From: a virus
Lineage: Duplodnaviria > Heunggongvirae > Uroviricota > Caudoviricetes
Reading direction: 5' to 3' (one strand)
DNA length: 64,000 nucleotides
IMG/VR virus record: IMGVR_UViG_3300010282_000006
Span: 10,315-74,314 of that record
Part shown: one piece after another, positions 1-64,000 of the stretch
Numbering within the stretch: position 1 is the stretch's first letter
Layout of the letters: the number at the start of each line of letters is the position of its first letter
Program-made: the position numbers and the translations under genes
Notes under the pieces: generated by a model
Databases searched by the model: none
What the model was told of the DNA's origin: nothing
What the model saw: only the letters and a program-made list of their open reading frames with translations

Positions 1-339
1 ACGCGAAGAAAATGACGAATCGCGTATTCTGGCATGGTGCGGGCTGCGCGTGGATATTGTGACTGCGTTCGTTCGAGAACGACTTGCTTTTCAAAGATTT
101 TTGGAATCAGCTCGCCGTGGTCACACACACCATCGCCGAGATTCCACACAATCTCGTTATCATAGGTATATCGAACGCCGCTAATCTCTACCGGATTGTT
201 CGGCTCTCTGACCTTACATATGATCGCGTTGAGACGATAATGCGACTCCAAAACGCCGAGCTCACCCGATGAAAGATCCTTGATCTGTTCCGCAGGAACC
301 GCAAAAACATCCAGATCCCCGCGCAGATACAGCTCCAAA

Positions 340-1143
340 TCATGCCGATTCAGTACGATGTTGCTCATTGATTGCCTCCAATCTGGCTTCTGCAACCTCT
401 ACCCACGGCAAACCGTAGTATTGGCTGCTTTTCTTGTCGCATACGCCGTTGTCGATACCGATGTATCGGCGATTCTCAATTTTCGCGGCGAGGAGCGTTG
501 ATCCTGTACCGCAGCAGTTGTCAAGAACCACATCTCTCTCATTTGTATAGGTACGAATGGCATATCTCAGCAGCTCCACAGGCTTTTCCGTGCCGTGGAG
601 CGCCACAGACGGATGCGGCTTGGGAAAGCGCCAGATCGACGCCGGATATTTGAGATTGCTGTCGGACGTTTCGACCAGCTTGTAATTGCCGTAACTGCGA
701 TTGGAATGGATGTCTGCCGCCTGTTTGCCGACCGCGCTGCCTTTGCTGTGATTTTTCTCTCCAAGCTCCATCTGCGGATTGTAGACTGGAGGATTCGCGT
801 AGAACACCATGATGTCTTCATGCTCGCGTAGCGGCATTTTCTTGGCGTTGAGAAAACCGCTTTTGAGCACCTTATCCCAGATGATATTGTACCGATGGAG
901 CTTTTCGTTAGAGAGCATCATGCGCGCCGTAAATTTGTCCTGACCGAAGAGAAGAATTGCGCCGTTCGGCTTGATGATGCGCTCGTACTGCGCCCAAAGA
1001 AGAGTCGGGTCAATCACGACATCCCATTTGTTGCGGCTCAGTCCGTACGGCAAGTCGCAGAGGATCATGTCGACACTCTCAGAAGCGACATCCTTCATCA
1101 CCTCAAGGCAATCGCCGAATACAACGGCGTTTGGCGTGATCAT
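340..1143 (-). CDS. DNA methyltransferase, beta-class N6-adenine/N4-cytosine type (DLPYG motif IV, C-terminal CCGTGST SAM motif)
   Basis: 267 aa ORF; motif IV-like CDLPYG near N-terminus and FxGxG-like DNCCGTGST near C-terminus is the beta-class order. Confidence 0.75.
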   Translation of the reverse strand: MITPNAVVFGDCLEVMKDVASESVDMILCDLPYGLSRNKWDVVIDPTLLWAQYERIIKPNGAILLFGQDKFTARMMLSNEKLHRYNIIWDKVLKSGFLNAKKMPLREHEDIMVFYANPPVYNPQMELGEKNHSKGSAVGKQAADIHSNRSYGNYKLVETSDSNLKYPASIWRFPKPHPSVALHGTEKPVELLRYAIRTYTNERDVVLDNCCGTGSTLLAAKIENRRYIGIDNGVCDKKSSQYYGLPWVEVAEARLEAINEQHRTESA

Positions 1144-1475
1144 CCGTCGCTCACCGCCTTTTGTTCGTCAGCGAGGCGCTGGTTGATACGGTCGCAGGTC
1201 TCACAGTAGCCAAGAAGAGCGCGACGCAGCTCCTCCTTTTCCGCATCGTTCATCTTTTTGATGGTTTTTCCAATCTCAATGAGAATGGTGTTCGCATCCA
1301 TCGCGCTTACTTCTTCGGTGTTCGGGAAAAAGTCGGACGCCGGTTTGTTCATCCACTCATGGAAGGCCGCCTCCTGCTTTTCGTCCATCGGAACACCCAT
1401 CAAGCCCATAAGCGTCGCTTCAAAGAGGTCTTGCGGAAGCGTTTGGAGATATTCAAAGACTGTCACATCTATCAC
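1140..1475 (-). CDS. hypothetical phage protein
   Basis: 111 aa ORF, 4-nt overlap with flanking genes in the same operon. Confidence 0.45.
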
Positions 1476-2008
1476 CTCGTTCCAGTCGAGCCAAAGCCGC
1501 CGCGATCGCTGTTGCCGAGAGATTCGACCTCCTCAAAAGCCAGCGTCGGCTGGTGCTCGATGATGCGGAACTGGCAGATACGGTCGCCCGCGTGGATCTC
1601 CGTGTCGCGATCCGCGACGGCGGGGAAGCGCCACTGGTCGTTGTCGCCGCAGTATTTCTCGTCGATAACGCCGATGCTGTTTGCCTGTCTGACGCCGAAA
1701 TTCTTGTAGGTGGAGGAGCGCGGCGCGACGATAGCTTCGTATCCTTCGGGAAGCTGCATGGCGACGCCGAGTGGGATCAGCTTAGATTCTCCGGCCTTCA
1801 TGGTTACGTCCTCCGCTGCAGCGAGGTCAATCCAGTCGGACTTTCCGCCGACGTAACAGAGCTTGGGAATTTTGTCGGAGAAATAGCGGATGCGGATGGT
1901 CTCGTCCGGCTGATCGTCTGGGTATGTCATGATGCTGTGACTCGACGAATCGACATCGCCGGCGTCGTTGTAATGCTTGTAAGTTGTTTCAATCGTTGCA
2001 AATCCCAT
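1472..2008 (-). CDS. dut: dUTP diphosphatase (dUTPase)
   Basis: 178 aa; C-terminal RGGFGSTG motif 5 and overall dUTPase-like sequence. Confidence 0.8.
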
Positions 2009-2102
2009 TTTCGTGTTTCCTTTCTGAAATGTGAATCTTTTGAAAATCTTCGCTCAAAATCCGTGCTCGGAGCGGCGGCGTTTATTCGCCGCCGCTTTCC
2101 TG

Positions 2103-2579
2103 TTATAGAGCACGCGCAAATTGATTGTCAGATGCAAGCGTAACGCCAAGTAAATCGTCGTATCGTGTTGGACGGTTCGGGATATAGCGCCCAAACTTCA
2201 CAATGACATGCTTACCACGCAAAGCATCGAGCTTGTCTTTGATTTCTTCGGGATAATAGCCTGTGTAGATGACAAACGGACTTTCCGCGTCGTCCGCACG
2301 AAGCAAGGAGAGAAGATGATATAGCTCGTCGAATTGAAGCATTGGCTCCAAACCACCGACGACGATAGCCGTTGTGATTGGGTTGGACAGATACATCTTC
2401 ACAAGCGTTTCGTCCGATATGTCGCGGATTGGCGACTGCATGAGCGGACTATTCTGGCACAGCGCAACACTGTGTCCGGCTTCCGTGCAGCACTTCCAGT
2501 CACAAACAGCGCTTGCGATGAACATGGACGGGCGCTTATAATTACAGAAGTCCTCTGCAACAAAACCACGCAGCTTCAT
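2103..2579 (-). CDS. nrdG: anaerobic ribonucleotide reductase activating protein (small NrdG type)
   Basis: 158 aa directly downstream of nrdD; VVGGLEP, FVIYTGYYPEE and C-terminal DLLGVTLASDNQ segments resemble NrdG; Cys cluster is non-canonical (CDWKCC). Confidence 0.65.
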   Translation of the reverse strand: MKLRGFVAEDFCNYKRPSMFIASAVCDWKCCTEAGHSVALCQNSPLMQSPIRDISDETLVKMYLSNPITTAIVVGGLEPMLQFDELYHLLSLLRADDAESPFVIYTGYYPEEIKDKLDALRGKHVIVKFGRYIPNRPTRYDDLLGVTLASDNQFARAL

Positions 2580-4591
2580 TACATCATCCCGTCCTTCTGG
2601 AGCACGTTAAACCAACGGCGTCTGTCGAACTCACGCTTGCGAATTTTCTGGTAGCTGCTGACGGGGACATAAAAGCCGACGACGCGAGCGTAGGTGTCGG
2701 CAACGGGCTTGCCACAGTTGGGGCATGTCGCCGTACCGATAAAGGCGTGCTTATCCTCGCAGACAGAAATCTTCGTTGTGAAAGCGAAGTATATAACGCC
2801 CATTGCCGCGACATAGTTGAGCATATCCCATGCGGATTCTTTATCAGGGAAACGGTTTTCGATGTTGATGTGTGCAATGCAGCCGCCGCCACACTTGGCG
2901 TCAAACAGACTGCCAAGCCTGCACTTCTCCTGAATGGTGCATTTCTCCATCAGCGGAATCCACTGATTAGAGTAGATGAAATACTTGTCCTGCTCATAGA
3001 GGAGGTTGTCAGCCTGACAAATGACACCTGCGCAATTTTCAGCCGGAATCATCTCCACATTGAACGAAAAATCGCAGTCGAAACTGTCCTTTACTTTGTT
3101 TATCGTATCAAGGATCTTGGTGGCAAACCTGACAGCCTCATCGGAATAGCTTTTGTTCCCGACCTCATCCGTGTCAATCAGTCCGAAAAGATCCATAACC
3201 TCATACATCCCGATGCCGCCGATCGTGCAGAACTGTTTGTCCAGCTCAACTGCGCCATCCTGATAGTTCGGCAGCAAACCCTTTTCGATGTTGCGCTTGA
3301 TGATGTGGCGCATGGAAGTAAGCGCCTTGCAGTCGAGGAGAACACGCTTTTTCAGAATCTTGATGTATTCTGCCTGATCGAAATTGCTCTCGTAGGCAAT
3401 TCGGACAAGGTTGATGGTGCTGACACGGCAGGAGCCGACGGATAGCGCCGTACCGCCGATGCTGTTGATGAAGGCGTCGAGCTTTTTGGTGTCGCTGAGG
3501 AGACGGCAGCAGTTGGAAAGCACGCCGACATTATCACTACAGAAGAAATTGCTGTCAGACCAGTCAATGTTGTGATCAGAGCACCAACGCGCAAACGGCA
3601 CGTCAACAAACACGTCCCATTCGCGTGTCTTGATCATTTCGGCGACTTTCTCCGGCGTAAGCGGTTTCTTGAGCAATGAATATGTGAGCACCGGATAGGT
3701 GAACATATTTACAACGCGAATTTCGCTGACGACCTCCATAAACACCTTCTGACATTCCACCAGTTCATCAATGTGGTCGATGGCAAACGTACCGTCAGGG
3801 AAGACCACGCCGCCGAACAGGGACTCCATGTACGGATGGTCGAAGATAGAAATGTTGGTAAATGAACTCTGATCCACGCGCAGAAACGGCTGGTTCAAAC
3901 GGTAGATCAGCTTTTGGAACTGCTGACGAAGATAGTAGTCCGGATCTTTCATGTAGTATCCGTCCTCAACGTCTTTCTTCCAGAAGTACCATGCCCAAAC
4001 CAGAACATTCGGCATACCAACGGCTCCGCTCTGGCGGTTGGAAAGGAACGACACGAACTCGATCACATCGTCAAAATAGGTTGTAAGGTGCTTCGGTGCC
4101 TGATTGTTGTAGCGCTTTTTGGTGAACACGATCTCTCCGTTTACGTCCTCGAACTGACCGTTGAGGAAGAACAGCCCTTCCTCGGCGAGTCGTGTGAAAT
4201 CGTTAGCCCAACAATACGGGAAGTAACTTGCTGTTGCGCTGTCGTTGAGATAGAAACCTTTGGAAAACTCTTGCTCCAGCCATTCCTTTGCCGTACGCAA
4301 GCCCCAGCGCTTCTTGGTCTCGTAGAAAATCTTATTGAGGCCGAATAACTTATCTTCGCTCTTCCCTTTTTCCGTCATGAAACTGCGAATGTCCTTGTGA
4401 TTTGCATTTGCGTTCGGATCAATGCTCGCGTCGGCAAGCGTATCCTTGTCGACGAAATTTTCGATGAACTCCGAAAAATCCAACTGGCTCGGATGGATGC
4501 CGTTTAGATATTCAAAATCCTCGCCATATTTCTTTTTCAGGTCTTCCAAGCACCGTTCAAAGTCCTTGGAAAGTTTCAGCTCAATGTTCAT
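2579..4591 (-). CDS. nrdD: anaerobic ribonucleoside-triphosphate reductase (class III RNR)
   Basis: 670 aa; C-terminal zinc ribbon CPNCG and glycyl-radical motif RVVGFYVP. Confidence 0.9.
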   Translation of the reverse strand: MNIELKLSKDFERCLEDLKKKYGEDFEYLNGIHPSQLDFSEFIENFVDKDTLADASIDPNANANHKDIRSFMTEKGKSEDKLFGLNKIFYETKKRWGLRTAKEWLEQEFSKGFYLNDSATASYFPYCWANDFTRLAEEGLFFLNGQFEDVNGEIVFTKKRYNNQAPKHLTTYFDDVIEFVSFLSNRQSGAVGMPNVLVWAWYFWKKDVEDGYYMKDPDYYLRQQFQKLIYRLNQPFLRVDQSSFTNISIFDHPYMESLFGGVVFPDGTFAIDHIDELVECQKVFMEVVSEIRVVNMFTYPVLTYSLLKKPLTPEKVAEMIKTREWDVFVDVPFARWCSDHNIDWSDSNFFCSDNVGVLSNCCRLLSDTKKLDAFINSIGGTALSVGSCRVSTINLVRIAYESNFDQAEYIKILKKRVLLDCKALTSMRHIIKRNIEKGLLPNYQDGAVELDKQFCTIGGIGMYEVMDLFGLIDTDEVGNKSYSDEAVRFATKILDTINKVKDSFDCDFSFNVEMIPAENCAGVICQADNLLYEQDKYFIYSNQWIPLMEKCTIQEKCRLGSLFDAKCGGGCIAHINIENRFPDKESAWDMLNYVAAMGVIYFAFTTKISVCEDKHAFIGTATCPNCGKPVADTYARVVGFYVPVSSYQKIRKREFDRRRWFNVLQKDGMM

Positions 4592-4601
4592 GCCCGCCCT
4601 C

Positions 4602-4805
4602 CTACTTCAAATTATTCAACCAGTTGTTCGCCGCGACGAAATCAAGCAGCGTGCCATCGTCAAGGCGAAGTGCCGGCGACGAGCTCAGACCAAGCGCCAG
4701 CATCTCGTCGACATCCGTGTTGACCTCGAACGAGACACCCATCTGCGTCATTTTCATCTCAAGCATCTTGCATTTCGGGCAGTTGGTCGAAAAAAGCGTG
4801 ATCAT
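4602..4805 (-). CDS. glutaredoxin/NrdH-like thioredoxin-fold protein
   Basis: 67 aa with CPKC redox motif, adjacent to nrdD. Confidence 0.55.
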   Translation of the reverse strand: MITLFSTNCPKCKMLEMKMTQMGVSFEVNTDVDEMLALGLSSSPALRLDDGTLLDFVAANNWLNNLK

Positions 4806-4808
4806 ATC

Positions 4809-5081
4809 CTATCCCTCCTTTTCTTGCGGCATGGCTTTTGCTATGACACATCCGCCTCTGCCGATATTTTTTGAATTGCGCACATCCCAAGCTGCGCCGC
4901 CATCTTTCAAAAGGACTTGAAGCGCTGCTTTGAACACTTCTGCGATATCCGCATCGGATTTGCTCAGTATTGCATACATGTTGCAAGCGAGGGCGGCGAA
5001 CTCAGCAGCAATATGCAGCGAGTCGCCGGTTGCCTCTAATTGCGGGATGTAACCGTCGTCATTGATTTCCGCATGAATCAT
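4809..5081 (-). CDS. hypothetical protein (start moved to internal ATG overlapping upstream stop, ATGA)
   Basis: ORF 4809..5129 trimmed to ATG at 5081 that overlaps stop of upstream gene. Confidence 0.35.
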   Translation of the reverse strand: MIHAEINDDGYIPQLEATGDSLHIAAEFAALACNMYAILSKSDADIAEVFKAALQVLLKDGGAAWDVRNSKNIGRGGCVIAKAMPQEKEG

Positions 5082-5647
5082 GCCAGCGCCTCCGCAAGCC
5101 GTGTGATTTTGCCGTAAAGCTCCTCCCACGTCCGAACGCGGATCAAGCCGGCGCGGTGTTCGTCATAGTCGCGGTTGTGCGGGCGATCAAACAGAAAGAG
5201 ATGCGGTACGTTAGGAATAGCCGCCACAAGGTTGTGCGTGCCGTCGTCGATCATAACGTCCCCATACACGATCCCCTTGTCACTCGCAATGATGACATCC
5301 TCCCACTTGAACATCGGAAACAGTTCCAGAAAACGCTTGATTTTTGCCGGAACAGTTGCCGGATGCGTTGCAGTAAGGACGCGGACTTTGTGACCATCCA
5401 GCATGAGACGCTGAATGTATGTCGCCGAGTTTGCAATCGGAAGAATCCGCTGCCAGATGTTGTCATTGTGCAAGGGGGCAAAGACCTGATCAGACGTAAG
5501 ACCGGGGAAGAACTTCGCGATCTCCCAATCGGTAACATCGCGCGGCATGACATGTGTTCCGTAACAGCGGTTCAGCTCCGCAATCCATAGCCCGCACAGA
5601 TCCCATAGGACATCATCAAGATCAGTGAAAATTGTCAAAGATTTCAT
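5078..5647 (-). CDS. 5'(3')-deoxyribonucleotidase, HAD superfamily
   Basis: 189 aa; N-terminal DLDDVL HAD motif I and overall similarity to NT5C-type nucleotidases. Confidence 0.7.
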   Translation of the reverse strand: MKSLTIFTDLDDVLWDLCGLWIAELNRCYGTHVMPRDVTDWEIAKFFPGLTSDQVFAPLHNDNIWQRILPIANSATYIQRLMLDGHKVRVLTATHPATVPAKIKRFLELFPMFKWEDVIIASDKGIVYGDVMIDDGTHNLVAAIPNVPHLFLFDRPHNRDYDEHRAGLIRVRTWEELYGKITRLAEALA

Positions 5648-6177
5648 ACAATGCCCTCCGCATAGACAGCGTACTCGATTGCGTGCTTGAGCTGATCGAG
5701 TGTGCCGCCGTTTGTAATAACGGCATCGAAAGGATAGCCGTCAAGCGCGGTTTCGGAAGCATGCGCTTTTTGATCAGGAGTAAGCCCATTGTCAAACCCA
5801 GGACGTTCCACGCGGATCAGCGTGGCTTCAAACCCGTAGTCCTTGAAAATTTCATACTCGTTGGGAAAACGGCAGTCAGGGATCAGCACATAATCCCACT
5901 CGCCGTTGAAGAAGGTGAGCATCGAAACGACGAAATTCACCCAGAAATCCGGCGATTGTGCGCGAACGCGCTCCGTACCGACGTACTGAAGCAGCGTGCG
6001 GCCTGCCTCATCTTTCTTGCCGTTCCAGCCGAAATACTTTTCGGCGACAAATTTCACAGCGTCGCCGAAATGCGCGATCAGCACCTTCTTGCCCTGCGCC
6101 TCTAAAACCTCCTTGAGGAATCCGGCAGTCGTGTCCTTTCCGTGTTGCGCCTTTGCGCTGATGCAGACGATTTTCAT
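5644..6177 (-). CDS. deoxynucleoside monophosphate kinase (phage T4 gp1-like)
   Basis: 177 aa; P-loop SAKAQHGKDT; position in nucleotide-metabolism operon. Confidence 0.65.
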   Translation of the reverse strand: MKIVCISAKAQHGKDTTAGFLKEVLEAQGKKVLIAHFGDAVKFVAEKYFGWNGKKDEAGRTLLQYVGTERVRAQSPDFWVNFVVSMLTFFNGEWDYVLIPDCRFPNEYEIFKDYGFEATLIRVERPGFDNGLTPDQKAHASETALDGYPFDAVITNGGTLDQLKHAIEYAVYAEGIV

Positions 6178-6881
6178 ACAACGTACTCCTTTCGCAGGCA
6201 GTCAATGGTCTCCTCATCGACCTCGATGTCGTCGAACAGAACGGGGATCTGCTTCTTGAACGCCATGAGGAGCAGAATGGCAATCTCGCGCATCTGCGGG
6301 TGAGCCGCCTTTCCGGTGCGGAGCTTGAAGAAGTGCCGCCACTCGCGGATATTCATGGTGATGCAGATTTCCGTCTTCGTGGAGTTGTTCAGAACAGAAC
6401 GCGCGATTTGCGGCGACGCGCCAAGCTCCAACATGCGGAGGTAATGGCGCTCGGCGTCGCGGCACGCATCCCACCACTCCTCATAGATTGCATCAAACAG
6501 TTCTTCGGTCAGCTTTGACTCGCGCATCTTGGGATCGAGTCTCATGCCGCCCATAATGTCGATGTAGGTGATGCCGCCGCCGAACTTTTCCTTGCCGTAG
6601 TTGCAGTAGCGCGTGCTCTCCTGCGCGTAGCTCGCGATCCGGTGGCGGACTTCCTCATGCGAAACGCCGCGATCGTTTGTGAGGCGGACGGTAACGTTGA
6701 AATGCTCAATGACTGCCTCGTGGCCGCGCGTCAAGATGTCTTTGACGAAGCGAATGCAGGAATCGTCCGTTATCCTGTCCTCAGACTTGTAACACGTTCT
6801 GCCGACCCTCTCGATCTGCCTGAGAATTTCCATGCCGTCAATATCCGACATGATTTCAAATTTTGGCTTGATGATTCTCAT
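6174..6881 (-). CDS. thyX: FAD-dependent thymidylate synthase ThyX
   Basis: 235 aa; ThyX signature RHRIASYAQESTRY (RHRxxSxxxxSxR). Confidence 0.85.
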   Translation of the reverse strand: MRIIKPKFEIMSDIDGMEILRQIERVGRTCYKSEDRITDDSCIRFVKDILTRGHEAVIEHFNVTVRLTNDRGVSHEEVRHRIASYAQESTRYCNYGKEKFGGGITYIDIMGGMRLDPKMRESKLTEELFDAIYEEWWDACRDAERHYLRMLELGASPQIARSVLNNSTKTEICITMNIREWRHFFKLRTGKAAHPQMREIAILLLMAFKKQIPVLFDDIEVDEETIDCLRKEYVV

Positions 6882-6893
6882 AGATACCTCCTG

Positions 6894-6915
6894 TATAAAT
6901 TATTGTCGAGCTAAT
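6894..6915 (-). promoter_or_regulatory. upstream motif 1 (minus-strand sense ATTAGCRCGACAATAATTTAT, 4-8 nt before GGAGG RBS) in front of thyX
   Basis: one of 6 copies (also 15761-15781, 20641-20666, 25614-25636, 25677-25700, 32931-32954). Confidence 0.45.
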
Positions 6916-7534
6916 TGGAAGCATAGAAATTGTGATTGCCGATTGTGCAGACGTAGCGTAGACTGTTATGAAAGCGAGAGCTTGTTCCGACCGAACAGAA
7001 ATACTCGATCGTGTCGGCAACTGCGCTCTCTCCCTGACCGAAAACCAGCAAACAAACCTCGTTGACGGTCTCCATGTTGTCGGTGCAATCCTTTGAAACG
7101 GGAGAAGCATACTGACCGGAAACTTTGACGACCTGCTCCGGCGTCTGACCGGTACGCTCTGCGGTTGTTCGGATGCACTGAGCAACCGCCATGATTCCTT
7201 CATACGGCTCGCCGCGAGCCTCGGCACCGACAACGCGCACGACGTAATCAAAGTCGTATCCCCACTCTTCAAGACTTGGGTAGACGCTTTCTCCAACATC
7301 GTTGACTGCGGAAGTATCCAATTTGTCCTGCAACTCATAAAGCAAGTCGGCAAGAATTGCGTTATTCTTTTGCATCACTTCGTATTCGCCCTGTATGAGA
7401 CTAAGCTCGTCGCTTAGGCGGGTTGCCTTAGCGTAATACACACTGGCAATAATGACGAAAAGTATGCAAAAGAATAGGGAGAATACACATGTAGCATTTA
7501 CGATGGCGCGCAAATACCTTTCTCTGGTTTTCAT
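6911..7534 (-). CDS. cell wall hydrolase, SleB/Hydrolase_2-like with N-terminal TM helix
   Basis: 207 aa; hydrophobic N-terminus; VVGAEARGEPYEGIMAVAQCI resembles the conserved SleB-family core. Confidence 0.55.
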   Translation of the reverse strand: MKTRERYLRAIVNATCVFSLFFCILFVIIASVYYAKATRLSDELSLIQGEYEVMQKNNAILADLLYELQDKLDTSAVNDVGESVYPSLEEWGYDFDYVVRVVGAEARGEPYEGIMAVAQCIRTTAERTGQTPEQVVKVSGQYASPVSKDCTDNMETVNEVCLLVFGQGESAVADTIEYFCSVGTSSRFHNSLRYVCTIGNHNFYASN

Positions 7535-7552
7535 GGTGCTTTTGCTTCCTCC

Positions 7553-8476
7553 TTAAATGACGAGATCATAGTCGTTGAGATACCAGAACCCCGCTTTGTT
7601 TTTCTCAACCGACTTGGCGGCGATTACGTCTAGTTTTTTGAGCGGTTGTTTTTTGAAGTTTGACGCACGGAGCGTCAGGCGTGCAGTTTTTCCGCTTCCG
7701 ATGGATCTTGTCTGGATCGCGTACCCCCAAATCGAATTGTCCTTCTTGCTGCGAAGCGGGTAGACGTCCATAATGATGAGCTTTCTGCGGTCTTTTTCGT
7801 CGCCGGTCGTCAGATCGACATAACCGAGGTTTTCGAGCTGATCCTGCATCTTGCTCTTGAAGTCAAAATCCTCCAAGTGAAGCCCTTTGACCGTTTCTTC
7901 CAGCTCGGCAAGCAGGCCGTCCATATCGGTGATCGTGTAAGACTTAGCCGCTTCGCCATTTTTTGAGACGTCGGTGGCATGACGGGAAACGATCTGTGCA
8001 AGCTCGGCGTTGAGCTTCTCTTTGGCAACCTTTTTTGCGGTTCCGCATTTGAAAAACTCAAACAGCTCGACCATGCGCAGCAGTTCGCGCGCATTACCGT
8101 ATGCGGAAAAATAGTCGAGACAGATGAGAATACCGCGTTGTCGCGTATCAAGCTGTGTTTCAGCATCCATAATCCGCAGCAACTCCATAAAAGAGTCAAT
8201 CTTCCGTCCATGGGACAGTTCGTAAAGCTGATTGGCGACGGCGGCATTGAGGTACTTAACCGACGCAATGCCTTTGGAAATAATATTGTCATCCTTGTCG
8301 AACAGGTACTTGTCCTTTGATTTGCCGAATCGCGGCGGGACGATCTTGATGCCATAGACGGCAGCGAGCTCATTGCCGCTTTTAACATCCTCTTCTCCAT
8401 TGGCGTTGTTGAGATAGGCCGTAATGAACTCGTACGGATGGTAGTAGCGGAGGTAGGCGCAGAGATAGCCGATCAT
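7553..8476 (-). CDS. dnaE: DNA polymerase III alpha (DnaE-type) C-terminal segment, separated from the N-terminal segment by an HNH-endonuclease insertion
   Basis: 307 aa starting MIGYLCAYLRYYHPYEF, matching the region just after the FNKSH fingers motif of DnaE. Confidence 0.65.
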   Translation of the reverse strand: MIGYLCAYLRYYHPYEFITAYLNNANGEEDVKSGNELAAVYGIKIVPPRFGKSKDKYLFDKDDNIISKGIASVKYLNAAVANQLYELSHGRKIDSFMELLRIMDAETQLDTRQRGILICLDYFSAYGNARELLRMVELFEFFKCGTAKKVAKEKLNAELAQIVSRHATDVSKNGEAAKSYTITDMDGLLAELEETVKGLHLEDFDFKSKMQDQLENLGYVDLTTGDEKDRRKLIIMDVYPLRSKKDNSIWGYAIQTRSIGSGKTARLTLRASNFKKQPLKKLDVIAAKSVEKNKAGFWYLNDYDLVI

Positions 8477-9251
8477 GCAGTAACCGATCGAATGATTATC
8501 GCGTAGTCCGCCATTACTGGCGGGGCAGACTATATCTTCCGCTCAAATGAGCGGTCTTTGCGCTTCCACGGGCAGCTCATCCTCCCGTGTACTCCCTGTT
8601 GGGATAGTCGTTTGACTTTCAGATTGTTTCTTCCAGACAAATCCAAACGCTTGCTTTGTTCTTCCGTTGAGACAATGCGAAATCGCGCCATGCGAGCATC
8701 CAGTCGCCCGTTCTGCTTCCATCGAGGAGCGATACGATGCTATGTATTCGCCGTCAAGTGTAAACTGGTCAATCGCATTTCCGCGCGGAGAGCGCAGACC
8801 GTGAACAAGGGCGTGTTCGTTGTTTTCGCCGTATGACGCCCACTCAAGATTGCTTGACCTATTGTTGCGTTTGTTGCCGTCTTTATGGTTGACGGTCGGA
8901 AGATTGTCTGGATTTGGAATGAACGCGGTCGCCACGAGGATATGAACAGGAACTACCCACGAAGTATGATTTTTCCTCAGATTTACCACAAAGTAGCCGT
9001 CTTTGCGGTTTTTCCCAACGCTTTTCGTGAGCTTCATCGGAGCACCATTCAAAAAGCGCGTTACTCCGTTGGAGCTTGTGACGAAGCGGTCAACGCTTCT
9101 CACTTCTCCGGCGTCGCTTACCTCGTAATATCCTTCATATCCAACGATTTGCTTCCACATATCATTCTCCAATCCGCTTAGCACAGGATTGCCCTCCATT
9201 TCTGGATAGGGTTTCCCTGTTAGCGCATCTCTTCAACGCCATTTCCTGCGT
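8477..9251 (-). mobile_element. intervening sequence in dnaE carrying an HNH homing endonuclease (candidate group I intron or free-standing HEG insertion)
   Basis: 775 bp between the two dnaE segments; upstream segment ends in a stop, endonuclease ORF has its own RBS and frame. Confidence 0.55.
8543..9199 (-). CDS. HNH homing endonuclease (NUMOD4 + HNH_3 motifs)
   Basis: 218 aa; GYEGYYEVSDAGEVRS (NUMOD4-like) and VNHKDGNKRNNRSSNLEW (HNH). Confidence 0.8.
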   Translation of the reverse strand: MEGNPVLSGLENDMWKQIVGYEGYYEVSDAGEVRSVDRFVTSSNGVTRFLNGAPMKLTKSVGKNRKDGYFVVNLRKNHTSWVVPVHILVATAFIPNPDNLPTVNHKDGNKRNNRSSNLEWASYGENNEHALVHGLRSPRGNAIDQFTLDGEYIASYRSSMEAERATGCSHGAISHCLNGRTKQAFGFVWKKQSESQTTIPTGSTREDELPVEAQRPLI

Positions 9252-11732
9252 TTACTGAACGTGAGACGCACACCCATGAGCAATATGGTTCACAAAGAAT
9301 GGGCTAATCATTAACCCGAACATGTAGCTCGACGCATCGGAGATGATCTGCACAAACTCCTTGGCCTCCTGCTCAGCGACCTCGCGCGGCTGCGGCGACA
9401 TTTTACAGTAACCGTCTAAAATATCAGGAAGCGCTTTTGCCAACTCCTCCGGTTTCTTCCTCGCTATCATGCGCCGCGTATTGTCCGCCGCGCTGCCGGA
9501 ATAACCACAGATTTGCTGTAGGAATTTGATGACGTCCTCCTGATAGACGAGATAGCCATAGTTGTCGGCAAGTAGCTCGTCGATGATCGCTGACGGATTC
9601 TTGTGCGGCTTGTGCTTCATCAGGTCGTCGCGGTACGACGCGCCAGACGGACGCAGCGCCGCCGTGATGAGGCTCATATCGAAGATCGAGTGCGGCTCGT
9701 ACTGCTTGAGCATGGAGAACGCGAAGTCTCCCTCAAACTGGAAGATCCCAACGGGGGAGCGGAGCATATCCTTCCAGACAGCCTCATCGTTCCAGTTGAT
9801 TTCATGCGATTTCGGGTACGGCGTCCCGATGAGCTTGTAGGCATCCTTGATGATCTCGACGTTTTTGAGTCCGAGGATGTCGTATTTGACAAGCCCCGCG
9901 TCGTGGACGCAATCCATGTCGATTTGCAGGATCTCCTTGCCATCCGAGAGGAACGTGCCATAGTTGTCGCGCAGCGTGATCGGGCTTGCGACGATGCCGG
10001 CTGGGTGCATGGACTGCGAGATCGCAACGTCAAGAAGACCGTCGTAGTAGTAGAAGACTTCGGGATACTTCTCGCGCGTCTTTTCCTCGTTCGCCTCGAA
10101 CTCATCCTTGATCTGCGTGGAGATCTTGCCGATCCACGGATTTTTCGCGGAAATGGCGTCGTTCTCTTTTTTCAGGCGTTCAAGCTCTTTCGACAACGCT
10201 TTTACGAGTTCATCATGCGGCGTTCCACTCATCTTCTCTGGAAAGATCAGTTCTCGTGTCTTTCTATCAAAGTAGTAAGCACCGGGACATCTGGCATCAC
10301 CAAACGAAACATCAACGCCGTTATCTTTCAGAGCAGAGATAATAGAGCGTAGCTCTTTAACAGGATGCAGATGCTCGTTGTCCCACCGGACGCTCAATCC
10401 GCGACAAATCTCGTCGATCGCGCCCTTGGACTTGATCGTGCCGATGGCGAGGATGTACGCCGTTTTCTCCTGCCCGAAGCGGTTGATGATGTACTCATAC
10501 ACCTTGTCGCGGTCAGACGGCGAGACGTCGATGTCGATGTCGCCGATCTCCTTGCGGTCTTCGTTTGCAAATCGGCTAAAGACCGTTTTCCACGTTTCGG
10601 GATTGAGGTCGGTCGTGTCGGTCAGAAACGCCACACGAGAACCGCCGCACGAACCACGATTAAAGCCGAGCGGAATGTCGTGCGTCTTGCACCACGTCGC
10701 AAGCTCGCTCATAAAGAGCATGAATCCAGACATCTCGATCTTGTCGAAGACGTGCATTTCGTCCTGAATCGCCGCGCAGAAAGGCGCTTCCTGCTCCTTA
10801 GTCACCGCGCAGGAAGAGAGCTTTTCCCGCAAGCCCTGTTCGATGCGCTCCATCAAAACGCTGCGATCGCGTTCGCCGTACAAAATCGGGTACTTGAAGC
10901 TCTTGTCGAGGTCGAACGCTTCCACGGAGTCCGCGATGACGTTTGTGTTCTCGATCGCCTCAGCCCAGAGCTTTTCCGGTATGGCATCCTGCGCGCGGAA
11001 CATCTTGCACAGCTCGTCGTAGCTCTTGTAGGTAAGGTCAAACGTGTCCTCATCCGCAAACTCGATGTGCTTGGCGAGCTGCATCATCGTGCGGCACTCC
11101 GCCTTGTACTTATCAAGGCTGTGTGTATCGGTGGTTGCCACCAGCGGGATGCCGTATTTCTGCGACATCTCCGCAAGGTGACGGTTGAACGCGATCTGGT
11201 CGGGATGGTTGTGCGGTTGGATTTCGAGATAGTCGTAGTGTTTTACCAACCGTTCATAAATCGGGTGCGTAATGGAAAGGCGATTGAGGGGCGAGGCAAG
11301 ACAGGCGCTCATCTTGATCACGTTGTCGGAGATTTTGAAGAACTCATCAAACGTAATGCGCGGCTTGTAGTAGAAGTGGTCTTCCGTGCTTGAGCGGCTG
11401 ACCAGCTCGTTGATCTCGCGCAGCCCATCCATATTCTTTGCAAGGAGAATCGTATGAAAATTGTCGCGGAGCTTGGACGATTCACCGGTGTGAGGATCTT
11501 TCCAGATGAGCTTTTCCGTCAGATAGACCTCAACACCATGAATGTACTTAATACCGGCCTTGTCGCAGGCGAGTTTTTTTGCAACCCATTGGTAAACATT
11601 TCCGTGCTCCGTGAACGCAATCGCTTTTTGCCCAAGCCCAACGGCGTGCGCGATATAGTCCTGAAACTTTGTCGCGCTGTCAAGAAGCGAAAGCTCGCTG
11701 TGCAGATGAAGCGTGGTGTAGTTGTTGTTCAT
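9252..11732 (-). CDS. dnaE: DNA polymerase III alpha (DnaE-type) N-terminal segment: PHP domain and polymerase core
   Basis: 826 aa; PHP motif HLHSELSLLDS..AFTEHGNV; ORF ends in a stop at the position of the conserved FNKSH region. Confidence 0.8.
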   Translation of the reverse strand: MNNNYTTLHLHSELSLLDSATKFQDYIAHAVGLGQKAIAFTEHGNVYQWVAKKLACDKAGIKYIHGVEVYLTEKLIWKDPHTGESSKLRDNFHTILLAKNMDGLREINELVSRSSTEDHFYYKPRITFDEFFKISDNVIKMSACLASPLNRLSITHPIYERLVKHYDYLEIQPHNHPDQIAFNRHLAEMSQKYGIPLVATTDTHSLDKYKAECRTMMQLAKHIEFADEDTFDLTYKSYDELCKMFRAQDAIPEKLWAEAIENTNVIADSVEAFDLDKSFKYPILYGERDRSVLMERIEQGLREKLSSCAVTKEQEAPFCAAIQDEMHVFDKIEMSGFMLFMSELATWCKTHDIPLGFNRGSCGGSRVAFLTDTTDLNPETWKTVFSRFANEDRKEIGDIDIDVSPSDRDKVYEYIINRFGQEKTAYILAIGTIKSKGAIDEICRGLSVRWDNEHLHPVKELRSIISALKDNGVDVSFGDARCPGAYYFDRKTRELIFPEKMSGTPHDELVKALSKELERLKKENDAISAKNPWIGKISTQIKDEFEANEEKTREKYPEVFYYYDGLLDVAISQSMHPAGIVASPITLRDNYGTFLSDGKEILQIDMDCVHDAGLVKYDILGLKNVEIIKDAYKLIGTPYPKSHEINWNDEAVWKDMLRSPVGIFQFEGDFAFSMLKQYEPHSIFDMSLITAALRPSGASYRDDLMKHKPHKNPSAIIDELLADNYGYLVYQEDVIKFLQQICGYSGSAADNTRRMIARKKPEELAKALPDILDGYCKMSPQPREVAEQEAKEFVQIISDASSYMFGLMISPFFVNHIAHGCASHVQ

Positions 11733-11822
11733 TGAAAACCTTCTTTCGTTGGCTCCTCAAGAGACATGCCCGTGCAAAAGATACGGCGCTCTTTCTTGGA
11801 GCGTAATAAGTTGTTGACACAC

Positions 11823-13754
11823 CTATCCGGTTCTTCCGAAAACCTCATCCTCGTCGCCCTGCTCGGTGAGTTGCGGCGGCGGATAGGGGAGGGAAGTCGT
11901 GTACTTCGTCTTGTCCCACCCGTACTGATAGTCCAGCTCCTCTTCGGTGGAGAAGAAGCGCTTGGACGGGCGATCGTAGAACACTTCGATACTGCGTCCC
12001 TCGTATCCGTTCAGACGGTCTTTGAGAATGTCGATCACAACGTCGCCCTTGAGCGGCTTCGACGCCATCCGGTCGCGCTCTTGCACACGGTAGAGTGAGA
12101 TGATACGGTGCGCGAGGTCGATGATCGCAGAGATACCCTGCACGTCCATCTTGCTCAGACGACGCATCGCCTCGATCTTGTGCGGATGCACAACGAGGAT
12201 TACAACGACGTTGAACTTTACCGCAAAAGCAATGAGATCCATCACAAGCTCCGCCTGCTTGTCGTACTTGTTGTCATCGTTGCTTTCAAGGTTCATAGCT
12301 GTCATGTTGTCGAGGATCAGCAGCTTGACGCCGTACTTTCGCACAGAATCCTCCATCGACTGAAGGATATCCGTTTTCTTGTTTGACTCACCATCCTTAC
12401 GGATGAATAGCTTGCCGCGATAGTATTCGCTGATTGCGCGCTTGGCCTCCGGCTTGATTTTGTAGTACGGCGAACCGTCAAAATCCTTCTGCTCGACATT
12501 GCGCTGACCGGCGAAAATGTAGTTGATCCAGTTCTTTGCCTGAAAGTTTGGCAACTCTCCGGAAAACAAGTAGGCGTTTTCGCCGCGATCGAGACATCGG
12601 CAAATGACCTGATTGAGAAAGGATGACTTACCACTGCCGTTGATTCCCGTCACGATGTTCAGCGTGCCGTAAAACAGCCGCATGAGATAGCGGTCAAGCT
12701 CCGGAAGCCCCGTCTTGATGCCATCCATCGCGTCAAGATCAAGGTCTTCGATGTCGGCAAAGTCAACGACGCCGGGAACAGGGGAGTCCTTGGCGTCCAG
12801 AATGATACGGAGGACTTCCTCCTTGCCGAAGTAATACAGAACCTCGTTCAGGTCTTTGATTGGCGTTTTCTTGCCCTTCGGCGAGACATACCACCGAGGA
12901 ACCTCGACGACCTTTGTGCGCCAGCTTCCAAGACGATATATGCACTCTTTCTGCATCTTCAGGCCGGCCTCGTCGTTGTCGGAACAGACAATGATGGAGT
13001 CAAACTGCTCCAGCCAGTCCCAATTTTCCTCGATCCAGTGGAAGTTGCCGCTTCCGAGCGGGACGGAAACCGCGTTGGTGAAGCCAGCCTCGATTGCCGA
13101 AAGGCAGTCCGGCTCGCCCTCGCAGATAAGGAGAGGCACGGTCGTGTTGATACGGTTCATGTTCCACAGCAACGGCGTCGTGTCTGCATCCTTCTGACAC
13201 CAGCATTTGTTTTCGCCGTGCTCAACTTTTCTGGACGGCCTGTATTTGACCATCGTGAGGACGTCGTTGGTATCGTAGTAGTTCCAGACGATGTTCCCCT
13301 TCTCGTCTTGCCGCACGTCACAGTAGTCCAGCGTTTTCGGGCTGATTTTCCGTAGCTTGAAATACTCATAGACCTTTGACTTGTCATCGCAGACAACCTC
13401 TTTCGGATAGCGATACTGCCGACGTGTCTTCACACCAAGCTCGCCAAAAGAATACGGCATTTCCGCCCGTTCAAAGAGCCTGCGGCACGCCTCGGCGTAC
13501 GTTGCGCCCTTATACATCAGCACGTCCAGCAGATCGTAGCTTCTTTGGCACGCGCCGAAGCATCGGAAGTTGTACCCCTTCTTGTTGTAGATAAACGACG
13601 GATGATCCTCTTGATGGAACGGGCAGCAGCACTTCATGTCGCGCTCGTCGTAGTCCTGAATGTCCAGCTCCTCCACGATCAGGCGGGCATTTTCGTCGCC
13701 GAGTTTTTCCTTCGCCTGCATGATCGCGTCTCTGTCAATCTGCAAGGCGACCAC
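11823..13754 (-). CDS. bifunctional DNA primase/helicase (T7 gp4-like)
   Basis: 643 aa; zinc-binding CCCPFHQEDHPS, Toprim LLICEGEPD, DnaB-like Walker A GINGSGKSSF. Confidence 0.85.
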   Translation of the reverse strand: MVALQIDRDAIMQAKEKLGDENARLIVEELDIQDYDERDMKCCCPFHQEDHPSFIYNKKGYNFRCFGACQRSYDLLDVLMYKGATYAEACRRLFERAEMPYSFGELGVKTRRQYRYPKEVVCDDKSKVYEYFKLRKISPKTLDYCDVRQDEKGNIVWNYYDTNDVLTMVKYRPSRKVEHGENKCWCQKDADTTPLLWNMNRINTTVPLLICEGEPDCLSAIEAGFTNAVSVPLGSGNFHWIEENWDWLEQFDSIIVCSDNDEAGLKMQKECIYRLGSWRTKVVEVPRWYVSPKGKKTPIKDLNEVLYYFGKEEVLRIILDAKDSPVPGVVDFADIEDLDLDAMDGIKTGLPELDRYLMRLFYGTLNIVTGINGSGKSSFLNQVICRCLDRGENAYLFSGELPNFQAKNWINYIFAGQRNVEQKDFDGSPYYKIKPEAKRAISEYYRGKLFIRKDGESNKKTDILQSMEDSVRKYGVKLLILDNMTAMNLESNDDNKYDKQAELVMDLIAFAVKFNVVVILVVHPHKIEAMRRLSKMDVQGISAIIDLAHRIISLYRVQERDRMASKPLKGDVVIDILKDRLNGYEGRSIEVFYDRPSKRFFSTEEELDYQYGWDKTKYTTSLPYPPPQLTEQGDEDEVFGRTG

Positions 13755-13763
13755 CTCCTTTAA

Positions 13764-14534
13764 TCAAAGCAGCTCTTCATATTCGCACTCGGCGCTCGTA
13801 TCACACAGGTGCTTGCAGTACCAGAAATCAAGAGCCGGCAGCCACTCGTCCGTCCGTGTGATCTCGTCGATTCTGCTTGCCGCCCACGCCTCAACCTCCT
13901 GCAACCGCTCTTTTTTGAACGGTTCCGTAATCCATACGCCATTTCGGAAGCAGTTGAACTCCAGATAATCCGGGTAACGTCCGTAAAGCTGGTGGACTGC
14001 GTGCGCATAGAGGTAGAGCTGCCGCAGGTATTGATCCAGCTCCAAATCCGACGCAGTAGGCTTTGCACGATTGCTGCGCGGTTTCAGCGCGCGGGATTTG
14101 TGGTCGGTCAGATAGAGCGTTCCGACGCTATCTTCAGACAGCAGATCGAGGAAGCCGACAAATGGATGAGCGGCAAACTCAAAGTGCATCTCCTGCTCGA
14201 CCTTGAGGATCTTTCGCTCTGGGAACGACAGCACTTTGAGGTACTGCCGTCCCTGCTCGAAATATGCGTCGTAGATCTTCTGGCTCGGCGGCCTCCCCGT
14301 TACTTCATCGCGAAAGTGCATCAGGTAATACGCCACCAGCTCATTTCGCGCAAGTTCGCCGGAAAAGTACCGACGTAAGATGTCGTGCATAAATTTTCCA
14401 TACTGCGCAAAGAACTTCGATTGCGTATCGACGTTGTAGATGTACTTCTGCATCCAACAGTAGGGGCAATCCTCAAACAGGGTGATGCGAGAATAGCTCC
14501 ACTCCATCTGATCAATCAAAAGATCGTATCGCAT
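13764..14534 (-). CDS. PD-(D/E)XK nuclease with Cas4/RecB-like Fe-S cysteine motif
   Basis: 256 aa; N-terminal DCPYC and C-terminal CKHLCDTSAEC cysteines around a PD-(D/E)XK-like core. Confidence 0.65.
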   Translation of the reverse strand: MRYDLLIDQMEWSYSRITLFEDCPYCWMQKYIYNVDTQSKFFAQYGKFMHDILRRYFSGELARNELVAYYLMHFRDEVTGRPPSQKIYDAYFEQGRQYLKVLSFPERKILKVEQEMHFEFAAHPFVGFLDLLSEDSVGTLYLTDHKSRALKPRSNRAKPTASDLELDQYLRQLYLYAHAVHQLYGRYPDYLEFNCFRNGVWITEPFKKERLQEVEAWAASRIDEITRTDEWLPALDFWYCKHLCDTSAECEYEELL

Positions 14535-14543
14535 AAGACCTCC

Positions 14544-14990
14544 TTAGAAGGGGAGATCTTCTTCGCCATCTTCGCCGTCGTCCTTGGCAGGTTCTTCTTT
14601 CTTCTTGGACTTCACACTCGACTTGGACGACTTCTTGGCGGGCTTGGGAGCCTCTTCCTCCTCGTCGTCGGACGCTCCGGCGTCATTCCTGCCGCCGCAG
14701 AACTCCACGCGATCCGCCTTGACCTCCCACGCGATGCGGTTGTTGCCGTCCTTGTCCTTCCATTTGCGGCTCTGAAGGACGCCCTCGATGAGGATTTCGC
14801 GCCCCTTGATAAAATACTTGCTTACGAACTCAGCGGTCTGCTGCCAGAACACGCAGTCGATGAAGTCCGCCTCGTCCTTCGCATACGGACGATCCACCGC
14901 CACGCTTGCGTTGCAAACGGCCGTGCCGCTCTCAGTGCGACGCAGCTCCGGATCGCGTACAAGCCTGCCTTTGATGATGATTCTGTTCAT
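14544..14990 (-). CDS. ssb: single-stranded DNA-binding protein
   Basis: 148 aa OB-fold sequence with acidic C-terminal tail ending DLPF. Confidence 0.9.
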   Translation of the reverse strand: MNRIIIKGRLVRDPELRRTESGTAVCNASVAVDRPYAKDEADFIDCVFWQQTAEFVSKYFIKGREILIEGVLQSRKWKDKDGNNRIAWEVKADRVEFCGGRNDAGASDDEEEEAPKPAKKSSKSSVKSKKKEEPAKDDGEDGEEDLPF

Positions 14991-15745
14991 TCCTCGTTAC
15001 CTCCGATGAATTTTTTGATGGCCTCAAAGAGGTCGGTCGCAGTCTTCATATCCTTCAGATTGCGATAATCGCCGCTGGGCTTACCCTTGCCGTCCTTGAC
15101 GTACTTGCGAATGACCTCGGCGAGATCAGCGCGCGCCTTCTTCGACTCTGCCTCGTCCGTGATGTTCTTGAGATAATTGGAGACAACCGCTCCGATTTCG
15201 TCGATCATGCCGTCAACGAGCTTCTGCTCCTCCTGCTGCGCCGCCTCCTGCTTCTTGGAGCGCCAGTTGTCCGGATCGTCGTCTGGCGTCGCGACCTGAA
15301 AGAATTTGAGTAGAAAGTAGCGGTTGAGATAGCTCAGACCGGAGCCGACTGCCTGCGAAGCGTCGCTCTGCTGACCAACCAACGTCCAAGGCACCTCCAG
15401 CGTGTCAGTGGCGTTGTCGAGGTTGACCCAAGTAAAGGTCATGTCGGAATTGACAAGGATCTCGTTGACCTTCTCCTCCACGGTTCCGCCGCCCTTAACG
15501 CCCTTGACCTTCGTATAGCTGTAGGGCGTGACCTGCATCGTTTGCGGGACGATTCCGGGGTAGAGAAGGACATGGTACTTGTCCATGCCCGCCGTTACCT
15601 TGGCGAGGATCTCGTCCTCAGAGACGTACTTATAGTTGTAGCCTGCCTTGTTTTTTCGGATGACTTCAACCATCTTGCGGATGCCGGCGAGCTTCTGATA
15701 AATGCTCATTTCCTCGACGGCAAGCTCTTTCTTCTCATTTGCCAT
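14987..15745 (-). CDS. erf: ERF-family single-strand annealing protein
   Basis: 252 aa; GYNYKYVSEDEIL and GSGLSYLNRYFL segments match the conserved ERF core (compared from memory with P22 Erf). Confidence 0.75.
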   Translation of the reverse strand: MANEKKELAVEEMSIYQKLAGIRKMVEVIRKNKAGYNYKYVSEDEILAKVTAGMDKYHVLLYPGIVPQTMQVTPYSYTKVKGVKGGGTVEEKVNEILVNSDMTFTWVNLDNATDTLEVPWTLVGQQSDASQAVGSGLSYLNRYFLLKFFQVATPDDDPDNWRSKKQEAAQQEEQKLVDGMIDEIGAVVSNYLKNITDEAESKKARADLAEVIRKYVKDGKGKPSGDYRNLKDMKTATDLFEAIKKFIGGNEE

Positions 15746-15780
15746 ATATAAGCCTCCTGATATAAATTATTGGCGCGCTA

Positions 15781-16050
15781 TCAATCATCAAGCGCCCGCA
15801 GTACAAAGCAGGCGTCGCAATAGCGTTTCCTGTCGTGTTCGATTTGGACGTAATCGCCCTTAATCGCTTCGCCGCAGCCGTCGCACACGATCGTTCTCAC
15901 ATAGGCTCCGCCACAAAACGGGCAGCATGTCGATGTCTCGTAAGGAGGCGAGTGAAACCCGTGACGCTCTACGATGGTTTGCGGATCGTCGAACAGCTCT
16001 CCGCAGTCCAAGCAAGTGTATGTCGGCATCATGCTCCGACCGCTTTCCAA
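15781..16050 (-). CDS. small Cys-rich zinc-ribbon protein
   Basis: 89 aa with CLDCG..CCPFCGG..CDGCG..CDAC. Confidence 0.4.
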   Translation of the reverse strand: MESGRSMMPTYTCLDCGELFDDPQTIVERHGFHSPPYETSTCCPFCGGAYVRTIVCDGCGEAIKGDYVQIEHDRKRYCDACFVLRALDD

Positions 16051-16340
16051 ACCGTCGTATTGCGCATCGTTGTCGGGCTGCGCCGACGACCAACAGCCTT
16101 AACAATGCCGTCGTCGCGCATTTCGGTTAGGCGGGGCTTGACATAGTTTCGATCGGTGGATGGGATCGTTCCGTTTTTACACAGAACGTCGGTAATCTCC
16201 TCGGCGGTCATGCCATTTGGATCGCCGTTTTTCATCACCGCGAGGATGTTGTTTTTGCGGTTTATGCGCGCAGGCTTCACCGCATTAAATGCTTCACGTC
16301 GATTTTTGAGAGGGATGCTCAATTCGTTCGCTCCTTTCAA
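16029..16340 (-). CDS. hypothetical protein
   Basis: 103 aa ORF in operon. Confidence 0.35.
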   Translation of the reverse strand: MKGANELSIPLKNRREAFNAVKPARINRKNNILAVMKNGDPNGMTAEEITDVLCKNGTIPSTDRNYVKPRLTEMRDDGIVKAVGRRRSPTTMRNTTVWKAVGA

Positions 16341-16501
16341 TGATACAAACTCCGGTTTCTTGCGCAGTGATCGTCGGGCATATCATTCCGCCGCCCTGCA
16401 CTCTGCCGCGCCGCGTTTTACTGTTGGGATAGGACAGGTCGACAGCCCCCACGACACACTCGATAAATCCTTGCTTGGTGGCCTGCTTGATCTTTACCGT
16501 C

Positions 16502-17203
16502 TCAATACGCCATCACTCCTTTTGCGGGACACTGTACCATCCGGTCTTCGCACCCCCCCCCGCCTGCCTCTGCCTTGAGCGCGCGGGAGATTCCAGAACT
16601 GTCGTAGATGCGGTTTGCGTCGCCGTTGTAGTTGTTGATGTACCCGATCTGACGAAGCTCGGCGACGTCCGCCAACTCTCCGGTCATTTTTCTGCCATTC
16701 GTCGGATCAAGCCGCGTCAGCGCGGCCTCAAACGCTCCGATACCGGAGAAAAATGAACCGACCGTCATGTCTTCGAACAAATACGGCATCGCATCGTAGA
16801 GATTCGCCATGATCTGCTCAAGAACATCGACAACAATGCTGTTACCGGCCTGCTTGTAGAGCTGACTGCCGCATTTGTCCTTGCCGTGGTAAATCTTATC
16901 GTTCATAGCGTTCCTCGCTCTGTCAAACTGATCATCGAAGAAGCCCATCAAACGCCAGCACTCACGCTGCGTCAATTTGCGCACGCGAAAACCTGTGCGC
17001 TTTGCAATGCTTTCCATAGATCCCCTCTCTGTGTCATCCAGTTCACAAAAGCTCACCAGAACATTGTCCTTCTGCACGCCTGTCAGGGTGTTGGTAAAAT
17101 CGTCTCGGCGCAATTCGAGCCGTTGGATAATACCCCCCCCATCATCGTATCTGCCGCGTATTGCGGCTGGGAAGATCTGACTGTGGTATTCCATCCGTCT
17201 CAA
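16502..17203 (-). CDS. C5-cytosine DNA methyltransferase module: TRD-like segment, motif IX (RKLTQRECWRLMGF), motif X (QAGNSIVV) and then motif I (FFSGIGAFEAAL) at the C-terminal side; ORF-track start is TTG
   Basis: motif order read directly from translation; two G8/G9 tracts inside (17133-17140, 16553-16561). Confidence 0.6.
   Translation of the reverse strand: MRRMEYHSQIFPAAIRGRYDDGGGIIQRLELRRDDFTNTLTGVQKDNVLVSFCELDDTERGSMESIAKRTGFRVRKLTQRECWRLMGFFDDQFDRARNAMNDKIYHGKDKCGSQLYKQAGNSIVVDVLEQIMANLYDAMPYLFEDMTVGSFFSGIGAFEAALTRLDPTNGRKMTGELADVAELRQIGYINNYNGDANRIYDSSGISRALKAEAGGGGCEDRMVQCPAKGVMAY
16553..16561 (-). repeat. G9 homopolymer (coding strand) in C5-methyltransferase module
   Basis: counted in sequence. 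Confidence 0.9.
17133..17140 (-). repeat. G8 homopolymer (coding strand) in C5-methyltransferase module
   Basis: counted in sequence. Confidence 0.9.
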
Positions 17204-17392
17204 TCACTCCTGTCATCTGCTGATTTCCAAACCCCTTATAATCTCTCGCAAGGAGAGCCAAGGATACATCCGAATATCCTTCAAACCGCTCGCCCTTGTT
17301 GCTGAGTCTTGCGCCCGCCTTCGACGGAGAGCAAGTCCCAAGTGTGGCGGTCGATTGAACCGCGCCCTCCCGAACGGACGGTGTGGCTGATG

Positions 17393-18088
17393 TTACGGAG
17401 CGGTGGGGGGGGCGAAGCTGTCAGATGAAATCATCTCGGCGACCTTTTCGTCGGAGAGATAGTATTTCTCGTCAACGTCGTCCTCCAGCAAATCGCCCAA
17501 AGCGACTTTGAGCGGAACGGGATCGGGGAATTTGAACTTGCCGTTGTCCAGATCGCTTCGGACAATGACGCAGTAGACGCGCTCGCGGTTCTGCGGGATG
17601 CCATAGTTCTTCGCGTTGAGAACCTGCCAATAGACGTTGTAGCCGTACTCTTCCAGTTCCTTGACGAACATATCGAAGGTGTCGCGGAAGCGTGCGCCGG
17701 TGATATTCTTGACGTTCTCATAGATTGCGAAACGCGGCTTTTTCTCGCGCAAAAAGCGGAGCCATTCTACCAAGAGAGAAGAGCGGGTTTTCTCGATCTT
17801 CGTTGAGCCGCACTTCGGGCATTTGTCGCGCTGTGCGTAATGCGCTTCTAACGGGTTATAGGTGTGACCGCAGTTTTTACAAGTCCACGCAGCCCCCCCC
17901 TGCTTGCCCGCGATAGAAAAATCCTGACAAGGTGAACCGCCGAACATGGTGTTAAAATCAGGGACAACCTTTTCGTCCGCCTTGGTGATGTCACCAATAT
18001 TCAGAACCGGATCGACGCCGTGAATGGCGGCGTAACTCGTTGCGGCGTACTTGTCGAACTCGCAAAATAGGGCAGTTTTGTATTGCAT
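17393..18088 (-). CDS. C5-cytosine DNA methyltransferase catalytic core, motifs II-VIII (FCEFDKYA, GGSPCQDFS, ENV, QNRERV), lacking motif I, with an inserted CxxC..CxxC zinc ribbon
   Basis: 231 aa; RBS-preceded ATG directly after the upstream stop, so motif I is truly absent from the N-terminus; two 8-nt G/C tracts inside. Confidence 0.7.
   Translation of the reverse strand: MQYKTALFCEFDKYAATSYAAIHGVDPVLNIGDITKADEKVVPDFNTMFGGSPCQDFSIAGKQGGAAWTCKNCGHTYNPLEAHYAQRDKCPKCGSTKIEKTRSSLLVEWLRFLREKKPRFAIYENVKNITGARFRDTFDMFVKELEEYGYNVYWQVLNAKNYGIPQNRERVYCVIVRSDLDNGKFKFPDPVPLKVALGDLLEDDVDEKYYLSDEKVAEMISSDSFAPPTAP
17405..17412 (-). repeat. C8 homopolymer (coding strand) three codons before the stop of the C5-methyltransferase core ORF
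   Basis: counted in sequence. Confidence 0.9.
17893..17900 (-). repeat. G8 homopolymer (coding strand) in C5-methyltransferase core ORF
   Basis: counted in sequence. Confidence 0.9.
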
Positions 18089-18105
18089 GTAGATATCTCC
18101 TTAGA

Positions 18106-18426
18106 TCAGCTTTTCGTGATCGAGTTAATCGCTCTCTGCGCAGCACCAACGCCGTTGTCGCGGTCGTACAGCCGTTCATCAATCTCGTCGTCAGAATCCA
18201 ATGACACTTTCATAACTCTGCCTTTCAGATAGTCAAAGTACAGCATAGCGCCTTTTGATCTCATATCATCCAAAATAGCAGCCGCTTCACCCTCCGTCAT
18301 ATCGGCAGGGTCATATTGCAGGAATCCCATACCCTGCGGATGAGAGTGGTTATAGAGCGAAGCCAATACTGCAGCCTTGCTCAAACCTTTAATCAGAACC
18401 ATAGTTACCTCTCTTTCAAAGCACAC
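18106..18426 (-). CDS. hypothetical protein
   Basis: 106 aa. Confidence 0.4.
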   Translation of the reverse strand: MCFEREVTMVLIKGLSKAAVLASLYNHSHPQGMGFLQYDPADMTEGEAAAILDDMRSKGAMLYFDYLKGRVMKVSLDSDDEIDERLYDRDNGVGAAQRAINSITKS

Positions 18427-18959
18427 GACCGAAGGATTTCCTCTGTCAATACATCTGTGTCCTTTGTTGCTTCATAGAGCTTTTCTAAGTCGAACTCTTC
18501 TTCCTGAAACTTGAACTGAATCCATTTTGGCTCATGCTCGCGCCAGTCAAGCCACGATGCAGGATTTTCAATGCCAAGAACATCCTTGACCATTTGCAAA
18601 ATGCGTTCTCCTGCTTTTTTGGATTTTACGAACCCGCTTAGATCGTAGCCAATACCGCGAGGACGCCAAAATTCGCCACCGCCGTCAGGTCTCGGATCAG
18701 GCCACTCATACGGATGCCACGGCGTACCCTTTCGCGGATGCTCTTGAACTTTGGGATAATAGAAACCTCCGTTCCCATCATCAAATCCGATGTTGGATTG
18801 TATTACCCCGTCATCAAAAAATATCTGCTTTTGTCCACATTCTTCACATGTCCCGAAACCACCGATACCGAATCCTTGAAGAACGATGTCGCAACCGCAA
18901 TTAGCACACCCGTACTTCAAAAAATCGTGGTATCGGATTGCAATAACCTTGTTTTTCAT
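18405..18959 (-). CDS. hypothetical zinc-ribbon protein
   Basis: 184 aa with CANCGC...CEECG. Confidence 0.4.
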   Translation of the reverse strand: MKNKVIAIRYHDFLKYGCANCGCDIVLQGFGIGGFGTCEECGQKQIFFDDGVIQSNIGFDDGNGGFYYPKVQEHPRKGTPWHPYEWPDPRPDGGGEFWRPRGIGYDLSGFVKSKKAGERILQMVKDVLGIENPASWLDWREHEPKWIQFKFQEEEFDLEKLYEATKDTDVLTEEILRSCALKER

Positions 18960-18984
18960 GACGCAAACTCCTCATTTTCAATCG

Positions 18985-19489
18985 TTACAGCTTTCGCTCT
19001 ACTGTGACGATCGTGTCGTTCTTACTTCCGCCATGCGGAACCAGCAGCACTTCGAGCATTTCAAAACCGCGTGTCTTTCCGACGCCGTTGCTGTTCCAGC
19101 CGAAGCAAATAGCGATTCCACCCGGTTTTGTGATGCGCCGAATCTCATCCAAATGCTTCGCCCGCCATGATGACTGCGTGGTTTCCTGCGTTACCTCGTA
19201 TCCGAAGCCCTTGTAGCACTCTGCTACCTGACGTAATGAATACGGCGGGTCGTACAGAACGCAGTCAACGGTGCCGTTGCCAAACATCTTCAAAAAGTCC
19301 AGCGCGTCCATGTGATACATGCTGTCGCAGTCCGGATTGATGTCGTTTGTTACCGTTGCGATTTTCGCGTTGTTCGCAAACGGATCAACGACCACCCCCC
19401 CCCTCGACGTACCGGCCAAGAAGCTCGCGGATGGGCTTGATCGAGAAGGTGTATCGGTTTGGCATTGACCAAACTCTACTGAATTTCAT
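18985..19489 (-). CDS. small DPPY-type DNA methyltransferase; the authentic RBS+ATG (19489) is out of frame with the methyltransferase body across a G9 tract (currently OFF)
   Basis: body (ORF 18985..19419, TTG start, no RBS) has CVLYDPPYS; upstream AAGGAGA-N6-ATG encodes MKFSRVWSMPNRYTFSIKPIRELLGRYVE then hits the tract; G8 or G11 restores the frame. Confidence 0.6.
19395..19403 (-). repeat. G9 homopolymer (coding strand) between the ATG and the catalytic body of the small DPPY methyltransferase
   Basis: counted in sequence. Confidence 0.9.
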
Positions 19490-19507
19490 TTGTGATCTCC
19501 TTGTGAT

Positions 19508-20350
19508 TCAAAATGAACACTCGCACGGTAGGTTGTCGTCGTCTTGAATCAACCGCCGCGCGGTCGCCCAAAATTTCTGAGGCGTTGTCTTTTCCGTGGG
19601 ACAAAGCGCCTTTTCTTTGAGCTTTGCAAATTCTTTCTCAAACTCACGAAGATACCCCTGCTTCAAAATGCTAAATCCGATCTGGTCTTCCGCCCATTTC
19701 GCCTTCTCCCAAACGTCAGGCCGCAGACAATAGACAATGAACCAATGCTGCTTTCCAGCTTTGAGACAGCCGATGCAGTTTGCGTGGTTGAATGTCGCGT
19801 AGGTGCTCGGTCTGCGGATTCCGACATCTTCGATTGCGTGGATCGTCCGAGCCTCCCATGTCAGCGGATACTCGGTCAGGTATCCCATTGCCGCCATGAT
19901 GCCCTTGCGCCGCGTGATACGGTTTTGCTCCGTGGCGTCAAATCCATAGACGACGGACACATCCTGCCGGATGCTCTGCGGCGACGTCGGATAGTTCTTG
20001 GACAGCCATTTTGTGAACGGCTTGGTTTTCAACGTCTCCGTGCAAAGCGCCTGCGATTGAACGCCGTATTTGAACGCTTTTCGCTCTACACAGACGTCAA
20101 ACTGGTCTTTTTCCAACCATCCCTGCATATTTGCGTATGTTATCGGTATGCCGAGATAATCGGCGACCTCTTTTTTGAAGCGTTTAATATCTTCGTGTTC
20201 CGTGCGCGGGCAAAGATCGTGGTTTAATAGGATCGTTTTGCCAGCGCCATAGCGCCTGACGGTCTCCACGGCGGCAAGCGCCGAGGAGTGACCGCCGGAA
20301 AAACAAACGATGTGAGTCATACCGACCACAACCATCACGGTTGAGGTCAA
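19508..20350 (-). CDS. PAPS reductase / DndC-like PP-loop ATP pyrophosphatase family protein
   Basis: 280 aa; PP-loop CFSGGHSS; C-terminal cysteine cluster. Confidence 0.65.
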   Translation of the reverse strand: MTSTVMVVVGMTHIVCFSGGHSSALAAVETVRRYGAGKTILLNHDLCPRTEHEDIKRFKKEVADYLGIPITYANMQGWLEKDQFDVCVERKAFKYGVQSQALCTETLKTKPFTKWLSKNYPTSPQSIRQDVSVVYGFDATEQNRITRRKGIMAAMGYLTEYPLTWEARTIHAIEDVGIRRPSTYATFNHANCIGCLKAGKQHWFIVYCLRPDVWEKAKWAEDQIGFSILKQGYLREFEKEFAKLKEKALCPTEKTTPQKFWATARRLIQDDDNLPCECSF

Positions 20351-20456
20351 CCGTCTAATCCTCCTAAGCTACTTGCCATGCGGCTTTCACGCTGTAACAG
20401 ACGGCTTTACCCTGTGCTTATCAATCTCGCAGGAACCCGGCTTACCGGGATTGGTA

Positions 20457-20627
20457 TTAGCTCCTTTCCCTCTTTCTCGCCGCGTTGATCTGGCGGCTCT
20501 TTTTCGCCATCTTACGGCGGATCTTGCGCTTGGCGGCGTAGTTCTTGGGCTTCTTCCAGCCCTTCGCGTGGCGGCCAAACGTATAGCCGTGGAGTCTGAT
20601 CGTGGAATGAGCATTGGAAACCGGCAT
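20457..20627 (-). CDS. small highly basic protein (start trimmed to RBS-preceded ATG)
   Basis: 56 aa, Lys/Arg-rich; preceded by conserved upstream motif 1. Confidence 0.4.
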   Translation of the reverse strand: MPVSNAHSTIRLHGYTFGRHAKGWKKPKNYAAKRKIRRKMAKKSRQINAARKRERS

Positions 20628-20671
20628 GTGAGAATCCTCCTTATAGATTATTGTCGCGCATAGCACGAATA

Positions 20672-20893
20672 TTAGTCGTCTCTCTTTCTTGACGACGTGC
20701 TTCCCTTGAAAAGTATCTGGCTCAACAGCGAAACGCCGAAAGCCTGCCAGTAGGTAAGTGTTGTCAGCCCGAAAATGTCAGGCATGATTGCGTTCCATAG
20801 TAGCTTGACCAGAAAAGCACGGATCGGCATACCAACCACAATGAGCGCAACAGCCAGAAAGATTGACATGGCAAGTTGATCACCGTCTTTCAT
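20672..20893 (-). CDS. small membrane protein
   Basis: 73 aa, two hydrophobic segments. Confidence 0.35.
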   Translation of the reverse strand: MKDGDQLAMSIFLAVALIVVGMPIRAFLVKLLWNAIMPDIFGLTTLTYWQAFGVSLLSQILFKGSTSSRKRDD

Positions 20894-20902
20894 AAGCCCT
20901 CC

Positions 20903-21847
20903 TTAATGCGCGTTCCGGTCGCAGTTGTTCATCACCATGATGCGCTCCCAAGTCTGCTCGCCAAGCAAGCCCTTAAACTTTGCCTCTGTCTTCGGCGGAT
21001 GATTGGATTTTTTCACCACGAACGGAGCCATGTGCCAGCGAATCAGCAGCGCGACTCCAGTCGCCTCATCATCGCTCAGGTCGCCGGTGTAGCGAAAGCT
21101 CTCGTAAGCGCCGACACGCTCATGGTTGTAGTAGTGAGCCGTTTTGCACGGATTTCCTTTGGAATCAACAAACGACTTGGTGCGCTCCTTGCCAAAGTCG
21201 TGCAGCAGCATGGCGCGGAGAAGAACGTCGTCCGTATTGGGATAGTGCTCACGCATATAGCTCCAAGCCGCCATACAGTGCTGCCCGATGGTCAGCGTGT
21301 GGTGCGGATTGTCATGCGCAATCTGAGAGAGAAACCGCAGCTTGTCGTCGATACAGCCGGAAACAAACGTCGGCGCGTTACAGACCTCAATCTTATCCCA
21401 GCCCTCCGCGTACATCGGCACGTCAAACTTGCGGTACATCTGCGAGATTACATCATTCGGAACAACACGATTGCGATTCTCGTTATATCGCAGACACGCT
21501 TCAATCGGCGTCGCCATGAATACGCAAACCGTTCGCAAATCGGGGATGTGCAGTCCGCGCAGACTGTGGAGAAACGCGCGGCGGTGCTTATAGTGGATGT
21601 TGGTCGCGTCGTAAACAACGCTGTTGCCGCCGCGCAGATCATCAAAAATGCGCTGATGCAATGTCTTGAAGACAAGATCCTGCTGCGTCTGATCGTTCGC
21701 ATCACCCAAAAGCTCAGCACGAATTGCGTCGCTGGAGTGGACGACGACCTTTTCGGCAAACGGAAGCGCCTTAGATAGCTCCTTTGCCTTTGTGGTCTTG
21801 CCGCTGCCGGGAAGACCAACCATCATATAGAAGATTTGCGCCATCAC
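20903..21847 (-). CDS. P-loop polynucleotide kinase fused to HD-domain phosphohydrolase
   Basis: 314 aa; Walker A GLPGSGKTT at N-terminus; HD motif LLHDFGK in C-terminal half. Confidence 0.65.
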   Translation of the reverse strand: MMAQIFYMMVGLPGSGKTTKAKELSKALPFAEKVVVHSSDAIRAELLGDANDQTQQDLVFKTLHQRIFDDLRGGNSVVYDATNIHYKHRRAFLHSLRGLHIPDLRTVCVFMATPIEACLRYNENRNRVVPNDVISQMYRKFDVPMYAEGWDKIEVCNAPTFVSGCIDDKLRFLSQIAHDNPHHTLTIGQHCMAAWSYMREHYPNTDDVLLRAMLLHDFGKERTKSFVDSKGNPCKTAHYYNHERVGAYESFRYTGDLSDDEATGVALLIRWHMAPFVVKKSNHPPKTEAKFKGLLGEQTWERIMVMNNCDRNAH

Positions 21848-22335
21848 TCAGCCCTCTTGCCGTCGCCGCTCTGCCGATTGTCGATGCAATAACAAATGTA
21901 AACGGGAGGATACTTGAGACCGAGCATTTTGGCGACAAGATATGCGGAGTAGCCGTCGATCAGCTCATGCTCACAGTTGATAGCAACCGTGGTGAAGAAC
22001 GCGCGGCGCTTTCTGTACTCGTCAAGTCGTTTGGCGATCTTTTCAGTCGCCGGAATCGACTTTGCGATGTAATCGGGAATCTCAATCTCGTCCATCGGAA
22101 TGCTGACGAGCACGCTGTCGATTTCCGCAAGAGGGAAGTGTGCGCAGTGCAGCTTCGCGACGTCCTCCGCGCCATCGCCGGTGATTACACCGGTCATGGC
22201 AATACCATCCTTCATACCGCGCGCCGTGTTGCAGATTACTTTGCTGCCGCGCCTGACGCTGGTGGCAAGATGATCGGGAACGGAAAAGCAGTAGAGCTTC
22301 GCGCTGTCGGGATGCTTGACGAGAATGATGTTCAT
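21844..22335 (-). CDS. hypothetical protein
   Basis: 163 aa. Confidence 0.35.
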   Translation of the reverse strand: MNIILVKHPDSAKLYCFSVPDHLATSVRRGSKVICNTARGMKDGIAMTGVITGDGAEDVAKLHCAHFPLAEIDSVLVSIPMDEIEIPDYIAKSIPATEKIAKRLDEYRKRRAFFTTVAINCEHELIDGYSAYLVAKMLGLKYPPVYICYCIDNRQSGDGKRAE

Positions 22336-23159
22336 GTCGTTTTCTCCTTATCGTATTGAATTTCGCTGAGGAAGTTCTTCCTGAACAGCTCCACCAGAGC
22401 CGTATTGAGGATTTCGTCAACGCCTCTGTCAATCGTCGGCTGATTGGCGAGCATATAGGCATCTTTGATGTTCTTCATGTAGGACACAGCGTTGTTGCAG
22501 CCGTCGATTGCAGATTTGAGATCGCCATACTCGTACTTCTTGATCGCAAGAAGCAGGTCGCGCTGCTTTGGAATCAGACAGTCGACATACGGCTCTCCGT
22601 CCATCCATCTAAGCATGAAATCCTGCATCCGAAGGACGTGATGCCACTGCTTGCTGTCGTACCCGAACCTTTCAATCTTCCACGCCGTTGTCGGATACGG
22701 ATGACAAAGCGCCTTTTGTTTTTCAAGCGCCATACCGACCATGCAGTTGAGCGCGGCGAAGTCGTTATAGCGACCGATCCGTTCACGAGCGTCGATGACA
22801 GGCTGAAACAGCACCGCGTACTTCGGATTGAGGATTCTGTACGGAGTGAACAGGATTTCGACAAAGTTGATGTTCTGCTTGCGGAAGCAGTCAAACATCA
22901 GCCGAATATCCTTGACATCGACATGCTCGTCGTTCTCCATAACGTGCGTATAGCTGACCGGTTTGCGGTTGAGCACAAAGTCCTCGAACGTCGGCAAGAC
23001 AATGAGTTTGGTGTCGATGTCGCTGCCTTCATAGTCCAGCTCGTAGTTCTGCGAGCCTTGCAGGAAGATTCCAACCCATTCGGGATGCCTATACTTCACG
23101 GCATCCAAATGCTCAGACAGCCGGCGCATGATGTTTGCATAGCGTTCATCTTGCGTCAT
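22332..23159 (-). CDS. nucleotidyltransferase-fold protein (Pol beta superfamily GS..DxD motif)
   Basis: 275 aa; GSQNYELDYEGSDIDTKLIV. Confidence 0.5.
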   Translation of the reverse strand: MTQDERYANIMRRLSEHLDAVKYRHPEWVGIFLQGSQNYELDYEGSDIDTKLIVLPTFEDFVLNRKPVSYTHVMENDEHVDVKDIRLMFDCFRKQNINFVEILFTPYRILNPKYAVLFQPVIDARERIGRYNDFAALNCMVGMALEKQKALCHPYPTTAWKIERFGYDSKQWHHVLRMQDFMLRWMDGEPYVDCLIPKQRDLLLAIKKYEYGDLKSAIDGCNNAVSYMKNIKDAYMLANQPTIDRGVDEILNTALVELFRKNFLSEIQYDKEKTT

Positions 23160-23586
23160 GCAAGAATGTCACCTCTTTCTTTTCTCCGTACTGCGTGAGC
23201 AGCTTCATCACCTTTAGGCTGTCACACAGAATGATGTGATCTTTGATGATCTCCAAATCCGTCTTTGACGGTTTGAAATGCTGGCGACACAGCTCCGTGA
23301 CGTTCTCGATGCAGATTTGCACATTGTCCGCCTGAATCTCCATGCCGTAAACCGACTCGATCGCCGTTGTAAAATCCGTGCGTTTTTTGCAACGGGCAAA
23401 TTTGCGGCGCAGGATCTCCAGAATGAAGACGCCCTCACCGCAGGACGGTTCCAGAAACGTTGCGTCCGGAGCAAATGCGTCTGGATTCTCGCGCTCCAGC
23501 GCATCGCACATATCGCTGACCACCCACTGCGGCGTGAAGACTTCACCGTACTTCTGGATGCGTTCTTTCTTTTCCACCGTCACCAT
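23146..23586 (-). CDS. SAM-dependent methyltransferase-like N-terminal domain (gamma-class motifs X FTPxxV and I EPSCGEG) lacking the (N/D)PP(Y/F) catalytic motif
   Basis: 146 aa; YGEVFTPQWV and FLEPSCGEGVFI; overlaps next gene by 14 nt. Confidence 0.45.
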   Translation of the reverse strand: MVTVEKKERIQKYGEVFTPQWVVSDMCDALERENPDAFAPDATFLEPSCGEGVFILEILRRKFARCKKRTDFTTAIESVYGMEIQADNVQICIENVTELCRQHFKPSKTDLEIIKDHIILCDSLKVMKLLTQYGEKKEVTFLHDAR

Positions 23587-24152
23587 TACAAAGCACCGCC
23601 TTTACTGACAGAAACCATACAGGAGTCAATGAATGCGTGGCGACCGCCGTACTTTGCGGCGTTGACCTGCTGTGCTTTTGCAAGGCGGCTCATAGACGTA
23701 TTGTAGTGTTCATCGCAGACCTTGAAGCGCGTTCCGTAGGTTGTGAATCCTTCTTTCACCGGCTTTCCGCAGAAGAAACACAGCCCATATTGCATACGAC
23801 GCTGCGCATCGCCGGCGGAATAGCCGCGTTTCTTTTCGGCCTCAGCACGCTTGTGATTGCGGAAATATGCTCTGTGCTTGTCGCACATGGCATACGGCGA
23901 GCCTTTCGGCAGAGGTTTTCCGCAGCGAACGCACACATGATCGGCTCGTGATTTGGCGCGCTCTTCTTTTCTGCGCTTCTGACGATCGCTCTCCCCGCCG
24001 TTGTCGCGGTATTTCTGATTGTACGCTCTAAAACGTTCTGCGCACTCGAAGCAATACGATCGCCCGTTGAGCGTATATGCGTCCTGCTTATGGCAGTTTA
24101 CGCAGCGATGGAGAGCCTTGTAGTAGCGGTAGTTTTCCGTACTGCTGCTCAT
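23586..24152 (-). CDS. Cys-rich zinc-finger protein
   Basis: 188 aa with multiple CxxC pairs. Confidence 0.4.
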   Translation of the reverse strand: MSSSTENYRYYKALHRCVNCHKQDAYTLNGRSYCFECAERFRAYNQKYRDNGGESDRQKRRKEERAKSRADHVCVRCGKPLPKGSPYAMCDKHRAYFRNHKRAEAEKKRGYSAGDAQRRMQYGLCFFCGKPVKEGFTTYGTRFKVCDEHYNTSMSRLAKAQQVNAAKYGGRHAFIDSCMVSVSKGGAL

Positions 24153-25597
24153 CCCGCCATCGCGTCTTCCGCCGCCAGCTCTTCCGCCTCTTCCATATCA
24201 GGGGCGGCCGCCGTTTCCTTGATGAGACCTTCGAGAACCTTGAAGGAGAAGTTCTTAATCTTGTACGCCGCGAACTTCGGCCGATCCACGATGCGGACGA
24301 CCACACCCTCACGAACATGCGTCTTTCCGACCGGATCAACGCCGTCGTAGAACAGCTCCGCCATCGCCTTGACATACTCACCGGCGGAACTGAGGTGCAG
24401 CAGGTTGCCGTCCCCATCCATGAACGAATATCCACCATTGGCGTCCGGCTCCGGAATGATGAAGCGCTTGAACATCTGCACGCACTTGACGCCCATTTGC
24501 TTGCAACGATAGCGAACAAAGTCGGGCGGATACTCCACCACATCGCCGTCCTCGTTCGTCATGGTCATACGGTAGACGAACAGATCGGACTGCGGCACAG
24601 ACATATCAATGGAAAACGCGCCGTGATCGTCAGATCCGTGCATGAGCTTCTTGCCAGTCGGGGCGCATCCATAGGAGAAAACAGTTCTCGCACCGTACTG
24701 GCTGGAAAAAGTCTTGTCGCCGTTGGCGTTGTCGACCTTCTTGTTGTCCACGCTTGCCATGATCGGCGTGCCGTCCATCGTGAAGCCAACGACCTCGTAA
24801 TAGACCGTCTCTCCCTTGAACAGCTTTCCCTCAAACGCCTTGCTGTGCTCCTCGCGGAAGGTGTTGTTGCCGTACCAACCGCCCTCGTAGCTTTCGAGAA
24901 CCGTGCGGCGCGTGCCGGAAACGTATCCCCAATCGTAGACGGGGGTTCCGTCGCGTCGCAGGAGCTTGTCAAGCAGCGTGCGCTTGAAGCCCTTGAAAAC
25001 AGGGAGATAGCCGGTGCGCTGGCTCGTTCCGTGCATTTTGAGAGTGATCTCAATGAGATCGCCGGGGTAGAACGCCGAAAGGTTGTAAGCAAGCTGTTCC
25101 GTGTCGGCGTGCTCGGCAAAGAGCGGAGCAATCGGCGCGCGCTTCTTGCGAGTACGATTGCCGCCTCTTCCTGTGTTATGACCGGAACGGTTGGCGCGGG
25201 GGATGTACTTCTCGCAGATGGTCACGCCGTTCAGCATGGTGATCCGGTCGCCCTCCTTGAGCTTCGAGACATCCGTGAAGCTCGACAGGCTGGAAAGCGG
25301 CATGAACAGACCGTCGCTCTTTTCTCCGCGCAGCTTGAGCGCCTTGATGTTGCGCTTTTCGGGATCGAGATAGCCGCCTGCAGGCTTTCCGTTCTCGTCC
25401 TTGCGGCGAAGAAGGTCGTTCTTGACGGCGTATTCCATGCCGAGCTTTCCATCGACAGGGAAATACACGCCGAGGGCGTTCGGCTCCGTTTTCAGATCGA
25501 CGATCACTGTGTTGCCAAAGCACTCGCCACACAGCAGACGATCCGCATTGCTGTGCTTTCGCAGGTTTTCGATGCGCGTGATGTAACCGCAGTACAT
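24149..25597 (-). CDS. putative ATP-dependent RNA ligase (Rnl5/DraRnl-like: N-terminal Myf-type OB domain plus nucleotidyltransferase domain with KxHG motif)
   Basis: 482 aa; HSNADRLLCGECFG (tRNA-binding OB-like), ITLKMHGTS (ligase motif I variant). Confidence 0.55.
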   Translation of the reverse strand: MYCGYITRIENLRKHSNADRLLCGECFGNTVIVDLKTEPNALGVYFPVDGKLGMEYAVKNDLLRRKDENGKPAGGYLDPEKRNIKALKLRGEKSDGLFMPLSSLSSFTDVSKLKEGDRITMLNGVTICEKYIPRANRSGHNTGRGGNRTRKKRAPIAPLFAEHADTEQLAYNLSAFYPGDLIEITLKMHGTSQRTGYLPVFKGFKRTLLDKLLRRDGTPVYDWGYVSGTRRTVLESYEGGWYGNNTFREEHSKAFEGKLFKGETVYYEVVGFTMDGTPIMASVDNKKVDNANGDKTFSSQYGARTVFSYGCAPTGKKLMHGSDDHGAFSIDMSVPQSDLFVYRMTMTNEDGDVVEYPPDFVRYRCKQMGVKCVQMFKRFIIPEPDANGGYSFMDGDGNLLHLSSAGEYVKAMAELFYDGVDPVGKTHVREGVVVRIVDRPKFAAYKIKNFSFKVLEGLIKETAAAPDMEEAEELAAEDAMAG

Positions 25598-25639
25598 TTC
25601 TTCAACTCCTCATAAATAAATTATTGTCGCGCTAATAGA

Positions 25640-25673
25640 AGCGGTAGAAAGCACCGTTAAGCACCTTCTACCG
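25640..25673 (-). terminator. stem-loop (9-bp stem GCGGTAGAA/TTCTACCGC) between cysteine desulfurase and RNA ligase genes, flanked by two copies of upstream motif 1
   Basis: inverted repeat read from sequence. Confidence 0.4.
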
Positions 25674-25701
25674 CATATTATAGATTATTGTCGTGCAAAA
25701 G

Positions 25702-26856
25702 TCAAGACATTTTTGAAAGTCTTTGTGAGATTTCCGCAATCTTATATGCTGCGTCGACCACATCCGTTCCATCGTTGGTCTCGCCAAAAGATATACGGAC
25801 TGTGCAGGCAGCTTCTTCATCCGGCATACCAATCGCACGCAACACATGGGAGACGCCATTGCCGGATGAACAGGCCGCGCCTGCGGAGATGCAGACGCCA
25901 TCCATATCGAGCGCCATCAAAAGCGCCTCGCTGTGGACGCCGAAGATCGTCAGACTGACGATGTTGTCAATGTGCGGCGCGTTGTCGCAGTTGACACGAA
26001 ACCGACCAGCGCCGAGCTTATGCGCAAGACTGCTCAGAAATACATTACGAAGCGCCATGTATTGTGTCATACGATCAATCAGACTTTTCGTGATGATTTC
26101 CGCCGCTTTTCCAAGCCCTACAATACCGGGTACATTCTGTGTCCCGCCGCGTAATCCACGCTCCTGACCGCCTCCGAAAATCAGAGGTTTCTTGTGTATT
26201 TTACTGCTGATATAGAGGAATCCAGTGCCTTGCGGCGCACCGAACTTGTGACCGGACGCGGACAGCATATCAATGTGACACTTTTTGACGTCAATCGGCG
26301 TATGGCCAACTGCGGCTACCGCGTCCGTGTGGAGCGGAATGTCATACTTTTTGCAAACAGTTCCGATTTCCTCCATCGGATTGATTGATCCAAGCTCGTT
26401 GTTCGCCCACATGATAGATACCGCACCGATCCGATCCTTTATGCTTGCCGAATTGTTGCGAATCTCAAAATCGAGCCACTTCGGATCGACACGGCAATCA
26501 TTGCCGACGTCCAGAGCGATAGAAGGGACGCCGAGCGCTCCACGGTCATAATGCGCCAGAGGTTCGGATACGGAGTGATGCTCCGCCTTTGTGGTGATGA
26601 TCGTTCCACGGTCGATGCAACGAAGCCAAGCGTTGTTGGACTCCGTGCCGCCGGACGTGAAATAGATTTCCGATGCGTCCGCGTTTATCATGGCGGCGAC
26701 CTGCTCTCTCGCTCGTTCGATTGCCTGATGCGCCGCAACGCCCTGTGCGTGCAGGCTGGACGGATTGCCGACGCTGCCGTCGCCAAACCACGGAAGCATG
26801 GCCTCCAGAACTTCGGGACTCACCGGCGTGGTTGCCGCGTGGTCAAGATAAATCAT
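25702..26856 (-). CDS. cysteine desulfurase (NifS/IscS family); start trimmed to MIYLDHAATTP
   Basis: PLP-dependent class V aminotransferase signature (SGHKF, active-site Cys in SAGAACSSG loop). Confidence 0.85.
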   Translation of the reverse strand: MIYLDHAATTPVSPEVLEAMLPWFGDGSVGNPSSLHAQGVAAHQAIERAREQVAAMINADASEIYFTSGGTESNNAWLRCIDRGTIITTKAEHHSVSEPLAHYDRGALGVPSIALDVGNDCRVDPKWLDFEIRNNSASIKDRIGAVSIMWANNELGSINPMEEIGTVCKKYDIPLHTDAVAAVGHTPIDVKKCHIDMLSASGHKFGAPQGTGFLYISSKIHKKPLIFGGGQERGLRGGTQNVPGIVGLGKAAEIITKSLIDRMTQYMALRNVFLSSLAHKLGAGRFRVNCDNAPHIDNIVSLTIFGVHSEALLMALDMDGVCISAGAACSSGNGVSHVLRAIGMPDEEAACTVRISFGETNDGTDVVDAAYKIAEISQRLSKMS

Positions 26857-28444
26857 GATTTTCCTCCCTGCAAAACATCTCTTTGTTGCACATCTCTCTA
26901 CTCCAGCAGAAAGCATACTCCGGCAAAACGCGCCGCTTCTCCTGCGGAATACGGCGATCCTCCTCCAGATACCGCAAATACGACGCTTTGATGCTGTCTT
27001 CGTTCTCCGTGACCACGGAAGCGAGGCTTTCCACCTCTGCCCGGTCATACCATCGGACGTTCCACAGCGAGAGAATCAGCAATCGCTCATCTACAACGCT
27101 CAACGGCAGGCGTCTCGAAGCGCGCAGCTCCTTTGAGACAAGAAGAGCCAAATCCATGCCGCAAAGCGGCACCTTGACGCCGAAAAGGTTGGCGGAAAAA
27201 CGCTTGACTACCTTGTGTGCGTGAGACTCAAGATACAGGCAGCGGCATTTCTGCTTGTTCCGAAAGCCCTCCCAAAAAACAGCGGATACAACGGCTTGAA
27301 TATGCTTTTTCACGAGAAAAGAACAGACACCATCGTAATAGAAAAGCGTACTGTACGGAAAATCCCGCAGAGCGCGGGAAAGACAGGCTGAAATATATCC
27401 GCCGTTCCAAAATCCGAATGGAGGGAGCTGCAAATAATCGCGCAATTCGTTTATTTCGCAGTATCCGCAAGCCTGAATCCGGGATTTTATGAAATTTCGG
27501 ATGTCGCGTATGACCGAGGCGTGGTCGTCCAGCGAAAAACCAAGCCTCTTATCACAGCTTCCATTCATCCCATAGTCGACGCCTGCCTTGATGCCAGCAA
27601 TCGAGACGGACGCGAACGGATTGAGCGAAAGCGCCTCCACTCCGCGCGGATAAACCGATAAAACGAGGTCGTCCAACGTCGCAGGCTCTTTTTGTCTTAC
27701 GGCATCGCGCATTTTTACAATGCGCTTGTGAACTGCCACATTCGACATGGTGCCGATCCTCGCGGCGATCTCACGTTCCGTCGCTCCGCGTTCCGCCAGA
27801 TCTGCGATTCTTCGGTCTGTTTGATCCGCCGCGCCGGAGGTCAGCTTCCGCCTGTCCGGGTCTGGTTCTCCACGCAGATAGAGCGTAGACGGTTCATGCC
27901 CCGAACGGTAGCAGGTAAAATGACTGAACCACTCATTTTCCGCCTGACGCTTCATTTCCTCATAGGCGTGCAGCAGTTCTATATGCTCGCGATCCAGTTT
28001 TACGAACGATTCCAATTCTTCCGGGAAGCACTTGTATTGCTCGGCGTTGTTCTCAGCCGCGCGGAACCACGCATCGCTTGGCTTGTTTCCCTCCGTATCC
28101 CACAAGCCGGCGCTTTTTAGCTGGGTGCGCATCGCATCGAAACGCTCGTACAGATCCATTGCGGCATCGGGAAAGTCAGACGTCAGGACGCATAGGCGGT
28201 CGCTGCATCCGGTTTCCGCAAACAGGCTTTCTATCTTGCTGCGCTTCGGCTGACCGACGATATAAACCAGGCAAATTCTGTCTGGATAGTCGAAATGCGC
28301 CGCGTAGCGAACCATCTTTGCGATATTCCTTGCGTATCCGTGGAATGTCAGGAATCGGCGCAACTGCTGCCGTGAATATTCAATTTTTGGAAAACCGTCG
28401 AGTACAAATGTTTCCTTGTACTCGACGGCTCTTTCCTTCTTCAT
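26843..28444 (-). CDS. large protein with sigma-70 region-4-like HTH (TEREIAARIGTMSNVAVHKRIVKMR); start trimmed to RBS-preceded ATG
   Basis: 534 aa; HTH segment shared with gene 55700..56503. Confidence 0.45.
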   Translation of the reverse strand: MKKERAVEYKETFVLDGFPKIEYSRQQLRRFLTFHGYARNIAKMVRYAAHFDYPDRICLVYIVGQPKRSKIESLFAETGCSDRLCVLTSDFPDAAMDLYERFDAMRTQLKSAGLWDTEGNKPSDAWFRAAENNAEQYKCFPEELESFVKLDREHIELLHAYEEMKRQAENEWFSHFTCYRSGHEPSTLYLRGEPDPDRRKLTSGAADQTDRRIADLAERGATEREIAARIGTMSNVAVHKRIVKMRDAVRQKEPATLDDLVLSVYPRGVEALSLNPFASVSIAGIKAGVDYGMNGSCDKRLGFSLDDHASVIRDIRNFIKSRIQACGYCEINELRDYLQLPPFGFWNGGYISACLSRALRDFPYSTLFYYDGVCSFLVKKHIQAVVSAVFWEGFRNKQKCRCLYLESHAHKVVKRFSANLFGVKVPLCGMDLALLVSKELRASRRLPLSVVDERLLILSLWNVRWYDRAEVESLASVVTENEDSIKASYLRYLEEDRRIPQEKRRVLPEYAFCWSREMCNKEMFCREENHDLS

Positions 28445-28510
28445 TTCTGCCACTCCTTTTGATCGAATCAGCGGTTCCATAAAATCAAACAAAAGTTGTT
28501 GCAAATCTCG

Positions 28511-28625
28511 TTGCGGGAAGCGGGACTTGAACCCGCAGCTTGCGAAGACTGTTCGCCGCCCGACCGTCGAGCTGTTCCCGCGTGCCGCCGCGTAAGCGGC
28601 GGTTGCCGTCTTTCCGGCTGCCAGA
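28511..28625 (-). tRNA. tRNA-like sequence with canonical T-arm and acceptor stem but a non-canonical (5-nt) anticodon loop; possible pseudo-tRNA
   Basis: GCGGGTTCAAGTCCCGC T-arm and GCGGGAA/TTCCCGC acceptor pairing; anticodon arm does not fold canonically. Confidence 0.3.
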
Positions 28626-28660
28626 AAAAAGGAGAAACGTTTGCCGCCCACCACAACGGC

Positions 28661-28750
28661 TGGCGGAAGGGGAGGGGATCGAACCCTCGCGCCGCTTTCG
28701 CGGCCTAGCGGTTTAGCAAACCGCCCTCTTCACCGCTTGAGTACCCTTCC
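28661..28750 (-). tRNA. tRNA-Ser (anticodon GCU) with long variable arm and encoded CCA
   Basis: hand-folded cloverleaf: acceptor GGAAGGG/CCCTTCC, anticodon loop TTGCTAA, T-arm GAGGGTTCGATCCCCTC. Confidence 0.65.
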
Positions 28751-28994
28751 ATGTCGGAGCATCCGCGAAGTGGACGCTCCGGAAAAGAAACCTGTTAAAA
28801 ACACTCGAATATTATATGAAAGAATCGCCATTCAGGGCTGATCTCGTGCTCTCATATCTTCCTCCGATCGTATGCGGTTCGCCGGAGTCCGGCGTTCCGC
28901 CGCAGGTGTAGCCGGTGAAATCATTTGTGTATCACAGCAGGATCTTCTTCATGGGAATCATCTCCTTTTGCCTTTGCGTCCATCATACGGACAC

Positions 28995-30161
28995 TTAGGG
29001 AAACAAGTTATCTACAAACCGATCCATGTCGGTCGTCAGCTTGTAACAGTTGCCATGAGAGGCATGGTTTTTCCAAGAGTTGTATTTTTCGTCAAATTTT
29101 TCGCGCGTCATTTTGCCGGACAGCACCAGCTTCGCGTCCTTTCGTAGTCTCTTTTTGATCTGGCGCTTGTTGTCGCCGGTCAACCTCCGAATGACCTTGC
29201 CGTCCTCGGTAAGATAGCTGTGGAACCCAAGAAAACGGACGCCCTTTCGCATTGGCACGATCTCCGTCTTGCTGTTGAGCGTCAGACGAAGCTCTGATAA
29301 ATACGCTTCGATCTTCTTCTTGCAATCCTTCAAATAATTCTTATCGTCGGAGAGCAAATAGAAGTCGTCCGCATATCGGCCGTACCACACACAGCCAAGG
29401 TCTTCCGTAACGTAGTGATCGAGGCCGTCAAGAAACATCAGCGCAAATACCTGACTGCACTGATTGCCAAGCGGCAACCCGAGACCATCCGTGCTGTCTA
29501 TCAGAAGATTGCAAATCCATCGAATACCATCGTCGTCGAAGTAGCGGCGAACGCAGGCTTTCATCAGGTCGTGGTCGATGCTGTAAAAGAACTTGGTAAT
29601 GTCGCATTTGAGAATGTATCCGCCGCTTCCGTGCTTCGCGTAGAAATCCAGCAGGTTTTCCGAAAGTCGATCCAGCCCGAACAAGGTTCCCTTGCCTGCC
29701 TGACCGGCGTAGTTGTCGAGAACGAAACAGCTTTGCAGCCTCGGCAGCAACACGCAGTCGCACAGGCAATGCTGGAGAACCTTATCGCGGAACGTACCTG
29801 ACTTGACGATCCTTCTTTTCGGCTCGGAAACAACAAACGCGGTGTACGCTCCGACGCGGTATGTTCGCTCCTCCAACTGGCGCTTCATCACGACCAGATT
29901 TTCAAGAGCCAACACGCTGAACCGCTGTGCGCTGCGCTTCTTTCCCTTGCCTTTGCGAGCGACCTGATAGGAACTAAACAGATTTTCAAAGCTGGTCAGC
30001 TTCTCAAAGTCGCTCACGGCTTTTGTATTTGTCCCGCCGACGGCGAGAGAGGTTGTGTACTCTTTTGATAGTATGGCGCACTCCTTGTAGCTGTCTAAGC
30101 AGCTTATAGACCTCGCAAATCCACCAGAACGGGCGAACGTCGTTGCTGTAGTCGCAGTCAT
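28995..30161 (-). CDS. diversity-generating retroelement reverse transcriptase
   Basis: 388 aa; RT motifs incl. YADDF and the DGR-diagnostic LGNQCSQ (in place of QGxxxSP); ATG lies inside the template repeat. Confidence 0.85.
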   Translation of the reverse strand: MTATTATTFARSGGFARSISCLDSYKECAILSKEYTTSLAVGGTNTKAVSDFEKLTSFENLFSSYQVARKGKGKKRSAQRFSVLALENLVVMKRQLEERTYRVGAYTAFVVSEPKRRIVKSGTFRDKVLQHCLCDCVLLPRLQSCFVLDNYAGQAGKGTLFGLDRLSENLLDFYAKHGSGGYILKCDITKFFYSIDHDLMKACVRRYFDDDGIRWICNLLIDSTDGLGLPLGNQCSQVFALMFLDGLDHYVTEDLGCVWYGRYADDFYLLSDDKNYLKDCKKKIEAYLSELRLTLNSKTEIVPMRKGVRFLGFHSYLTEDGKVIRRLTGDNKRQIKKRLRKDAKLVLSGKMTREKFDEKYNSWKNHASHGNCYKLTTDMDRFVDNLFP

Positions 30162-30207
30162 TCCAGTTCAGAATGCCATTGGAGTTGACGTAGCAGACGT
30201 TGCGAGC
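30128..30207 (-). repeat. DGR template repeat (TR), ~80 nt
   Basis: near-identical to two variable regions; differences are confined almost entirely to TR adenines (coding strand). Confidence 0.8.
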
Positions 30208-30238
30208 ATCAGCACACAGCCTGAAGGTCGTCGTCAAG

Positions 30239-30607
30239 TCAGGTCTTCCGCCAAGCGAGTGTCATATATTTGACATCGTGGGCTAAGGCAGACCACGATT
30301 CGCCTGTTGCGGCGCTGATCAGATGAGCGTGGAGGCTGTATTTCACAAGACTTAGGAATTTATTGCAGTTCGTAACCGCGCTTGTCTGGAAATCAAAGCG
30401 TTTTTGCCGCTGTGAGGATGAATCTGTCCGAAAGGAATTGGCATCCATCACATTGCTGTGGATGTTCAGCGCGTATGTTTGAAGCTGGTCGGCCAGCCGA
30501 CGGAACTTTACCGGATAATGCTGTCGGCTGGTCGTCAGATCAAACACGCTGAAAAGAAGCTCCTCTGCTTTGTCTCCTATGTCAAACTTAACCTCTTCGC
30601 TCATCAC
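30239..30607 (-). CDS. avd: Avd-like accessory variability determinant
   Basis: 122 aa basic helical protein between target gene and TR/RT, the canonical position. Confidence 0.6.
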   Translation of the reverse strand: MMSEEVKFDIGDKAEELLFSVFDLTTSRQHYPVKFRRLADQLQTYALNIHSNVMDANSFRTDSSSQRQKRFDFQTSAVTNCNKFLSLVKYSLHAHLISAATGESWSALAHDVKYMTLAWRKT

Positions 30608-30613
30608 AAGACA

Positions 30614-31225
30614 TCAAGATACGAAGATGGAAGAATCCAAGATACAAAACGGGCGAACGTGGCGGCTGCAGTCGCAGCCATTCCAGAACAGAATGCCATA
30701 GGAGCTGACGAAGCAGACGAGGCGAGTGTAGCTGGTACTCTCGTCGAATGTTACGCGCGTGGCAGTCCACCACGGTGAACCCATCTTGGGAAGATACTCG
30801 CGATAGCGGCGGTAGAGATCGGTCGTGAGCAAGGAAATATTGTCACGGACGCTGAACGACTTACCCGTACCGTCGTCTGCGACGAGCTTGACGGTGTGCT
30901 CCACGATGTTGCTTGCGCCAACCGCCTTGGAAAGCTCCTTATAGAAGGTATCGTTGAGATAGCGGCGCACGTCGCTCTTTGCGTAGTCGCCGCCACCGCC
31001 GTATTCCATCGTCTTGACAGAATCCTTGGCGAGAACCGCCGTAGTGGTCGCGCTGTGCTCCAGAACGTAGAACTCGCGGCTGCCGATTTTCACAACGGAG
31101 CCCGCCTTGATCTCGCCGAGCGTGCGGCGAGGCTGCTCAGACAGGGTAACGATGATGTTACCGTTGCCCTGCTCCTTGACGTCGACCTTGACGTTGGGGC
31201 ATTCGTTTTTGATCTCGATCTGCAT
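30614..31225 (-). CDS. DGR target protein 1 with C-terminal variable region (CLec/DUF1566-like)
   Basis: 203 aa; C-terminal ...WWTATRVTFDESTSYTRLVCFVSSYGILFWNGCDCSRHVRPF encoded by VR1. Confidence 0.8.
   Translation of the reverse strand: MQIEIKNECPNVKVDVKEQGNGNIIVTLSEQPRRTLGEIKAGSVVKIGSREFYVLEHSATTTAVLAKDSVKTMEYGGGGDYAKSDVRRYLNDTFYKELSKAVGASNIVEHTVKLVADDGTGKSFSVRDNISLLTTDLYRRYREYLPKMGSPWWTATRVTFDESTSYTRLVCFVSSYGILFWNGCDCSRHVRPFCILDSSIFVS
30648..30726 (-). repeat. DGR variable region VR1
   Basis: 12 mismatches to TR over 79 nt, 11 at TR adenines, 1 G/C mismatch. Confidence 0.8.
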
Positions 31226-31572
31226 TATGCGTCCTCCTCATTCTTCGGCGATTCATCCGCGTCGTCCACGGACAAGAGCCTTGTGAAGTTCTGAATGATC
31301 GCGCTGTTGTGCGAGCGCGCCCGCGCCATCGTCTGCCGCGTCTTGGCAAGCTCGCTCGTGTAAGCGTCCAGCTCGTCCATTCCGTCGCTGATCTGCTGAT
31401 TGATGAGTTCGAGATTGCTGATCGTCTGCGTGACCAAAGAGACGGCGTTATCCGCCTCCTGTGTGAGACGCTGAATCTCCGCAGACTTTTCGCGCAGCAT
31501 GTCGCGTGCTGCGGGTGTGTTGCGCATGTTTCTCATATCGACCTCCTTACTCCATACCGCCGATGCTGACAA
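31225..31572 (-). CDS. hypothetical coiled-coil protein
   Basis: 115 aa. Confidence 0.4.
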   Translation of the reverse strand: MSASAVWSKEVDMRNMRNTPAARDMLREKSAEIQRLTQEADNAVSLVTQTISNLELINQQISDGMDELDAYTSELAKTRQTMARARSHNSAIIQNFTRLLSVDDADESPKNEEDA

Positions 31573-32446
31573 TGGCTCCGCTGCCGGAAACCGTGGGAAG
31601 TTCGCCGTTCCACTGCTCGTACTTGATCTTCTCGATCAGCTCAGGCGTAAGGGACGCCGCAATCTTGCGGTTGGCGTCAGCCTCCGCCTCAGCCGCAATA
31701 CGCATGACCTCAGCCTCCGCGTTTGCCTGAATGACGGCTGTTTCCGCTGTGACCTGCGCGACCGCCTTGTCCTTGTTTGCCTGAACCTTTGCGGTTTGCG
31801 CCTCAATGTTGGCCAGCTCAAGCTCCTGCTGGGCGTTGACCTTCTTTTGGATTGCCGCCGCAGTCTCAGGATCGACGTCAATATTTGTAAAATTCACGGT
31901 GTCGATCAGGATGCCGTACTGGTCAAATTTCTCGCGCAAATACTCGTCCAGATGCGCGTTGATGTCCGTGCGTTTGTCGCCAAAGATGTCGGTGACGGGA
32001 TAGAGCGCCGTGATTTCCTGCGTCCATGCGGAAACCTTGGGCTTGATAAACGTGTCCTTGATCGTCTCACCGTTTTTGCCCTTGAAGGTCACGAACGTAC
32101 CGGAGACACGCGACTCATCGAAGCGATAGGAAAATTCCAGCTCGACCGTGACGCTCTTTCCGTCTGACGTGGGACACTTGAAGCTCTCATCGTGCTTGGA
32201 GTCGCCCTTTTCGCCGGAGACAAGGTAGGATTGCTCCAAGCCGATCGAATAGGTTGTGACCTTCTTCGTGGGGCTGACCATGTGCCATCCCTGCGAAAGA
32301 ATCTCTCCATCAACGCCGCCGTTCATATTGTAAATGACGCCGACATAACCGGCGGGGATCTTCTTGACGCACATAAGCGTCAGGGTCAGCGCGAGGACGA
32401 GGCCGATGCCGAGGATAATGCCACCGATGTATCCGTTTTTCTTCAT
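31547..32446 (-). CDS. SPFH/Band-7 (stomatin/prohibitin-like) membrane protein
   Basis: 299 aa; N-terminal TM, SPFH-like core, Ala/Glu/Gln-rich coiled-coil tail. Confidence 0.65.
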   Translation of the reverse strand: MKKNGYIGGIILGIGLVLALTLTLMCVKKIPAGYVGVIYNMNGGVDGEILSQGWHMVSPTKKVTTYSIGLEQSYLVSGEKGDSKHDESFKCPTSDGKSVTVELEFSYRFDESRVSGTFVTFKGKNGETIKDTFIKPKVSAWTQEITALYPVTDIFGDKRTDINAHLDEYLREKFDQYGILIDTVNFTNIDVDPETAAAIQKKVNAQQELELANIEAQTAKVQANKDKAVAQVTAETAVIQANAEAEVMRIAAEAEADANRKIAASLTPELIEKIKYEQWNGELPTVSGSGAIVSIGGME

Positions 32447-32448
32447 GC

Positions 32449-32640
32449 TTACTTACTCTCCTTTTCTTCTTTGTTGTTGGTGTTTTCTGCTTCGGATGCG
32501 GGATTATCGTCTTCAGTCATGGCTTTTTTGGCGTCGCCATACAGCTTGTTCGCAAGCCTTCCGATCGGCTTGAAACAGAACGGCAGGAGAAACCAGAGAA
32601 GAACCACGCCGAGGATCAACAAAATGTAGAACACAGGCAT
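32449..32640 (-). CDS. small membrane protein (start trimmed)
   Basis: hydrophobic MPVFYILLILGVVLLWFLLPF. Confidence 0.35.
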   Translation of the reverse strand: MPVFYILLILGVVLLWFLLPFCFKPIGRLANKLYGDAKKAMTEDDNPASEAENTNNKEEKESK

Positions 32641-32653
32641 GAGATCGCCTCCG

Positions 32654-32917
32654 TTACGCCGGCGCAATCGCGGCTTCCACGTTTGCCTCATCCGCAGGCT
32701 GCGCGCCGGCGCTGCCTGCCTTGGGCGTCTGCTTTTTGACACCCCATTCGTTCCCGTTCGTCCAACGGAGCGTTCCGTCCTTGTAGCGGACGAAGTAGCG
32801 CAGGAAGGAATCGTTGGGATCGACCTTGCGGATCACACCGCGCACCTTGCGCTTGACATCGTAGACCACATCGCCGACCTTGTGAATGATGGGAGCGCCC
32901 TTCTTCTTGTGTTCCAT
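32654..32917 (-). CDS. hypothetical protein
   Basis: 87 aa, RBS-preceded, upstream motif 1. Confidence 0.45.
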   Translation of the reverse strand: MEHKKKGAPIIHKVGDVVYDVKRKVRGVIRKVDPNDSFLRYFVRYKDGTLRWTNGNEWGVKKQTPKAGSAGAQPADEANVEAAIAPA

Positions 32918-32990
32918 GTTTATGCCTCCTAAAATAAATTATTGTCGTGCTAATGAAATCTGAAAGGCTTTCGCCCTCAGATGCGCTGTT

Positions 32991-33929
32991 TTAGTAGAAC
33001 AGCTTCTTGTAATGCGCGTAATCGGACAGTGCGTTCCGATATGCCTGATCGTTTTCAAACGTCGTCTCAAAGACACGTTCCGCGAACGCTCTGTCATTGA
33101 GGTCGAACGTTCTGATCTCCACCTCCAACGCATGAGCTCGGTTAAAAATGCCGGACGTATGGATCACATTGTAGGTCAGAGAATAGCGCCCGTCCATGAT
33201 CGCGTTGAAGCGCTTGAGGAGCTGGTATAGCTGCTGTGTAGTGATGTGGCTGCTGCGTTCCGTACGGAAGAGATATTCCGACGCTTGGTATGTGTGGAAG
33301 ATCACACCACGCGCCTGCTGGTTGAATCCACGGGAATCCTTGTAGTCATTGAGCTGATCCGCAACAAACTGCGGCAGCTCCATGAACTTCCCACCGAGCA
33401 AAATCCCGTTTTCCAGCACGTCAGACTTTTTCAGCTCGCACATCTGCTCCATCGTCAGGCCAAACCATGCAAGATAGCAGGCGGACATGTGAGGGTCAAA
33501 CTTTCCGGTATTGTCACGCTCCGGATCTTTCGCCGTCTCCTCCACACAGAAGCGCAAATCGTTCAGATTGCGAAAGTAGGCGAGCTTTTTCCCGCCGCTT
33601 GTCGCATTGGAATCCACAGCGCTGAGATCTTCCAAATTGACAGACTTCAAAATCTGCATCTGATTCTCCGAAAAACGTCCGCTCTCTATCTGGTAGCTGA
33701 CATAGCGGCAAAGAGCCATTCGGTATTGCACAAAGCTGGTCTTGCGGCGTATGCCGATCGCATTGAACAGGGAGATGTAATCATCTCGCGTCATATCCGA
33801 ATCTAGCTTGCCGTTGTTCGCCTTATCCCATGCGCGGATCGCCTTTTCCTTCTGTAGGAAGACATTTATTATAGAATCCGAGCAGGATTTCAGCCCGCGT
33901 TTCTCGTCCGTAAAAAACGAATCGTTCAT
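32991..33929 (-). CDS. hypothetical protein (start trimmed to RBS-preceded MNDSFF)
   Basis: 312 aa; own sigma70 promoter upstream. Confidence 0.45.
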   Translation of the reverse strand: MNDSFFTDEKRGLKSCSDSIINVFLQKEKAIRAWDKANNGKLDSDMTRDDYISLFNAIGIRRKTSFVQYRMALCRYVSYQIESGRFSENQMQILKSVNLEDLSAVDSNATSGGKKLAYFRNLNDLRFCVEETAKDPERDNTGKFDPHMSACYLAWFGLTMEQMCELKKSDVLENGILLGGKFMELPQFVADQLNDYKDSRGFNQQARGVIFHTYQASEYLFRTERSSHITTQQLYQLLKRFNAIMDGRYSLTYNVIHTSGIFNRAHALEVEIRTFDLNDRAFAERVFETTFENDQAYRNALSDYAHYKKLFY

Positions 33930-33968
33930 GTCGCTCCCTCCAATCCGCTGTTCCGGTGGCGTATAGAC

Positions 33969-33997
33969 ATAGTAGCATGTTGGAGGTCGCTTGTCAA
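33969..33997 (-). promoter_or_regulatory. sigma70-type promoter (TTGACA-17-TACTAT) for gene 32991..33929
   Basis: hexamers read on minus strand. Confidence 0.5.
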
Positions 33998-34029
33998 TAG
34001 CAAAACATAAATTTATTGGAAATTCTGCA

Positions 34030-34500
34030 TTACCACCGATTGACAACGGACTTGAGTACCTCGCGGCGTTCCGAATCCATCTCGGCAATGTTCGCTCGCA
34101 GGCGGCGGGGCTGTTCCACGAAACGCCGCCAGCTTTCGTAGCACGCCTGCCTGTAGCCGTAATAGTAATCCGAGATCGCGCCGCGCGACTTGTTTGCGCC
34201 GTAAAAGTAGCGTTCCAACAGCGATTTGATTTCATCTGCCGTGGTGCTGAGCGTATGCCGCTCGTTCCGCCCGTCCGCGTAATCGCAGATCATCGCGGCG
34301 CTTGCCTCGCAGCCAAGCTCAACGTTTATGTAGAGCACGCAGCTCTTCGCATCGGCGAACCGTTCCGGCAGTTTACCCTTGTATGGGAAGAAAAGGAACT
34401 TGTCGCTCTCACTGGCGAGCTTGACCTTGGAAAGATCCAGCTCAAAATTTCCAAAATCCTCTACGGGATTCCCGACGAGAATCAAACAAACCGCCTCCAA
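34030..34500 (-). CDS. hypothetical protein (TTG start in ORF track; weak)
   Basis: 156 aa. Confidence 0.3.
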   Translation of the reverse strand: MEAVCLILVGNPVEDFGNFELDLSKVKLASESDKFLFFPYKGKLPERFADAKSCVLYINVELGCEASAAMICDYADGRNERHTLSTTADEIKSLLERYFYGANKSRGAISDYYYGYRQACYESWRRFVEQPRRLRANIAEMDSERREVLKSVVNRW

Positions 34501-34514
34501 CCTCTTATTGTATA

Positions 34515-34543
34515 TTGACAGGCACGATTACAAGTGGTATGAT
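34515..34543 (+). promoter_or_regulatory. sigma70-type promoter (TTGACA-17-TATGAT) for immR-like gene
   Basis: hexamers read on plus strand. Confidence 0.5.
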
Positions 34544-34651
34544 TAAAACAATCCACGAAGAAAATCGTTCCATCTGCGGCATACTATACCACGACCATAA
34601 TCGTTATGTCAATACCTTTTCACGAAAAAATTCGTGAGCTAGGAGATTTTT

Positions 34652-35050
34652 ATGGACTCCACAATTTATATCCGCACAAAAGAGCTGTGCGATGAACGCG
34701 GAATGTCGATCACCAGACTTGAGGGCGAGCTTGGACTTGGACAATATGCGATCGGTCGGCTCAAATCCTCATCCAATCCGACGGTCGAAACGGCCATGAA
34801 GATCGCCGGATACTTCGGCGTTTCCGTCGATTATCTGATCGGAGCCTCCGACATTCGCACCAAGGCAGACGATCTGGTGCATGACAACGACTTTGTATCG
34901 CTCCAGCGCGCACGCGAGAGGATGACGGATGTTGACCGAGACCGCATGATGGCGATGCTCCAAATTGCTTTTAACAAAGCGTTCGGAGATGAGACCGCCA
35001 GCGTTGAGCAGTATATCCTGAATGTCGAACGTGAGGAGAAGAAGGAGTGA
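34652..35050 (+). CDS. XRE-family HTH transcriptional regulator (ImmR-like)
   Basis: 132 aa; N-terminal HTH_XRE; paired with ImmA-like peptidase. Confidence 0.8.
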   Translation: MDSTIYIRTKELCDERGMSITRLEGELGLGQYAIGRLKSSSNPTVETAMKIAGYFGVSVDYLIGASDIRTKADDLVHDNDFVSLQRARERMTDVDRDRMMAMLQIAFNKAFGDETASVEQYILNVEREEKKE

Positions 35051-35051
35051 C

Positions 35052-35759
35052 ATGATCCGATACGGGAAAATCCACGATGAGGTGTTGAAGCTCTACTGCA
35101 ACATGAATCCGCTGGTGTTTCCGATCCAACCGGAGGAAGCTATGCGAGCCGTTCCAAATTGCAGGATGATGACATACCGCGAGTTTTCCGCACTCAACAA
35201 CTGTTCCGTAGAGGAGACGGTGCGGCTTTGCAGCAGCAAATCAGGCTGCACGCAATATGACGTGCTCCGCAATCGCCATCTTATCCTGTGGAACGACGAT
35301 CCATCCGATAATAATGTGCTTGGTCGCCAGAGGTGGACGAAGGCGCACGAGCTGGGGCATGTGGTTTTGCGGCATCTTCCGCAAACCGCGCGTTCCAGAA
35401 GCGAACCGTCAGGATTTTATGCCGAGCACTGCAAGGAATACGAGGACGAGGCGGATCTGTTCGCGTCGATCCTCCTTTGCCCGTGGCCTCTCTTTTTCCA
35501 ACTGCACATTCATTCCGCCGCCGACGTCGCCAATGTGTTTGGCCTTTCCACAGAGGCTTCCAATGTGCGCTGGGCGGATTATCTGCGGTGGAGAAGCTGC
35601 AAACGCAATGACAAAGAGCTGCGCTGGGCTGGATGGATGGAAGGACTGTATCAGCTTCGTAAAAAATCCGGTATGGTGGAGCACCCACCGTTCCGCTACG
35701 GAGGAAGAAGATACAGCGGCATCGACGTATGGCCGGAAAAGGCTTCAGGCGATCCCTAA
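35052..35759 (+). CDS. ImmA/IrrE-family zinc metallopeptidase (HEXXH)
   Basis: HELGHVVLRH motif; start ATG overlapping immR stop. Confidence 0.75.
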   Translation: MIRYGKIHDEVLKLYCNMNPLVFPIQPEEAMRAVPNCRMMTYREFSALNNCSVEETVRLCSSKSGCTQYDVLRNRHLILWNDDPSDNNVLGRQRWTKAHELGHVVLRHLPQTARSRSEPSGFYAEHCKEYEDEADLFASILLCPWPLFFQLHIHSAADVANVFGLSTEASNVRWADYLRWRSCKRNDKELRWAGWMEGLYQLRKKSGMVEHPPFRYGGRRYSGIDVWPEKASGDP

Positions 35760-35790
35760 CATGGGGTCGCCTGTTTTTTTTGCGCAGCCT
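35749..35790 (+). terminator. intrinsic terminator (hairpin GGCGATCCC...GGGGTCGCC followed by T8)
   Basis: read from sequence. Confidence 0.55.
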
Positions 35791-35813
35791 GTTTTTTTTG
35801 AGCGGTTCCAAAA

Positions 35814-36311
35814 TCAATTCCGGCATGGAAGAAGAATCGCTGTGAGCGGAGAATCCATGACGCCCGCCTTGGAGTAGACCATCAGTGACGCGACGCTCCC
35901 CACAAACGGCTTCGCGTAACCGAGATAGGCCGTGCAGCCCGTCCCGGCCGACTCCAAGGTCGTGATCAGACGGCGAACGTCGAAGACGCTGCTGATCGTC
36001 GTCCCGTCAAAGCGCTCTGCGGTGAGGGTGATCTTTCCCGGCGTCTTGCGCAGCACTTCCAGCGCCGGAAGATCCTCGACGAGGAAGAAGTCGCATCCCT
36101 CCGCCTCGCGCATCATCTCGTCATACTTGTCCTCGCGCGTTCCCGCCGGCAGTTCGTCCGGCGCTTCCTTGAGCATGACGAGGGTGTATCCGTCCGTCAC
36201 GGCGTAGCGGTCGCCGGAACGGTGGTAGCCGGTAATATGATGCGGATACCTGCGCCACTCTTCCGAGATGAGCCGCTTGAGTGCGGCGAGCTGTTTCTTT
36301 GTGAGCTTCAT
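35814..36311 (-). CDS. hypothetical protein (start trimmed to MKLTKKQ)
   Basis: 165 aa. Confidence 0.4.
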   Translation of the reverse strand: MKLTKKQLAALKRLISEEWRRYPHHITGYHRSGDRYAVTDGYTLVMLKEAPDELPAGTREDKYDEMMREAEGCDFFLVEDLPALEVLRKTPGKITLTAERFDGTTISSVFDVRRLITTLESAGTGCTAYLGYAKPFVGSVASLMVYSKAGVMDSPLTAILLPCRN

Positions 36312-36436
36312 TTTGCTCCTCCTTTGCAAATCATGCGTGCGGCGTATTCCGCAGCGGATTTTTCCTGCGCCTTTTCCACGCAGAGACGGATGATGAGATA
36401 GATAATGCCTGCCATAAACGACATGTTGACACCTCC

Positions 36437-36754
36437 TCAAACCATGTGCTCGGCCATGAAGTTCTCGAAGACGTCCGGCGTCCAGAGTCCGGAGCCGTCA
36501 TCCGCCGCGATGCCGGTTTGTTCCAGCTTCGTCACAAGACTGTCATAGGGGAGGGTATCGACCTCCAAGCCGAAGTGCAGGCACAGCGTCGTCCAGAGCG
36601 CTCGGAGCTGGCTCTGGAAGCCGCAGTCGTTCCAGTCGTCGCGGTGGTACTGGATAAAGATTTTGATGAACTCAAACTCCGCGTCCTGCTGAATCTCCTC
36701 CGCGCGGCGCTCCATCTCCTCGCGCAGCATTTCCTGATCCATGATCTGTTCCAT
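36437..36754 (-). CDS. hypothetical acidic protein
   Basis: 105 aa. Confidence 0.4.
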   Translation of the reverse strand: MEQIMDQEMLREEMERRAEEIQQDAEFEFIKIFIQYHRDDWNDCGFQSQLRALWTTLCLHFGLEVDTLPYDSLVTKLEQTGIAADDGSGLWTPDVFENFMAEHMV

Positions 36755-36773
36755 ATTCAGTCCTCCCGTTTTC

Positions 36774-37616
36774 TCAGTCGTTCCAGTTTTCGTGCTGCGT
36801 CAGGTACACGGCATAGTCGAACTCGGTCTTGCTGACCTTGTAGGACACGGAATCCTTCGCTATGCGATACTCCGTTCTGGGCTTGCTCTCCTTGACGTTC
36901 CAGCGGCTTCCGTACCACGACGTCACGCCCTCCTCCTTTTTCGGCGTCCAGCCGTCCTTGATAAGCGATTCCACAAACGCGCGCTTATTCTGCACGCCAT
37001 ATTCACTCGTGCGGATGAGCTTTTCCATCGCTGCGCGGAGCTTGCCGAAGCGCATGGGGGAGAAATCATCAGCAAATCCGTGGTACTTCGCGCGCTCCAG
37101 CCTGTCCTCCTCGGCCGCCTGACGCGCGCGCTCCGCCTCCTCCGCGCTGCGCTGCTCCTCGCGGACGCGCTGCTCCTCCTCCTTGCGGGCATACCACGCG
37201 GCGCGGTGCTGTGCGTAGACGTCGGCGCGTTCCGGATTCCACTGGCGCACGAACTCGATCCACGCATTGCCGATGAAGCGATTGCTTTCCATCGCCAGAT
37301 TCATCGCGGCGACGAACGCCTCCGGAGACTCGCCGCCAAAGTTCTTGACGCCCTCGGCGTAACGATCATCGGTCATATAGTCGCGGTAGATGCTGCGGTT
37401 CTCAACCTTCAAGCCGTCCGGCACGCCGTCAAAGAAGATGAACGTGTCAAATTGGCGCTCGCCGTACTGGTTGGTTCCATGATCGGCGGCGTAGACCGTT
37501 CCGACGACGGGGAAGACATCGTAGTAGTGGCGGACGACCTTGTTGCCGTCCGCTCCATATTCGAGCACGCGGCGCTTGCTCGTCGGCTGCGCGGACAGTT
37601 CCAGTAACGTTTTCAT
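36774..37616 (-). CDS. hypothetical protein
   Basis: 280 aa. Confidence 0.4.
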   Translation of the reverse strand: MKTLLELSAQPTSKRRVLEYGADGNKVVRHYYDVFPVVGTVYAADHGTNQYGERQFDTFIFFDGVPDGLKVENRSIYRDYMTDDRYAEGVKNFGGESPEAFVAAMNLAMESNRFIGNAWIEFVRQWNPERADVYAQHRAAWYARKEEEQRVREEQRSAEEAERARQAAEEDRLERAKYHGFADDFSPMRFGKLRAAMEKLIRTSEYGVQNKRAFVESLIKDGWTPKKEEGVTSWYGSRWNVKESKPRTEYRIAKDSVSYKVSKTEFDYAVYLTQHENWND

Positions 37617-37626
37617 ATACTCCTCC

Positions 37627-38004
37627 TTATTTGTTGTATGGGTAAGTCAACATCCACAGGTTTTTCACTTCGTCCAGCGTCAGGCGATAGTGCTCGCCCT
37701 GCGGGGCGCGGTCAGTCGTTCCGTCTGATTCGAGACTCAGCCACGCTTCAACGACATCGCCGTTCGCATCCTCGCGCTCGTGCAGCTTCATGCTGAGCAG
37801 AGACGGATGGACGCGGGACGGGTCTTGCGAGAGGTACGAAAAGATAATGCGGTACGCCTCGGCAAGATAGCGCTCATCCAATCCGACGCCGTAAAACAGT
37901 GCGTCCTCCATCTGTTGCAGCGTAAAGGCGTTCGGATGCTTCGCGCTCTCCATGTAGTGCTGAAACACCTTGCCGTTCAATCGCTGCTTTTCTGTTTCTG
38001 TCAT
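37627..38004 (-). CDS. hypothetical protein
   Basis: 125 aa. Confidence 0.4.
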   Translation of the reverse strand: MTETEKQRLNGKVFQHYMESAKHPNAFTLQQMEDALFYGVGLDERYLAEAYRIIFSYLSQDPSRVHPSLLSMKLHEREDANGDVVEAWLSLESDGTTDRAPQGEHYRLTLDEVKNLWMLTYPYNK

Positions 38005-38051
38005 GGCTTGTTCCTCCTTCCTCTTGTACCAGAGAAGAGATCCGTCGGGCG

Positions 38052-38429
38052 CTAACCGGCGGGTATGAATTTTTCCTCCACGCGGATCACGCCGGTCGGA
38101 TTGCGGTCGGTCAGACGTTGCTCAAAATAGCGCAGGCATTCGCTGAGAATGACGCCGCGCTGGAATGCGTTGAGGTCGTCCAAGTCGATTGCCTGAGCGG
38201 TTTCGTCCGTCAGATCGTAACGGTCTGCCACCGTGTCGTCCTCCGGCCTACCATAGACCGTATAAACGGCGCGGAAGCCCTGCGTTCCGCTGAACATGGC
38301 GGCGGCCTGCTCGTCCGAAAGTTTGTAAAGCCTTTGGAAATAGGCGTGGTCGTCAATGGTAAACTGAACTACTCTCACTCCACGCCCATCTCCTTCGCAA
38401 AATTGTCGATCTGTTCCGCCGTCAACCAC
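38052..38429 (-). CDS. hypothetical protein
   Basis: 125 aa. Confidence 0.4.
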   Translation of the reverse strand: MVDGGTDRQFCEGDGRGVRVVQFTIDDHAYFQRLYKLSDEQAAAMFSGTQGFRAVYTVYGRPEDDTVADRYDLTDETAQAIDLDDLNAFQRGVILSECLRYFEQRLTDRNPTGVIRVEEKFIPAG

Positions 38430-38950
38430 TCCGGCTTTTCCGGCAGAATCGCGTAGACCGCACGCATCAGCTCGATCTGCGTCTTTTCATCGTGCGTCCA
38501 GAGATGCTTCGTGTGCCGGCTGCGTCCGTCGTTGCCGAGGAAGTAGCTGCAATCAGAACGGAGACGGTCGAGAAACATGTAGTAGAAGCGCGAGCTGTAT
38601 GAGGTGATGTCGAAACGCCGCAGGACGGCCACCGCATCTTCGTACTCGCGCGCTCTGAGGTTCCGGCAAAGCTGCGCATCGCGCAAGCCTTCGCGCATCC
38701 ATTCCAGCCAGTCCGCCGCATCCACGGGCGGACGCAAATTGTAGGCGACGACACAGATCGCGCCGTAGGTCGCACCGATGTTGTTGACACCGTAGTCGCC
38801 GAAGTCCGGCAGCGCAGCGCCGCACTCGCGGGCAAATCGCTGGCAGCCCTCTTTTCCGCCGTAAAACATCCCATCCGTGCAGAGATGAGCGGCAGCGCGC
38901 GCTGTGGTGGACATCCAGTTATTGAATCTCTCGGAAATATTCTGTTCCAT
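38375..38950 (-). CDS. hypothetical protein (start trimmed)
   Basis: 191 aa. Confidence 0.4.
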   Translation of the reverse strand: MEQNISERFNNWMSTTARAAAHLCTDGMFYGGKEGCQRFARECGAALPDFGDYGVNNIGATYGAICVVAYNLRPPVDAADWLEWMREGLRDAQLCRNLRAREYEDAVAVLRRFDITSYSSRFYYMFLDRLRSDCSYFLGNDGRSRHTKHLWTHDEKTQIELMRAVYAILPEKPEWLTAEQIDNFAKEMGVE

Positions 38951-38954
38951 TTTT

Positions 38955-39245
38955 TTACTCCTTTCCCTCATAGCGGAACGCATACGGTGTGCCGACGCGG
39001 TACGGATAGAGACAAAACCAGTCGTCGCCGTCGATGTTCAAGGCGTGCTTGCTTCCGTCCTTCCGAATGACCACGCGCGGAGACTCGCGGAAGAGCTCGT
39101 CGAGCTGCGGCGCGTTGTACCGGCAGGCGTTTTCCAGCAGCGTGATGATGAACGACGCACTCGTCTCTTTCATTTTGACTTTTACGAAGCCTCCAAAAAT
39201 ACCGGGTTCGTCGCTTTCCCATTTGTAGATGCCGGTTTTTAGCAT
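38955..39245 (-). CDS. hypothetical protein (start trimmed)
   Basis: 96 aa. Confidence 0.4.
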   Translation of the reverse strand: MLKTGIYKWESDEPGIFGGFVKVKMKETSASFIITLLENACRYNAPQLDELFRESPRVVIRKDGSKHALNIDGDDWFCLYPYRVGTPYAFRYEGKE

Positions 39246-39329
39246 AATGTTTCCTCCTTCGATTTTGCGCTTCTTACGCCCATATAAGAGAAAAAGGAGC
39301 GCAAGTGCTAACCTGCGCTCCAAATTTTC

Positions 39330-41273
39330 TTACGCGGTGAGGAGAGGCATAGTCGATGCGGGGGAGATGATGTAGTTCTGCGGCGCGCGCATGACCTCCT
39401 CGTACTCCTCGCGGCCTTGGAACTCATCGACCACGGCGCGGGATTCCGCGTCCATATCGTTGTAGTGCTTCTTTCCATAATCCGGCGGGAGCCACTGGCG
39501 GCTGCGCGCTGCAAAGATGTTGAGGCGGTCAATCAGGCGCTTCGCGTCGTCGTCAAACTTGATGTGGCAGGTTCCCTTCTTGTAGAACGTGGCGGTGAAG
39601 TATTTGAAGTTCATCGTCGTGCGCTGGCACTGTTCCGCAACATGCGCCACGGTGTAGGGGTCGATGGAGGAGCCGGTTTCGCCGCGATCCAGATAGTTCA
39701 AAGCGCGTTCGATGTCCGCGATTTTGCCGGAGAACTCGCGCGCTTCCAATTTCTTCTTGCCGTCATATTTCGTGTAGAATCCGTTGATGGGGAGAATGAC
39801 CTTCATACCGACCTTGTGCGCCTTATTCGTCGCCCACCCACTATAGTAGTGGATGTTCTTGGCGCATTCCGGATACCATGCGTGTTCGGCGGACAGCTCA
39901 TCGAAGAGCTTGTAGATCGCATCCTCCACGCCACGCGAGAGACGCGCGGAGATTTCCAGCATGACCTGCTGAATGTTGTAACGCGAGAAGTCGTAGTCCT
40001 TCATCTCGCTGATTTTGTTGTAATACTCATTATGGAGATCGGAGGTCATCTTTTCCGTCAGTTCGCGGCGGGAAAGCAGCAGATTCCAATACCTTGAGCG
40101 CAAACCGCGCAGATAGGAGTTGATCGTGTCGCTCGTCGCATGGTCGCACTTGTGGTCGTTCACGGAGAGCTGGATGAGCGGCTGGCTGTAAGTATCGGAG
40201 CCGTTCATAATGTACGGCGCAAGCGCGTTATACTCGCGCATGAGAGCGACGCCGGCCTTTGCCTCCATGTTGTAGCCGGAAACAAGCTGATCCATCCAGT
40301 CACCGGCGACCAGATCGGTGACTCCTGCGCTGCGTTCCTCCTCCATCTCAGCGGCGCGTTTGAGACCTTCCAGAATGTTCGACTTACGTTCCGGCTCCGG
40401 AATCCTCAGATAGACGATTGCGACCTCGACGTCGCTCTGACGCTCGGCATGTGAGAAAGCACCGGAAACAAACTCAATCTTGGCCTCGTAACGGGCGAGT
40501 TGCTCCTGCAGCACCTTCCGTCGCTGCGTGTACGGGTTGCGGATGGTCTCTGCATTGAGCAGAGATACGATTTGTCCGCCCGCGTCCTTCTGCATGGAGA
40601 TCGCCTTGAGTAGGTGTTCGTCTCCATTGGAAAACGGCGGATTCATCAGGATCACGTCGTAGTGCTTCATGGTGAAGTAGGTGAGAAAGTCGTCCGACAC
40701 GACACGATAGCCCTTGCCTTTGAGGATCATCTGAAGATTGGCGTCGCGTTCGATGCAGTCCACTCGTTCCATAAAGAAATCGTCCCGATAGTTCCCGTGC
40801 TTGTGGTTGAAGCACTTGAGCGCACAGGAAATCAAGTCGCCCTTTCCGGCGGACGGTTCCAACATTGTATCCGCGTACCGCCAGTCGATCAGATTGACCA
40901 TGCGACCGGCAAGCGCCGTCGGTGTCGGAAAAAACTCTGCATCAGGGGAGGCTGGAAGTGCTCGGACATCCGCGTGCAGCACTTCTGCTCTGTGCTCTGC
41001 ATACCAGTCAGCGAAAATTCTCTTGCCCTCTGCGACGGTTTTGCAGCGACCGATGGGGTTTGTGCGAAAATAGTTGCCGGTGCGCTCGGTGTAGTATTCC
41101 ACATCCATCGGCTTATCCTTATTCCAATGCTCGACCGCAGGCGTGCCGTCCATATAGAAGATCCCGCGAATCACGCCGACCGGCTGCGCGTCCTTGTGGA
41201 TGATGACGCTGCGCTGATAGGCCGGTTTCTCCCATCTGGTACAGCGCTCGGTTTTTTCGGTGTAGTAAAACAT
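39330..41273 (-). CDS. N6-adenine DNA methyltransferase, gamma-class (FPTP motif X, EPSAGKG motif I, NPPF motif IV) with ~400-aa C-terminal domain of unknown function
   Basis: 648 aa after trimming to RBS-preceded MFYYTEK. Confidence 0.75.
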   Translation of the reverse strand: MFYYTEKTERCTRWEKPAYQRSVIIHKDAQPVGVIRGIFYMDGTPAVEHWNKDKPMDVEYYTERTGNYFRTNPIGRCKTVAEGKRIFADWYAEHRAEVLHADVRALPASPDAEFFPTPTALAGRMVNLIDWRYADTMLEPSAGKGDLISCALKCFNHKHGNYRDDFFMERVDCIERDANLQMILKGKGYRVVSDDFLTYFTMKHYDVILMNPPFSNGDEHLLKAISMQKDAGGQIVSLLNAETIRNPYTQRRKVLQEQLARYEAKIEFVSGAFSHAERQSDVEVAIVYLRIPEPERKSNILEGLKRAAEMEEERSAGVTDLVAGDWMDQLVSGYNMEAKAGVALMREYNALAPYIMNGSDTYSQPLIQLSVNDHKCDHATSDTINSYLRGLRSRYWNLLLSRRELTEKMTSDLHNEYYNKISEMKDYDFSRYNIQQVMLEISARLSRGVEDAIYKLFDELSAEHAWYPECAKNIHYYSGWATNKAHKVGMKVILPINGFYTKYDGKKKLEAREFSGKIADIERALNYLDRGETGSSIDPYTVAHVAEQCQRTTMNFKYFTATFYKKGTCHIKFDDDAKRLIDRLNIFAARSRQWLPPDYGKKHYNDMDAESRAVVDEFQGREEYEEVMRAPQNYIISPASTMPLLTA

Positions 41274-41552
41274 TCCGTTCCTCCTTTTCAAATTTGCTGC
41301 TTGCACTCTTACCAGAGAACGATTTGTGAATTTGCTAACTGAACAAAAAAAGACGCCGGATTGCTCCGGCGTCTCACAATTTACAGCAGCTCTACACAGG
41401 TCAGATAGTCATATTCGTCTCCATCAACGGATACGGTGTCGCCGCTCTCAAAGAGGTTTTGCAGCCACTCGTCGTATGCCTCCGGGCTTCCGGCGTTCCA
41501 GCGCTTTTCGTCCAGCCACTCACGGAGCGCGCGGACGCTGGAGAACGTGTAG

Positions 41553-41891
41553 TTAAACACAGCCGTCAGCCTCCGTCATCTTGTGGTAGGTGTGCTCCTG
41601 CGGCTCGTCGTCAAACGTGACGTGCAGCGTACAGCCGTGCATATTCGAGCCGAACCAGTTGTTGAGAAACAGCGTCGCAACATTGACCAGATTGCGCCGC
41701 GCGTAACGGTTGTCGAGAAGCTGCGCAAGATCGGGTCGTCCGTCGAACTTGACGCTGACATACTCGCCGCTTCCATAATGCGGCTTGTTGGGATCGGGGT
41801 CGAGTCGGGTGAAGGTGAGCTTTTGGGTGAAGCTCTTGCCATCGCAGACGCCGGAAACCTCGGCGACGATCATACGCGGATTCTTTTCCAT
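41553..41891 (-). CDS. hypothetical protein
   Basis: 112 aa. Confidence 0.4.
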   Translation of the reverse strand: MEKNPRMIVAEVSGVCDGKSFTQKLTFTRLDPDPNKPHYGSGEYVSVKFDGRPDLAQLLDNRYARRNLVNVATLFLNNWFGSNMHGCTLHVTFDDEPQEHTYHKMTEADGCV

Positions 41892-41906
41892 ATTGCGCTC
41901 CTTTCG

Positions 41907-42539
41907 TTAGTTGGCAAGCACCAAGATCGAAGAGTCAAGAGTCAAAAACGGGCGAACGCCGCTGCTGCAGCCGCAGCCATACCAGTTCAGAATGCCATCG
42001 GAGTTGACGAAGCAGACGAGGCGAGCGTAACCGTTACTAGGCGTGGATGCGGGCGTGATTGTCCACCACCAGCTTTCATAGCTGCTGTTCAGTCCGAGCG
42101 TCTTGTGGTACTTCGCATACTCGGCGGCGGTGAGCAGGCTGACGGAATCCGCACACTTCCCATAGTCATCGAGGCCATCCAGCGACGTCAAATCACGCTC
42201 CATCGAGATAATGTTCTCGACGCCGACGATTGCTGAGAGCTTCCGGAAATACTCGTCGTTCAGCTTGTCGCGGATGGGGGATTCCCTCCAGTCGGAGCAG
42301 TCGCCGAACTCCTCGCCGCTGTACGGGAAGCCCTCGGAGATGACGCGCGTGCCGTTCTCGGTCTGTTCCAGCACGATGAACGTCTCGTCGCCGATGGAGA
42401 AGGTCTCGCCGGGTGAGAGGGTGGAAAGCGGCACCTTGCGCTCTTCAAGCAGCGGCGCGAGCGCTGCGGCATCCGACACCTCGATGATGAGCTTGTTGCC
42501 CTCGACAGTCACGACGCTCTTGTCAAATTCCAGTTTCAT
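41907..42539 (-). CDS. DGR target protein 2 (remote), paralog of target 1
   Basis: 210 aa; C-terminal ...WWWTITPASTPSNGYARLVCFVNSDGILNWYGCGCSSGVRPF encoded by VR2. Confidence 0.8.
   Translation of the reverse strand: MKLEFDKSVVTVEGNKLIIEVSDAAALAPLLEERKVPLSTLSPGETFSIGDETFIVLEQTENGTRVISEGFPYSGEEFGDCSDWRESPIRDKLNDEYFRKLSAIVGVENIISMERDLTSLDGLDDYGKCADSVSLLTAAEYAKYHKTLGLNSSYESWWWTITPASTPSNGYARLVCFVNSDGILNWYGCGCSSGVRPFLTLDSSILVLAN
41947..42026 (-). repeat. DGR variable region VR2
   Basis: 12 mismatches to TR over 80 nt, all at TR adenines. Confidence 0.8.
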
Positions 42540-42622
42540 GTAATGTTGTCCTCCTTTTCTGTCGTTGTGTTGTTACATGAGAAGAGCGGGCGGCATTGCT
42601 AACCGCCCGCTCCGTTTTCCCG

Positions 42623-43558
42623 TTACACCTTGGCAGCGAGCAGCTCCGCCATCTTGTCCATCATGGCGTGGCCGTCCATGATCCTGCCCCAGTTGTTCTC
42701 GCGGTAGTTCGCCGTCTGACGGCGCGGCGCGTTGTGGGATACCATATCGCTCATGGCGTTGATCGCACCCCACGCCGTTCCACGGAACTTGATGAGATCG
42801 GGCGCGAACCAGCAGACCATGTACTCGTCCTTGATCGCCTTGACGTTGTTCTTCTCACGGTCGCTCGCGTCCTCCTTGAGCGGGAACATCTCAGAGAGAA
42901 TCTTCTGAATCTCATCCTCGCTGACGTTCGTGTTGGCGAGCTGATCGGCGTAGACGCCGAGCCGCTCCATATACTTGCCGGCCATGTCGAGGCAGCGATG
43001 CGCCTCCGCGAGCTTCATCTGAAGGTCGCCGGTGTGACGCGCCGCCCACGTCCGCTTTGCGCCGTGCAGGGCAAGGTTGAGCGTGTTGTTGCAGACCACG
43101 CGAATCGGCGTCATGCAGACGCGAATCGCTCCGCCGCCGTCGTGGGAGTTGGTGAAGCACAGGTACGGCTCCGTCTTGTCGCCGACGATCTCCGTGTCGG
43201 GGAGCTTTGCCAGCAGCCAGATCTTCCGGCCTCCGCTCAGGCTGCCCGCCGTCTCATAGCGGACGTCGCCGCCGATGAGATTGTCCGTGAACGCGAAGGC
43301 GTCCGCATTCTGACAGACCTTGTAGCGGTCGGAAACGACGCCCAAGACCGTGCCGTCCGAGGAGCGGACGTTCGCCTTGAAGCCCGGAATCTTGCTGCCG
43401 CCGCAGACCTGCATCTCCTTCTGATTGACATTCCAGTCGAGACCGGCCAGCCTGAGCGCGTCCGCGCTCGTCGGGGCCTCGGCGACCTCCGTGCCGAGAC
43501 CGTGCCACGGCTTCTCACGAACGTACATCATGGTTTCCACATTAGCAGACATTTTCAA
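42623..43558 (-). CDS. hypothetical protein (possibly DUF932-type phage/plasmid protein; recollection only)
   Basis: 311 aa. Confidence 0.4.
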   Translation of the reverse strand: MKMSANVETMMYVREKPWHGLGTEVAEAPTSADALRLAGLDWNVNQKEMQVCGGSKIPGFKANVRSSDGTVLGVVSDRYKVCQNADAFAFTDNLIGGDVRYETAGSLSGGRKIWLLAKLPDTEIVGDKTEPYLCFTNSHDGGGAIRVCMTPIRVVCNNTLNLALHGAKRTWAARHTGDLQMKLAEAHRCLDMAGKYMERLGVYADQLANTNVSEDEIQKILSEMFPLKEDASDREKNNVKAIKDEYMVCWFAPDLIKFRGTAWGAINAMSDMVSHNAPRRQTANYRENNWGRIMDGHAMMDKMAELLAAKV

Positions 43559-43628
43559 GTCCTCCTTATATTTTGTTTGTTGTTGGTTTGTTGCTTACAC
43601 TCTTACAAGAGAACGGATGTGGGATTTG

Positions 43629-43898
43629 CTAACCGAGTGTTGATTTTTTCTCGTCCGGCATATCAACGCTTTCCGCGATGACCTCTTCCCAGCTCGTGAT
43701 GATCTGGTTCCAGTGCTCGATTGCCTTCTCCCGCGTGGGACTGCCGCGCAGATTGAAGCGGCCTTCGTCGCAGCGAGAACACACAACGCGCCACGCCGTC
43801 ATTTTCCCTTTGCCGAGAAATCCGAATTTGAGCGATATGAACGATTCCAAACGCGGCGCAGCGCCACAATAACAGCGCTTCATATCAATCTGCCCCAT
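43629..43898 (-). CDS. Lar-family restriction-alleviation-like zinc-finger protein
   Basis: CYCG...CSRCDEG...EKAIEHWN pattern. Confidence 0.45.
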   Translation of the reverse strand: MGQIDMKRCYCGAAPRLESFISLKFGFLGKGKMTAWRVVCSRCDEGRFNLRGSPTREKAIEHWNQIITSWEEVIAESVDMPDEKKSTLG

Positions 43899-43901
43899 CG
43901 C

Positions 43902-44147
43902 TTACTCATCCCACAGAGAATCCCGATAAAGGAAGATCGCCGTCAGGCTCATCTCGACGTCGGACGCCGCTCCGGTTTCGTCGGTTTCGCCGTTGACATT
44001 TTCAATCACGACGGTTCCGTTATCGCGGTCGATGCTTTTTACCGTTCCTGAGTTGATGCCGCCGCCTTTGGTGTCAGAGAAAAGAATGTAATCCCCAACA
44101 GTAAGCAAATTGATTGCCTCCGCCTGATGCTCATACGGATAAACCAT
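43902..44147 (-). CDS. hypothetical protein
   Basis: 81 aa. Confidence 0.35.
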   Translation of the reverse strand: MVYPYEHQAEAINLLTVGDYILFSDTKGGGINSGTVKSIDRDNGTVVIENVNGETDETGAASDVEMSLTAIFLYRDSLWDE

Positions 44148-44150
44148 TGT

Positions 44151-44582
44151 TCAGTCCTCCCTGCAAAGTTCTTCGACCTCTGCGCGCTTCCAGCCGTTTT
44201 CGTCGCAGACCTGCCAGTCATCTTCCGTGAAGTCGGCCAGTCCGACGCTGCTCTCATAGTCCATGATGGCATAGGGAAGTCCCTCGTCACGCCACATCCA
44301 GTTTAGCTCGCCATAGGCGTTGAAGTAATTCTCCTTCGCCTGCGCGATACGGTTGCGGAGCGTGAACGCGGTGTCCAAGACAATGCGCTGCACCGTCCAG
44401 TCCGCTCCAAGCGTCGCCGTACCTCTCCGGTCGAACTCGTCGCGAACTTCGACGGTGTAAATCGGGTTCCCTGCTCCGTCCGTCAGGTTTTGCTTCATGT
44501 CTGCGGTGTTGAATTTGTAGAGTCTTCCGTCGTGCGAAAAGAGCACTTCGAGATCGTTGATTCCTTTTGTGATTTCCGTCAT
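44151..44582 (-). CDS. hypothetical protein
   Basis: 143 aa. Confidence 0.4.
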   Translation of the reverse strand: MTEITKGINDLEVLFSHDGRLYKFNTADMKQNLTDGAGNPIYTVEVRDEFDRRGTATLGADWTVQRIVLDTAFTLRNRIAQAKENYFNAYGELNWMWRDEGLPYAIMDYESSVGLADFTEDDWQVCDENGWKRAEVEELCRED

Positions 44583-44627
44583 TTGATGTCACCTCCTGTT
44601 GATATATGAGACGTTTTCTGTGATTTG

Positions 44628-45077
44628 CTAACCTCTCTCGCGCGTCTTCCAGATGTTTTCCACGGAGAAGCTGTAACGGATGAAGTCGTCCACCAGACTG
44701 ACGACCACAAAGTCCGCGAGTTTCAGCGCTTCCGCCAGAAGTCTCGCCTCGGCCTTGTTCATCGTCGTGATCGCCTTGACGTCCAGCCGGATTGTGGCAT
44801 TCCGTTCCTCGCGCACAGGCTCGCTCTCCGTTATCTGATGCGCTTCGGCACAGACAGACATCAAATCCGTTACGGCGTCCTTGAGCGCGGCGTACCGGCG
44901 CAGCTTGTCCGTATCGACGTCCTTGCCGCAAAAATTCTCGTTGAGATCGTAAAGAACGCCGATTTCCTTCGACGTCAACTCGTTAATGGGCTTGCGGCGA
45001 AGCTCCTGCTCATAGGCAAGCTCCGCCTCGGCCTGTTCCGCCTCCCGTTCCGCGCGATATTTAATAAAATCTACCAT
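44628..45077 (-). CDS. hypothetical protein
   Basis: 149 aa. Confidence 0.4.
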   Translation of the reverse strand: MVDFIKYRAEREAEQAEAELAYEQELRRKPINELTSKEIGVLYDLNENFCGKDVDTDKLRRYAALKDAVTDLMSVCAEAHQITESEPVREERNATIRLDVKAITTMNKAEARLLAEALKLADFVVVSLVDDFIRYSFSVENIWKTRERG

Positions 45078-45141
45078 TTTGCCTCCTTATTCCACATCCC
45101 ACTGACAGATATAGTATCGCGTTGGATAAGCTGATACCTCC

Positions 45142-45597
45142 TCACCAAATTTTCTCCCATGCCGGATCGCTGGCGATTGCGTTGATTTCGCGATCTTGCC
45201 GTGCGACGTCATCCAGCTCTCCTTCGTCTGGAAAAGCCGACACATCCAGATCGTAAACATCGCATCCGACGCGCTCGCCGTCCGTATAGACGCTTTGCAC
45301 CATGCCGCCTTCGACGCAAATGGCAACAGAGACGCAGGGCAATTCGATTTCGCACTCCTCGATCATCCAACCCTTTTCATCTCCGTAATCCTTGATTTTC
45401 GCCACACCCGTATCTTCCAGCCCATAACAGTTGTGGTCGTCCGTCTGTTCGCTCGTATCGAAATTCCACAGCCGCAGCGTCTCCTCGTAGTCGGCGCGCA
45501 GCGCCTCACGCGCGGCTTCCTTGGTTGTGAACGATTTGCAGGATGCAAGAATCTCGCATTCCACGCAGCCGGCACAAATCAGATTGTAGATTTTCAT
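45142..45597 (-). CDS. hypothetical acidic Cys-containing protein
   Basis: 151 aa. Confidence 0.4.
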   Translation of the reverse strand: MKIYNLICAGCVECEILASCKSFTTKEAAREALRADYEETLRLWNFDTSEQTDDHNCYGLEDTGVAKIKDYGDEKGWMIEECEIELPCVSVAICVEGGMVQSVYTDGERVGCDVYDLDVSAFPDEGELDDVARQDREINAIASDPAWEKIW

Positions 45598-45860
45598 GCT
45601 GATACCTCCTTAACAATTTCAAATCTTGGATGATAGAGCGTTCCGATATTGTTGACGTAGTATTTCTTCCGATCGAATACGACGTATTGGCGGAATCCTT
45701 TATCCATGATACTGCACGCTTTTTCCTTTGTGCCGTCAGAAACAAGCAGCTTCCCGTATGGCATGACGCGGCTGTTTCCAAACGTCGGTATCGTATAGGA
45801 AAGAATCTCCAACACTTTCGGCAGATCGGGCTTGTGAAGCCTCACGTTTCTCACCTCCAC
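45594..45860 (-). CDS. hypothetical protein (start uncertain, GTG)
   Basis: 88 aa. Confidence 0.3.
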   Translation of the reverse strand: MEVRNVRLHKPDLPKVLEILSYTIPTFGNSRVMPYGKLLVSDGTKEKACSIMDKGFRQYVVFDRKKYYVNNIGTLYHPRFEIVKEVSA

Positions 45861-45901
45861 GGATATAAGAGAACGATTCGCCGATTTGCTAACCGCTTAA
45901 T

Positions 45902-45930
45902 AAAAAATCCCGCCTCTCGGCGGGATTTGT
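45902..45930 (-). terminator. intrinsic terminator (hairpin ATCCCGCC/GGCGGGAT followed by U-run on minus strand)
   Basis: read from sequence. Confidence 0.5.
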
Positions 45931-45946
45931 CAAAATGCTGTCGATT

Positions 45947-46531
45947 TTACTTGTTGAAGTTCTCGTTGAAGGTGCCGGAGTAGGCCATGACGTCGTTCCA
46001 GTCGTCGTATGTAACCTTTTCACGCTGCCCGTCGCACACGAAAACCGTGTTGGGGCGCGGCAGGCTTCCGTCTCCGGCGTTTGCGCTGCAACCGTAGCAA
46101 AACCACTTTGCGCAATTCTCGCGCGGGAAGTAGACCTCGCGGGCATAGTACAGATCGTCCAGCAGCCCACGGTAAATCTCGCGGCCGGTTCCGTTCTCGG
46201 TCTTGACGAAGCGAACGGGAATGACACGCTCAGGATTGCGGTGCGGATTGTTGTGCCAGTCGCTCTGCGAGACTTCGACCTTGAAGTCGCCCAACATCGG
46301 GACGATAACGGCGTGATCGGCCACATACTGAACGCCGAGGCGTTTCACGGTCTCGCGCTCCATAAAAACAACGCCGCTTGTGCCGGTGCAATCCGTTGCC
46401 GTCACCTTGACGCGCTTTGAAAAGTCGATGTTGAATCCGTATTTGATAAACGGCTGAATATCCTCCTGCGTCGGCTCGGAAAAACGAACCGTCACATCGG
46501 TATCGCGGTGGGAAATGATCGTCTGTTCCAT
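45947..46531 (-). CDS. hypothetical protein (start trimmed)
   Basis: 195 aa. Confidence 0.4.
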   Translation of the reverse strand: MEQTIISHRDTDVTVRFSEPTQEDIQPFIKYGFNIDFSKRVKVTATDCTGTSGVVFMERETVKRLGVQYVADHAVIVPMLGDFKVEVSQSDWHNNPHRNPERVIPVRFVKTENGTGREIYRGLLDDLYYAREVYFPRENCAKWFCYGCSANAGDGSLPRPNTVFVCDGQREKVTYDDWNDVMAYSGTFNENFNK

Positions 46532-46541
46532 GTTGTCCTCC

Positions 46542-47027
46542 TTATCTGTACCAGAACTCACCTTTGAGCGCCATGTCCTTCGGATAGACGGGATGGACTT
46601 CGCCATTTGCGAACTCGATGCGCTCCTCATCCAAAACATCCAGATCGCCGTCCACGCCGGACAGCTCGATTTCCAAGACCTCCTTCGTCTTCATATTGAC
46701 CTTGCACTTGCTTTCTGCGGAGATTTCGCCGTCGTTCCACAGACTGATGAATGTTGCATCCACCAGCTCATCCGCCAGCGGCGGAACAGAGAAGACCGGC
46801 GCGTCCTGCGTGGCGGAGATCGTCGCCGTGGAGCTGATTGCCATGCGGTAAATCTGCCCGACCACCTCGTCCGGAAGATCGGCCTTGTAGAATTTCACGC
46901 TGCGGTCAGATGCAATGTGCGCGACGTTCTCATAGTCGCCGTGCTCATATTTGAGACGGTTCCAGACAGACAGGCCATTCCCAAAATGACCGAAGCCCAG
47001 AGAAAAATCCTTGCTTGTGCGTTCCAT
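46542..47027 (-). CDS. hypothetical protein (start trimmed)
   Basis: 161 aa. Confidence 0.4.
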   Translation of the reverse strand: MERTSKDFSLGFGHFGNGLSVWNRLKYEHGDYENVAHIASDRSVKFYKADLPDEVVGQIYRMAISSTATISATQDAPVFSVPPLADELVDATFISLWNDGEISAESKCKVNMKTKEVLEIELSGVDGDLDVLDEERIEFANGEVHPVYPKDMALKGEFWYR

Positions 47028-47052
47028 GCTGTTATCCTCCCTTCGCCTCTGC

Positions 47053-47562
47053 TTACCTGTTTTCCACGCGGCGATAATGGGCTTCTCCGTTGGAAAACGT
47101 GCCGACAACATGGTATTCCTCGAAGCCGTATTCCTGAGCCAGCTTGCGAAGCGCGCGGGTGATCTTGCGCTGCTCGCTCGCGTACTTCCGCCGTGCCGCG
47201 CTCCGGCAAAGGTCGAAGTAGTAGCGGCAATCCTCGTTGTCGTAGTCGTCGCCGTCCAGATCGTGCTCCGTCTCGACGTAGAACTGAGCGCCAGTCCAGT
47301 AACCGCCGCGCAGATCGGTCTTGTGGAACAGCAGGTCACGATTTAACTCCTCCATCCGTTCGCCGACATCATGGAAGATTTCGTCTCGGAGAAAATCATC
47401 GAAAGATGTGTCGTCTTCCAGATCGTCGCTTCCGCAGACGGGGCAGACGTCGGTATCGTCGTAGATGATCGCGCCGCAGTCGGCGCAGCGCTTGACCTCC
47501 GTGTAGAAGTCACGGGCGAAAAGAGGAAAATCCCTCATGGTGCAGAAATTCGGGCAGCTCAT
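47053..47562 (-). CDS. hypothetical zinc-ribbon protein
   Basis: 169 aa, CADCG..CPVCG. Confidence 0.4.
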   Translation of the reverse strand: MSCPNFCTMRDFPLFARDFYTEVKRCADCGAIIYDDTDVCPVCGSDDLEDDTSFDDFLRDEIFHDVGERMEELNRDLLFHKTDLRGGYWTGAQFYVETEHDLDGDDYDNEDCRYYFDLCRSAARRKYASEQRKITRALRKLAQEYGFEEYHVVGTFSNGEAHYRRVENR

Positions 47563-47651
47563 AGCTCACAGCCTCCGTTTTCAGATTGACCTTGCGGCCA
47601 TCTATACAAGAGAAAGAAAACGCCGGCTGCTAACCGGCGCTTCCAAAATAT

Positions 47652-47993
47652 TTATGCCTCGCGGAGCTTCTTTTGCAGCGCTTCGATGCTGTCGATACAG
47701 TCCTGATCTGCTTCGACAATATCCATGTCGTCGCCCGCCCATTTGATTTCGCTCTCCCGCGCTTCGGAGAGGGCGTTCAGCGCGTCCATAATCAGCTCGT
47801 AATCGCTGCTGTCCAGCTCGACCAGTGTGTTCTCCCGATGCGTTTTGCTGACGGGTCCATCCTCGATCTCATAGACCAGTTGCTCCGTTTCGCTGTCGCT
47901 CAAGAGTACCGCCGTGCGTCCATCGTTGATGATCTCGCGTGCGGTGATTTGCAGTTCGTACTGCCTGCCGTTCCATGTGATGTTTTTGTGCAT
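47652..47993 (-). CDS. hypothetical protein
   Basis: 113 aa. Confidence 0.4.
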   Translation of the reverse strand: MHKNITWNGRQYELQITAREIINDGRTAVLLSDSETEQLVYEIEDGPVSKTHRENTLVELDSSDYELIMDALNALSEARESEIKWAGDDMDIVEADQDCIDSIEALQKKLREA

Positions 47994-48040
47994 GGTGTTA
48001 CCTCCTTTTCACATATACCAGAGAAGAAAAGAGACCGGTG

Positions 48041-48283
48041 CTAACCGGTCTCTGAAAAATTCTCGTTGCCTGCGTCATGCCCCAGCTCGTAGACCTCATA
48101 CGCCGCGCGTTCCAGCCGGTCGATCGTGTTGGTCGCATACGGCTCCGCCTCTTTCAGTGCATCCGCCTCGGCCGTCAGCACCTCGTTGACAAAGGCGAAC
48201 GCCTCCTCGACGTCGCTGTCCAGCACCAGTAGCGTGCTGTGTTTTTTGACGATCTTGTTAAACTGCTCCTTGGAAAGAACCAT
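48041..48283 (-). CDS. hypothetical protein (start trimmed)
   Basis: 80 aa. Confidence 0.35.
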   Translation of the reverse strand: MVLSKEQFNKIVKKHSTLLVLDSDVEEAFAFVNEVLTAEADALKEAEPYATNTIDRLERAAYEVYELGHDAGNENFSETG

Positions 48284-48296
48284 ATTGTCCTCCTTT

Positions 48297-48926
48297 TCAC
48301 ACGTTGATGATTCCGTCTTTGATAACGCCCTCGGTGCATCCGTCTTCCTCCGTGATGACCGGCGGACGGTCGAAGACCGCTTGGAAGCGGCACTCGCCGC
48401 CGTTGTTGTACGCGCAGGCCGTTGTTCCGCAATCCTGCGGCTCATCCTCGCCGCTCAACTTGATCTCGTCCTTGTTCCATAGGATTCGCGAACAAGAGAC
48501 AGACTGGATGCCTCCGGCGTTCCCGCGCTTGACATGGCAGTCGATGATACGGCTATACGCCTCCGCCAGACTGTTCGCCTCCACGGTCATGCCGCGCGCC
48601 TCGCCGTTTGCATAGTTGACAATCGCGACGAATCTGTCGGGCGCGTATTCCTCCTTAAACTCCACGCGGCTGAGACCATCTACCACATCGAACCCGCAAT
48701 GCGGGCAGGCCGTGAAGCTCTGGCCGTAGATTTTCTCGTCGTGAAGGGAAGAGGCAAGAAACATCTCACCGCAGGCTTCGCAGCGAATGAGCTTGCCGCT
48801 GTCCTCCATCTCTCCGGCGCAGGTGTCGCAGACCAGACGCGCCGTGGGAAGTCCGACGTCGATCTCGCGCAGCTCGTCCTCGTCGACGTTCCAGCCGCAC
48901 TCGGTACAGATTTTCTTTTTACACAT
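48297..48926 (-). CDS. hypothetical Cys-rich protein
   Basis: 209 aa. Confidence 0.4.
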   Translation of the reverse strand: MCKKKICTECGWNVDEDELREIDVGLPTARLVCDTCAGEMEDSGKLIRCEACGEMFLASSLHDEKIYGQSFTACPHCGFDVVDGLSRVEFKEEYAPDRFVAIVNYANGEARGMTVEANSLAEAYSRIIDCHVKRGNAGGIQSVSCSRILWNKDEIKLSGEDEPQDCGTTACAYNNGGECRFQAVFDRPPVITEEDGCTEGVIKDGIINV

Positions 48927-49031
48927 GATGAAGTCCTCCTTTCAGGCTTCTGTCTCTATATCAGAACTATTCCACGATTTGCTAACCGCTAAATAAAAAA
49001 AGCGGCGGAGTGATCCGCCGCTCCTGTTCCG

Positions 49032-49472
49032 CTATCCGTAAACCAGCTCTCCGAAAAGCGCATACTGGACGATCATGTCCGCCATCTCCGCGTCGATCTC
49101 GCCCGTGTCAATCTTGCCGGTTTTCAGATCGACTGCACCGTACACATCGCCGCCGTTCTGAATCCACAGCTTGATGCCGGACAGCAGCTTTTCCAGATTG
49201 AGAAGCCAGCCCTCGCCGTCGTCCTCGTCCTCTGCGTCGAAAAAGCGGATAGACTTCATGGTGGACGGGCGTGCGCTGTCGCAGTCCAGCAGTATCTTCG
49301 CCGCCGTGGTCTCCACCGGCTCATCCTCCGGTGCATTTTCAAACGCGCTCGTCGTGTTGTCCAGACACGCCCAATAGCCGATTCCGCCTTCCAGCGCGGC
49401 GCTGAGAATGTCCTTGACGTCCTCGTCCGTCAGCGTGACGGTCGCCTCGATTTTGATTTTATATTCGTTCAT
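49032..49472 (-). CDS. hypothetical protein (start trimmed)
   Basis: 146 aa. Confidence 0.4.
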   Translation of the reverse strand: MNEYKIKIEATVTLTDEDVKDILSAALEGGIGYWACLDNTTSAFENAPEDEPVETTAAKILLDCDSARPSTMKSIRFFDAEDEDDGEGWLLNLEKLLSGIKLWIQNGGDVYGAVDLKTGKIDTGEIDAEMADMIVQYALFGELVYG

Positions 49473-49609
49473 GGGAAACCTCCTCGCTTTAAGTACATAT
49501 ATTAGAGAAGCATGTGTATATTTGCTAACCGTTCCGATTTTGAATATGCAAAAAAATAGAGCGGGGAAGACCGACCACCACGACGGCCTTCCCCTAAAAA
49601 AGAGATACC

Positions 49610-50044
49610 TTATTTTTCGTGCCAGAAGACAGGCGCAATGTAGTATCCGTCGTGATACAGCGCACCGCTCCATCCGTTCAGCCTGTCAAACAAAAACTCA
49701 AAAAGAACATGCCACACACCGCAATCCGTTTGAACAGTGAATAAACGGAAATCCGTGTCGATCTCGACAGACAACACCTCGCGCGTCTCCGTTCCATCCG
49801 AAATGAGCACGGGCACGCCCTTGGCCTTGTGAAGTGCGATTTCGCGGAAAATCTGATGGACGTCGCTTGTCGCATCCGCTCCCTCTTTGCGGAAATGCTC
49901 CGCCAGATAGACGGCGCTGAGGGCGTGTTCCTTGTTGTCATCGTCCGCCGTGATGATTCCGCCGTCCTCCATGTAGTCCAGCACGGGGTAGAATTTTCCG
50001 GCGGTGAAATACTCGCCGTCTGTGATTGCCTGATAGTATTGCAT
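49610..50044 (-). CDS. hypothetical protein (start trimmed)
   Basis: 144 aa. Confidence 0.4.
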   Translation of the reverse strand: MQYYQAITDGEYFTAGKFYPVLDYMEDGGIITADDDNKEHALSAVYLAEHFRKEGADATSDVHQIFREIALHKAKGVPVLISDGTETREVLSVEIDTDFRLFTVQTDCGVWHVLFEFLFDRLNGWSGALYHDGYYIAPVFWHEK

Positions 50045-50113
50045 GATCGTCAACCCCTTCCATACATACAAGAGAAACCGGCGTGATTTTGCTAACCACG
50101 CCGGTAAATTTTT

Positions 50114-50317
50114 TCAGTTGATCGCAATGCGCTTGTCGCCGTGTTCCAGCGCGTTTTTCAGCTTCTCGCCGATGATCGTCAACTGCTCATAGCGCAGGTG
50201 AGACAGTCCGCGCTCGACCTGATTGGACGCGCGGCGGCTGTTGTTGTCGTAGTGTTGGCCGGTCATCTTCACGACCTCCGCGAGCCATTGCAGCTCTGCC
50301 TTGCTCAGATGTTCCAT
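50114..50317 (-). CDS. hypothetical protein
   Basis: 67 aa. Confidence 0.35.
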   Translation of the reverse strand: MEHLSKAELQWLAEVVKMTGQHYDNNSRRASNQVERGLSHLRYEQLTIIGEKLKNALEHGDKRIAIN

Positions 50318-50319
50318 TT

Positions 50320-50619
50320 TCAGACCTCCATGCCTCTCGCAAATTTCTCCTGGTCGATGATGCAGGTGATCGCGCTCATGGCGTCCATGTACTGCATCGA
50401 CTTGTCGCGCTCGCCCAGATGATCGCAGCGGTCGCTCATCTGATTATAGATTATGACCACCATGTCGCGGACGTTGTTCAGCTCGATAGGCGTTCTGCTT
50501 TCCAGTTCCAGAATGCGCCTGATCGTCTCCGCCTCCTCAGCATTCACGATGCCGCGCTGTGCGGGCGTATAGGCGTTGTTCAACTCAAGGATGGATTGAA
50601 AATCTGTTTTTGTCGTCAT
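50320..50619 (-). CDS. hypothetical protein
   Basis: 99 aa. Confidence 0.4.
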   Translation of the reverse strand: MTTKTDFQSILELNNAYTPAQRGIVNAEEAETIRRILELESRTPIELNNVRDMVVIIYNQMSDRCDHLGERDKSMQYMDAMSAITCIIDQEKFARGMEV

Positions 50620-50674
50620 ATCGAAGCACCTCCCACAGATACTTGAGATTGTTTTCCGGTCTTGCTAACCACTG

Positions 50675-50914
50675 TTACTGAAAAATCGGCCAGTCCGATT
50701 CGCCTGAGAAATCAAACGCTCCTTCTGCGTCCTTGCGCGTCCACTCTTCAACCAAAATCACCTCGGATTCGCGCAGCTTTTGCATATCCTCGGCAACAAA
50801 TGCTGCAGCCTCGTCCAATGTTGGTTCCCGCAGCGCCTTGATTATCATGGAATATCCGCTACTGAAACAGACCTCGAAGTATTTGATTTTCTTATCCATA
50901 TCGCTATCCTCCAA
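50675..50914 (-). CDS. hypothetical protein
   Basis: 79 aa. Confidence 0.35.
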   Translation of the reverse strand: MEDSDMDKKIKYFEVCFSSGYSMIIKALREPTLDEAAAFVAEDMQKLRESEVILVEEWTRKDAEGAFDFSGESDWPIFQ

Positions 50915-51247
50915 TCAATATTCACCCGGCCACCGTTCCACGATACCGGGATGCCAGCGGTAAAGTCCGATTGCCTCGCACTGTGCGTCGAAGTTGTTCG
51001 GAAAGTTGACCGCGCTCGGCACGACGGTCGTTCCGTCCGGCAGCTCTACCGGCTTGCTATATCCACCGAGGTCGTGGATGCACTCGTCCAGCGTGTCGAA
51101 AAGACGGTCAACCAGCCGCGCTCCGTTGTAGATCGCCACGCAGCTACGCAGCGGGCTCGTGCTCAGGTTCCGAACGCCGCGCCGCTCGTCGTACTCTCGG
51201 ACGACCATGCCTCGTGCAGTAAATTCAGGATAGTATTTCATGTTCAT
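50915..51247 (-). CDS. hypothetical protein (start trimmed)
   Basis: 110 aa. Confidence 0.4.
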   Translation of the reverse strand: MNMKYYPEFTARGMVVREYDERRGVRNLSTSPLRSCVAIYNGARLVDRLFDTLDECIHDLGGYSKPVELPDGTTVVPSAVNFPNNFDAQCEAIGLYRWHPGIVERWPGEY

Positions 51248-51282
51248 CGCCTCCATCCATACATGAGAACGGTTCCGCGATT

Positions 51283-51316
51283 TGCTAACCGCTGAAAAAA
51301 CTTTTTTGCGCGTCGC
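51283..51316 (-). promoter_or_regulatory. upstream motif 2 (minus-strand sense GGTTAGCAAA-N16-18-TCAT/TTAT-ATAT...GGAGG-ATG), representative copy; sigma70-like -35 TTAGCA / -10 TATAT-type
   Basis: one of 22 copies between 38.0 and 56.7 kb, each in front of a small minus-strand gene. Confidence 0.5.
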
Positions 51317-51380
51317 AGTTGGCTTTCCAATGCCTCCGTGCAAAAAGAAGAACGGCGGGCGATTTGCCCGCCGTGTTCCG

Positions 51381-51812
51381 TTACGCCTGCACGCAGCGGC
51401 GAAATCCGTCGCGCTCGCGCTCTCCCATGTGCCACTCCGCCACGAAATCCCAGCCACGCTGATACTGCGTATAGCGGCGGAAGCTCCGCACGATTGCCAG
51501 CACCGCATTGGGGTCAGCGCCGACCGTTTTGCAAACCAGCCGCAACGTGTCCCATGCACCGTCGCTCTCCGCATCTCTCTTCCAGTAGATGCCAGATTCC
51601 TTGTCCGTCATTGTCCTACCGGCGTACAGGCGGGCAATCTCCAAAAAGCTCCGGCGCGCCTCGATGTACGCCTCAGCAGCCTCCATAACCGCCGCGACGT
51701 CGTACTTGATCGGCTCGTGCTTCGCAGCGCCTTGTTCATTACTCAGATACCCTCCGCCAAATGCTACACAGTTATCCATCACGCGCGACCATACTCCCCA
51801 ACTTGCCGCCAT
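51381..51812 (-). CDS. hypothetical protein (start trimmed)
   Basis: 143 aa. Confidence 0.4.
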   Translation of the reverse strand: MAASWGVWSRVMDNCVAFGGGYLSNEQGAAKHEPIKYDVAAVMEAAEAYIEARRSFLEIARLYAGRTMTDKESGIYWKRDAESDGAWDTLRLVCKTVGADPNAVLAIVRSFRRYTQYQRGWDFVAEWHMGERERDGFRRCVQA

Positions 51813-51945
51813 TGTTTTGTACCTCCGTTCTGGATTTTTGGATTTCCTGTTGATACAAGAGAGTATTTTCCGCATTTGCTAACCTGCTCCCAAAAAAATT
51901 GCGGCGGACAGAAATGTCCGCCGCTCGTCTGTTCCGTCTGTTCCG

Positions 51946-52758
51946 TCAATAGTCCTCGCCGAGTCCGGCGTGGTATCTCCTGCGCGCCTCGAAGTATGCG
52001 CGGCGCTGGACGTCGTTGAATCCAAGGTCGTCGAAGTAGCACGCCAGATTCTCCTGTTCCCCACGCCAGCGGACGCGGCCAAATGCGCCGAGCGTATCAT
52101 AATCCGCCTGCCAGTTGATGTGATACTCGTGATTCGCCATCTCCCGGACGAAAGCGTCCACCCAATACTCGAAATTCTCGCTGTTTCCATCCTTCGCCGC
52201 CACCAGCGCCGCATAGAGCTGATCCTGATGGTCGCGGAAATCCTTGTCGGCGTAGTAGCAGAAGGAAACCTCGCTGTAATAGGGATAATTCCCCTTCAGC
52301 CGGTCAAAGACGCTCTGCTCCTTGATGTGCGTGACCGTCGCTCCGCTGTAGTCGATTCCAAAAATGGACAGGTGATCGACGCGCAGCGGGTAGAGGTCGC
52401 GCAGAAAACGCTCACGGCGCTGAAATTCGTCGTACTCCGCCAGCGGCGCGGTCAGCTCCTCCTCCGTGAAAAGCGTCTGGCGCAGCTTTTCCTCGTACAG
52501 CGCGCGCAGCTCCTCGTGCGTCTTCTCGTGCTGATCTTCGTCCCAGCGCGTCGGACGGTGGTGCAGCTCGTAGTCGTTCGCGTACCCGATCTGATGCCCA
52601 TTGAAAAAGACCAGCGCGCTGTATCCGAAGTGTCCGCCGAAGTCGATGAACAGGACGTCGTGCTCCTTGATGACCGTCGTGTCCTCCGCCAGCTCAAACG
52701 CGGCGTCCTCGTCCAGCGCCTCAATGTCTGTGATCGTCCAGTTTTTCGTCTGTTCCAT
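51946..52758 (-). CDS. hypothetical acidic protein
   Basis: 270 aa. Confidence 0.4.
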   Translation of the reverse strand: MEQTKNWTITDIEALDEDAAFELAEDTTVIKEHDVLFIDFGGHFGYSALVFFNGHQIGYANDYELHHRPTRWDEDQHEKTHEELRALYEEKLRQTLFTEEELTAPLAEYDEFQRRERFLRDLYPLRVDHLSIFGIDYSGATVTHIKEQSVFDRLKGNYPYYSEVSFCYYADKDFRDHQDQLYAALVAAKDGNSENFEYWVDAFVREMANHEYHINWQADYDTLGAFGRVRWRGEQENLACYFDDLGFNDVQRRAYFEARRRYHAGLGEDY

Positions 52759-52886
52759 GTTGTGCTCCCTTCCGGCCTGCGGCCTTGTTCTGTGAATACT
52801 TGAGAATGATTTTCTGTTCTGCTAACCAAACGGCTGAATTTTTCCAAAAAAAAGAGACGGACATTGCTGCCCGCCTCCGCGTTCCG

Positions 52887-53378
52887 TCACGCGCTGATCT
52901 TGTCCCGCTTGCCGTCCGTGTTGACGACCTCGCTCCCGTAATAGCCCCGGATGTCGTCCATCGAAAGGTTCCGACTGCTCCGCTTTTTGTAACCGTCGCG
53001 GTGGAAATACCACGCGCTTTTGTTGCTGCTCCACCGGAAGGACAGCGCCTTCAGCTCGTCCTTGTGCGGCTTCGTGTCGCCCGTCACCCACAGCCACGAG
53101 CCGCAGACCTCGATCGTGATTCCCTCCATGTGAATCAGCTTTTCAATGACGTCCATGAACTCCGCCGCCGTCTCCGTCGTCGCCGTGCGGCTCGTGTAAA
53201 ATTCGCCGTCCTTGTTCTGGTGGACGTCCTTGAGGCGCGCAAAGAGCTTTTCATACTCCGCGTTGATCTGCTGCATATCCACCGTGCTTCCGCCCATGTC
53301 GGGATGGTGCTTCATGGCGAGGCGCTTGTACTGCTTCTTCAGCTCTTCCAGCGTCTTCGGATTATCAAACCACTTCAT
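52887..53378 (-). CDS. J-domain (DnaJ-like) protein
   Basis: HPD tripeptide in KKQYKRLAMKHHPDMGGS near N-terminus (start trimmed). Confidence 0.65.
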   Translation of the reverse strand: MKWFDNPKTLEELKKQYKRLAMKHHPDMGGSTVDMQQINAEYEKLFARLKDVHQNKDGEFYTSRTATTETAAEFMDVIEKLIHMEGITIEVCGSWLWVTGDTKPHKDELKALSFRWSSNKSAWYFHRDGYKKRSSRNLSMDDIRGYYGSEVVNTDGKRDKISA

Positions 53379-53503
53379 CGTCGTGTCCTCCAAAAAATCA
53401 GATTTGGAATCTTCCATCCATATATGAGAACAGTTCCGGCGTTTGCTAACCGTTCCAAAAAATAAAAAATCCGGGAAGTTTCCCTCCCGGATTTTCCACC
53501 GAT

Positions 53504-53719
53504 TCAAACAGTCGGCACATAATCAAAATAGCCGATGCGCTCGAAGATTTCCAGCGCGCCGTGCGCGGCCTGTTTCGGCATGTCCGCAGCCCACATAAGC
53601 GGGAAGCGTAAATTGTCCATGTCGCAGACCTGAACGTGCGCCCTGTCCTCGTGAAAATCCGCCCTCATGCGGTACTGGCCGTATGTCTTTTCCATCGTGC
53701 AAAGCGGCGTGTTATACAT
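53504..53719 (-). CDS. hypothetical protein
   Basis: 71 aa. Confidence 0.35.
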   Translation of the reverse strand: MYNTPLCTMEKTYGQYRMRADFHEDRAHVQVCDMDNLRFPLMWAADMPKQAAHGALEIFERIGYFDYVPTV

Positions 53720-53892
53720 GGTTTCGCCCTCCGTTCCAAAAGTCGGTTTGTTCCTCCCGCTGATATATTAGAGCGTTTTCCGCGCCTGCTAACCGGTTTC
53801 AAAAAATATTTTCTTGTTCCATTTCGCGCGAAACATGAGAAGTGGCGGCGAAACAAAAAAAAGCGGCGGGATTGCTCCCGCCGCCCGTTCTG

Positions 53893-54114
53893 CTACTCTG
53901 CGTGAAACTCTCTTGTCGGCTGAATCGTAAATGGTACGCAAGAAACGATTTCGTCCAGCGCATCCTGCTCTTCATCCGACAAGACGCCTGTTCCATAACA
54001 TATTGCGACCTCCACGTCCTTTGTGTCGCTGAAAATGTTGATGATTTTGCCGTTTACAATGTCGATTGCAATTCTCATATTCAAATCCTCCGTTCCGTTT
54101 TTGTGATTCCTCAC
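53893..54114 (-). CDS. hypothetical protein
   Basis: 73 aa. Confidence 0.35.
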   Translation of the reverse strand: MRNHKNGTEDLNMRIAIDIVNGKIINIFSDTKDVEVAICYGTGVLSDEEQDALDEIVSCVPFTIQPTREFHAE

Positions 54115-54230
54115 ACTGTTATATGAGAAAGAATGCAGCGCTTGCTAACCAGTCTGCAAAAAAAATCAGTCGTTCCAAAAAAAATCGAAAGAGGCGGAGC
54201 GATCAAGCTCCGCCCGTTCCGTTACAGGGA

Positions 54231-54533
54231 TTATGCGGCCTGCTTCGGTTCGTAAACCGTTTTGTAATACTCCGGCAGCGTCATCCACCGGCCTTCCGGC
54301 GAGCGTTCCCACGCCCACATCTCATCGAAGAACGCCTGCAGGTGCTTCGGCTGTTTTGCCGCCAGATCGACGTCCCGCAGCTCGTCGCTGTCCAGGCAGC
54401 CGGACGCCTGAAGCTCCGGGTAGGTTCCAGCTTTGCGGTATCCGTTCATCTTCGCCACCCACAGCGATTCGTTCACGACCTGTTCCAAACTCAACATTTC
54501 GTTCCCTCCGTTCCAAGCTCCGCGGCCGCGCAA
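54231..54533 (-). CDS. hypothetical protein
   Basis: 100 aa. Confidence 0.4.
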   Translation of the reverse strand: MRGRGAWNGGNEMLSLEQVVNESLWVAKMNGYRKAGTYPELQASGCLDSDELRDVDLAAKQPKHLQAFFDEMWAWERSPEGRWMTLPEYYKTVYEPKQAA

Positions 54534-54611
54534 GCGCGCGCCGTCGTCTCATCCATTCCGTCGTCCAGCAGCATTTCCAGCAGCTCGTTATAGCTCATCG
54601 TGTTGCCCTCT

Positions 54612-54794
54612 TCAGTCCACGACCTCAATGTCGGTCAGCTCGTAGTATTCCAGCAGTTCCAGCGCGTTTGTGTAATCGCCGAAGTCGTAAAGCTCTTCCG
54701 CCTGCTCGATCATTTCGCAGTAGGTCAGCAGCTCGCCGGTCTCCAGATTCATGTAGTAGCGCCTGCGCGGGAAGGTATTCCTCATCGTGTTCAT
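54612..54794 (-). CDS. hypothetical protein
   Basis: 60 aa. Confidence 0.3.
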   Translation of the reverse strand: MNTMRNTFPRRRYYMNLETGELLTYCEMIEQAEELYDFGDYTNALELLEYYELTDIEVVD

Positions 54795-55236
54795 GTGTTC
54801 CAGCCTCCACTATTTTAACTCGCGTCGTCCGGTGGTCTCCGCAGCTTTTGCCGCAGTCCGTCGCGCGATTCTCACCTATACTTGAGAACGTTCTGCTGTT
54901 CTGCTAACCGGCAGCAAAGAAAATTTTCCAGCCGTTCCAAAATCTGAGCCGTTCCAGCGCCAGCCCAGCAGCACCAGCACCGGCGCAAAAAAGGCGGAGC
55001 CGCAAAAGCTCCGCCCTGTTCCGTCATCGCCGCGTCAGCGCTTCGGATTATCCAGCCATTCCACAAACCGCATAATCAGCTCCACCACCCTGAACGCGCC
55101 GACCGTTACCACGATGTAATACAGTGCGCCGTACTCCATGCCGTTTTACCTCCCCTAATCGTTTCATTCGTTCCGCCAGACGTTCCACCGGCAGCGCGGC
55201 CAGCCATTCCAGAAGCCAGCCGCGCGCCGCGTTCCG

Positions 55237-55599
55237 TCAAATGAAATACATTTCCCCGTTGAGCTCCAAGGCGACAGCCTCCTGCCCCATGTCCGCCTTC
55301 AGCCGCTCGCAATGCTCGACAACTTCGCCGATGTGCTCCTGCAGATCCGCGTCGCTCGCGTAGGCGAAAACGACCGTTGTATTTTCCGCGACCAGACCGG
55401 CCGCAGGGCTGAGCCAGTAACCCAGCGCCGGCGTGCTCGTCGCCCCACCGAAGAGCCGCGACAGCAGCGCCGCCGTCGCCTTGACCTGTTCCGTATTGTC
55501 CACGGCCTGATCGACCGCAGCCGTCGCCGGAACGTAGACCGTTATCTTGCTGGACAGCTTGAAGCACCGCTGCAGCTTCGCATTGTTGATCGTCATGGT
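55237..55599 (-). CDS. hypothetical protein (start trimmed)
   Basis: 120 aa. Confidence 0.4.
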   Translation of the reverse strand, partial: TMTINNAKLQRCFKLSSKITVYVPATAAVDQAVDNTEQVKATAALLSRLFGGATSTPALGYWLSPAAGLVAENTTVVFAYASDADLQEHIGEVVEHCERLKADMGQEAVALELNGEMYFI

Positions 55600-55699
55600 G
55601 GTATCTCCTTTTCCGTTTTGAAGTAGGGGCGAGCGGATGCCCGCCCCTCGCATACATGAGATTAGATTATTGGCTTGCTAACCGTTCCGAAAAATTTTC

Positions 55700-56503
55700 T
55701 TACATGTGCAGCGCCGTCAACTGCTCGCGCAGCTTCACAATACGCTTGTGCACGGCGACGTTGGAGATCGTTCCGATGTCCTGTGCAATCTCGCGTTCCG
55801 TGTATCCGCGCCCGACAAGCTCCAAAATCCTGTTGTTGATTTCGTCGCAGCCGTCCCGGAAGTCCTCCATATCTGCCTTGAGGATAGCGGCGCGTTCCGT
55901 GTCGTCTTCGCTCGCGCAAATCGTTTCGACCGCGCTGCAGGTCTCCCCGTCTTCCGTTTCCAGCTCGCGCACGCTCGCCGCGCTGTGCTTGCTGTCCTGA
56001 TAGAAAACCGCTGCAACGCTCGCGTCGGCAGCCTCATAGACCAGCTTGACCAGCTCAAGCGGGCGCTTGCCCTGAGCCGCGCGGCGCTCGTTTCGCTTCG
56101 TCAGCTTGTCGGCGTCGAGCTTGACCGCCAGCCGCAGCCACGTTTCTGAAACGAACTCGTCAAGATCGTGCAGCCCGTACAGGCCGAACGCGGGCACCTC
56201 GGAGAACTGCAAATCGTGGTCTTCGGTGCTGTACTTGATGCGGTCTTTCGCGGCTTTGTGGATGCACTTCTTCATGAATGCGACCTGCTCGCCCTCAGAC
56301 AGGGCAGCCCACGCGGAGACGACGCGCGCCGCGTTCGCGCCAGCGTTCGCGCCTTCGGTCTCTGCCCACGCAATACGCAGGCAGGCGGAGAAGAGGACTT
56401 CAGAGACCTTGCAGCCGATTTCAGAGGCAGCCGCGCGGCGAATGTCCCACGCGCGGAGCATAACGGCGGACTTGTTGGTGGTGTTGGTGGTGGTGGTTTT
56501 CAT
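55700..56503 (-). CDS. sigma-70-like protein (C-terminal region-4 HTH TEREIAQDIGTISNVAVHKRIVKLR); first gene of the leftward array
   Basis: 267 aa; HTH shared with 26843..28444. Confidence 0.45.
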   Translation of the reverse strand: MKTTTTNTTNKSAVMLRAWDIRRAAASEIGCKVSEVLFSACLRIAWAETEGANAGANAARVVSAWAALSEGEQVAFMKKCIHKAAKDRIKYSTEDHDLQFSEVPAFGLYGLHDLDEFVSETWLRLAVKLDADKLTKRNERRAAQGKRPLELVKLVYEAADASVAAVFYQDSKHSAASVRELETEDGETCSAVETICASEDDTERAAILKADMEDFRDGCDEINNRILELVGRGYTEREIAQDIGTISNVAVHKRIVKLREQLTALHM

Positions 56504-56602
56504 GGTGGTATCTCCTTTACAAAATAGATTTTTGTCGCCATATCGGAAGAGCCGGAGCGGAGCCGGAGCCGAAGCCCCGAAGCGCCCCGCGCGCCCCTCT
56601 TG

Positions 56603-56631
56603 AGCTACCTATATTGTACCACGGTCAACCC
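56603..56631 (-). promoter_or_regulatory. canonical sigma70 promoter (TTGCAA-17-TACAAT) heading the leftward gene array
   Basis: hexamers read on minus strand. Confidence 0.5.
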
Positions 56632-56705
56632 TATATTGCAACAGATTTTTGTCTTGCTAACCTCAGAACGGTATAAATTTTTGTCGTTCAAAATTGTGCA
56701 AAATA

Positions 56706-57118
56706 CCGAAGCCCTGACAGATCAGCCGGAGACCTGGCACGGCAGCGGAGCAGGCGAGCAGGGCGACGCATAGCGGAGCCATGCACCGACGAGCGAAGCG
56801 AGCGCGAGCGCCAGCAGGCGCAGCGCAGCGGAGCCAGCAAGCGAGGCCGCCAGCCCAGCAGCAGCACCAGCACCACCGGCAGCGGGCAGCAGAGGCGAAG
56901 AGCAGCCAGAACGGAGAGAGGGAAGGGGGAGAGGAGCGGAACGCCGCCACACGTCCAGCACATAAGGCCGGAGACCGAACGCCCAGCACCAGCACCACCG
57001 GCACGCCCTCAGCAGGCCGCCACCAGCGCCCGCAGATCGACCGGAAGAGCGCCAGCAGGCGCAGCCTACCAGACGCGGACACAGCGCCAGAGGCGAAGCG
57101 CCGCCGCCGTCACCATCC
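56706..57118. repeat. ~410-bp compositionally extreme block: T almost absent on plus strand (A absent on minus), with CAGCACCAGCACCACCGGCA-type short repeats
   Basis: about 11 T in 413 nt by eye-count; overlapping ORFs are low-complexity artefacts. Confidence 0.6.
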
Positions 57119-57712
57119 CGCGCACGGTCTCCGCAGGCGCTCCGCCGGTTCTACTTTTTGCGAGTATGCAGAACCGGACGCCCGGAAGCCCTGAAACGGC
57201 GCGCCCTCAGCGCTTGCGCCGCGTCGATGCAGGCAGCGCAGCAGACCAGCGCGCCGCGAATAGTCCACAGGGGGAGCCTTGACATTTTGGCGCGTACCCA
57301 TAACGCAACCTCGTGGTATAGTACCTCACACCACGCACCAATTCTCAAAAATCCCCTCACACATCACACCCCACCTTGCACCACGCAAGTGTTCTGATAG
57401 AAACAATACAAACTACCATACATAATTGAGAGCTTCTAAATAACCGGCGTTCTCGAACGGTTTTTCCAAGCACCTCAAAGAATCATTCTGCATTTACATC
57501 CCTTTGTGTTGTTATACCGACAACGCTCGGAAAGCATACCATAAATCTATCCTCAGCACGGTAAGAAACCCGCATACAGAAAGGCTTTGACCGACATGAC
57601 ATCGTGCGATCTTGCGTTGAATGATGGATTCTAGCGTTTCTGCAGGATCATCGAAATCGTCAAAGTTCATAAAAACATACGCCGAAAGTACGATAAAAAT
57701 TTATATAATGTA

Positions 57713-57741
57713 TTGACTTCAGCAGAGAGATAAAGTATAAT
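57713..57741 (+). promoter_or_regulatory. sigma70-type promoter (TTGACT-17-TATAAT) for integrase
   Basis: hexamers read on plus strand in AT-rich leader. Confidence 0.45.
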
Positions 57742-57816
57742 AAAGCCAATGAGACAGGCGTGTTTTTTGCTTTTTCTAAAGTACGACATAAATCTATTTA
57801 CGGAAGGAGCAGCAAT

Positions 57817-58752
57817 ATGAACGAGCAGATAGACCTCTTCTCTGCGGCTGTATATGCTGAGCGCACTGCGGGACTGGCCGTATGCGGTGAACATGCCGTT
57901 GAGATCAGAGACGAATCGGAAATCGACGAATGGCGTGACAAAGCGATAGACTCCGCAACCTATCCGGGAACGACGATCACAACCAGAAACGGTAAGAAGG
58001 TCTCTGACAAGCTGCTGCTGTTCCCCGGCGTCGATCCTACGCTTGAAGCACACAGTAAAGGCTATCGACCCAACTACCGTAAAGGAGGAACACAGACTGT
58101 CTACCCCATCAAGAAATGGGATGAATTAGAACGTGTCGCTCTTTGGCTCTACGAGAACAAGGATCGCAAATACCTTCTTGGATTTATCCTTGGTATCAAC
58201 CTCGGATTGAGAGCAAACGAGCTTTTGAAGCTCAGGATGCTTGACGTCTATCTGCCTGACGGTACAATCCGCTACGTCGAAGATACGCAGGACACCAATG
58301 ACCGCATCAATATCTCTCAGAGCAAGACACACGGCAAGATCCGTACTGTCTATCTCAACACCGCTTGCGCATCTGCTTTGCACTGGTACTTTGGTGATCA
58401 TCCTTACGGATTGGATAAGAATAAACTGATTTTCTCCTCAAGAGAGGGAGGAGCTATCGAAGTCGACACCTTCCGCAAGGTACTGAAGGAAGCCTGCGAA
58501 GCCGTAGGCATTCGTCAGAACATCGGTACTCACACCATGCGGAAGACATGGGGATGGTGGCAGTACACTACCAACACCGGCAAGCAGTACGGTGATGTCA
58601 CACAGCTCCAACGGTTGTACGGACATGAAAGCCCGATGACGACCTTGCGGTATATCGGTGTGATGGATGAAGAGGATAAGGCTCTCTATCATTCGATGGT
58701 GCTTGCGGTTGCCGGAGACGTCATCGCTTATCGGGACGGAGAATACAAATAA
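57817..58752 (+). CDS. int: tyrosine recombinase / phage integrase
   Basis: 311 aa; C-terminal catalytic region with GTHTMRKTW and LYGHESPMTTLRYIGV (R..H..R..Y pattern); RBS GGAAGGAG. Confidence 0.8.
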   Translation: MNEQIDLFSAAVYAERTAGLAVCGEHAVEIRDESEIDEWRDKAIDSATYPGTTITTRNGKKVSDKLLLFPGVDPTLEAHSKGYRPNYRKGGTQTVYPIKKWDELERVALWLYENKDRKYLLGFILGINLGLRANELLKLRMLDVYLPDGTIRYVEDTQDTNDRINISQSKTHGKIRTVYLNTACASALHWYFGDHPYGLDKNKLIFSSREGGAIEVDTFRKVLKEACEAVGIRQNIGTHTMRKTWGWWQYTTNTGKQYGDVTQLQRLYGHESPMTTLRYIGVMDEEDKALYHSMVLAVAGDVIAYRDGEYK

Positions 58753-59026
58753 TTTATTTTTCCATCCCATTTCTGTACGGTAATACCATCATCGAGACCT
58801 TGTACGGTAACGAGTCGAGGATAATCTGGCGGTATGTAAGGCTTGGCAATTATTATAAGGCTTTACGGTATACAAAATCCGCATCGCGTAAATTGTCCGT
58901 CTTGCACTGCTTAGGAGGTGCTGCGCAAAGCAAAGCTCGACGCCCCTGTCGAGCGGCAGATGGCAGAACGGCCGCCTGTCCGCTGCAGAGCTTTCAAGTA
59001 TCCCGCGAGCGAAGCGAAGCGGACAG

Positions 59027-59479
59027 GTGCAAAACGTGAAAAAGTTATTTTTGCAACTTTTTTGCAAGAAACAGAATCCCCTTACCCCTTTAAGGGTCTA
59101 CGTTCAAGAATCGCCTGTTTATGCGGGTTTGAGATGGGTCAAAATCGAGTTTTGGAACCTCGATGGTTCCAAGCAAAAAGTGAAACTGCAATTTTGCAAC
59201 TATTTTGGAGGTTTTGGATTGAGTGCCGACGTGTGCGTTTTTGATTTGTGGCTGAAGGGCTGCGAGATAAACGAGACAAAAATCTATCCGTTGGAAGGGC
59301 AAGGCAAAACGGCGCTCTACAAAGTTTGGAAAGATTTTATCGGCGCGGACTATCACGAATACCACACAACGCCGGTCTTTATCGGCTGGGTGGACGGAAG
59401 GCAGGTCTGCGCGACGACGAACTATAAAAGCGCTTTGGCGTGTTGGAGAAATTACGCGAAAAGCGGAGGTCGTGTTTGA
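59027..59479 (+). CDS. hypothetical protein
   Basis: 150 aa. Confidence 0.35.
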   Translation: MQNVKKLFLQLFCKKQNPLTPLRVYVQESPVYAGLRWVKIEFWNLDGSKQKVKLQFCNYFGGFGLSADVCVFDLWLKGCEINETKIYPLEGQGKTALYKVWKDFIGADYHEYHTTPVFIGWVDGRQVCATTNYKSALACWRNYAKSGGRV

Positions 59480-59629
59480 GATTTGGAGGTGGATCGGTGC
59501 TTTACTGGTGGCAACGGCTTGAAATCTGGTTGTGTGGGAGAATGTGTCGGCTGCGTAACCGTTATTGTGGCTGTGGCAAGATGGGAAAGTGGTTCTGTAT
59601 GCGGTGCAGATTAAAGTAGGAGGATTGAT

Positions 59630-60007
59630 ATGGCAATAAGAGATGACCTGATTCGCCGCCGTGATGCGATTGAAAGCGTTGCTGGTCTTGCGGATACCAT
59701 GTCCGTGTGTGTGAGCACGGATGAGTGCCGTGGCATGATGAGAATGAAAATGTGTGCTCTGTCTGCGATCAATGAAGTACCTGCAGCAGCGCCGCGCGGT
59801 GAAGAGGCGGACGGTGAACGCGAGAATGCGTGGGTGAGCGTTAAGGATGCGCTTCCCGACAACCACACGGACTGCCTTGTCTACTGCGGCGATGACTACG
59901 GCATTATGATCTCTCATTACTGCTATGGCTTTTACACCTACGATAGCAAGGTGACGCACTGGCAGTATTTGCCGAAAGCACCGGAGGGAGAGCTGACTCG
60001 TGGGTGA
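59630..60007 (+). CDS. hypothetical phage protein (DUF551-like C-terminal WVSVKDALPDNHTDCLVY)
   Basis: 125 aa. Confidence 0.4.
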   Translation: MAIRDDLIRRRDAIESVAGLADTMSVCVSTDECRGMMRMKMCALSAINEVPAAAPRGEEADGERENAWVSVKDALPDNHTDCLVYCGDDYGIMISHYCYGFYTYDSKVTHWQYLPKAPEGELTRG

Positions 60008-60191
60008 TATAAAGCGTAGGCTGATAGCCTGCCAGCATTGCGGGCAGATATACCTGACGCAGAACGAAGTAACGGGAAAATGGGGCGTTGCTTGCGATTG
60101 CGGATTTGCAAAGAGAAAAATCGGCTGGTACGATACAGAGCGCGAAGCAATCAAAAGGTGGAATTACGTCGCTATGGACTGGGAGGCGTGA
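60000..60191 (+). CDS. Lar-family restriction alleviation-like protein
   Basis: CQHCG...CDCG...REAIKRWN. Confidence 0.5.
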   Translation: MGDIKRRLIACQHCGQIYLTQNEVTGKWGVACDCGFAKRKIGWYDTEREAIKRWNYVAMDWEA

Positions 60192-60192
60192 C

Positions 60193-60537
60193 ATGGAACG
60201 ACTGACACAGAAAAGTTTTGATATTTGCGCGGATTACTGCGCGTGTAGCAAGGATTGCGGGTTCTTTAAGCATGAAGTCAATGTAATGTGCAATGACGCG
60301 GAGATATACAACAAATTGCGCGCCTACGAGGACGCGGAGGAACAAGGACTGCTTATCCGCTTGCCGTGCAAGGTGAACGAGGTGGTGTGGATGTTCCACC
60401 CGAAATATAAAGCAGTGCATAGATGTATGTACCCATCGGCGTCTAATATGTTGGCCGATATCGAAAGCGGTTGTCTAATTTTTAAGACCCGTGAAGAAGC
60501 CGAAGCCGCGCTTGCCAAGGAAGGCGGCGCGATATGA
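60193..60537 (+). CDS. hypothetical protein, paralog of 61813..62265 (shared LRAYEDAEEQGLLIRLPC and TREEAEAALAK)
   Basis: start trimmed to MERLTQ. Confidence 0.4.
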   Translation: MERLTQKSFDICADYCACSKDCGFFKHEVNVMCNDAEIYNKLRAYEDAEEQGLLIRLPCKVNEVVWMFHPKYKAVHRCMYPSASNMLADIESGCLIFKTREEAEAALAKEGGAI

Positions 60538-60743
60538 CCGCAGTTGAGAAGCTGATATTGGAAAACCAGAAAATAATACTTCTCGGCATCTCGGCACTTC
60601 TCACGCCCAAATGCAGGGGAATGATGGATGCCAACGGAGAAACAAAAACGAATGTGCGCCTTATTGAGAGATACAAGGGAACCAGTCGCTTTTTGGAAGA
60701 AGCTGCATTAAAGGATGGTGACGAATGGCACGAATTGAACTGA
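60534..60743 (+). CDS. hypothetical protein
   Basis: 69 aa. Confidence 0.3.
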   Translation: MTAVEKLILENQKIILLGISALLTPKCRGMMDANGETKTNVRLIERYKGTSRFLEEAALKDGDEWHELN

Positions 60744-60913
60744 TGGACGTCGCGGATCGTGTTGGGTGGCACTGCTATTATTGCGGAGAGCGCAGAAGTG
60801 TTAAGTACAAGTTGCATTTTGGCAGTTTTACAATCCCTGTTTGCAATGCTTGCGCGGCGCGATTGTCTGGAAAAACAATGCTGAAGAAGGAGGAGAATCA
60901 TGGGTGTGTATAA
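60725..60913 (+). CDS. zinc-ribbon protein
   Basis: 62 aa CYYCG...CNAC. Confidence 0.35.
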   Translation: MARIELMDVADRVGWHCYYCGERRSVKYKLHFGSFTIPVCNACAARLSGKTMLKKEENHGCV

Positions 60914-61199
60914 TCCGCTTTTGGATATGCCGGTGAGTTGTGCGGAGTGTGATACGCGCGGCGGTAGCAACTGCTTTTTATCAAACCAGTTATCTTATCC
61001 TGATGTTCTGAGACGCAGGCATCCCGATTGCCCGCTTGTTGAGGTGAAGGTTCCACACGGGCGGCTGATCGACGCGGACGAGGCTTACATAAACATGATG
61101 TGTGAGATGTGTGGGTCTGGGTATCAGGGTCGAGCACTGAGTATTTTGAGATCTGATTTATACTCTCCTTCCATCATTGAAGCGGAAAGTGCGGATTAA
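60900..61199 (+). CDS. hypothetical protein, MGVYNP family (paralog of 61591..61809 and 62267..62434)
   Basis: 99 aa. Confidence 0.4.
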   Translation: MGVYNPLLDMPVSCAECDTRGGSNCFLSNQLSYPDVLRRRHPDCPLVEVKVPHGRLIDADEAYINMMCEMCGSGYQGRALSILRSDLYSPSIIEAESAD

Positions 61200-61210
61200 G
61201 GAGGTCGGCT

Positions 61211-61453
61211 GTGATTTTCTTTACGAAAGTAAAAGAGTCGTGCTCGTGTAACAACTGCCATAGTCCGAACTACTATACGCCGATTGCGACGTTGGAAACG
61301 GTGGATGAGCTGTTCGATTTGCAGATTGGAAGTTGTGTAGTAACGCTTTGCCGCGACTGCATAAGGCAGTTGAGCCTGCAGGCTGATATGCTAAACGGTG
61401 TTACCCGCGAGAGCGGACAATATACCAAGGAGAAACAGCATGAGGGGTCTTGA
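61211..61453 (+). CDS. hypothetical Cys-rich protein
   Basis: 80 aa. Confidence 0.3.
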   Translation: MIFFTKVKESCSCNNCHSPNYYTPIATLETVDELFDLQIGSCVVTLCRDCIRQLSLQADMLNGVTRESGQYTKEKQHEGS

Positions 61454-61590
61454 AAACGGGATCACGCTGTCAAAGGTGTGGTTTTTTGTATCGGCGCTTA
61501 TAATCGGCGTTTCGCTTAAAGAGCCGTATTTGGGAATGGGTGTGTGGTTCTTTGGATGCGGGATTGAAGCCGCGATAAAGGGGGTATAGC

Positions 61591-61809
61591 GTGGGAGTGT
61601 ATAACCCGTTTGCGGAGCTTCCGAATAGCTGCGTATTGTGCGAATCCAGAGAGAAATGCGATTTATACCGCCAGAACGTCGGCAGGTCGGTTTACCGACA
61701 CAACGATTGCCCGCTTGTTGAGATAGACAGACCGCATGGCGATATACTTGACATCGAAGAGTACGAGCGATACGGAGAGGCGAAAATACTTATAGAGGCG
61801 GAGAAATAA
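61591..61809 (+). CDS. hypothetical protein, MGVYNP family
   Basis: 72 aa. Confidence 0.4.
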   Translation: MGVYNPFAELPNSCVLCESREKCDLYRQNVGRSVYRHNDCPLVEIDRPHGDILDIEEYERYGEAKILIEAEK

Positions 61810-61812
61810 GCA

Positions 61813-62265
61813 ATGGAACGACTGACAGGTAGGTATGACGGCGGTGCCATTTTAATTTGCGAACAAGATGCGTGCAAACTGTATGGTGATGGTATGTGTT
61901 CTGCGAGCAATCCGTGCAATGTGGAACAAAATATGATCGACCGCCTTGCAGCATACGAGGACGCGGAGGAACAGGGTTTGCTTATCCGTTTGCCGTGCAA
62001 TGTTGGCGATACGGTGTACTGCTTGTGGTACGAGCCGTGCCACTTAGGAAATAGTCACCCTAACAGCTATGATTGCGAGGGGTGCGAGGACGAGTGCGAC
62101 TTAAAGAAAGCAGTTGTTGAGCAGGTAGCGGGTGGCGTTGAATGGATAGTTCGCAATATGCTTGGTAAAAGGCCGTTTGCATACGCTACGCGCGAAGAAG
62201 CCGCAGCCGCGCTTGCAAAGGACATAAATGTCCCCGGCAAAGATGTCGGGAAGATGGAGGGATAG
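61813..62265 (+). CDS. hypothetical protein, paralog of 60193..60537
   Basis: 150 aa. Confidence 0.4.
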   Translation: MERLTGRYDGGAILICEQDACKLYGDGMCSASNPCNVEQNMIDRLAAYEDAEEQGLLIRLPCNVGDTVYCLWYEPCHLGNSHPNSYDCEGCEDECDLKKAVVEQVAGGVEWIVRNMLGKRPFAYATREEAAAALAKDINVPGKDVGKMEG

Positions 62266-62266
62266 C

Positions 62267-62434
62267 ATGGGAGTGTATATTAAAGGCATGAATATGCCGA
62301 AGGACTTTTTTCGATGCCCGTTTGCAGTCATTCTCAATGCGATAAACTCAAGCGGAAGAATGGGTTATGGTGATTATTGCGAATTGTATGACGCAATCTC
62401 GGATATTTATGGAACGACTGGTGGTGCGGTATGA
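62267..62434 (+). CDS. hypothetical protein, MGVY family (start trimmed)
   Basis: 55 aa. Confidence 0.3.
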   Translation: MGVYIKGMNMPKDFFRCPFAVILNAINSSGRMGYGDYCELYDAISDIYGTTGGAV

Positions 62435-62841
62435 CAGTAAAGGATTTTAGCGTTGGGAAGCCTGCGTACCTTTTGCGTTGCAATGGGTATGACAAATATC
62501 CTGATCCGCCGCGAGAAGTCGAGGTGGCAAAGGTTGGTCGCAAGCTGGTTTATGTTAAGACGAGCAGTTGGGGAATGACTTCGTTTGTTGCTCCGCTTTG
62601 TCCGGATACGCGCCCGTACTTTGAGCAGAACATTGACTACGGTAATAAGGATCTTCTGTTCTCGACGATTGAGGTGTACAACGAGTGGATGGAGCAGAAG
62701 GAGCTGTCGCGATGGTTCCGTGAAAACTTCCATAAAATCGAATCGCTCAACGCTGAGCGCCTGCGCCTCGCAAAGCAGGTGCTCGTGTCGGACGACTGGC
62801 ACGACCCAAAACGCGCGGCGGAGTGGAAGGGGCTTCGCTGA
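62431..62841 (+). CDS. hypothetical protein
   Basis: 136 aa. Confidence 0.4.
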   Translation: MTVKDFSVGKPAYLLRCNGYDKYPDPPREVEVAKVGRKLVYVKTSSWGMTSFVAPLCPDTRPYFEQNIDYGNKDLLFSTIEVYNEWMEQKELSRWFRENFHKIESLNAERLRLAKQVLVSDDWHDPKRAAEWKGLR

Positions 62842-63160
62842 ATAAATTGTTAAGGTGTTACCCCGCGAGAGCGGATAATATACCAAAGCCATTGCCGATT
62901 TGCACATCTGCAATAAGAAAGTCCGCAGACGTATGGTGCTGCGGTGAGCGGGTGGGATCGCCGATCGGTTGGGAAATGACGCCGATAAAAGTACCGTAAA
63001 ACGGCCATTCGGCAAATCTATATGCGCCATTGGTGTAATTGGTATTAGCACGCCCCATAAGTGGGAGGGCAGCGGAAATAGTTGTTGCCGACGAATACCA
63101 CTGACGATGCAGAAAAAATCGTGAACGAGGGCAACATCGCACACGATTCTGTTTCGGCTT

Positions 63161-63187
63161 CCGGTTCGAGTCCGGAATGGCGCACCA
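63161..63187 (+). other. tRNA 3'-end-like fragment (T-arm TCCGGTTCGAGTCCGGA + acceptor ATGGCGC + A + CCA) without a canonical 5' half; candidate att-site remnant
   Basis: read from sequence; the matching 5' acceptor strand is 150 nt upstream. Confidence 0.3.
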
Positions 63188-63308
63188 AATCCGCAAGCGG
63201 TCGAGGAAGCGCGAGAAGTTAAGCGCATGGAGCTGTGCGCACAGCAACGGCCATTTAAGCCGGATGTACCATGTGGCTGATGAAAAGGCGAAGCGCGGCG
63301 GATGATAC

Positions 63309-63385
63309 GCGGGAGTAGCTCAATTTGGCGGAGCACCGGTCTTCCAAACCGGGTGTTGCGGGTTCGAGTCCCGTTTCCCGCTCCA
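63309..63385 (+). tRNA. tRNA-Gly (anticodon UCC), CCA encoded
   Basis: hand-folded cloverleaf: acceptor GCGGGAG/TTCCCGC, anticodon stem CCGGT/ACCGG loop CTTCCAA, T-arm GCGGGTTCGAGTCCCGT. Confidence 0.75.
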
Positions 63386-63613
63386 AAAGTGGCGGTTCGA
63401 TTCCGCATCGGTGATAGAGCGCTTGGCAGCGACGGGGTTCTCCGGGCAGGATCGGAGATGATTTGTGGCGAGTCAGACGGCGACTCTCGCCTAACCTTCC
63501 GGCGTGACCGGACAGTAGGACAAGATCCGTCCGCATGGCAAGGCGGACGTTAAACTGCCAAAGATTCCAAAAAATTCAGAGACTACTTATGCACTGGAAT
63601 GGAGGTGCGGCGG

Positions 63614-64000
63614 ATGGCAATGTATAAGATCGGCGTGACAGAGGCCGGTGACGCGGGGCTTGACCTTTCGTGGGAAGAGAAGCTCGACAGCGTGGATGGA
63701 GCAGTCCTGATTACGAAGCGCGTGACGCATGACTTCATCAATGCAGTCCACCGACATCCGGAGAAGCTGATCGTCCATGCGACATGCACCGGATACGGCG
63801 GTACTGTGATCGAGCCGCGCGTGCCGCGAGACGGATACCAGCTCGGTTCCGCAAAGGCGCTGGTGAACGACAATTTCCCCATTGATCGAATTGTGATACG
63901 GGTAGACCCTATTATTCCGACGATGAAGGGGATGCGGCGGGCGGTCGGCGTGATCAAGACAGCCATCATCCTTGGTTTCAGTCGGTTTCGGATCAGTGTG
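63614..64000 (+). CDS. partial CDS running off the window (host-like gene, function not recognised)
   Basis: RBS GGAGGTG then ATG; open to window end. Confidence 0.4.
   Translation, partial: MAMYKIGVTEAGDAGLDLSWEEKLDSVDGAVLITKRVTHDFINAVHRHPEKLIVHATCTGYGGTVIEPRVPRDGYQLGSAKALVNDNFPIDRIVIRVDPIIPTMKGMRRAVGVIKTAIILGFSRFRISV

Follow-up and report, generated by a model that had tools for sequence, protein, structure and literature searches.

A phage operon of six genes probably encodes an RNA repair pathway of the 'heal, fill, seal' type, a reading to which we give a probability of roughly 0.75. The operon lies in the window (the whole stretch of 64,000 nucleotides that was analysed), which comes from a non-jumbo gut phage of Oscillospiraceae; relatives were found in cultured Oscillospiraceae genomes. 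Three of its genes encode an ATP-dependent RNA ligase, a Pol-beta-type nucleotidyltransferase and a predicted bifunctional end-healing enzyme, and the operon most likely restores tRNAs that defence nucleases of the bacterium have cleaved. Its genes are, in order of transcription:

24149 to 25597, minus strand: ATP-dependent RNA ligase, long Rnl5-like form, 482 aa (matches to phrog_968, TIGR02306 and NgrRnl)
23586 to 24152, minus strand: cysteine-rich zinc-ribbon protein, 188 aa (weak zinc-ribbon match), between the ligase and RlaP genes
23146 to 23586, minus strand: short methyltransferase-like protein, 146 aa (phrog_21201, E=2.3e-14)
22332 to 23159, minus strand: divergent RlaP-family Pol-beta nucleotidyltransferase, 275 aa (PF10127 via homologues; phrog_388)
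21844 to 22335, minus strand: ParB-like protein, 163 aa (weak phrog_26377 and phrog_36163 matches, E about 1e-3), between the RlaP and kinase-HD genes
20903 to 21847, minus strand: predicted bifunctional end-healing enzyme, kinase-HD, 314 aa (AAA_33, HD, phrog_505)

The reading frames of the three enzymes are present at the coordinates given in the earlier note, all on the minus strand and with their catalytic motifs intact. From 25597 down to 20903 the six genes run in one orientation and overlap one another by 1-14 nt.

The ligase is, judged from its sequence, a long and divergent Rnl5-type (DraRnl/NgrRnl-like) ATP-dependent RNA ligase. Roughly residues 1-130 form an N-terminal OB domain, the nucleotidyltransferase domain comes next, and the protein ends without a C-terminal domain in an acidic tail that is conserved (APDMEE). 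The ligase matches phrog_968 'RNA ligase' with E=3.4e-57 and the DRB0094-type RNA ligase family TIGR02306 with E=1.2e-7, the latter at 30.9 bits, far under the equivalog cutoff of 151 bits. TIGR02306 is the sole NCBIfam family matched by the ligase relatives (45 of 46), which also match PF09414 (44 of 46) and PF21189 (36 of 46). The earlier note had proposed a KxHG motif I, and this motif reads LK187-M-H-G-TS, in which K187 is the lysine predicted to accept AMP. When the 46 relatives (31-61% identity) were aligned, the residues of motifs I, III, IV and V were all invariant, among them K187, G190, E268, E430, G431, K446 and K448, so that in a proper alignment the ligase keeps its catalytic lysine and every nucleotidyltransferase motif. 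The family profile matches the Naegleria Rnl5 ligase NgrRnl (E=6.7e-9), and this match spans the whole N-domain as far as motif I and is confined to this part. Marginal matches to the OB domain of the PheRS beta-subunit were also obtained, and together these matches bear out the suggestion of an Rnl5-like ligase with an OB domain of tRNA-binding type. The AlphaFold model of the ligase is poor (pLDDT 52). Characterised DraRnl (Deinococcus DRB0094) and NgrRnl likewise consist of an N-terminal signature domain and a nucleotidyltransferase domain without C-terminal appendage (PMC4408790), whereas they have about 340 residues against 482 here; the difference lies in about 140 extra residues within the nucleotidyltransferase domain and in the acidic tail.

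The nucleotidyltransferase is a divergent member of RlaP (PF10127, "RNA-ligase-associating Pol-beta"), an assignment made by transitive evidence from sequence profiles. The window's own protein has no direct Pfam match and is assigned to phrog_388 'nucleotidyltransferase' with E=5.6e-10. PF10127 is matched by 11 of its 35 homologues; those at 56-58% identity and the nucleotidyltransferase of Lysinibacillus phage LC76P1 score 25.9-28.3 bits, the cutoff being 23 bits. Apart from PF10127, the homologues match generic nucleotidyltransferase domains only, and weakly. The Pol-beta fold that had been expected is confirmed by the signature G35-S36 ... D47-x-D49 ... D81/D84, invariant in the 35 homologues, and by a confident AlphaFold model (pLDDT 94.7) with a nucleotidyltransferase domain and a helical domain, whose closest solved folds are Pol-beta-type nucleotidyltransferases. 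In profile searches neither the protein nor its homologues matched the head-domain families of CCA-adding enzymes or poly(A) polymerases. The identity of a CCA-adding enzyme was thus rejected, and the 'optional CCA/3' repair' of the earlier note does not hold as far as CCA addition is meant. RlaP enzymes have been found to add 1-2 NMP to the 3'-OH of RNA in vitro without acting on DNA, and it was proposed that they replace nucleotides lost to RloC-type ribotoxins (PMC12776372, a 2025 preprint). The enzyme of the window is therefore predicted to extend an RNA 3'-OH by 1-2 nucleotides.

In the third protein, a P-loop polynucleotide 5'-OH kinase (about residues 1-155) makes up the N-terminal part and an HD phosphoesterase (about 175-314) the C-terminal part, the fusion that had been noticed in the sequence (AAA_33, E=1.3e-19; HD, E=2.4e-5; phrog_505 'polynucleotide kinase', E=3.8e-19). 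An identical database protein has 313 aa, which makes the ATG at 21844 the more likely start. The family profile matches the kinase of Clostridium thermocellum Pnkp (CthPnkp, E=1.4e-21) and Pnkp1 of the Pnkp1-Rnl-Hen1 complex (E=1.3e-9), as well as seryl-tRNA(Sec) kinase (PSTK), mammalian PNKP and T4 Pnk; adenylate-kinase-type nucleotide kinases are absent from the matches of this profile. The kinase domain thus aligns with polynucleotide and tRNA kinases, and not with nucleotide kinases. Among solved structures, the HD part comes closest to the corresponding domain of the Aquifex A-adding enzyme (E=1.5e-12). Residues G11, G16, K17, D40, D80, R125, H183, H216-D217, H242, H272 and D310 are invariant.

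Clustering of the three genes is far beyond chance. By tblastn over 80 IMG/VR loci encoding a relative of the ligase, the nucleotidyltransferase was found near the ligase gene in 72 and the kinase-HD protein in 71, mostly adjacent; several of the loci lacking partners have little or no sequence 3' of the ligase. In most loci the trio is adjacent, and its genes then follow one another as ligase, nucleotidyltransferase, kinase-HD; this order holds from ligase identities of 84% to about 45% and extends to cultured phages of the Bacillus group. Among genome loci, the kinase-HD gene is present in 26 of 44 and the nucleotidyltransferase gene in 17 of 44. Lysinibacillus phage LC76P1 carries the trio adjacent, with a kinase-HD protein that is 31% identical and unchanged in architecture, and in Bacillus phage PBC2 the ligase and kinase-HD genes adjoin. 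In mycobacteriophage Bromden, the ligase relative is paired with a T4-type Pnk; an end-healing function thus accompanies the ligase even when the healing enzyme has another fold.

In phage T4, Pnkp and Rnl1 repair tRNA-Lys cleaved by the anticodon nuclease PrrC. The analogy drawn with T4 Pnk and Rnl stands for function but not for folds. Both phages have a 5'-kinase, a 3'-phosphatase, a ligase and an RlaP-family nucleotidyltransferase, which in T4 is NrdC.11 (46.6 bits on PF10127); in a profile comparison with the window's enzyme, only the active-site motif aligns. The T4 phosphatase is of HAD type, whereas that of the window is HD; the T4 ligase is Rnl1 with a C-terminal tRNA-specificity domain, in contrast to an Rnl5-like ligase with an N-terminal OB domain. 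Moreover, the T4 repair genes are dispersed and those of the window form one operon.

The type of cassette is already known: ligase, RlaP and end-healing were predicted earlier (Burroughs and Aravind, 2016, as cited in PMC12776372 and PMC7824862). As cited there, those cassettes are phage-borne, combine an ATP-dependent RNA ligase with an adjoining PF10127-type nucleotidyltransferase and a polynucleotide kinase/phosphoesterase, and are read as counter-defence RNA repair. Compared with what is cited, the present case differs in its non-jumbo gut Oscillospiraceae phage, an RlaP that escapes the Pfam model, a long Rnl5-like ligase and the kinase-HD fusion. A similar fusion is HD-Pnk of Runella slithyformis, an HD 2',3'-phosphoesterase with a P-loop 5'-OH polynucleotide kinase, whose gene adjoins and overlaps that of an ATP-dependent ligase as here (Munir and Shuman, 2017, cited in PMC6097658). 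According to this citation, its domain order is the reverse of that in the window, the partners of the cluster are Tpt1 and a methyltransferase-HIT protein with no RlaP listed, and the Runella ligase sealed none of the tested substrates. In phrog_6931, too, the kinase lies at the C-terminal end (profile positions 185-338 of 343). Bacterial Pnkp/Hen1 and Pnkp1-Rnl-Hen1 have homologous kinase domains and share the heal-and-seal logic against ribotoxins, but they use a metallophosphoesterase phosphatase and a Rnl4-type or separate ligase (PMC4411300). There the 2'-O-methyltransferase Hen1 guards the repaired junction (PMC4411300), whereas the operon of the window has RlaP and no Hen1.

From these likenesses, a pathway acting on RNA, probably tRNA, may be proposed. 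A host ribonuclease, either an anticodon nuclease or another defence effector cleaving tRNA or rRNA, would leave a 2',3'-cyclic or 3'-phosphate and a 5'-OH. The 314-aa protein would heal both ends, its HD domain by stripping the phosphate from the 3' terminus, so that a 3'-OH is left, and its P-loop domain by phosphorylating the 5'-OH. If the damage is of RloC type, with 1-2 nucleotides trimmed, the RlaP nucleotidyltransferase may add 1-2 nucleotides to the 3'-OH. The ligase, adenylylated on K187, would then pass AMP to the 5'-phosphate and seal the break, presumably with the N-terminal OB domain helping to bind structured RNA. The order of these steps is our suggestion. The biological role would be counter-defence, as phage cassettes of ligase, RlaP and kinase/phosphoesterase have been read before (PMC7824862), and by analogy it seems reasonable that the phage 'expects' ribotoxins of PrrC/RloC type. 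The heal-and-seal reading of the earlier note is supported on the whole.

The same enzymes could instead serve phage DNA replication or repair, with the kinase-HD protein cleaning DNA ends and the ligase sealing nicks where a short RNA patch with 3'-OH meets 5'-phosphate DNA, as at primers or ribo-patches. Characterised Rnl5 enzymes seal duplex nicks with an RNA 3'-OH strand rather than single-stranded loops, which counts against the heal-and-seal reading, and joining of RNA-OH to pDNA was suggested as a role that they may have (PMC4408790). Runella HD-Pnk, described as a DNA/RNA end-healing enzyme, acts on both DNA and RNA (cited in PMC6097658), and this too counts against the heal-and-seal reading. 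The block that holds the operon also contains DNA polymerase, primase-helicase, exonuclease, Erf and NrdD. However, the conserved third partner is RlaP, which is active on RNA and inactive on DNA in vitro (PMC12776372). The kinase finds its nearest relatives among tRNA enzymes and those of RNA repair; similarity to a tRNA nucleotidyltransferase was seen for the HD domain, and similarity to tRNA-binding OB folds for the N-domain of the ligase. Bacillus phage PBC2, moreover, has a separate DNA ligase gene a few genes off. A role in DNA is thus considered unlikely.

Maturation or maintenance of tRNA 3' ends, of phage or host, in which the nucleotidyltransferase would add or repair CCA and HD would be its phosphoesterase partner, is quite improbable. 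The HD domain does find its best structural match in a class II A/CCA-adding enzyme, and the window carries at least 2 tRNA genes, but the nucleotidyltransferase family matches PF10127 and none of the CCA-adding or poly(A) polymerase head-domain families. CCA repair needs neither a ligase nor a 5'-kinase, and it is the linkage to the ligase that is conserved. Still harder to believe is that three unrelated accessory genes are merely co-located in a variable region. Lineage-specific zinc-ribbon, short methyltransferase-like and ParB-like genes are interleaved with them, and on either side there are various methyltransferases, sulfur-transfer genes and a diversity-generating retroelement (DGR). 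Against such an accident stand the gene order kept from 84% to about 45% ligase identity and in cultured phages, the exact complementarity of the three activities, and the overlapping reading frames.

The interleaved genes differ in their distribution. The zinc-ribbon ORF shares 1 and 4 nt with the adjoining genes, has no homologue in the 80 related viral loci and is a lineage-specific passenger of the operon. The short methyltransferase-like gene, also not found in the 80 loci, is an insertion specific to the lineage; its product matches residues 23-97 of 311 of N6_Mtase, the N-terminal AdoMet-binding part only. The ParB-like gene occurs in 3 of the 80 loci, including the two closest, and its product probably stands outside the repair chemistry.

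The wider setting in the window is one of phage replication and probably counter-defence, with replication and DNA-modification genes surrounding the operon. Four features lie beside it:

25702 to 26859, minus strand: cysteine desulfurase, NifS/IscS/DndA-like (Aminotran_5, E=2.2e-69; TIGR03402, E=4e-108)
25677 to 25705, minus strand: predicted sigma-70-like promoter, TTGACT-17-TATAAT, directly 5' of the ligase gene
25641 to 25674, minus strand: stable hairpin between the predicted promoter and the ligase start codon
19508 to 20350, minus strand: PP-loop ATPase, 'PAPS-reductase-like' (phrog_424, E=1.1e-26), about 550 nt downstream of the operon

The cysteine desulfurase gene is the immediate upstream neighbour of the operon and lies directly 5' of the ligase gene in 25 of the 80 related loci. 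The PP-loop ATPase, a neighbour on the other side, is encoded in 16 of the 80; its sole solved relative is 'PptA' (21fy_C, E=1.8e-11), and lambdoid and Vibrio phages carry it without nearby repair genes. The operon appears to have its own strong promoter-like site, which agrees with the consensus at 11 of 12 positions, and the closest relative (L001) has a promoter-like TTGACA-17-TATAAT at the equivalent place. The hairpin, kept in the closest relatives only, has a stem of 15 pairs and a folding energy of -28.2 kcal/mol (z=-4.3; 0 of 200 shuffles fold equally well). Candidate roles are a 5'-leader structure and termination of the upstream gene. In L001 a stem is found at the equivalent place, with one apparent compensatory change on both sides, as judged by eye.

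The RNA ligase, nucleotidyltransferase and kinase-HD protein of the window are best read as a heal-fill-seal RNA repair pathway. The HD domain would strip a 2′,3′-cyclic phosphate or 3′-phosphate from the broken RNA, and the P-loop domain would add a phosphate to the 5′-OH. Then the nucleotidyltransferase, a putative RlaP (PF10127, "RNA-ligase-associating Pol-beta"), would replace one or two trimmed nucleotides, and the Rnl5-like ligase would close the break via a K187-AMP intermediate. This reading is built on the observed identities of the domains, their intact active sites, the organisation of the operon and the conserved linkage of the three genes. From the families involved and from published work (PMC12776372; PMC7824862; PMC4408790), we infer that RNA, probably tRNA, is the substrate, that the steps follow this order, and that the pathway serves in counter-defence.

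In the ORF scan of the window, every long ORF at 20.9-25.6 kb is on the minus strand, and the ORFs are closely packed.

Genes of the operon, in order of transcription
24149-25597, minus strand: RNA ligase, 482 aa (first)
23586-24152, minus strand: cysteine-rich zinc-ribbon protein, 188 aa (second)
23146-23586, minus strand: short methyltransferase-like protein, 146 aa (third)
22332-23159, minus strand: nucleotidyltransferase, 275 aa (fourth)
21844-22335, minus strand: ParB-like protein, 163 aa (fifth)
20903-21847, minus strand: fusion of P-loop kinase and HD domain, 314 aa (sixth)

Adjacent frames of the six genes overlap by 1-14 nt, which suggests a single translationally coupled operon. ATG at 21844 is the more likely start codon of the kinase-HD gene, because the identical database protein is 313 aa long. 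The 104-nt gap 5′ of the ligase gene contains a near-consensus promoter (TTGACT-17-TATAAT, 11/12 positions), and folding places a very stable hairpin (-28.2 kcal/mol, z=-4.3) after the promoter and before the ligase gene. Both elements are also present in L001, the closest relative, in which the hairpin has, by eye, an apparent single compensatory change affecting both sides of the stem. Among 24 loci checked, promoter and hairpin are kept in the two closest relatives only, so that a family-wide regulatory RNA is ruled out. A direct repeat, GACAATAAT(C/T)TAT, brackets the hairpin (25605-25705, minus strand), with one copy within the -10 region and the other immediately before the ribosome-binding site, and L001 carries the same duplication. 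In many more distant relatives, a TAGCAAC(A/G)AA-TAAAT-like motif is found just 5′ of the ligase ribosome-binding site. The repeat or the motif may represent an operator or a phage-specific promoter.

Linkage of the three enzymes is conserved well beyond the window. Among 80 IMG/VR viral loci with a ligase 58-84% identical to that of the window, 72 have the nucleotidyltransferase, in most cases as the gene that follows the ligase gene, and 71 have the kinase-HD protein; the three genes are usually direct neighbours, in the order ligase, nucleotidyltransferase, kinase-HD. Where a partner is missing, several of the loci have hardly any sequence, or none, 3′ of the ligase. The corresponding numbers are 17 and 26 among 44 loci from species-representative genomes (ligase 44-68% identical). 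The trio is consecutive in Lysinibacillus phage LC76P1, whose kinase-HD protein is 31% identical and has the same architecture. In Bacillus phage PBC2 the ligase gene adjoins a kinase-HD gene, whereas in mycobacteriophage Bromden the ligase relative is paired with a T4-type kinase-HAD Pnk. Thus, the ligase is accompanied by an end-healing activity, whatever the fold that supplies this activity, and this co-travelling is strong evidence that the trio shares one pathway. The other three genes of the operon are passengers; zinc-ribbon and short methyltransferase-like genes occur in none of the 80 viral loci, and a ParB-like gene occurs in 3. A megablast search of window positions 20000-26000 against INPHARED phages gave zero matches.

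The end-healing enzyme matches AAA_33 (E=1.3e-19) and KTI12 at residues 8-152 and HD (PF01966, E=2.4e-5) at residues 189-283, and its PHROGs label is 'polynucleotide kinase'. A profile of 31 homologues has 23 matches among solved structures, headed by the kinase domain of C. thermocellum Pnkp (CthPnkp, E=1.4e-21) and by seryl-tRNA(Sec) kinase (PSTK, E=5e-17). The HD domain of the Aquifex A-adding enzyme (E=1.5e-12), Pnkp1 of the Pnkp1-Rnl-Hen1 repair complex (E=1.3e-9), mammalian PNKP (E=2.5e-8) and T4 Pnk (E=5e-8) also match. Adenylate-kinase-type nucleotide kinases are absent from the 23 matches. The earlier note had assigned the kinase domain to polynucleotide kinases, and these polynucleotide and tRNA kinase matches bear this out and rule out a nucleotide kinase. 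The P-loop (G11-x4-G16-K17), the catalytic S39-D40, D80 and R125 are invariant among the 31 homologues, and R43 and R127 are kept in 90% or more of them; the signature of the T4 Pnk/Pnkp clade, composed of the kinase Asp, the Arg of D-x-x-R and the lid Arg, is present. The HD ligands H183, H216-D217, H242, H272 and D310 are likewise invariant in this set. Runella HD-Pnk (cited in PMC6097658) has the same two domains with HD at the N-terminus and kinase at the C-terminus, whereas their order is reversed in the window protein.

Assignment of the nucleotidyltransferase is less direct. The window protein itself has no match in Pfam at E up to 10. Two homologues of 56-58% identity have precomputed PF10127 matches. 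Their scores are 25.9 and 26.7 bits, that of the LC76P1 protein (39% identical over the tblastn match) is 28.3 bits, and the gathering cutoff is 23 bits. PF10127 is matched by 11 of 35 homologues at E up to 1; NrdC.11, the RlaP of phage T4, scores 46.6 bits. A hand-made consensus of the family gave no RlaP match in Pfam, and in a profile comparison of the family with T4 NrdC.11 the active-site motif alone was aligned, with a probability of 12%, too weak to serve as evidence. By transitivity, the window protein would be a divergent RlaP. The Pol-beta fold proposed for it earlier is borne out by the invariant signature G35-S36, D47, D49 and D81/D84 (hG[GS], DxD and third carboxylate) and by an AlphaFold model (pLDDT 94.7) composed of a nucleotidyltransferase domain and a helical domain. 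Among solved structures, kanamycin nucleotidyltransferase/ANT(4′) and other Pol-beta nucleotidyltransferases match this model best. The structure of Pseudomonas RlaP (PfRlaP) is absent from the PDB copy searched by profile and Foldseek. The CCA-adding role that had been considered for this protein was rejected, as there is no match to CCA or poly(A)-polymerase families. A Pol-beta defence-system family was also rejected; Hailong HalB is among the fold matches but ranks below those of kanamycin nucleotidyltransferase type, and it has no ligase linkage.

RlaP is named after its linkage to RNA ligases, and the Pseudomonas enzyme is the only one for which NMP addition has been established (PMC12776372). 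It adds one or two NMP to 3′-OH ends of RNA, ignores DNA, and favours mimics of cleaved tRNA (PMC12776372). With its help, a tRNA short of one anticodon-loop nucleotide partly regained aminoacylation (PMC12776372).

The ligase is readily recognized by phrog_968 'RNA ligase' (E=3.4e-57), and only weakly by Pfam RNA_ligase and PF21189 (E=0.026 for the window protein alone). Its match to TIGR02306, the model of the Deinococcus ligase DRB0094 (DraRnl), covers residues 77-197 only, with E=1.2e-7 and a score of 30.9 bits (cutoff 151). From 1.84 billion representatives, 2064 relatives were retrieved, and 46 full-length sequences of 31-61% identity were aligned as the family. PF09414 is matched by 44 of the 46 and PF21189 by 36; TIGR02306 is the sole NCBIfam family matched (45 of the 46, best E-value 1.2e-19). 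Positions 5-192 of the family profile align with residues 8-178 of the Naegleria Rnl5 ligase NgrRnl (E=6.7e-9). This alignment takes in the entire N-terminal domain and extends to motif I, in which KLDGSS stands opposite KlHGTSqR; the next matches are marginal ones to the OB domain of the PheRS beta subunit. K187-M-H-G190, E268, E430-G431 and K446-x-K448 are invariant in all 46 sequences and by position would correspond to motifs I, III, IV and V. Thus, the KxHG motif I and the catalytic lysine motifs named in the earlier note are in place. After K448 in motif V there are 34 residues with a conserved short acidic tail, APDMEE, and not a domain.

Since the N-domain is homologous, the motifs are invariant and no domain is appended after motif V, the domain plan is the one that defines Rnl5 (PMC4408790). 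In these respects the label Rnl5-like stands. On the other hand, the window ligase exceeds DraRnl and NgrRnl (both about 340 aa) by about 140 residues, and it falls far under the full-length threshold of the curated family. Given 30.9 bits against 151, and a best relative at 1.2e-19, the ligase belongs to a long Rnl5-like sister clade and is not a TIGR02306 equivalog. Sealing of duplex 3′-OH/5′-PO4 nicks with an RNA 3′-OH strand is an Rnl5 trait and is only predicted for the window enzyme. An AlphaFold model made with 22 close homologues had a pLDDT of 51.7 and was left out of the fold search.

The ligase C-terminal tail, APDMEEA(Q/E)E (24149-24250, minus strand), is nearly invariant in relatives of 64-80% identity, conserved in part only in the LC76P1 ligase (48% identical), and missing from the shorter Rnl5 ligases. 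A protein partner may dock there. Two ligase homologues of about 800 aa, P0246 and P0261, carry an intein just past the motif I lysine, composed of a Hint splicing domain and a LAGLIDADG endonuclease. Inteins are usually inserted in essential active-site motifs.

The main rival to RNA repair is that the trio acts at RNA-DNA junctions in replication or repair. Nick sealing, the preference of Rnl5 ligases, would suit such a role, as would the genomic setting of the operon, and so would the activity of Runella HD-Pnk on DNA as well as RNA. However, the partner, as a putative RlaP, would be specific to RNA, and the kinase, HD and OB domains have affinities to tRNA enzymes. Heal-fill-seal repair of RNA therefore remains the better reading.

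The likeness to T4 Pnk and Rnl pointed out in the earlier note holds at the level of function: the activities are the same, but they are supplied by HD and Rnl5-like proteins in place of HAD and Rnl1. The phosphatase of T4 Pnkp is HAD-type, and T4 Rnl1 has a C-terminal tRNA-specific domain, whereas the window has an HD phosphatase and an Rnl5-like ligase. Judged by these families, the trio would be a functional analogue of T4 Pnkp/Rnl1 and not a member of that system. Comparative genomics had already predicted cassettes of ligase, RlaP and kinase/phosphoesterase (Burroughs and Aravind, 2016, as cited in PMC12776372 and PMC7824862), a jumbo-phage survey covers them as well (PMC7824862, 2021), and T4 likewise encodes Pnkp, Rnl1 and the RlaP NrdC.11. 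Thus, the earlier reading is correct, for an already known kind of system. The operon brings no new principle; the window stands out by the long clade of Rnl5-like ligases to which its ligase belongs, by the reversed order of kinase and HD in the fusion, and by its divergent RlaP. Heal-fill-seal RNA repair extends with it beyond T4-like and jumbo phages, and this compact three-enzyme set suits testing the proposed role of RlaP in refilling nucleotides lost to RloC-type nucleases.

Two genes for sulfur transfer flank the operon. A cysteine desulfurase gene (25702-26859, minus strand) immediately precedes the ligase gene in 25 of the 80 related loci, and a gene for a PP-loop 'PAPS-reductase-like' ATPase (19508-20350, minus strand), 3′ of the kinase-HD gene, is found in 16 of them. 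The sole solved relative of the latter is 'PptA' (21fy_C, E=1.8e-11), on which nothing relevant was found in the literature. The trio could form the centre of a larger 'tRNA restoration island', in which the sulfur pair would re-install a thio-modification such as s2U34 after RlaP replaces the excised wobble nucleotide. If true, the phage would mend damaged tRNAs and also restore their modification; we know of no pathway that combines tRNA repair with re-thiolation. Such an island is highly improbable. The evidence leans against it: lambdoid and Vibrio phages carry this PP-loop protein by itself, with no repair genes nearby, and as its target DNA modification is at least as good a guess.

The window is phage DNA, encoding DNA polymerase, primase-helicase, exonuclease, Erf and NrdD, together with several DNA methyltransferases, thymidylate synthase and dNMP kinase. 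The ligase family is very abundant: its search gave at least 8000 candidates, and many matches in IMG/VR and other databases are of gut or faecal origin. Cultured Oscillospiraceae (Dysosmobacter, Hominicoprocola and Clostridiales bacterium CCNA10, the last with a complete genome) have relatives of the ligase locus in their genomes. Combined with a GC content of 50-59%, this points to gut Clostridia as hosts and to a temperate phage. In gut Clostridia, defences that cleave RNA may exert significant selection.

Several other features of the window were recorded. One is a complete diversity-generating retroelement (DGR; 28995-31225, minus strand).

Parts of the DGR
30614-31225, minus strand: target gene, with the variable repeat at 30645-30726
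30239-30607, minus strand: Avd (phrog_3206)
30125-30206, minus strand: template repeat
28995-30161, minus strand: reverse transcriptase

The variable and template repeats are 84% identical, and they differ nearly always at T of the plus strand, which is A of the coding strand. The DNA polymerase (phrog_405; 7553-11732, minus strand) is in two ORFs, 9252-11732 and 7553-8476, with an HNH endonuclease gene (8543-9199) between them; either a split polymerase or insertion of a homing endonuclease could account for this. A C5-cytosine DNA methyltransferase is also in two ORFs on the minus strand, 17393-18088, which has a zinc-ribbon insert, and 16502-17203, about 190 nt apart. It could be a two-subunit enzyme or reflect a frameshift or an intervening element. 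Further DNA methyltransferase or methyltransferase-like genes are at 340-1143, 18985-19419, 23146-23586 and 39330-41306 (minus strand), and this high density fits a genome heavily armed against restriction. Both ARAGORN and Rfam detect tRNA-Ser(GCU) (28661-28750, minus strand) and tRNA-Gly(UCC) (63309-63385, plus strand), and ARAGORN alone detects tRNA-Thr(AGU) (28512-28581, minus strand). Since the latter overlaps the annotated N-terminus of a 603-aa ORF (26843-28654), the true start of this ORF is probably further downstream.

Follow-up and report, generated by a model that had tools for sequence, protein, structure and literature searches.

A complete diversity-generating retroelement with two lectin-fold targets and signs of recent activity in a large phage-like genome of Clostridia from the gut or rumen

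In the diversity-generating retroelement (DGR) of Bordetella phage BPP-1, the elements are ordered mtd with its variable region (VR), avd, template repeat (TR) and brt, the differences between TR and VR are specific to adenines, and a C-type-lectin fold carries the VR at its C-terminus. Residues R74 and I181 of its reverse transcriptase (RT), bRT, promote adenine mutagenesis (PMC7826257). [quoted passage not shown] DUF6273 proteins of gut phages have already been published as DGR targets. The closest deposited relatives of the DGR reported here are of this kind and were found in nd12, nd4, Toutatis, Lelie and Brigit (PMC10743442; PMC11792537; bioRxiv 10.1101/2024.10.15.618418). In nd12, nd4 and the Faecalibacterium phages a pair of DUF6273 targets draws on a single TR, and the VR occupies the C-terminal end of the DUF6273 domain. 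The small single-domain targets of the 'tgt2' type fold like C-lectins, and their VR is a beta-hairpin (PMC10743442), and in Toutatisvirus a remote target is located 17.5 kb away (bioRxiv 10.1101/2024.10.15.618418).

The DNA analysed here, called the window, is a stretch of 64,000 nucleotides (positions 10,315 to 74,314 of the Caudoviricetes record IMGVR_UViG_3300010282_000006). An earlier note on its sequence had claimed a DGR cassette of target-VR1, avd, TR and RT at 28995-31225. The RT, the Avd protein, the fold of the target and the adenine-specific mismatches all agreed with that claim. The contents of the interval stood as proposed, but a second target with its own variable region (VR2, 41947-42025) lay outside it and had been missed. 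All features of the cassette are on the minus strand, where the earlier note had placed them, in the order target 1 with VR1, avd, TR and RT, which is the gene order of BPP-1. We regard the locus, with a probability of about 0.93, as a complete, recently active DGR in a large phage-like genome of Clostridia from the gut or rumen, rewriting two lectin-fold targets.

The locus differs from BPP-1 in having a second target, 11.7 kb away, and in its host, Clostridia instead of a proteobacterium. RT identity to nd12 (a gut phage; Baykov et al. 2023, PMC10743442) was 48.7% and target identity 32%; for the Faecalibacterium phages Toutatis and Lelie the values were 38% and 29%. RT identity to this published group stays below 50%. 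The window shares with that group the small 'tgt2'-type targets; however, both of its targets are small, and the Ig-domain 'tentaclin' or Hoc-like target is absent. The genome also exceeds those of that group by far in size, with an IMG contig of 115 kb and close relatives of 100-164 kb, and it encodes DnaE, NrdD, thymidylate synthase and tRNAs of its own. A megablast search of 26000-45000 against deposited phages gave no match. Of 62 viral relatives scanned, nearly all had the layout target-avd-TR-RT with adenine-specific VRs. At an RT identity of at least 49%, the layout was common to 71 or more viral contigs and some 31 relatives in Clostridia-type genomes; a relative was also present in Ruminococcus sp. 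YE282.

The RT gene (28995-30017, minus strand) encodes 340 aa from GTG 30017 and contains EPKRRIV, YADD (29364-29375) and LGNQCSQ (29451-29471). The last two had been reported for this gene and were both present. DGR RTs were recognised by YxDD together with [I/L/V]GxxxSQ in place of the QGxxxSP of group II RTs, and LGNQCSQ corresponds to the [I/L]GxxxSQ motif. The gene had been given as 28995-30161, which is the mechanical open reading frame; its end was correct, but the start is probably GTG 30017, as placed from 17 close relatives, outside the TR. The best relative of the RT among solved structures was bRT of Bordetella phage (8ub7_A, E 6e-35), aligned over its full length. The equivalents of bRT R74, I181, G182, S186 and Q187 were kept, the positions aligned to R74 and I181 being R and L. 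The RT also matched phrog_1423 at 1e-107 and Pfam RVT_1.

The TR (30128-30206, minus strand) is a core of 79 nt, compared with 134 nt in BPP-1, with 19 adenines in 13 codons, and is non-coding in its own right. The length of 80 nt (30128-30207) suggested before was correct to within 1 nt, since TR and VR1 already mismatch at 30207. VR1 (30648-30726, minus strand) covers codons 167-193 of target 1, and VR2 (41947-42025, minus strand) is the variable region of target 2. The 3' ends of both are formed by the same GC-rich, IMH-like CGTTCGCCCGTT, located at 30648-30659 and 41947-41958, respectively. When TR and VR1 were compared in ungapped register at an offset of 520 nt, the 79-nt core contained 12 mismatches, 11 at TR adenines (A>T five times, A>G four times, A>C twice) and a sole non-adenine change, G>C (TR 30141, VR1 30661), reproducing the counts of the earlier note. 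In an 83-nt register that includes edge mismatches, 11 of 19 adenines were changed versus 3 of 64 non-adenines (Fisher p = 1.2e-6). Aligning these regions locally with gaps ran on into unrelated flanks and was dropped. TR and VR2 had 10 mismatches, every one at a TR adenine. The non-adenine positions were the same as in TR at 59 of 60 sites in VR1 and 60 of 60 in VR2; the two targets, only 37% identical, are homogenised to TR at these positions, save for one site of VR1. Substitution at TR adenines cannot produce a stop codon, and 1.9e11 peptides are possible per target. The reading-frame peptides quoted for TR (NVCYVNSNGILNWNDCDYSNDVRPF) and VR1 (LVCFVSSYGILFWNGCDCSRHVRPF) were obtained again.

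Homology ended directly after CGTTCGCCCGTT, as had been observed before, with C as the next base in TR and T in both VRs. This GC-rich terminus is common to TR, VR1 and VR2, and past it no IMH/IMH* pair could be defined from the sequence. The GC-rich hairpin or cruciform that follows the VR in BPP-1 was not found in the window, the DNA after VR1 and VR2 folding no better than shuffles (z = -0.03 and +0.84). The same search downstream of TR gave no BPP-1-like hairpin beyond shuffles.

Target gene 1 (30614-31225, minus strand) encodes a single-domain DUF6273 protein of 203 aa with a C-type-lectin fold. Target gene 2 (41907-42539, minus strand) encodes 210 aa, lies on the strand of TR at a distance of 11.7 kb upstream and matched phrog_9958 at 6e-40. 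By blastp the second target was a remote paralogue of the first (37% identity, E 3e-36). A lectin-like fold of the target C-terminus was among the checks named beforehand; the fold was found, with the VR at the C-terminus of the scaffold as in BPP-1. The targets of the window are without the beta-prism and beta-sandwich of Mtd, and no signal peptide was evident by eye in target 1. Treponema denticola TvpA and other DGR variable proteins with a C-type-lectin fold had 8-12% sequence identity; TvpA, unlike the targets, is a cellular lipoprotein with an FGE-type elaboration and not a phage protein. The closest structural relative was not a phage tail protein but the IgA protease of Thomasclavelia ramosa (9qa6_A), whose N-terminal domain is annotated DUF6273 like the targets. 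In contrast to them, this protease is a secreted, cell-wall-anchored metallopeptidase, and its DUF6273 domain has no known DGR diversification.

The accessory protein expected beside TR and RT in a DGR, of Avd or HRDC type, is here encoded by avd (accessory variability determinant; 30239-30604, minus strand), with 121 aa most likely from ATG 30604. The mechanical open reading frame starts at GTG 30607, and gene callers on an identical assembly likewise gave 121 aa. A basic Avd-like protein of 122 aa had been proposed; its identity as Avd was borne out by the match to phrog_3206 ('Avd protein of DGR', 1e-12), while the length is most likely 121 aa and the pI of 8.8 makes it merely mildly basic. 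In a family of 20 members, Pfam PF22296 (bAvd) was matched by 10 and PF05635 (23S_rRNA_IVP) by 9; the copy in the window stayed below the Pfam threshold (E 0.094). Searching the PDB with the Avd sequence and with profiles turned up no meaningful match.

The spacer of the DGR RNA comprises the 110 nt between TR and the RT start (30018-30127, minus strand). It was analysed in an alignment of 15 relatives using RNAalifold and pair counts. Compensatory changes were present in 5 of 6 pairs of stem-loop 1 (~30082-30110, Avd-binding-like), stem-loop 2 (30031-30049) had two, and an A-rich tail was found at 30020-30031. The covariation score of the spacer RNA was reached by 0 of 500 shuffles. A 12-bp duplex encloses TR, its upstream arm at 30211-30222 pairing with its downstream arm at 30050-30061. 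Of its 12 columns, 11 were paired in all 17 relatives aligned, and more than one pair type occurred in 5 columns. This duplex resembles the 'cPRT stop' duplex of Bordetella phage DGR RNA (bioRxiv 10.1101/2023.10.23.563531). By their covarying sequences, the two stem-loops and the 12-bp duplex match the element types of DGR RNA described in that work (10.1101/2023.10.23.563531). The 3' end of TR (30122-30130) can pair, within the spacer RNA, with 30059-30070, the conserved AUCAAAAGAG. As this template:primer-like pairing was invariant among the relatives, covariation speaks neither for nor against it. The structure is apparent from covariation only; the single-sequence fold of the avd end, TR and spacer gave z = +0.58. 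A 14-nt perfect inverted repeat (30231-30244 and 29796-29809) was rejected as a 'stop duplex' because it occurs in only part of the close group, and the 12-bp duplex is the better-supported candidate. Separately, the region of the avd stop was complementary to RT codons ~69-74 over 14-18 bp in several close relatives, with one double compensatory change; this complementarity might couple folding of the DGR RNA to RT translation.

Independent assemblies allowed the VRs to be compared within otherwise identical tracts of 20.6 kb, 14.4 kb and 5.2 kb. A contig of ERZ27241770 spans window positions 46281-20614 (~25.7 kb). It had 16 differences from the window, none of them outside VR1 and VR2; TR adenines accounted for 15, and TR itself was unchanged. 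The assemblies of SRR5190120 and SRR5190121 gave the same picture, with VR-confined differences and an identical TR. Against three other assemblies (up to 20.6 kb) VR1 differed at only three positions, 30678, 30664 and 30661, and the non-adenine G>C at 30661 was found in the window assembly alone. Against two other assemblies all differences fell in VR2 at TR-adenine positions, 13 of 13 in 14,375 nt and 11 of 11 in 5,231 nt. Protein clusters varied in the same way. In a 496-member 90% cluster of a related phage, the VR (residues ~169-189) differed in 15 of 15 sampled members, and outside it only scattered single substitutions occurred. VR heterogeneity at TR adenines, a check named beforehand for read pile-ups, was thus present between assemblies, which were used as a proxy. 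Since some 25.7 kb were free of differences except in VR1 and VR2, mostly at TR adenines, the consensus assemblies of different samples indicate a DGR recently active on both targets.

These data can be set against two readings in which the locus is not a working DGR. If the RT were that of a group II intron, a retron or a defence system (Drt/Abi), TR and VR would be an ordinary gene-fragment duplication. Some related phage records do label the RT 'retron-type', and NCBIfam gave weak matches to group II RT/maturase (TIGR04416, 87 bits), retron_St85_RT (55 bits) and Drt3a (55 bits), but the curated cut-offs of 300, 235 and 200 bits are far higher, and Drt2-5 were likewise far below theirs. The earlier note would have given up its DGR reading had the RT grouped phylogenetically with group II intron or retron RTs; judged by match strength, bRT was ahead of other solved relatives by 25 orders of magnitude, where group II intron RTs reached 1.6e-9 at best and retron-type RT chains 1.2e-8. 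Rfam models of group II intron RNA and retron RNA found nothing in 28400-31400 at E <= 1. With an Avd gene between target and TR and adenine-specific divergence in two independent repeat copies, such an origin of the RT is scarcely credible. A DGR that once carried out mutagenic homing and is now inactive, its VR differences being standing variation sorted by recombination or selection, has slightly more in its favour, as the comparison consists of consensus assemblies and VR1 varied at just three sites among four of them, one a non-adenine. Against this, RT, Avd, TR and spacer RNA were intact and identical across assemblies, including the catalytic YADD and the [I/L]GxxxSQ motif, and VR2 had changed at 11-13 of its 19 adenine positions without a single non-VR difference in ~25.7 kb. 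Change on this scale between identical flanks argues for a process directed at TR adenines and far faster than background mutation, and we consider a fossil element very improbable.

A third reading accepts the DGR as real and concerns what it diversifies. The cassette and both targets were found among replication, nucleotide-metabolism and regulatory genes, and not tail genes; in BPP-1 the cassette adjoins the tail-fibre genes, and its early/replication position in the window also differs from nd12, nd4 and the Faecalibacterium phages. In a distant relative of ~56 kb the setting was similar, with tandem targets between SbcC-like/SSB and RecT genes. With such a neighbourhood, a virion receptor-binding role has no support from gene context. 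The targets could then be non-structural, diversified binders produced in infection or lysogeny, directed for instance at host defence or surface components, or set free at lysis. Their single domains of 203 and 210 aa, in which no virion-attachment domain was recognised, and the T. ramosa IgA protease as top structural relative point in this direction. However, the small DUF6273 DGR targets of gut phages have been read as Mtd-like receptor-binding proteins (PMC10743442; bioRxiv 10.1101/2024.10.15.618418), and where a gene lies says little in mosaic phage genomes. We consider non-virion binders unlikely. It is a little less likely still that the DGR lineage, found in early, replication or recombination surroundings both in the window (a 115-kb phage contig) and in one distant ~56-kb relative, diversifies small non-virion DUF6273 lectin-fold proteins that work within or outside the infected cell, for instance as adaptable binders of host defence or surface factors. 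The varied proteins are most likely ligand- or receptor-binding proteins of the phage; their binding partners, and a place on the virion, we infer above all. Genes for SPFH and coiled-coil proteins that lie upstream of target 1 were confined to the closest relatives and were not retained as a conserved part of the cassette. Scans for promoters and terminators did not rise above shuffles, and a tRNA-Thr(AGT) at 28512-28581 was an ARAGORN call only, to which Rfam gave no support.

From the observed anatomy, adenine-specific pattern, VR-confined change between samples, bRT affinity, lectin fold and conserved RNA helices, a scheme for the recently active DGR can be proposed. By analogy with BPP-1, a transcript over the avd end, TR and spacer would fold into a ribonucleoprotein with RT and Avd, and priming of cDNA synthesis would occur in cis, close to where TR ends on its 3' side. 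The RT would copy TR faithfully except opposite adenines. The adenine-mutagenised cDNA would then replace the homologous VR at the 3' end of either paralogous target gene, having two possible recipients, the adjacent VR1 and VR2 at 11.7 kb. Up to 13 codons would be rewritten in a surface beta-hairpin region of a small DUF6273 protein with a C-type-lectin fold. The priming site, the Avd-RNA contacts and the route of cDNA integration are presumed here from BPP-1.

The DGR of the window is a well-documented case of a known type, and no new mechanism emerges from it. It illustrates cleanly how one natural DGR serves both an adjacent target and a target 11.7 kb away. Covariation in its relatives gives independent support for the DGR RNA elements that were proposed as conserved from the cryo-EM structure of the Bordetella phage system. 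The published DUF6273-target DGRs of gut phages are extended by it to large (100-160 kb) phages of Clostridia.

The genes of the diversity-generating retroelement (DGR) lie on the minus strand in the order target 1 (30614-31225), avd (30239-30607), template repeat (TR, 30128-30206) and reverse transcriptase (RT). By ORF calling the RT frame ends at 28995, and its mechanical start, ATG 30161, falls inside the TR. A repeat finder returned a single direct repeat of 82 nt with a 520-nt offset. In an ungapped register, the 79-nt core of the TR differed at 12 positions from the variable region of target 1 (VR1, 30648-30726, minus strand). As the earlier note had claimed, 11 of these mismatches were at TR adenines (5 A>T, 4 A>G and 2 A>C) and the remaining one was a G>C difference (TR 30141, VR1 30661). 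The TR- and VR-encoded peptides that it quoted were reproduced, and homology stopped right after CGTTCGCCCGTT. In an 83-nt register including edge mismatches, 11 of the 19 adenines were changed versus 3 of the 64 other bases (Fisher p = 1.2e-6). The 19 TR adenines are spread over 13 codons, including six AAY; none of them can be substituted to give a stop codon, and the number of possible peptides per target is 1.9e11.

When the whole window was scanned with the TR as query, ignoring adenine positions, exactly three sites were found: the TR, VR1 and a third copy on the same strand (VR2, 41947-42025), located at the 3' end of target 2, an ORF of 210 aa (41907-42539, minus strand). No additional DUF6273 paralogues or TR copies were found within the window. 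VR2 has 10 mismatches to the TR, every one at an adenine. The two targets are paralogues with only 37% identity as proteins, yet the non-adenine positions were identical to the TR at 59 of 60 sites in VR1 and 60 of 60 in VR2, as predicted for repeated copying from one template.

The RT contains the YADD and LGNQCSQ motifs reported before and matched Pfam RVT_1 and phrog_1423 (1e-107). Its best solved relative was the Bordetella phage RT, bRT (8ub7_A), over a full-length alignment with an E value of 6e-35, compared with 1.6e-9 for the best group II RT and 1.2e-8 for the best retron-type RT chain. The NCBIfam group II, retron and Drt models all scored far under their cut-offs against this RT, and no group II or retron RNA was found with Rfam. 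Residues R74 and I181 of bRT, which promote adenine mutagenesis (PMC7826257), align with the R of EPKRRIV and the L of PLGNQCSQ, respectively. The gene had earlier been placed at 28995-30161, the mechanical ORF. The window's GTG 30017 aligned with an ATG in 14 of the 17 close relatives, nearly all 14 having upstream in-frame stops, and the bRT alignment likewise starts at this GTG. The RT therefore most likely occupies 28995-30017 (340 aa), with 30018-30127 as a non-coding spacer.

The small ORF, read before as Avd-like, encodes a protein of 121/122 aa that indeed matched phrog_3206 'Avd protein of DGR' (1e-12). Its orthologues matched Pfam bAvd in 10 of 20 cases and 23S_rRNA_IVP in 9 of 20; the window's own copy reached only E 0.094 in Pfam, and sequence searches of the PDB gave no match to it. 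Both targets matched Pfam DUF6273 and phrog_9958. A total of 409 homologues were found, nearly all of about 203 aa, and dozens of C-type lectins were among the structural relatives, in line with the fold proposed earlier. VR1 encodes residues 167-193, spanning the last beta-strands of the domain.

An alignment of the spacer from 15 relatives supported two hairpins on the minus strand. Stem-loop 1 (about 30082-30110) directly follows the TR, has compensatory changes in 5 of 6 inner pairs and carries UNCG tetraloops in several relatives. Stem-loop 2 (30031-30049) has two compensatory pairs and is followed by an A-rich tail. In the hairpin alignment 96.9% of cells were paired, compared with 40-60% when partners were slid, and none of 500 shuffles reached the observed covariation score. 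Just upstream of the TR, 30211-30222 forms a 12-bp duplex with 30050-30061 of the spacer (minus strand); 11 of its 12 columns are paired in all 17 relatives, and in five columns the pair type changes between relatives. The 3' end of the TR (30122-30130) is predicted to pair with AUCAAAAGAG (30059-30070), invariantly across relatives. The Bordetella phage DGR ribonucleoprotein has an Avd-binding stem-loop, a 'cPRT stop' duplex with a following stem-loop and adenosines, and a template:primer duplex (10.1101/2023.10.23.563531), and the same features were predicted in 207 other DGRs (bioRxiv 10.1101/2023.10.23.563531). The window elements correspond to these in kind and order, and by analogy may serve as Avd-binding stem-loop, 'cPRT stop' and template:primer duplex. 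No hairpin was found by folding the DNA downstream of VR1 or VR2.

Elsewhere in the cassette, the avd stop-codon region (30231-30244) shows 14-nt perfect complementarity on the minus strand to RT codons about 69-74, the fingertips motif (29796-29809). Similar pairings of 8-18 bp occur in the closely related loci L010, L068, L070, L073 and L075 and are missing in L002 and L005-L009. L070 carries one double compensatory change relative to the window (TT/AA to CG/CG). This could be a second long-range DGR RNA element or translational coupling.

Evidence of activity came from relatives' consensus assemblies, aligned as DNA against the window with differences tallied per span. The 90% clusters of the two targets had 5 and 4 members, and in members from the closest genomes differences were confined to the VR. 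One contig of ERZ27241770, a near-identical genome from another sample, covered window 41225-20614 (20,612 nt) with three differences, all in VR1 (30678, 30664 and 30661); contigs of SRR5190121 (11,334 nt) and SRR5190120 (2,094 nt) had the same three. Over window 46281-31907 (14,375 nt), the ERZ27241770 contig had 13 differences, and SRR5190120 contig sequence compared over 5,231 nt had 11, all in VR2. Variation of the type that the earlier note sought in reads was seen here between assemblies: differences fell only in VR1 and VR2, and all those in VR2 were at TR-adenine positions. The TR was unchanged in every assembly compared. Position 30661 is C in the window assembly only and G, as in the TR, in the three others; the G>C change may reflect an ordinary point mutation, a rare error of the RT at a non-adenine base or a polymorphism of the assembly.

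VR2 changed over its full length between assemblies; variation in VR1 was limited to the 3' third, and its eight 5' substitutions were common to all assemblies. In marker-transfer experiments with Bordetella phage BPP-1, transfer was reportedly partial and biased toward the end proximal to the IMH, the element at the VR 3' end. In a related phage, one 90% cluster of the orthologous target held 496 distinct sequences; all 15 sampled members differed in the VR, with just scattered single substitutions elsewhere. From these consensus assemblies we conclude recent activity of the DGR on both targets. The interpretation as a DGR was right and is reinforced by the second target, the natural activity evidence and the conserved RNA structure; we put the probability that the element is a functional DGR at about 0.93.

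The window looks like a piece of a large phage genome, with genes for NrdD, thymidylate synthase, a DnaE-type polymerase, primase/helicase, exonuclease, several methyltransferases, a NifS/DndA-like desulfurase, a PAPS-reductase-like protein, an HTH/ImmA pair, DUF932 and two or three tRNAs. The cassette is located in an early/replication region, and no tail genes were recognised near target 1 or target 2. Given this location, the targets may or may not be virion proteins at all, and confidence in a receptor-binding role on the virion is only moderate. Immediately upstream of target 1 are genes for a small coiled-coil protein (31225-31572) and an SPFH/Band-7 membrane protein (31547-32446), both on the minus strand and kept there solely in the nearest relatives (L067 and L070).

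The tRNAs, probably phage-encoded, are tRNA-Ser(GCT) (28661-28750, minus strand, 245 nt past the stop codon of the RT), tRNA-Gly(TCC) (63309-63385, plus strand, near the window end) and tRNA-Thr(AGT) (28512-28581, minus strand), called by ARAGORN only and without Rfam support. The cysteine desulfurase (25702-27048, under every NCBIfam cut-off), the PAPS-reductase-like protein (19508-20350) and a polynucleotide-kinase/KTI12-like ATPase (20903-21847) are encoded close together on the minus strand, which hints at a phage DNA or tRNA sulphur-modification module. The DnaE-type polymerase III alpha seems to be either truncated or split. An ORF of 826 aa (9252-11732, minus strand) matches its N-terminal and middle portions, and phage DNA-polymerase PHROGs are hit by another ORF of 307 aa lying downstream (7553-8476, minus strand). 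DNA methyltransferase-like genes number at least three, on the minus strand (340-1143, 16502-17203 and 39330-41306); one of them, lying between the two targets, encodes a 658-aa protein of the Dam/DUF4942 type. An HTH_3 (XRE) and Peptidase_M78 (ImmA/IrrE-like) pair (34652-35759, plus strand) is divergent from the DGR-side genes. Such pairs are typical regulatory switches of prophages or mobile elements, and this one suggests a temperate lifestyle.

Relatives of the RT were found on 71 IMG/VR contigs, the closest (65-82% identity) on contigs of 100-164 kb and a group at 50-57% identity on contigs of about 55 kb, and in 38 genome contigs, mostly from gut or rumen Clostridia. Nearly all relatives scanned had the target-avd-TR-RT layout with adenine-specific VRs. 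Most loci of the 55-kb group have two small DUF6273 targets in tandem immediately upstream of avd, whereas the window has one adjacent and one remote target. In L025, a locus of this group (tandem targets, 8212-9422), the cassette is flanked by SbcC-like/SSB genes and RecT. The closest deposited phages were nd12 (RT 48.7%, target 32% identity), nd4 and the Faecalibacterium phages Toutatis, Lelie and Brigit. In published work on these phages, each TR serves two DUF6273 targets, the VR sits at the C-terminal end of a C-lectin-like domain, and a target can be as remote as 17.5 kb (PMC10743442; PMC11792537; 10.1101/2024.10.15.618418). The window element differs from them in that both targets are small and single-domain, the carrier is a much larger phage genome and the cassette lies in the early/replication region. 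Since this type of DGR system, the DUF6273 target family with its VR placement and the use of two or remote targets have all been published, the window element adds to a known class.

Follow-up and report, generated by a model that had tools for sequence, protein, structure and literature searches.

A total of 22 copies of a bipartite motif were found in the 64-kb window (the whole stretch of phage DNA analysed, 64,000 nucleotides), all of them on the minus strand between positions 38026 and 56662, and these elements constitute, on balance, probably a phage-specific class of delayed-early promoters, whose function is deduced from sequence and which would be read by the host core RNA polymerase together with a phage sigma-like protein. 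The predicted reader is probably encoded by the first gene of the array, whose product has 267 aa. The upstream box of the motif, GGTTAGCA, was matched exactly at 20 places in the window (39306-56662, minus strand only), compared with 0.89 expected by shuffling, and none of 100 shuffles reached 20. A 34-nt weight matrix built from the GGTTAGCA sites gave exactly 22 hits above the cut-off of 19 bits when the whole window was scanned on both strands, the top score in 20 shuffled windows being 14.4. These hits comprised the 20 exact matches and the one-base variants AGTTAGCA (41333-41340) and GGTTAGCG (38050-38057). All 22 sites were intergenic or overlapped just the last 5 nt of the preceding gene (P ~5e-20, intergenic DNA representing 13% of the region), and the motif was restricted to a single 18.6-kb block of the phage (Table 1). 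Thus, shuffles and weight matrix agreed that the motif array reported in a preliminary description of this DNA is genuine, and the motif was not spread through coding regions. The site coordinates given there were right within 0-2 nt, except for 54912, which should be 54902.

Table 1. Copies of the bipartite motif and associated features in the 64-kb window, with the genes and terminators next to each copy.
Feature	Position	Strand	Context
Copy 1 (hybrid)	56631-56662	-	26.8 bits; GGTTAGCA then host-type promoter, no TCTC box; upstream of sigma-like gene 55700-56503
Canonical sigma-A-type promoter, TTGCAA-N17-(TGg)TACAAT	56613-56641	-	Before sigma-like gene; from consensus scan
267-aa sigma-like protein gene	55700-56503	-	First gene of array
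Copy 2	55652-55683	-	Before 55237-55596; operator-like box in spacer; stable hairpin opens leader
Copy 3	54878-54909	-	Before 54612-54794, then 54491-54598, 54231-54497
Copy 4	54119-54150	-	Before 53893-54078; terminator hairpin 54192-54215 upstream
Copy 5	53763-53794	-	Before 53504-53719; terminator 53861-53886 upstream
Copy 6	53420-53451	-	Before J-domain protein 52887-53378; terminator hairpin ends 10 nt upstream
Copy 7	52796-52827	-	Before 51946-52758; terminator 52853-52878 upstream
Copy 8	51853-51884	-	Before 51381-51812; terminator 51901-51924 upstream
Copy 9	51259-51290	-	Before 50915-51241, then 50675-50899; terminator 51352-51374 upstream
Copy 10	50639-50670	-	Before 50320-50619, then 50114-50317
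Copy 11	50066-50097	-	Before 49610-50044; GGTTAGCA in loop of terminator hairpin 50077-50105
Copy 12	49499-49530	-	Before 49032-49472
Copy 13	48956-48987	-	Before 48297-48926, then 48041-48283; terminator 48998-49025 upstream
Copy 14	48015-48046	-	Before 47652-47993; box within terminator hairpin 48030-48053; box TAG is stop codon of upstream gene
Copy 15	47604-47635	-	Before 47053-47562, then 46542-47027, 45947-46531; box within hairpin 47616-47644
Copy 16	45863-45894	-	Before 45594-45845, then 45142-45597, 44628-45077; terminator 45905-45928 upstream
Copy 17	44602-44633	-	Before 44151-44582, then 43902-44147, 43629-43802
Copy 18	43603-43634	-	Before DUF932 protein 42623-43552
Copy 19	42573-42604	-	Before DUF6273 protein 41907-42539 ('DGR target 2' of the preliminary description), then two small genes; box within hairpin 42583-42612
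Copy 20, variant AGTTAGCA	41309-41340	-	Before 647-aa N6-adenine methyltransferase/DUF4942 protein 39330-41273; terminator 41350-41375 upstream
Copy 21	39282-39313	-	Before 38955-39245, then LPD11 protein 38375-38950, 38052-38378; box within hairpin 39296-39321
Copy 22, variant GGTTAGCG	38026-38057	-	Weakest (19.5 bits); before 37627-38004 and genes after it
533-aa protein gene	26843-28444	-	Shares 41-aa helix-turn-helix segment with sigma-like protein; not a sigma factor

The signal showed two boxes at an invariant spacing, GGTTAGCA-N14-TCTCWTRTAT (written out, cGGTTAGCAaa-N12-tTCTC(A/T)T(G/A)TAT), separated by an unconserved spacer, and a tract of A-runs and T-runs resembling an UP element appeared 9-17 nt 5′ of the motif. 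The copy at 56662 lacked the second box and had a host-type promoter instead, so that the two-box structure does not extend to every copy, contrary to the preliminary description. The array was arranged in 22 units comprising ~41 genes within 18.6 kb, with one to three genes per unit instead of the one motif per gene initially proposed. Likewise, the genes downstream of the motif copies ranged from 60 to 647 codons rather than from 60 to 300, and the distance from the TCTC box to the start codon was 18-128 nt, where 5-30 nt to GGAGG and the start codon had been stated. About 15 of the 22 sites followed or overlapped a terminator hairpin, in line with the previous remark that copies often lie just after one, and 12 strong minus-strand terminators were located in the array, five of which enclosed the GGTTAGCA box. 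A need for the box to be displayed in a hairpin loop was discarded, since only five of the 22 sites had this arrangement, and these hairpins were read as overlapping terminators. An Rfam scan returned nothing but two tRNAs. The interpretation of the elements as promoters is preferred because their strand, position, fixed two-box geometry, A/T tract, flanking terminators and conservation in relatives all fit it.

The fit of the sites to housekeeping promoters was assessed by a sigma-70 consensus scan of the region (a TTGACA-like hexamer and a TATAAT-like hexamer separated by 16-18 nt, the -10 having A as its second base and T as its sixth), which found 8 hits compared with 8.8 expected, with no enrichment, and none of the 22 motif sites was among them. 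The sole strong sigma-70-type hit in 37.5-57.4 kb was the one preceding the sigma-like gene, and TTGACr-N17-TAwrAT promoters also preceded the homologous gene in relatives. Within the motif, the best-register -10 hexamer (positions 24-29) was T(C/G)nnnT, its second base being G or C and not the A required in sigma-70 promoters. Moreover, among 204 family sites the ribosome-binding site never began before position 36, and it began exactly at that position in 38 of them. With a -10 element on TATAT or TATAAT, transcription would begin within the ribosome-binding site, for which reason this placement was rejected, and the sigma70-like -35/-10 (TATAT) promoter of the preliminary description was thus not sustained, TATAT being probably not the -10. 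The leader hairpin of gene 2 began at position 35 (z = -2.95), and the predicted start site was deduced from this position and from the limit set by the ribosome-binding sites, as indirect evidence. The GC-rich leader of the sigma-like gene folded no better than shuffled sequence (z = -0.2).

A middle promoter of the T4 MotA type was also considered, and a box near -30 was present at the sites, but no TAnnnT register was found that would place the start upstream of the ribosome-binding site. A related proposal is that the 267-aa protein could be an activator and not a sigma factor, binding GGTTAGCA near -30 and recruiting or re-tooling the host housekeeping-sigma holoenzyme at promoters with no usable -35, as MotA/AsiA do, which we consider unlikely. 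The helix-turn-helix is indeed the only securely identified part of the protein, the GGTTAGCA box is centred near -30, and the second box of many relatives includes TG and A/T-rich hexamers (TCTGTAATTATA), with a perfect TATAAT at that place in a sister clade (clade B). However, half of the sites in the window have G at the would-be -11 and no T at -7, a sigma-A -10 on TATA(A/G)T would set the start within or past the ribosome-binding site, and the middle domain and the NCBIfam match of the protein point to a region-2-like domain.

The 267-aa protein comprised an N-terminal Phage_Gp111-like helical domain, a region-2-like middle domain and a sigma region-4 helix-turn-helix (TEREIAQDIGTISNVAVHKRIVKLRE), the fold of region 4 being clear and the region-2-like fold weaker. 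It therefore has the region 4 helix-turn-helix domain by which a sigma-70 family (ECF-like) protein is recognized. Regarding sequence families, Phage_Gp111 was the only Pfam family above threshold, region 2 had no Pfam match, and no sigma-family sequence match exceeded the curated thresholds. NCBIfam sigma70-ECF was the best family for three members, with the match in member P0024 covering both domains, TIGR02937 scored 17-22.5 bits against a cutoff of 42.9, and Pfam Sigma70_r4_2 was weakly matched by 13 of the 22 members. A PDB sequence profile search gave weak helix-turn-helix hits only, and the profile comparison with an approximate sequence of E. coli RpoE aligned only the helix-turn-helix, with low probability.

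One of two phage sigma-like proteins had been suggested as an example of a reader in place of host sigma70, and the comparative support for a phage factor was good, yet only one of the two was retained as sigma-like. The 533-aa protein shared 66% identity with the 267-aa protein over the 41-aa helix-turn-helix segment and nothing else, and its only two homologs lacked this segment; it was thus rejected as a second sigma and seen as a protein into which a copy of this DNA-binding module was inserted. A more typical sigma gene, coding for 199 aa, was also present in the nearest relatives of the window, which counts against the 267-aa protein as the reader. This 199-aa sigma was itself rejected as the reader of the motif, as it was absent within 10 kb in most full-array lineages and was not in the window.

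The layout recurred in over 40 related contigs, some of which are prophages of Oscillospiraceae measuring approximately 80-140 kb; the relatives also include prophages of the cultured Dysosmobacter segnis and Hominicoprocola fusiformis. When GenBank phages were searched at the DNA and protein level for the array and the sigma-like protein, no match was obtained, the motif string appeared in the literature in primer sequences only, and nothing relevant was found in the literature on sigma or promoter motifs of Oscillospiraceae prophages. Wherever a clade-A relative had sequence beyond the 3′ end of the homologous gene (37-90% protein identity), 8-20 same-strand copies followed directly after that gene, with 0-2 copies upstream of it and 0-1 on the opposite strand. 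The sigma-like gene was always at the head of the array and was alone in having a canonical host-type promoter. Furthermore, the upstream box and the recognition helix were both nearly invariant, and the second box drifted by lineage. In the sister clade, whose helix is ISEPAVCKRLKKIR, no GGTTAGCA array was found, and 4-5 same-strand copies of GGTTAATT-N20-rGTrTAAyAG were present instead. The upstream box therefore changes together with the recognition helix between clades, a covariation seen in a single split between two clades, which limits its weight. A phage factor is favoured as the reader because its gene heads the array, has the sole host-type promoter and encodes a helix that changes along with the box in the sister clade.

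This comparison also bears on whether a host alternative sigma could read the motif, for example a sporulation or ECF (extracytoplasmic-function) sigma of the Oscillospiraceae host. The geometry of the motif resembles that of ECF promoters, and CATATAT/CATGTAT in the window loosely recalls sporulation -10 elements, but the second box varies among close phages and the first from clade to clade, in step with the phage protein and not with the host, and the motif is limited to one phage block, which makes a host reader highly improbable. Least probable of all is that the repeats are only recombination sites or cassette boundaries with no role in transcription. Many ends of the homology blocks between the window and its relatives lay within ~60 nt of a motif, but a promoter is in keeping with the two-box structure, the constant distance to ribosome-binding sites and the strict co-orientation with genes, and any swapping of cassettes at promoters in common would be a side effect, as in the PeSLs of T4.

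In the mechanism proposed for the phage-specific promoters, the host RNA polymerase with its housekeeping sigma would use, after infection or induction, the single canonical promoter of the region, leading to expression of the sigma-like gene. The C-terminal region-4 helix-turn-helix of its product would then bind GGTTAGCA, located ~30-37 bp before the transcription start, and the region-2-like middle domain, on the host core polymerase, would handle the second box (TCTC/TCTG...), so that transcription would start ~34-37 nt after the first G of GGTTAGCA. The 21 short units of one to three genes that would be turned on in this way may provide accessory and probable counter-defence functions, most of them being presumably insulated from their neighbours by the intrinsic terminators, including the hairpins that enclose the upstream box.

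Further observations count against the sigma model. On the one hand, a YonO-like single-chain RNA polymerase gene was linked to the array in clade A as consistently as the sigma-like gene; on the other hand, the A/T-rich stretch from the second box to the inferred start was strongly conserved, which is unusual for sigma-dependent promoters. The motif might instead be the promoter of the phage's own YonO-like polymerase, with the sigma-like protein perhaps as its specificity factor, which appears decidedly unlikely. The YonO-like gene (with the ADFDSD catalytic motif) lay on the opposite arm in 23 clade-A loci, in relatives just outside the stretch matching the window, the conservation, which reaches the inferred start (TATA followed by G/A), is reminiscent of promoters of single-subunit polymerases, and the need of YonO for a promoter-recognition factor was left open in the YonO paper (PMC5467207). 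Nevertheless, YonO transcribes one long late operon in SPbeta and not many short early units, and the array is punctuated by intrinsic terminators, YonO having no flap domain of the kind involved in hairpin-dependent termination. Moreover, both the -35/-10-like geometry and the A/T tract upstream are as expected for the multisubunit polymerase of the host, and a phage whose YonO-like gene was 49% identical lacked the sigma-like gene as well as the motif over the 31 kb examined.

An operator-like box, TTAGCn-CGACAATAAT, was found flanking both sides of the promoter of the sigma-like gene and also preceding replication genes, and the core GTTAGC was common to this box and the 22 promoter-like copies. 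The adjacent recombinase (57817-58752) matched Phage_integrase, with the catalytic HxxR, H and Y kept as judged by eye. That GGTTAGCA is mainly the operator of a lysogeny repressor, the promoters themselves being ordinary, is suggested by the shared TTAGC core around that promoter and by SPbeta, where the SPBRE, a single 15-bp operator present in ~10 copies in early promoter regions, is bound by the recombinase-fold master repressor MrpR (PMC10516654). This is very doubtful, as two boxes with invariant spacing and a free spacer indicate a single reader contacting DNA through two parts, the scan found no ordinary promoters at the sites, and the 22 copies stand one ahead of every unit of the array; a repressor role could also coexist with the promoter role. 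In a broader and rather unlikely reading, the 267-aa proteins form an unrecognised sigma family acting within a two-tiered regulation, in which the activator and a competing regulator have their specificity in common. Such a family, whose members would combine an N-terminal Gp111-like domain with region 4 and a degenerate region 2, would be widespread among the large phages of gut Oscillospiraceae that encode YonO, and in the boldest form of this reading the sigma-like protein would be the missing promoter-specificity factor of a YonO-type single-chain RNA polymerase.

The proposed phage-specific promoter array would provide a regulon map for widespread and unstudied temperate phages of gut Oscillospiraceae, in which the gene that is likely the early master, the DNA that it probably targets, the 21 units depending on it and the terminators of these units are all indicated. 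These units hold accessory and probable counter-defence genes (methyltransferase, DUF932, LPD11, J-domain and DGR-target-like proteins), and knowing their switch would help to predict the timing of their expression. In addition, the compact and strongly conserved promoter-terminator cassette is a possible genetic part for Clostridia that currently have no tools. The prediction is directly testable, since related prophages are present in the cultured strains Dysosmobacter segnis BX15 and Hominicoprocola fusiformis CLA-AA-H269.

Among known systems, ECF (group 4) sigmas have region 2 and region 4 and read a -35 box, a spacer of ~14-16 nt and a short -10 box, with the start ~34-36 nt from the first base. 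The two-domain architecture and the promoter geometry found here are alike, and the best structural and NCBIfam similarity was to this group, but the -35 box has no AAC signature, the protein has an extra N-terminal domain of ~95 aa and scores below the family thresholds, and no anti-sigma partner was evident. As for SPbeta, the phages also belong to a large temperate Firmicutes lineage with YonO-like and YonV-like genes in common and a short element repeated in early promoter regions; unlike SPBRE, the element consists of two boxes, occurs 22 times and goes together with a sigma-like gene, and a closer counterpart of SPBRE may be the operator-like box CGACAATAAT. The T4 middle promoters combine a MotA box at -30 with a sigma-70 -10, with the participation of AsiA (PMC2988021, PMC6755090), and the motif resembles them in its conserved box near -30 at a fixed distance from a -10-region element and in the proposed switching of the class by an early phage protein. 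It differs in a -10 region that misfits the housekeeping sigma and in a candidate reader with a sigma-like fold, and neither MotA nor AsiA domains were found in the proteins scanned.

The PeSL cassettes of T4-like phages join a terminator stem-loop and an early promoter in hyperplastic regions (PMC2839356, PMC4122927), and the array likewise has compact terminator-promoter units repeated between small variable genes, around which the gene content may also change among relatives. Nonetheless, PeSL promoters are host sigma-70 early promoters, whereas those described here would be phage-specific and have the upstream box inside the terminator loop at five sites. Finally, the late promoters of Salmonella phage 7-11 are read by the phage sigma gp47 as a bipartite GTAAtg-N16-aCTA element, and the phiEco32 gp36 promoters have a single element, tAATGTAtA (PMC8948821 for 7-11). 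Both systems comprise 6-8 experimentally mapped promoters of middle/late genes in lytic phages of Gram-negative hosts, while 21-22 copies were found here in an accessory-gene array of a temperate Clostridia phage, known from sequence alone, and the 267-aa protein, unlike those sigmas, carries an additional domain at its N terminus and reaches the threshold of no curated sigma model. As in 7-11 and phiEco32, a predicted divergent phage sigma on the host core would read a phage-private motif repeated before groups of genes, and, as in 7-11, this motif is bipartite with fixed spacing and a predicted start 6-9 bp past the last element. As a predicted phage-specific promoter array with a predicted reader of its own, it adds a new case to a strategy already described in phages.

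The 64-kb window contains 20 copies of GGTTAGCA, where chance alone would give 0.89; all of them lie on the minus strand, from 39306 to 56662. The alignment of the sites displayed two boxes at invariant spacing (cGGTTAGCAaa, 12 unconserved bases and tTCTC(A/T)T(G/A)TAT), with an A-run/T-run tract 9-17 nt upstream of this two-box signal. When a 34-nt weight matrix was run over both strands of the whole window, exactly 22 sites scored >19 bits, namely all 20 exact copies together with AGTTAGCA at 41340 and GGTTAGCG at 38057, and the top score across 20 shuffled windows was 14.4, which confirmed the 22 copies of a promoter-like motif reported in the preliminary description. Moreover, when genes were called with a model of codon usage and ribosome-binding sites, all 22 sites were intergenic, 18-128 nt upstream of a minus-strand start codon; only 13% of the block is non-coding, and the chance of such a placement is ~5e−20. 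One motif per small gene had been proposed; each copy does head a unit, but the ~41 genes of the block are arranged in 22 units of 1-3 genes each. In four units (38052, 43629, 44628 and 48041), the preceding gene stops at the TAG of GGTTAGCA itself, an extreme case of coding and regulatory sequences being packed together. Furthermore, the site at 56662 is hybrid, its first box being followed by a host-type promoter in place of the second.

Counting from the first G of the first box, transcription probably starts at positions 34-37. This placement rests on 204 family sites, in which a ribosome-binding site with an ORF behind it almost never begins before position 36 (and begins exactly there in 38 of them), on a conserved purine-pyrimidine-purine-G at positions 34-37, and on a stable hairpin starting at position 35 in the leader of the second gene (dG −22 kcal/mol, z = −2.95), which could stabilise the 5′ end of the mRNA. 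GC-rich hairpin-like sequences also occur at the equivalent spot in relatives. With such a start, GGTTAGCA would therefore span about −37 to −27 and TCT(C/G) about −14 to −9, a geometry that matches sigma-dependent promoters, in particular those of the ECF type. The use of TATAT or TATAAT as the −10 element was rejected, as the start would then fall inside the ribosome-binding site. In an alternative parse, the motif reads TTAGCA-N16-T(G/C)nnnT, and the G or C in place of the critical −11 adenine speaks against the housekeeping sigma of the host.

A consensus scan of 37.5-57.4 kb detected eight sigma-70-type promoters (8.8 expected), none of them at a motif site, so that, together with the −11 base, the sigma70-like reading previously given to the motif was not borne out. 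The only strong one lies directly before the first gene. In addition, the scan and our own hairpin search located, on the gene strand, ~15 hairpins that resemble intrinsic terminators a short distance upstream of a motif. At five sites (50097, 48046, 47635, 42604 and 39313) the GGTTAGCA box is enclosed by the hairpin, whose terminator tail is supplied by the T-rich beginning of the second box.

Two phage sigma-like proteins had been suggested as possible readers, of which only the 267-aa product of the first gene was retained. Curated sequence models recognized only an N-terminal Phage_Gp111 domain in it, and its C terminus gave weak helix-turn-helix matches, with Sigma70_r4_2 appearing in 13 of 22 family members. 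NCBIfam sigma70-ECF was the best family for three members tested, at 17-22 bits and thus well below the threshold of 42.9, and in the family member P0024 the match spans residues 106-260, covering both sigma domains. Region 4 is therefore established, and region 2 plausible without being secure; the protein could instead be an activator of the host holoenzyme, like MotA of T4. Its best-conserved part is the recognition helix (I/T)SNVAVHKRIVK. Besides Phage_Gp111, residues 9-64 gave weak, sub-threshold matches to the anti-CRISPR family AcrIIA3 (E 0.004-0.016), which are probably not meaningful. The second candidate, of 533 aa, was rejected as a sigma factor, since it shares with the 267-aa protein only a helix-turn-helix segment of 41 residues (66% identity). 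Just two homologs of it were found in 5.8 billion proteins, both without this segment, which therefore appears to be an inserted copy of the module, apparently through domain capture in a single phage.

More than 240 homologs of the 267-aa protein were found, on contigs of roughly 80-140 kb classed as viral by IMG/VR and in Oscillospiraceae prophages, including those of the cultured Dysosmobacter segnis and Hominicoprocola fusiformis. Every relative of the same clade (clade A, 37-90% protein identity) with downstream sequence carries 8-20 same-strand copies of GGTTAGCA per 10 kb directly after the gene; upstream of it there are 0-2, and the opposite strand has 0-1. The first box is invariant, save for one lineage with AGTTAGCA, and the second drifts by lineage at constant spacing: the window has TCTCWTRTAT, the nearest relatives have TCTGTTATAT, most lineages share TCTGTAAT(T/A)ATAGTAG, and a 37%-identical relative has yet another version. 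The pattern GGTTAGCA-N14-TCTGTAAT matched 96 viral-contig stretches, on a single strand per contig. In the relatives examined, locus L024 not counted, the homologous gene is preceded by a canonical TTGACr-N17-TAwrAT promoter and not by the array motif. In the sister clade (~38% identity), with helix ISEPAVCKRLKKIR, no GGTTAGCA array was found; instead, the gene is followed by 4-5 copies of GGTTAATT-N20-rGTrTAAyAG on the same strand, which come after terminators and shortly before ribosome-binding sites. This joint change of box and helix, although a single evolutionary split, is the strongest available link of the protein to the motif.

Most likely, the array consists of promoters and the 267-aa protein is their reader. 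The host enzyme would make this protein from the single canonical promoter, and the protein, on host core polymerase, would then fire the 21 array promoters, the units being kept apart by terminators. A YonO-like single-chain polymerase could also be the reader: in loci L009-L046 of relatives, a ~940-aa protein with an ADFDSD motif is encoded outside the window, on the opposite arm and some 8 kb away from the sigma-like gene; it is distantly similar to phage proteins that carry an RNA-dependent RNA polymerase annotation, and its gene is kept in 23 clade-A loci. Whether YonO needs a specificity factor was left open (PMC5467207), and a sigma-like partner is therefore possible. However, the product of YonO in SPbeta is a single long late transcript, and the enzyme has no flap domain, the part used in hairpin termination (PMC5467207), whereas the array is full of terminators. 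The same relatives also encode a YonV_C protein, and a typical 199-aa sigma, confined to the nearest relatives, was not found in the window; these three genes give the phage group its likeness to SPbeta in gene content.

Alongside its proposed promoter role, the motif may have a repressor-operator role like that of SPBRE/MrpR (PMC10516654). A second element, CGACAATAAT, has five exact copies plus variants, all intergenic, and lies 2-8 nt ahead of the ribosome-binding site of genes of the 0-33 kb block; variants flank the host-type promoter and leader of the sigma-like gene on both sides. In relatives, equivalents specific to each lineage stand at both of these places and also in the promoter spacer of the second gene. 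An operator function comparable to that of SPBRE is possible for this element.

Coordinates of features in the window
Feature	Position	Strand	Remarks
Sigma-like gene	55700-56503	minus	first of block; 267-aa product
Host-type promoter	56613-56641		TTGCAA-N17-TACAAT, TG upstream; consensus scan
Leader hairpin, second gene	55625-55648	minus	
533-aa protein	26843-28444	minus	helix-turn-helix at residues about 190-255
Second element	6899-6908, 15766-15775, 20647-20656, 25620-25629	minus	(T)TAGCn-CGACAATAAT-yTAT
Second element, further copies	25684-25693, 32938-32947, 56528-56537, 56677-56686	minus	
Reverse transcriptase	28995-30017		adjoins DUF6273 protein (region 28995-31225)
DUF6273 protein	30614-31225		
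Second DUF6273 protein	41907-42539		own motif copy
Repressor-metallopeptidase pair	34652-35759	plus	XRE-type; ImmA/IrrE-type
tRNA gene	28664-28750	minus	
tRNA gene	63309-63382	plus	
GC-rich stretch	about 56740-57300		~600 bp, upstream of sigma-like gene

Among the genes that the array would serve are those for an N6-adenine methyltransferase fused to DUF4942, for DUF932, LPD11 and J-domain proteins, and for the second DUF6273 protein, which resembles the target protein beside the reverse transcriptase; taken together they have the look of a module for accessory or counter-defence functions. This second protein lies 11 kb away, and the three genes are consistent with a candidate diversity-generating retroelement with a remote second target. 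The repressor-metallopeptidase pair breaks the minus-strand gene flow and is likely a lysogeny switch module. The GC-rich stretch is repetitive and apparently non-coding, and gene callers mark its equivalent in relatives as low-complexity ORFs, with 321 aa for L009 and 224 aa for L013. Blocks of homology that the window shares with its relatives often stop close to a motif, which would fit an exchange of cassettes at common promoters, of the kind described for the PeSLs of T4 (PMC2839356, PMC4122927).

The principle of promoters read by a phage sigma is already known, and the additions here are a motif and a host group that are both new, as well as a sigma-like family that had no annotation. 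The closest described systems include the SPO1 sigma cascade and the PeSL cassettes. Among them are also the bipartite promoters of phage 7-11 gp47 and those of phiEco32 gp36 (PMC8948821).
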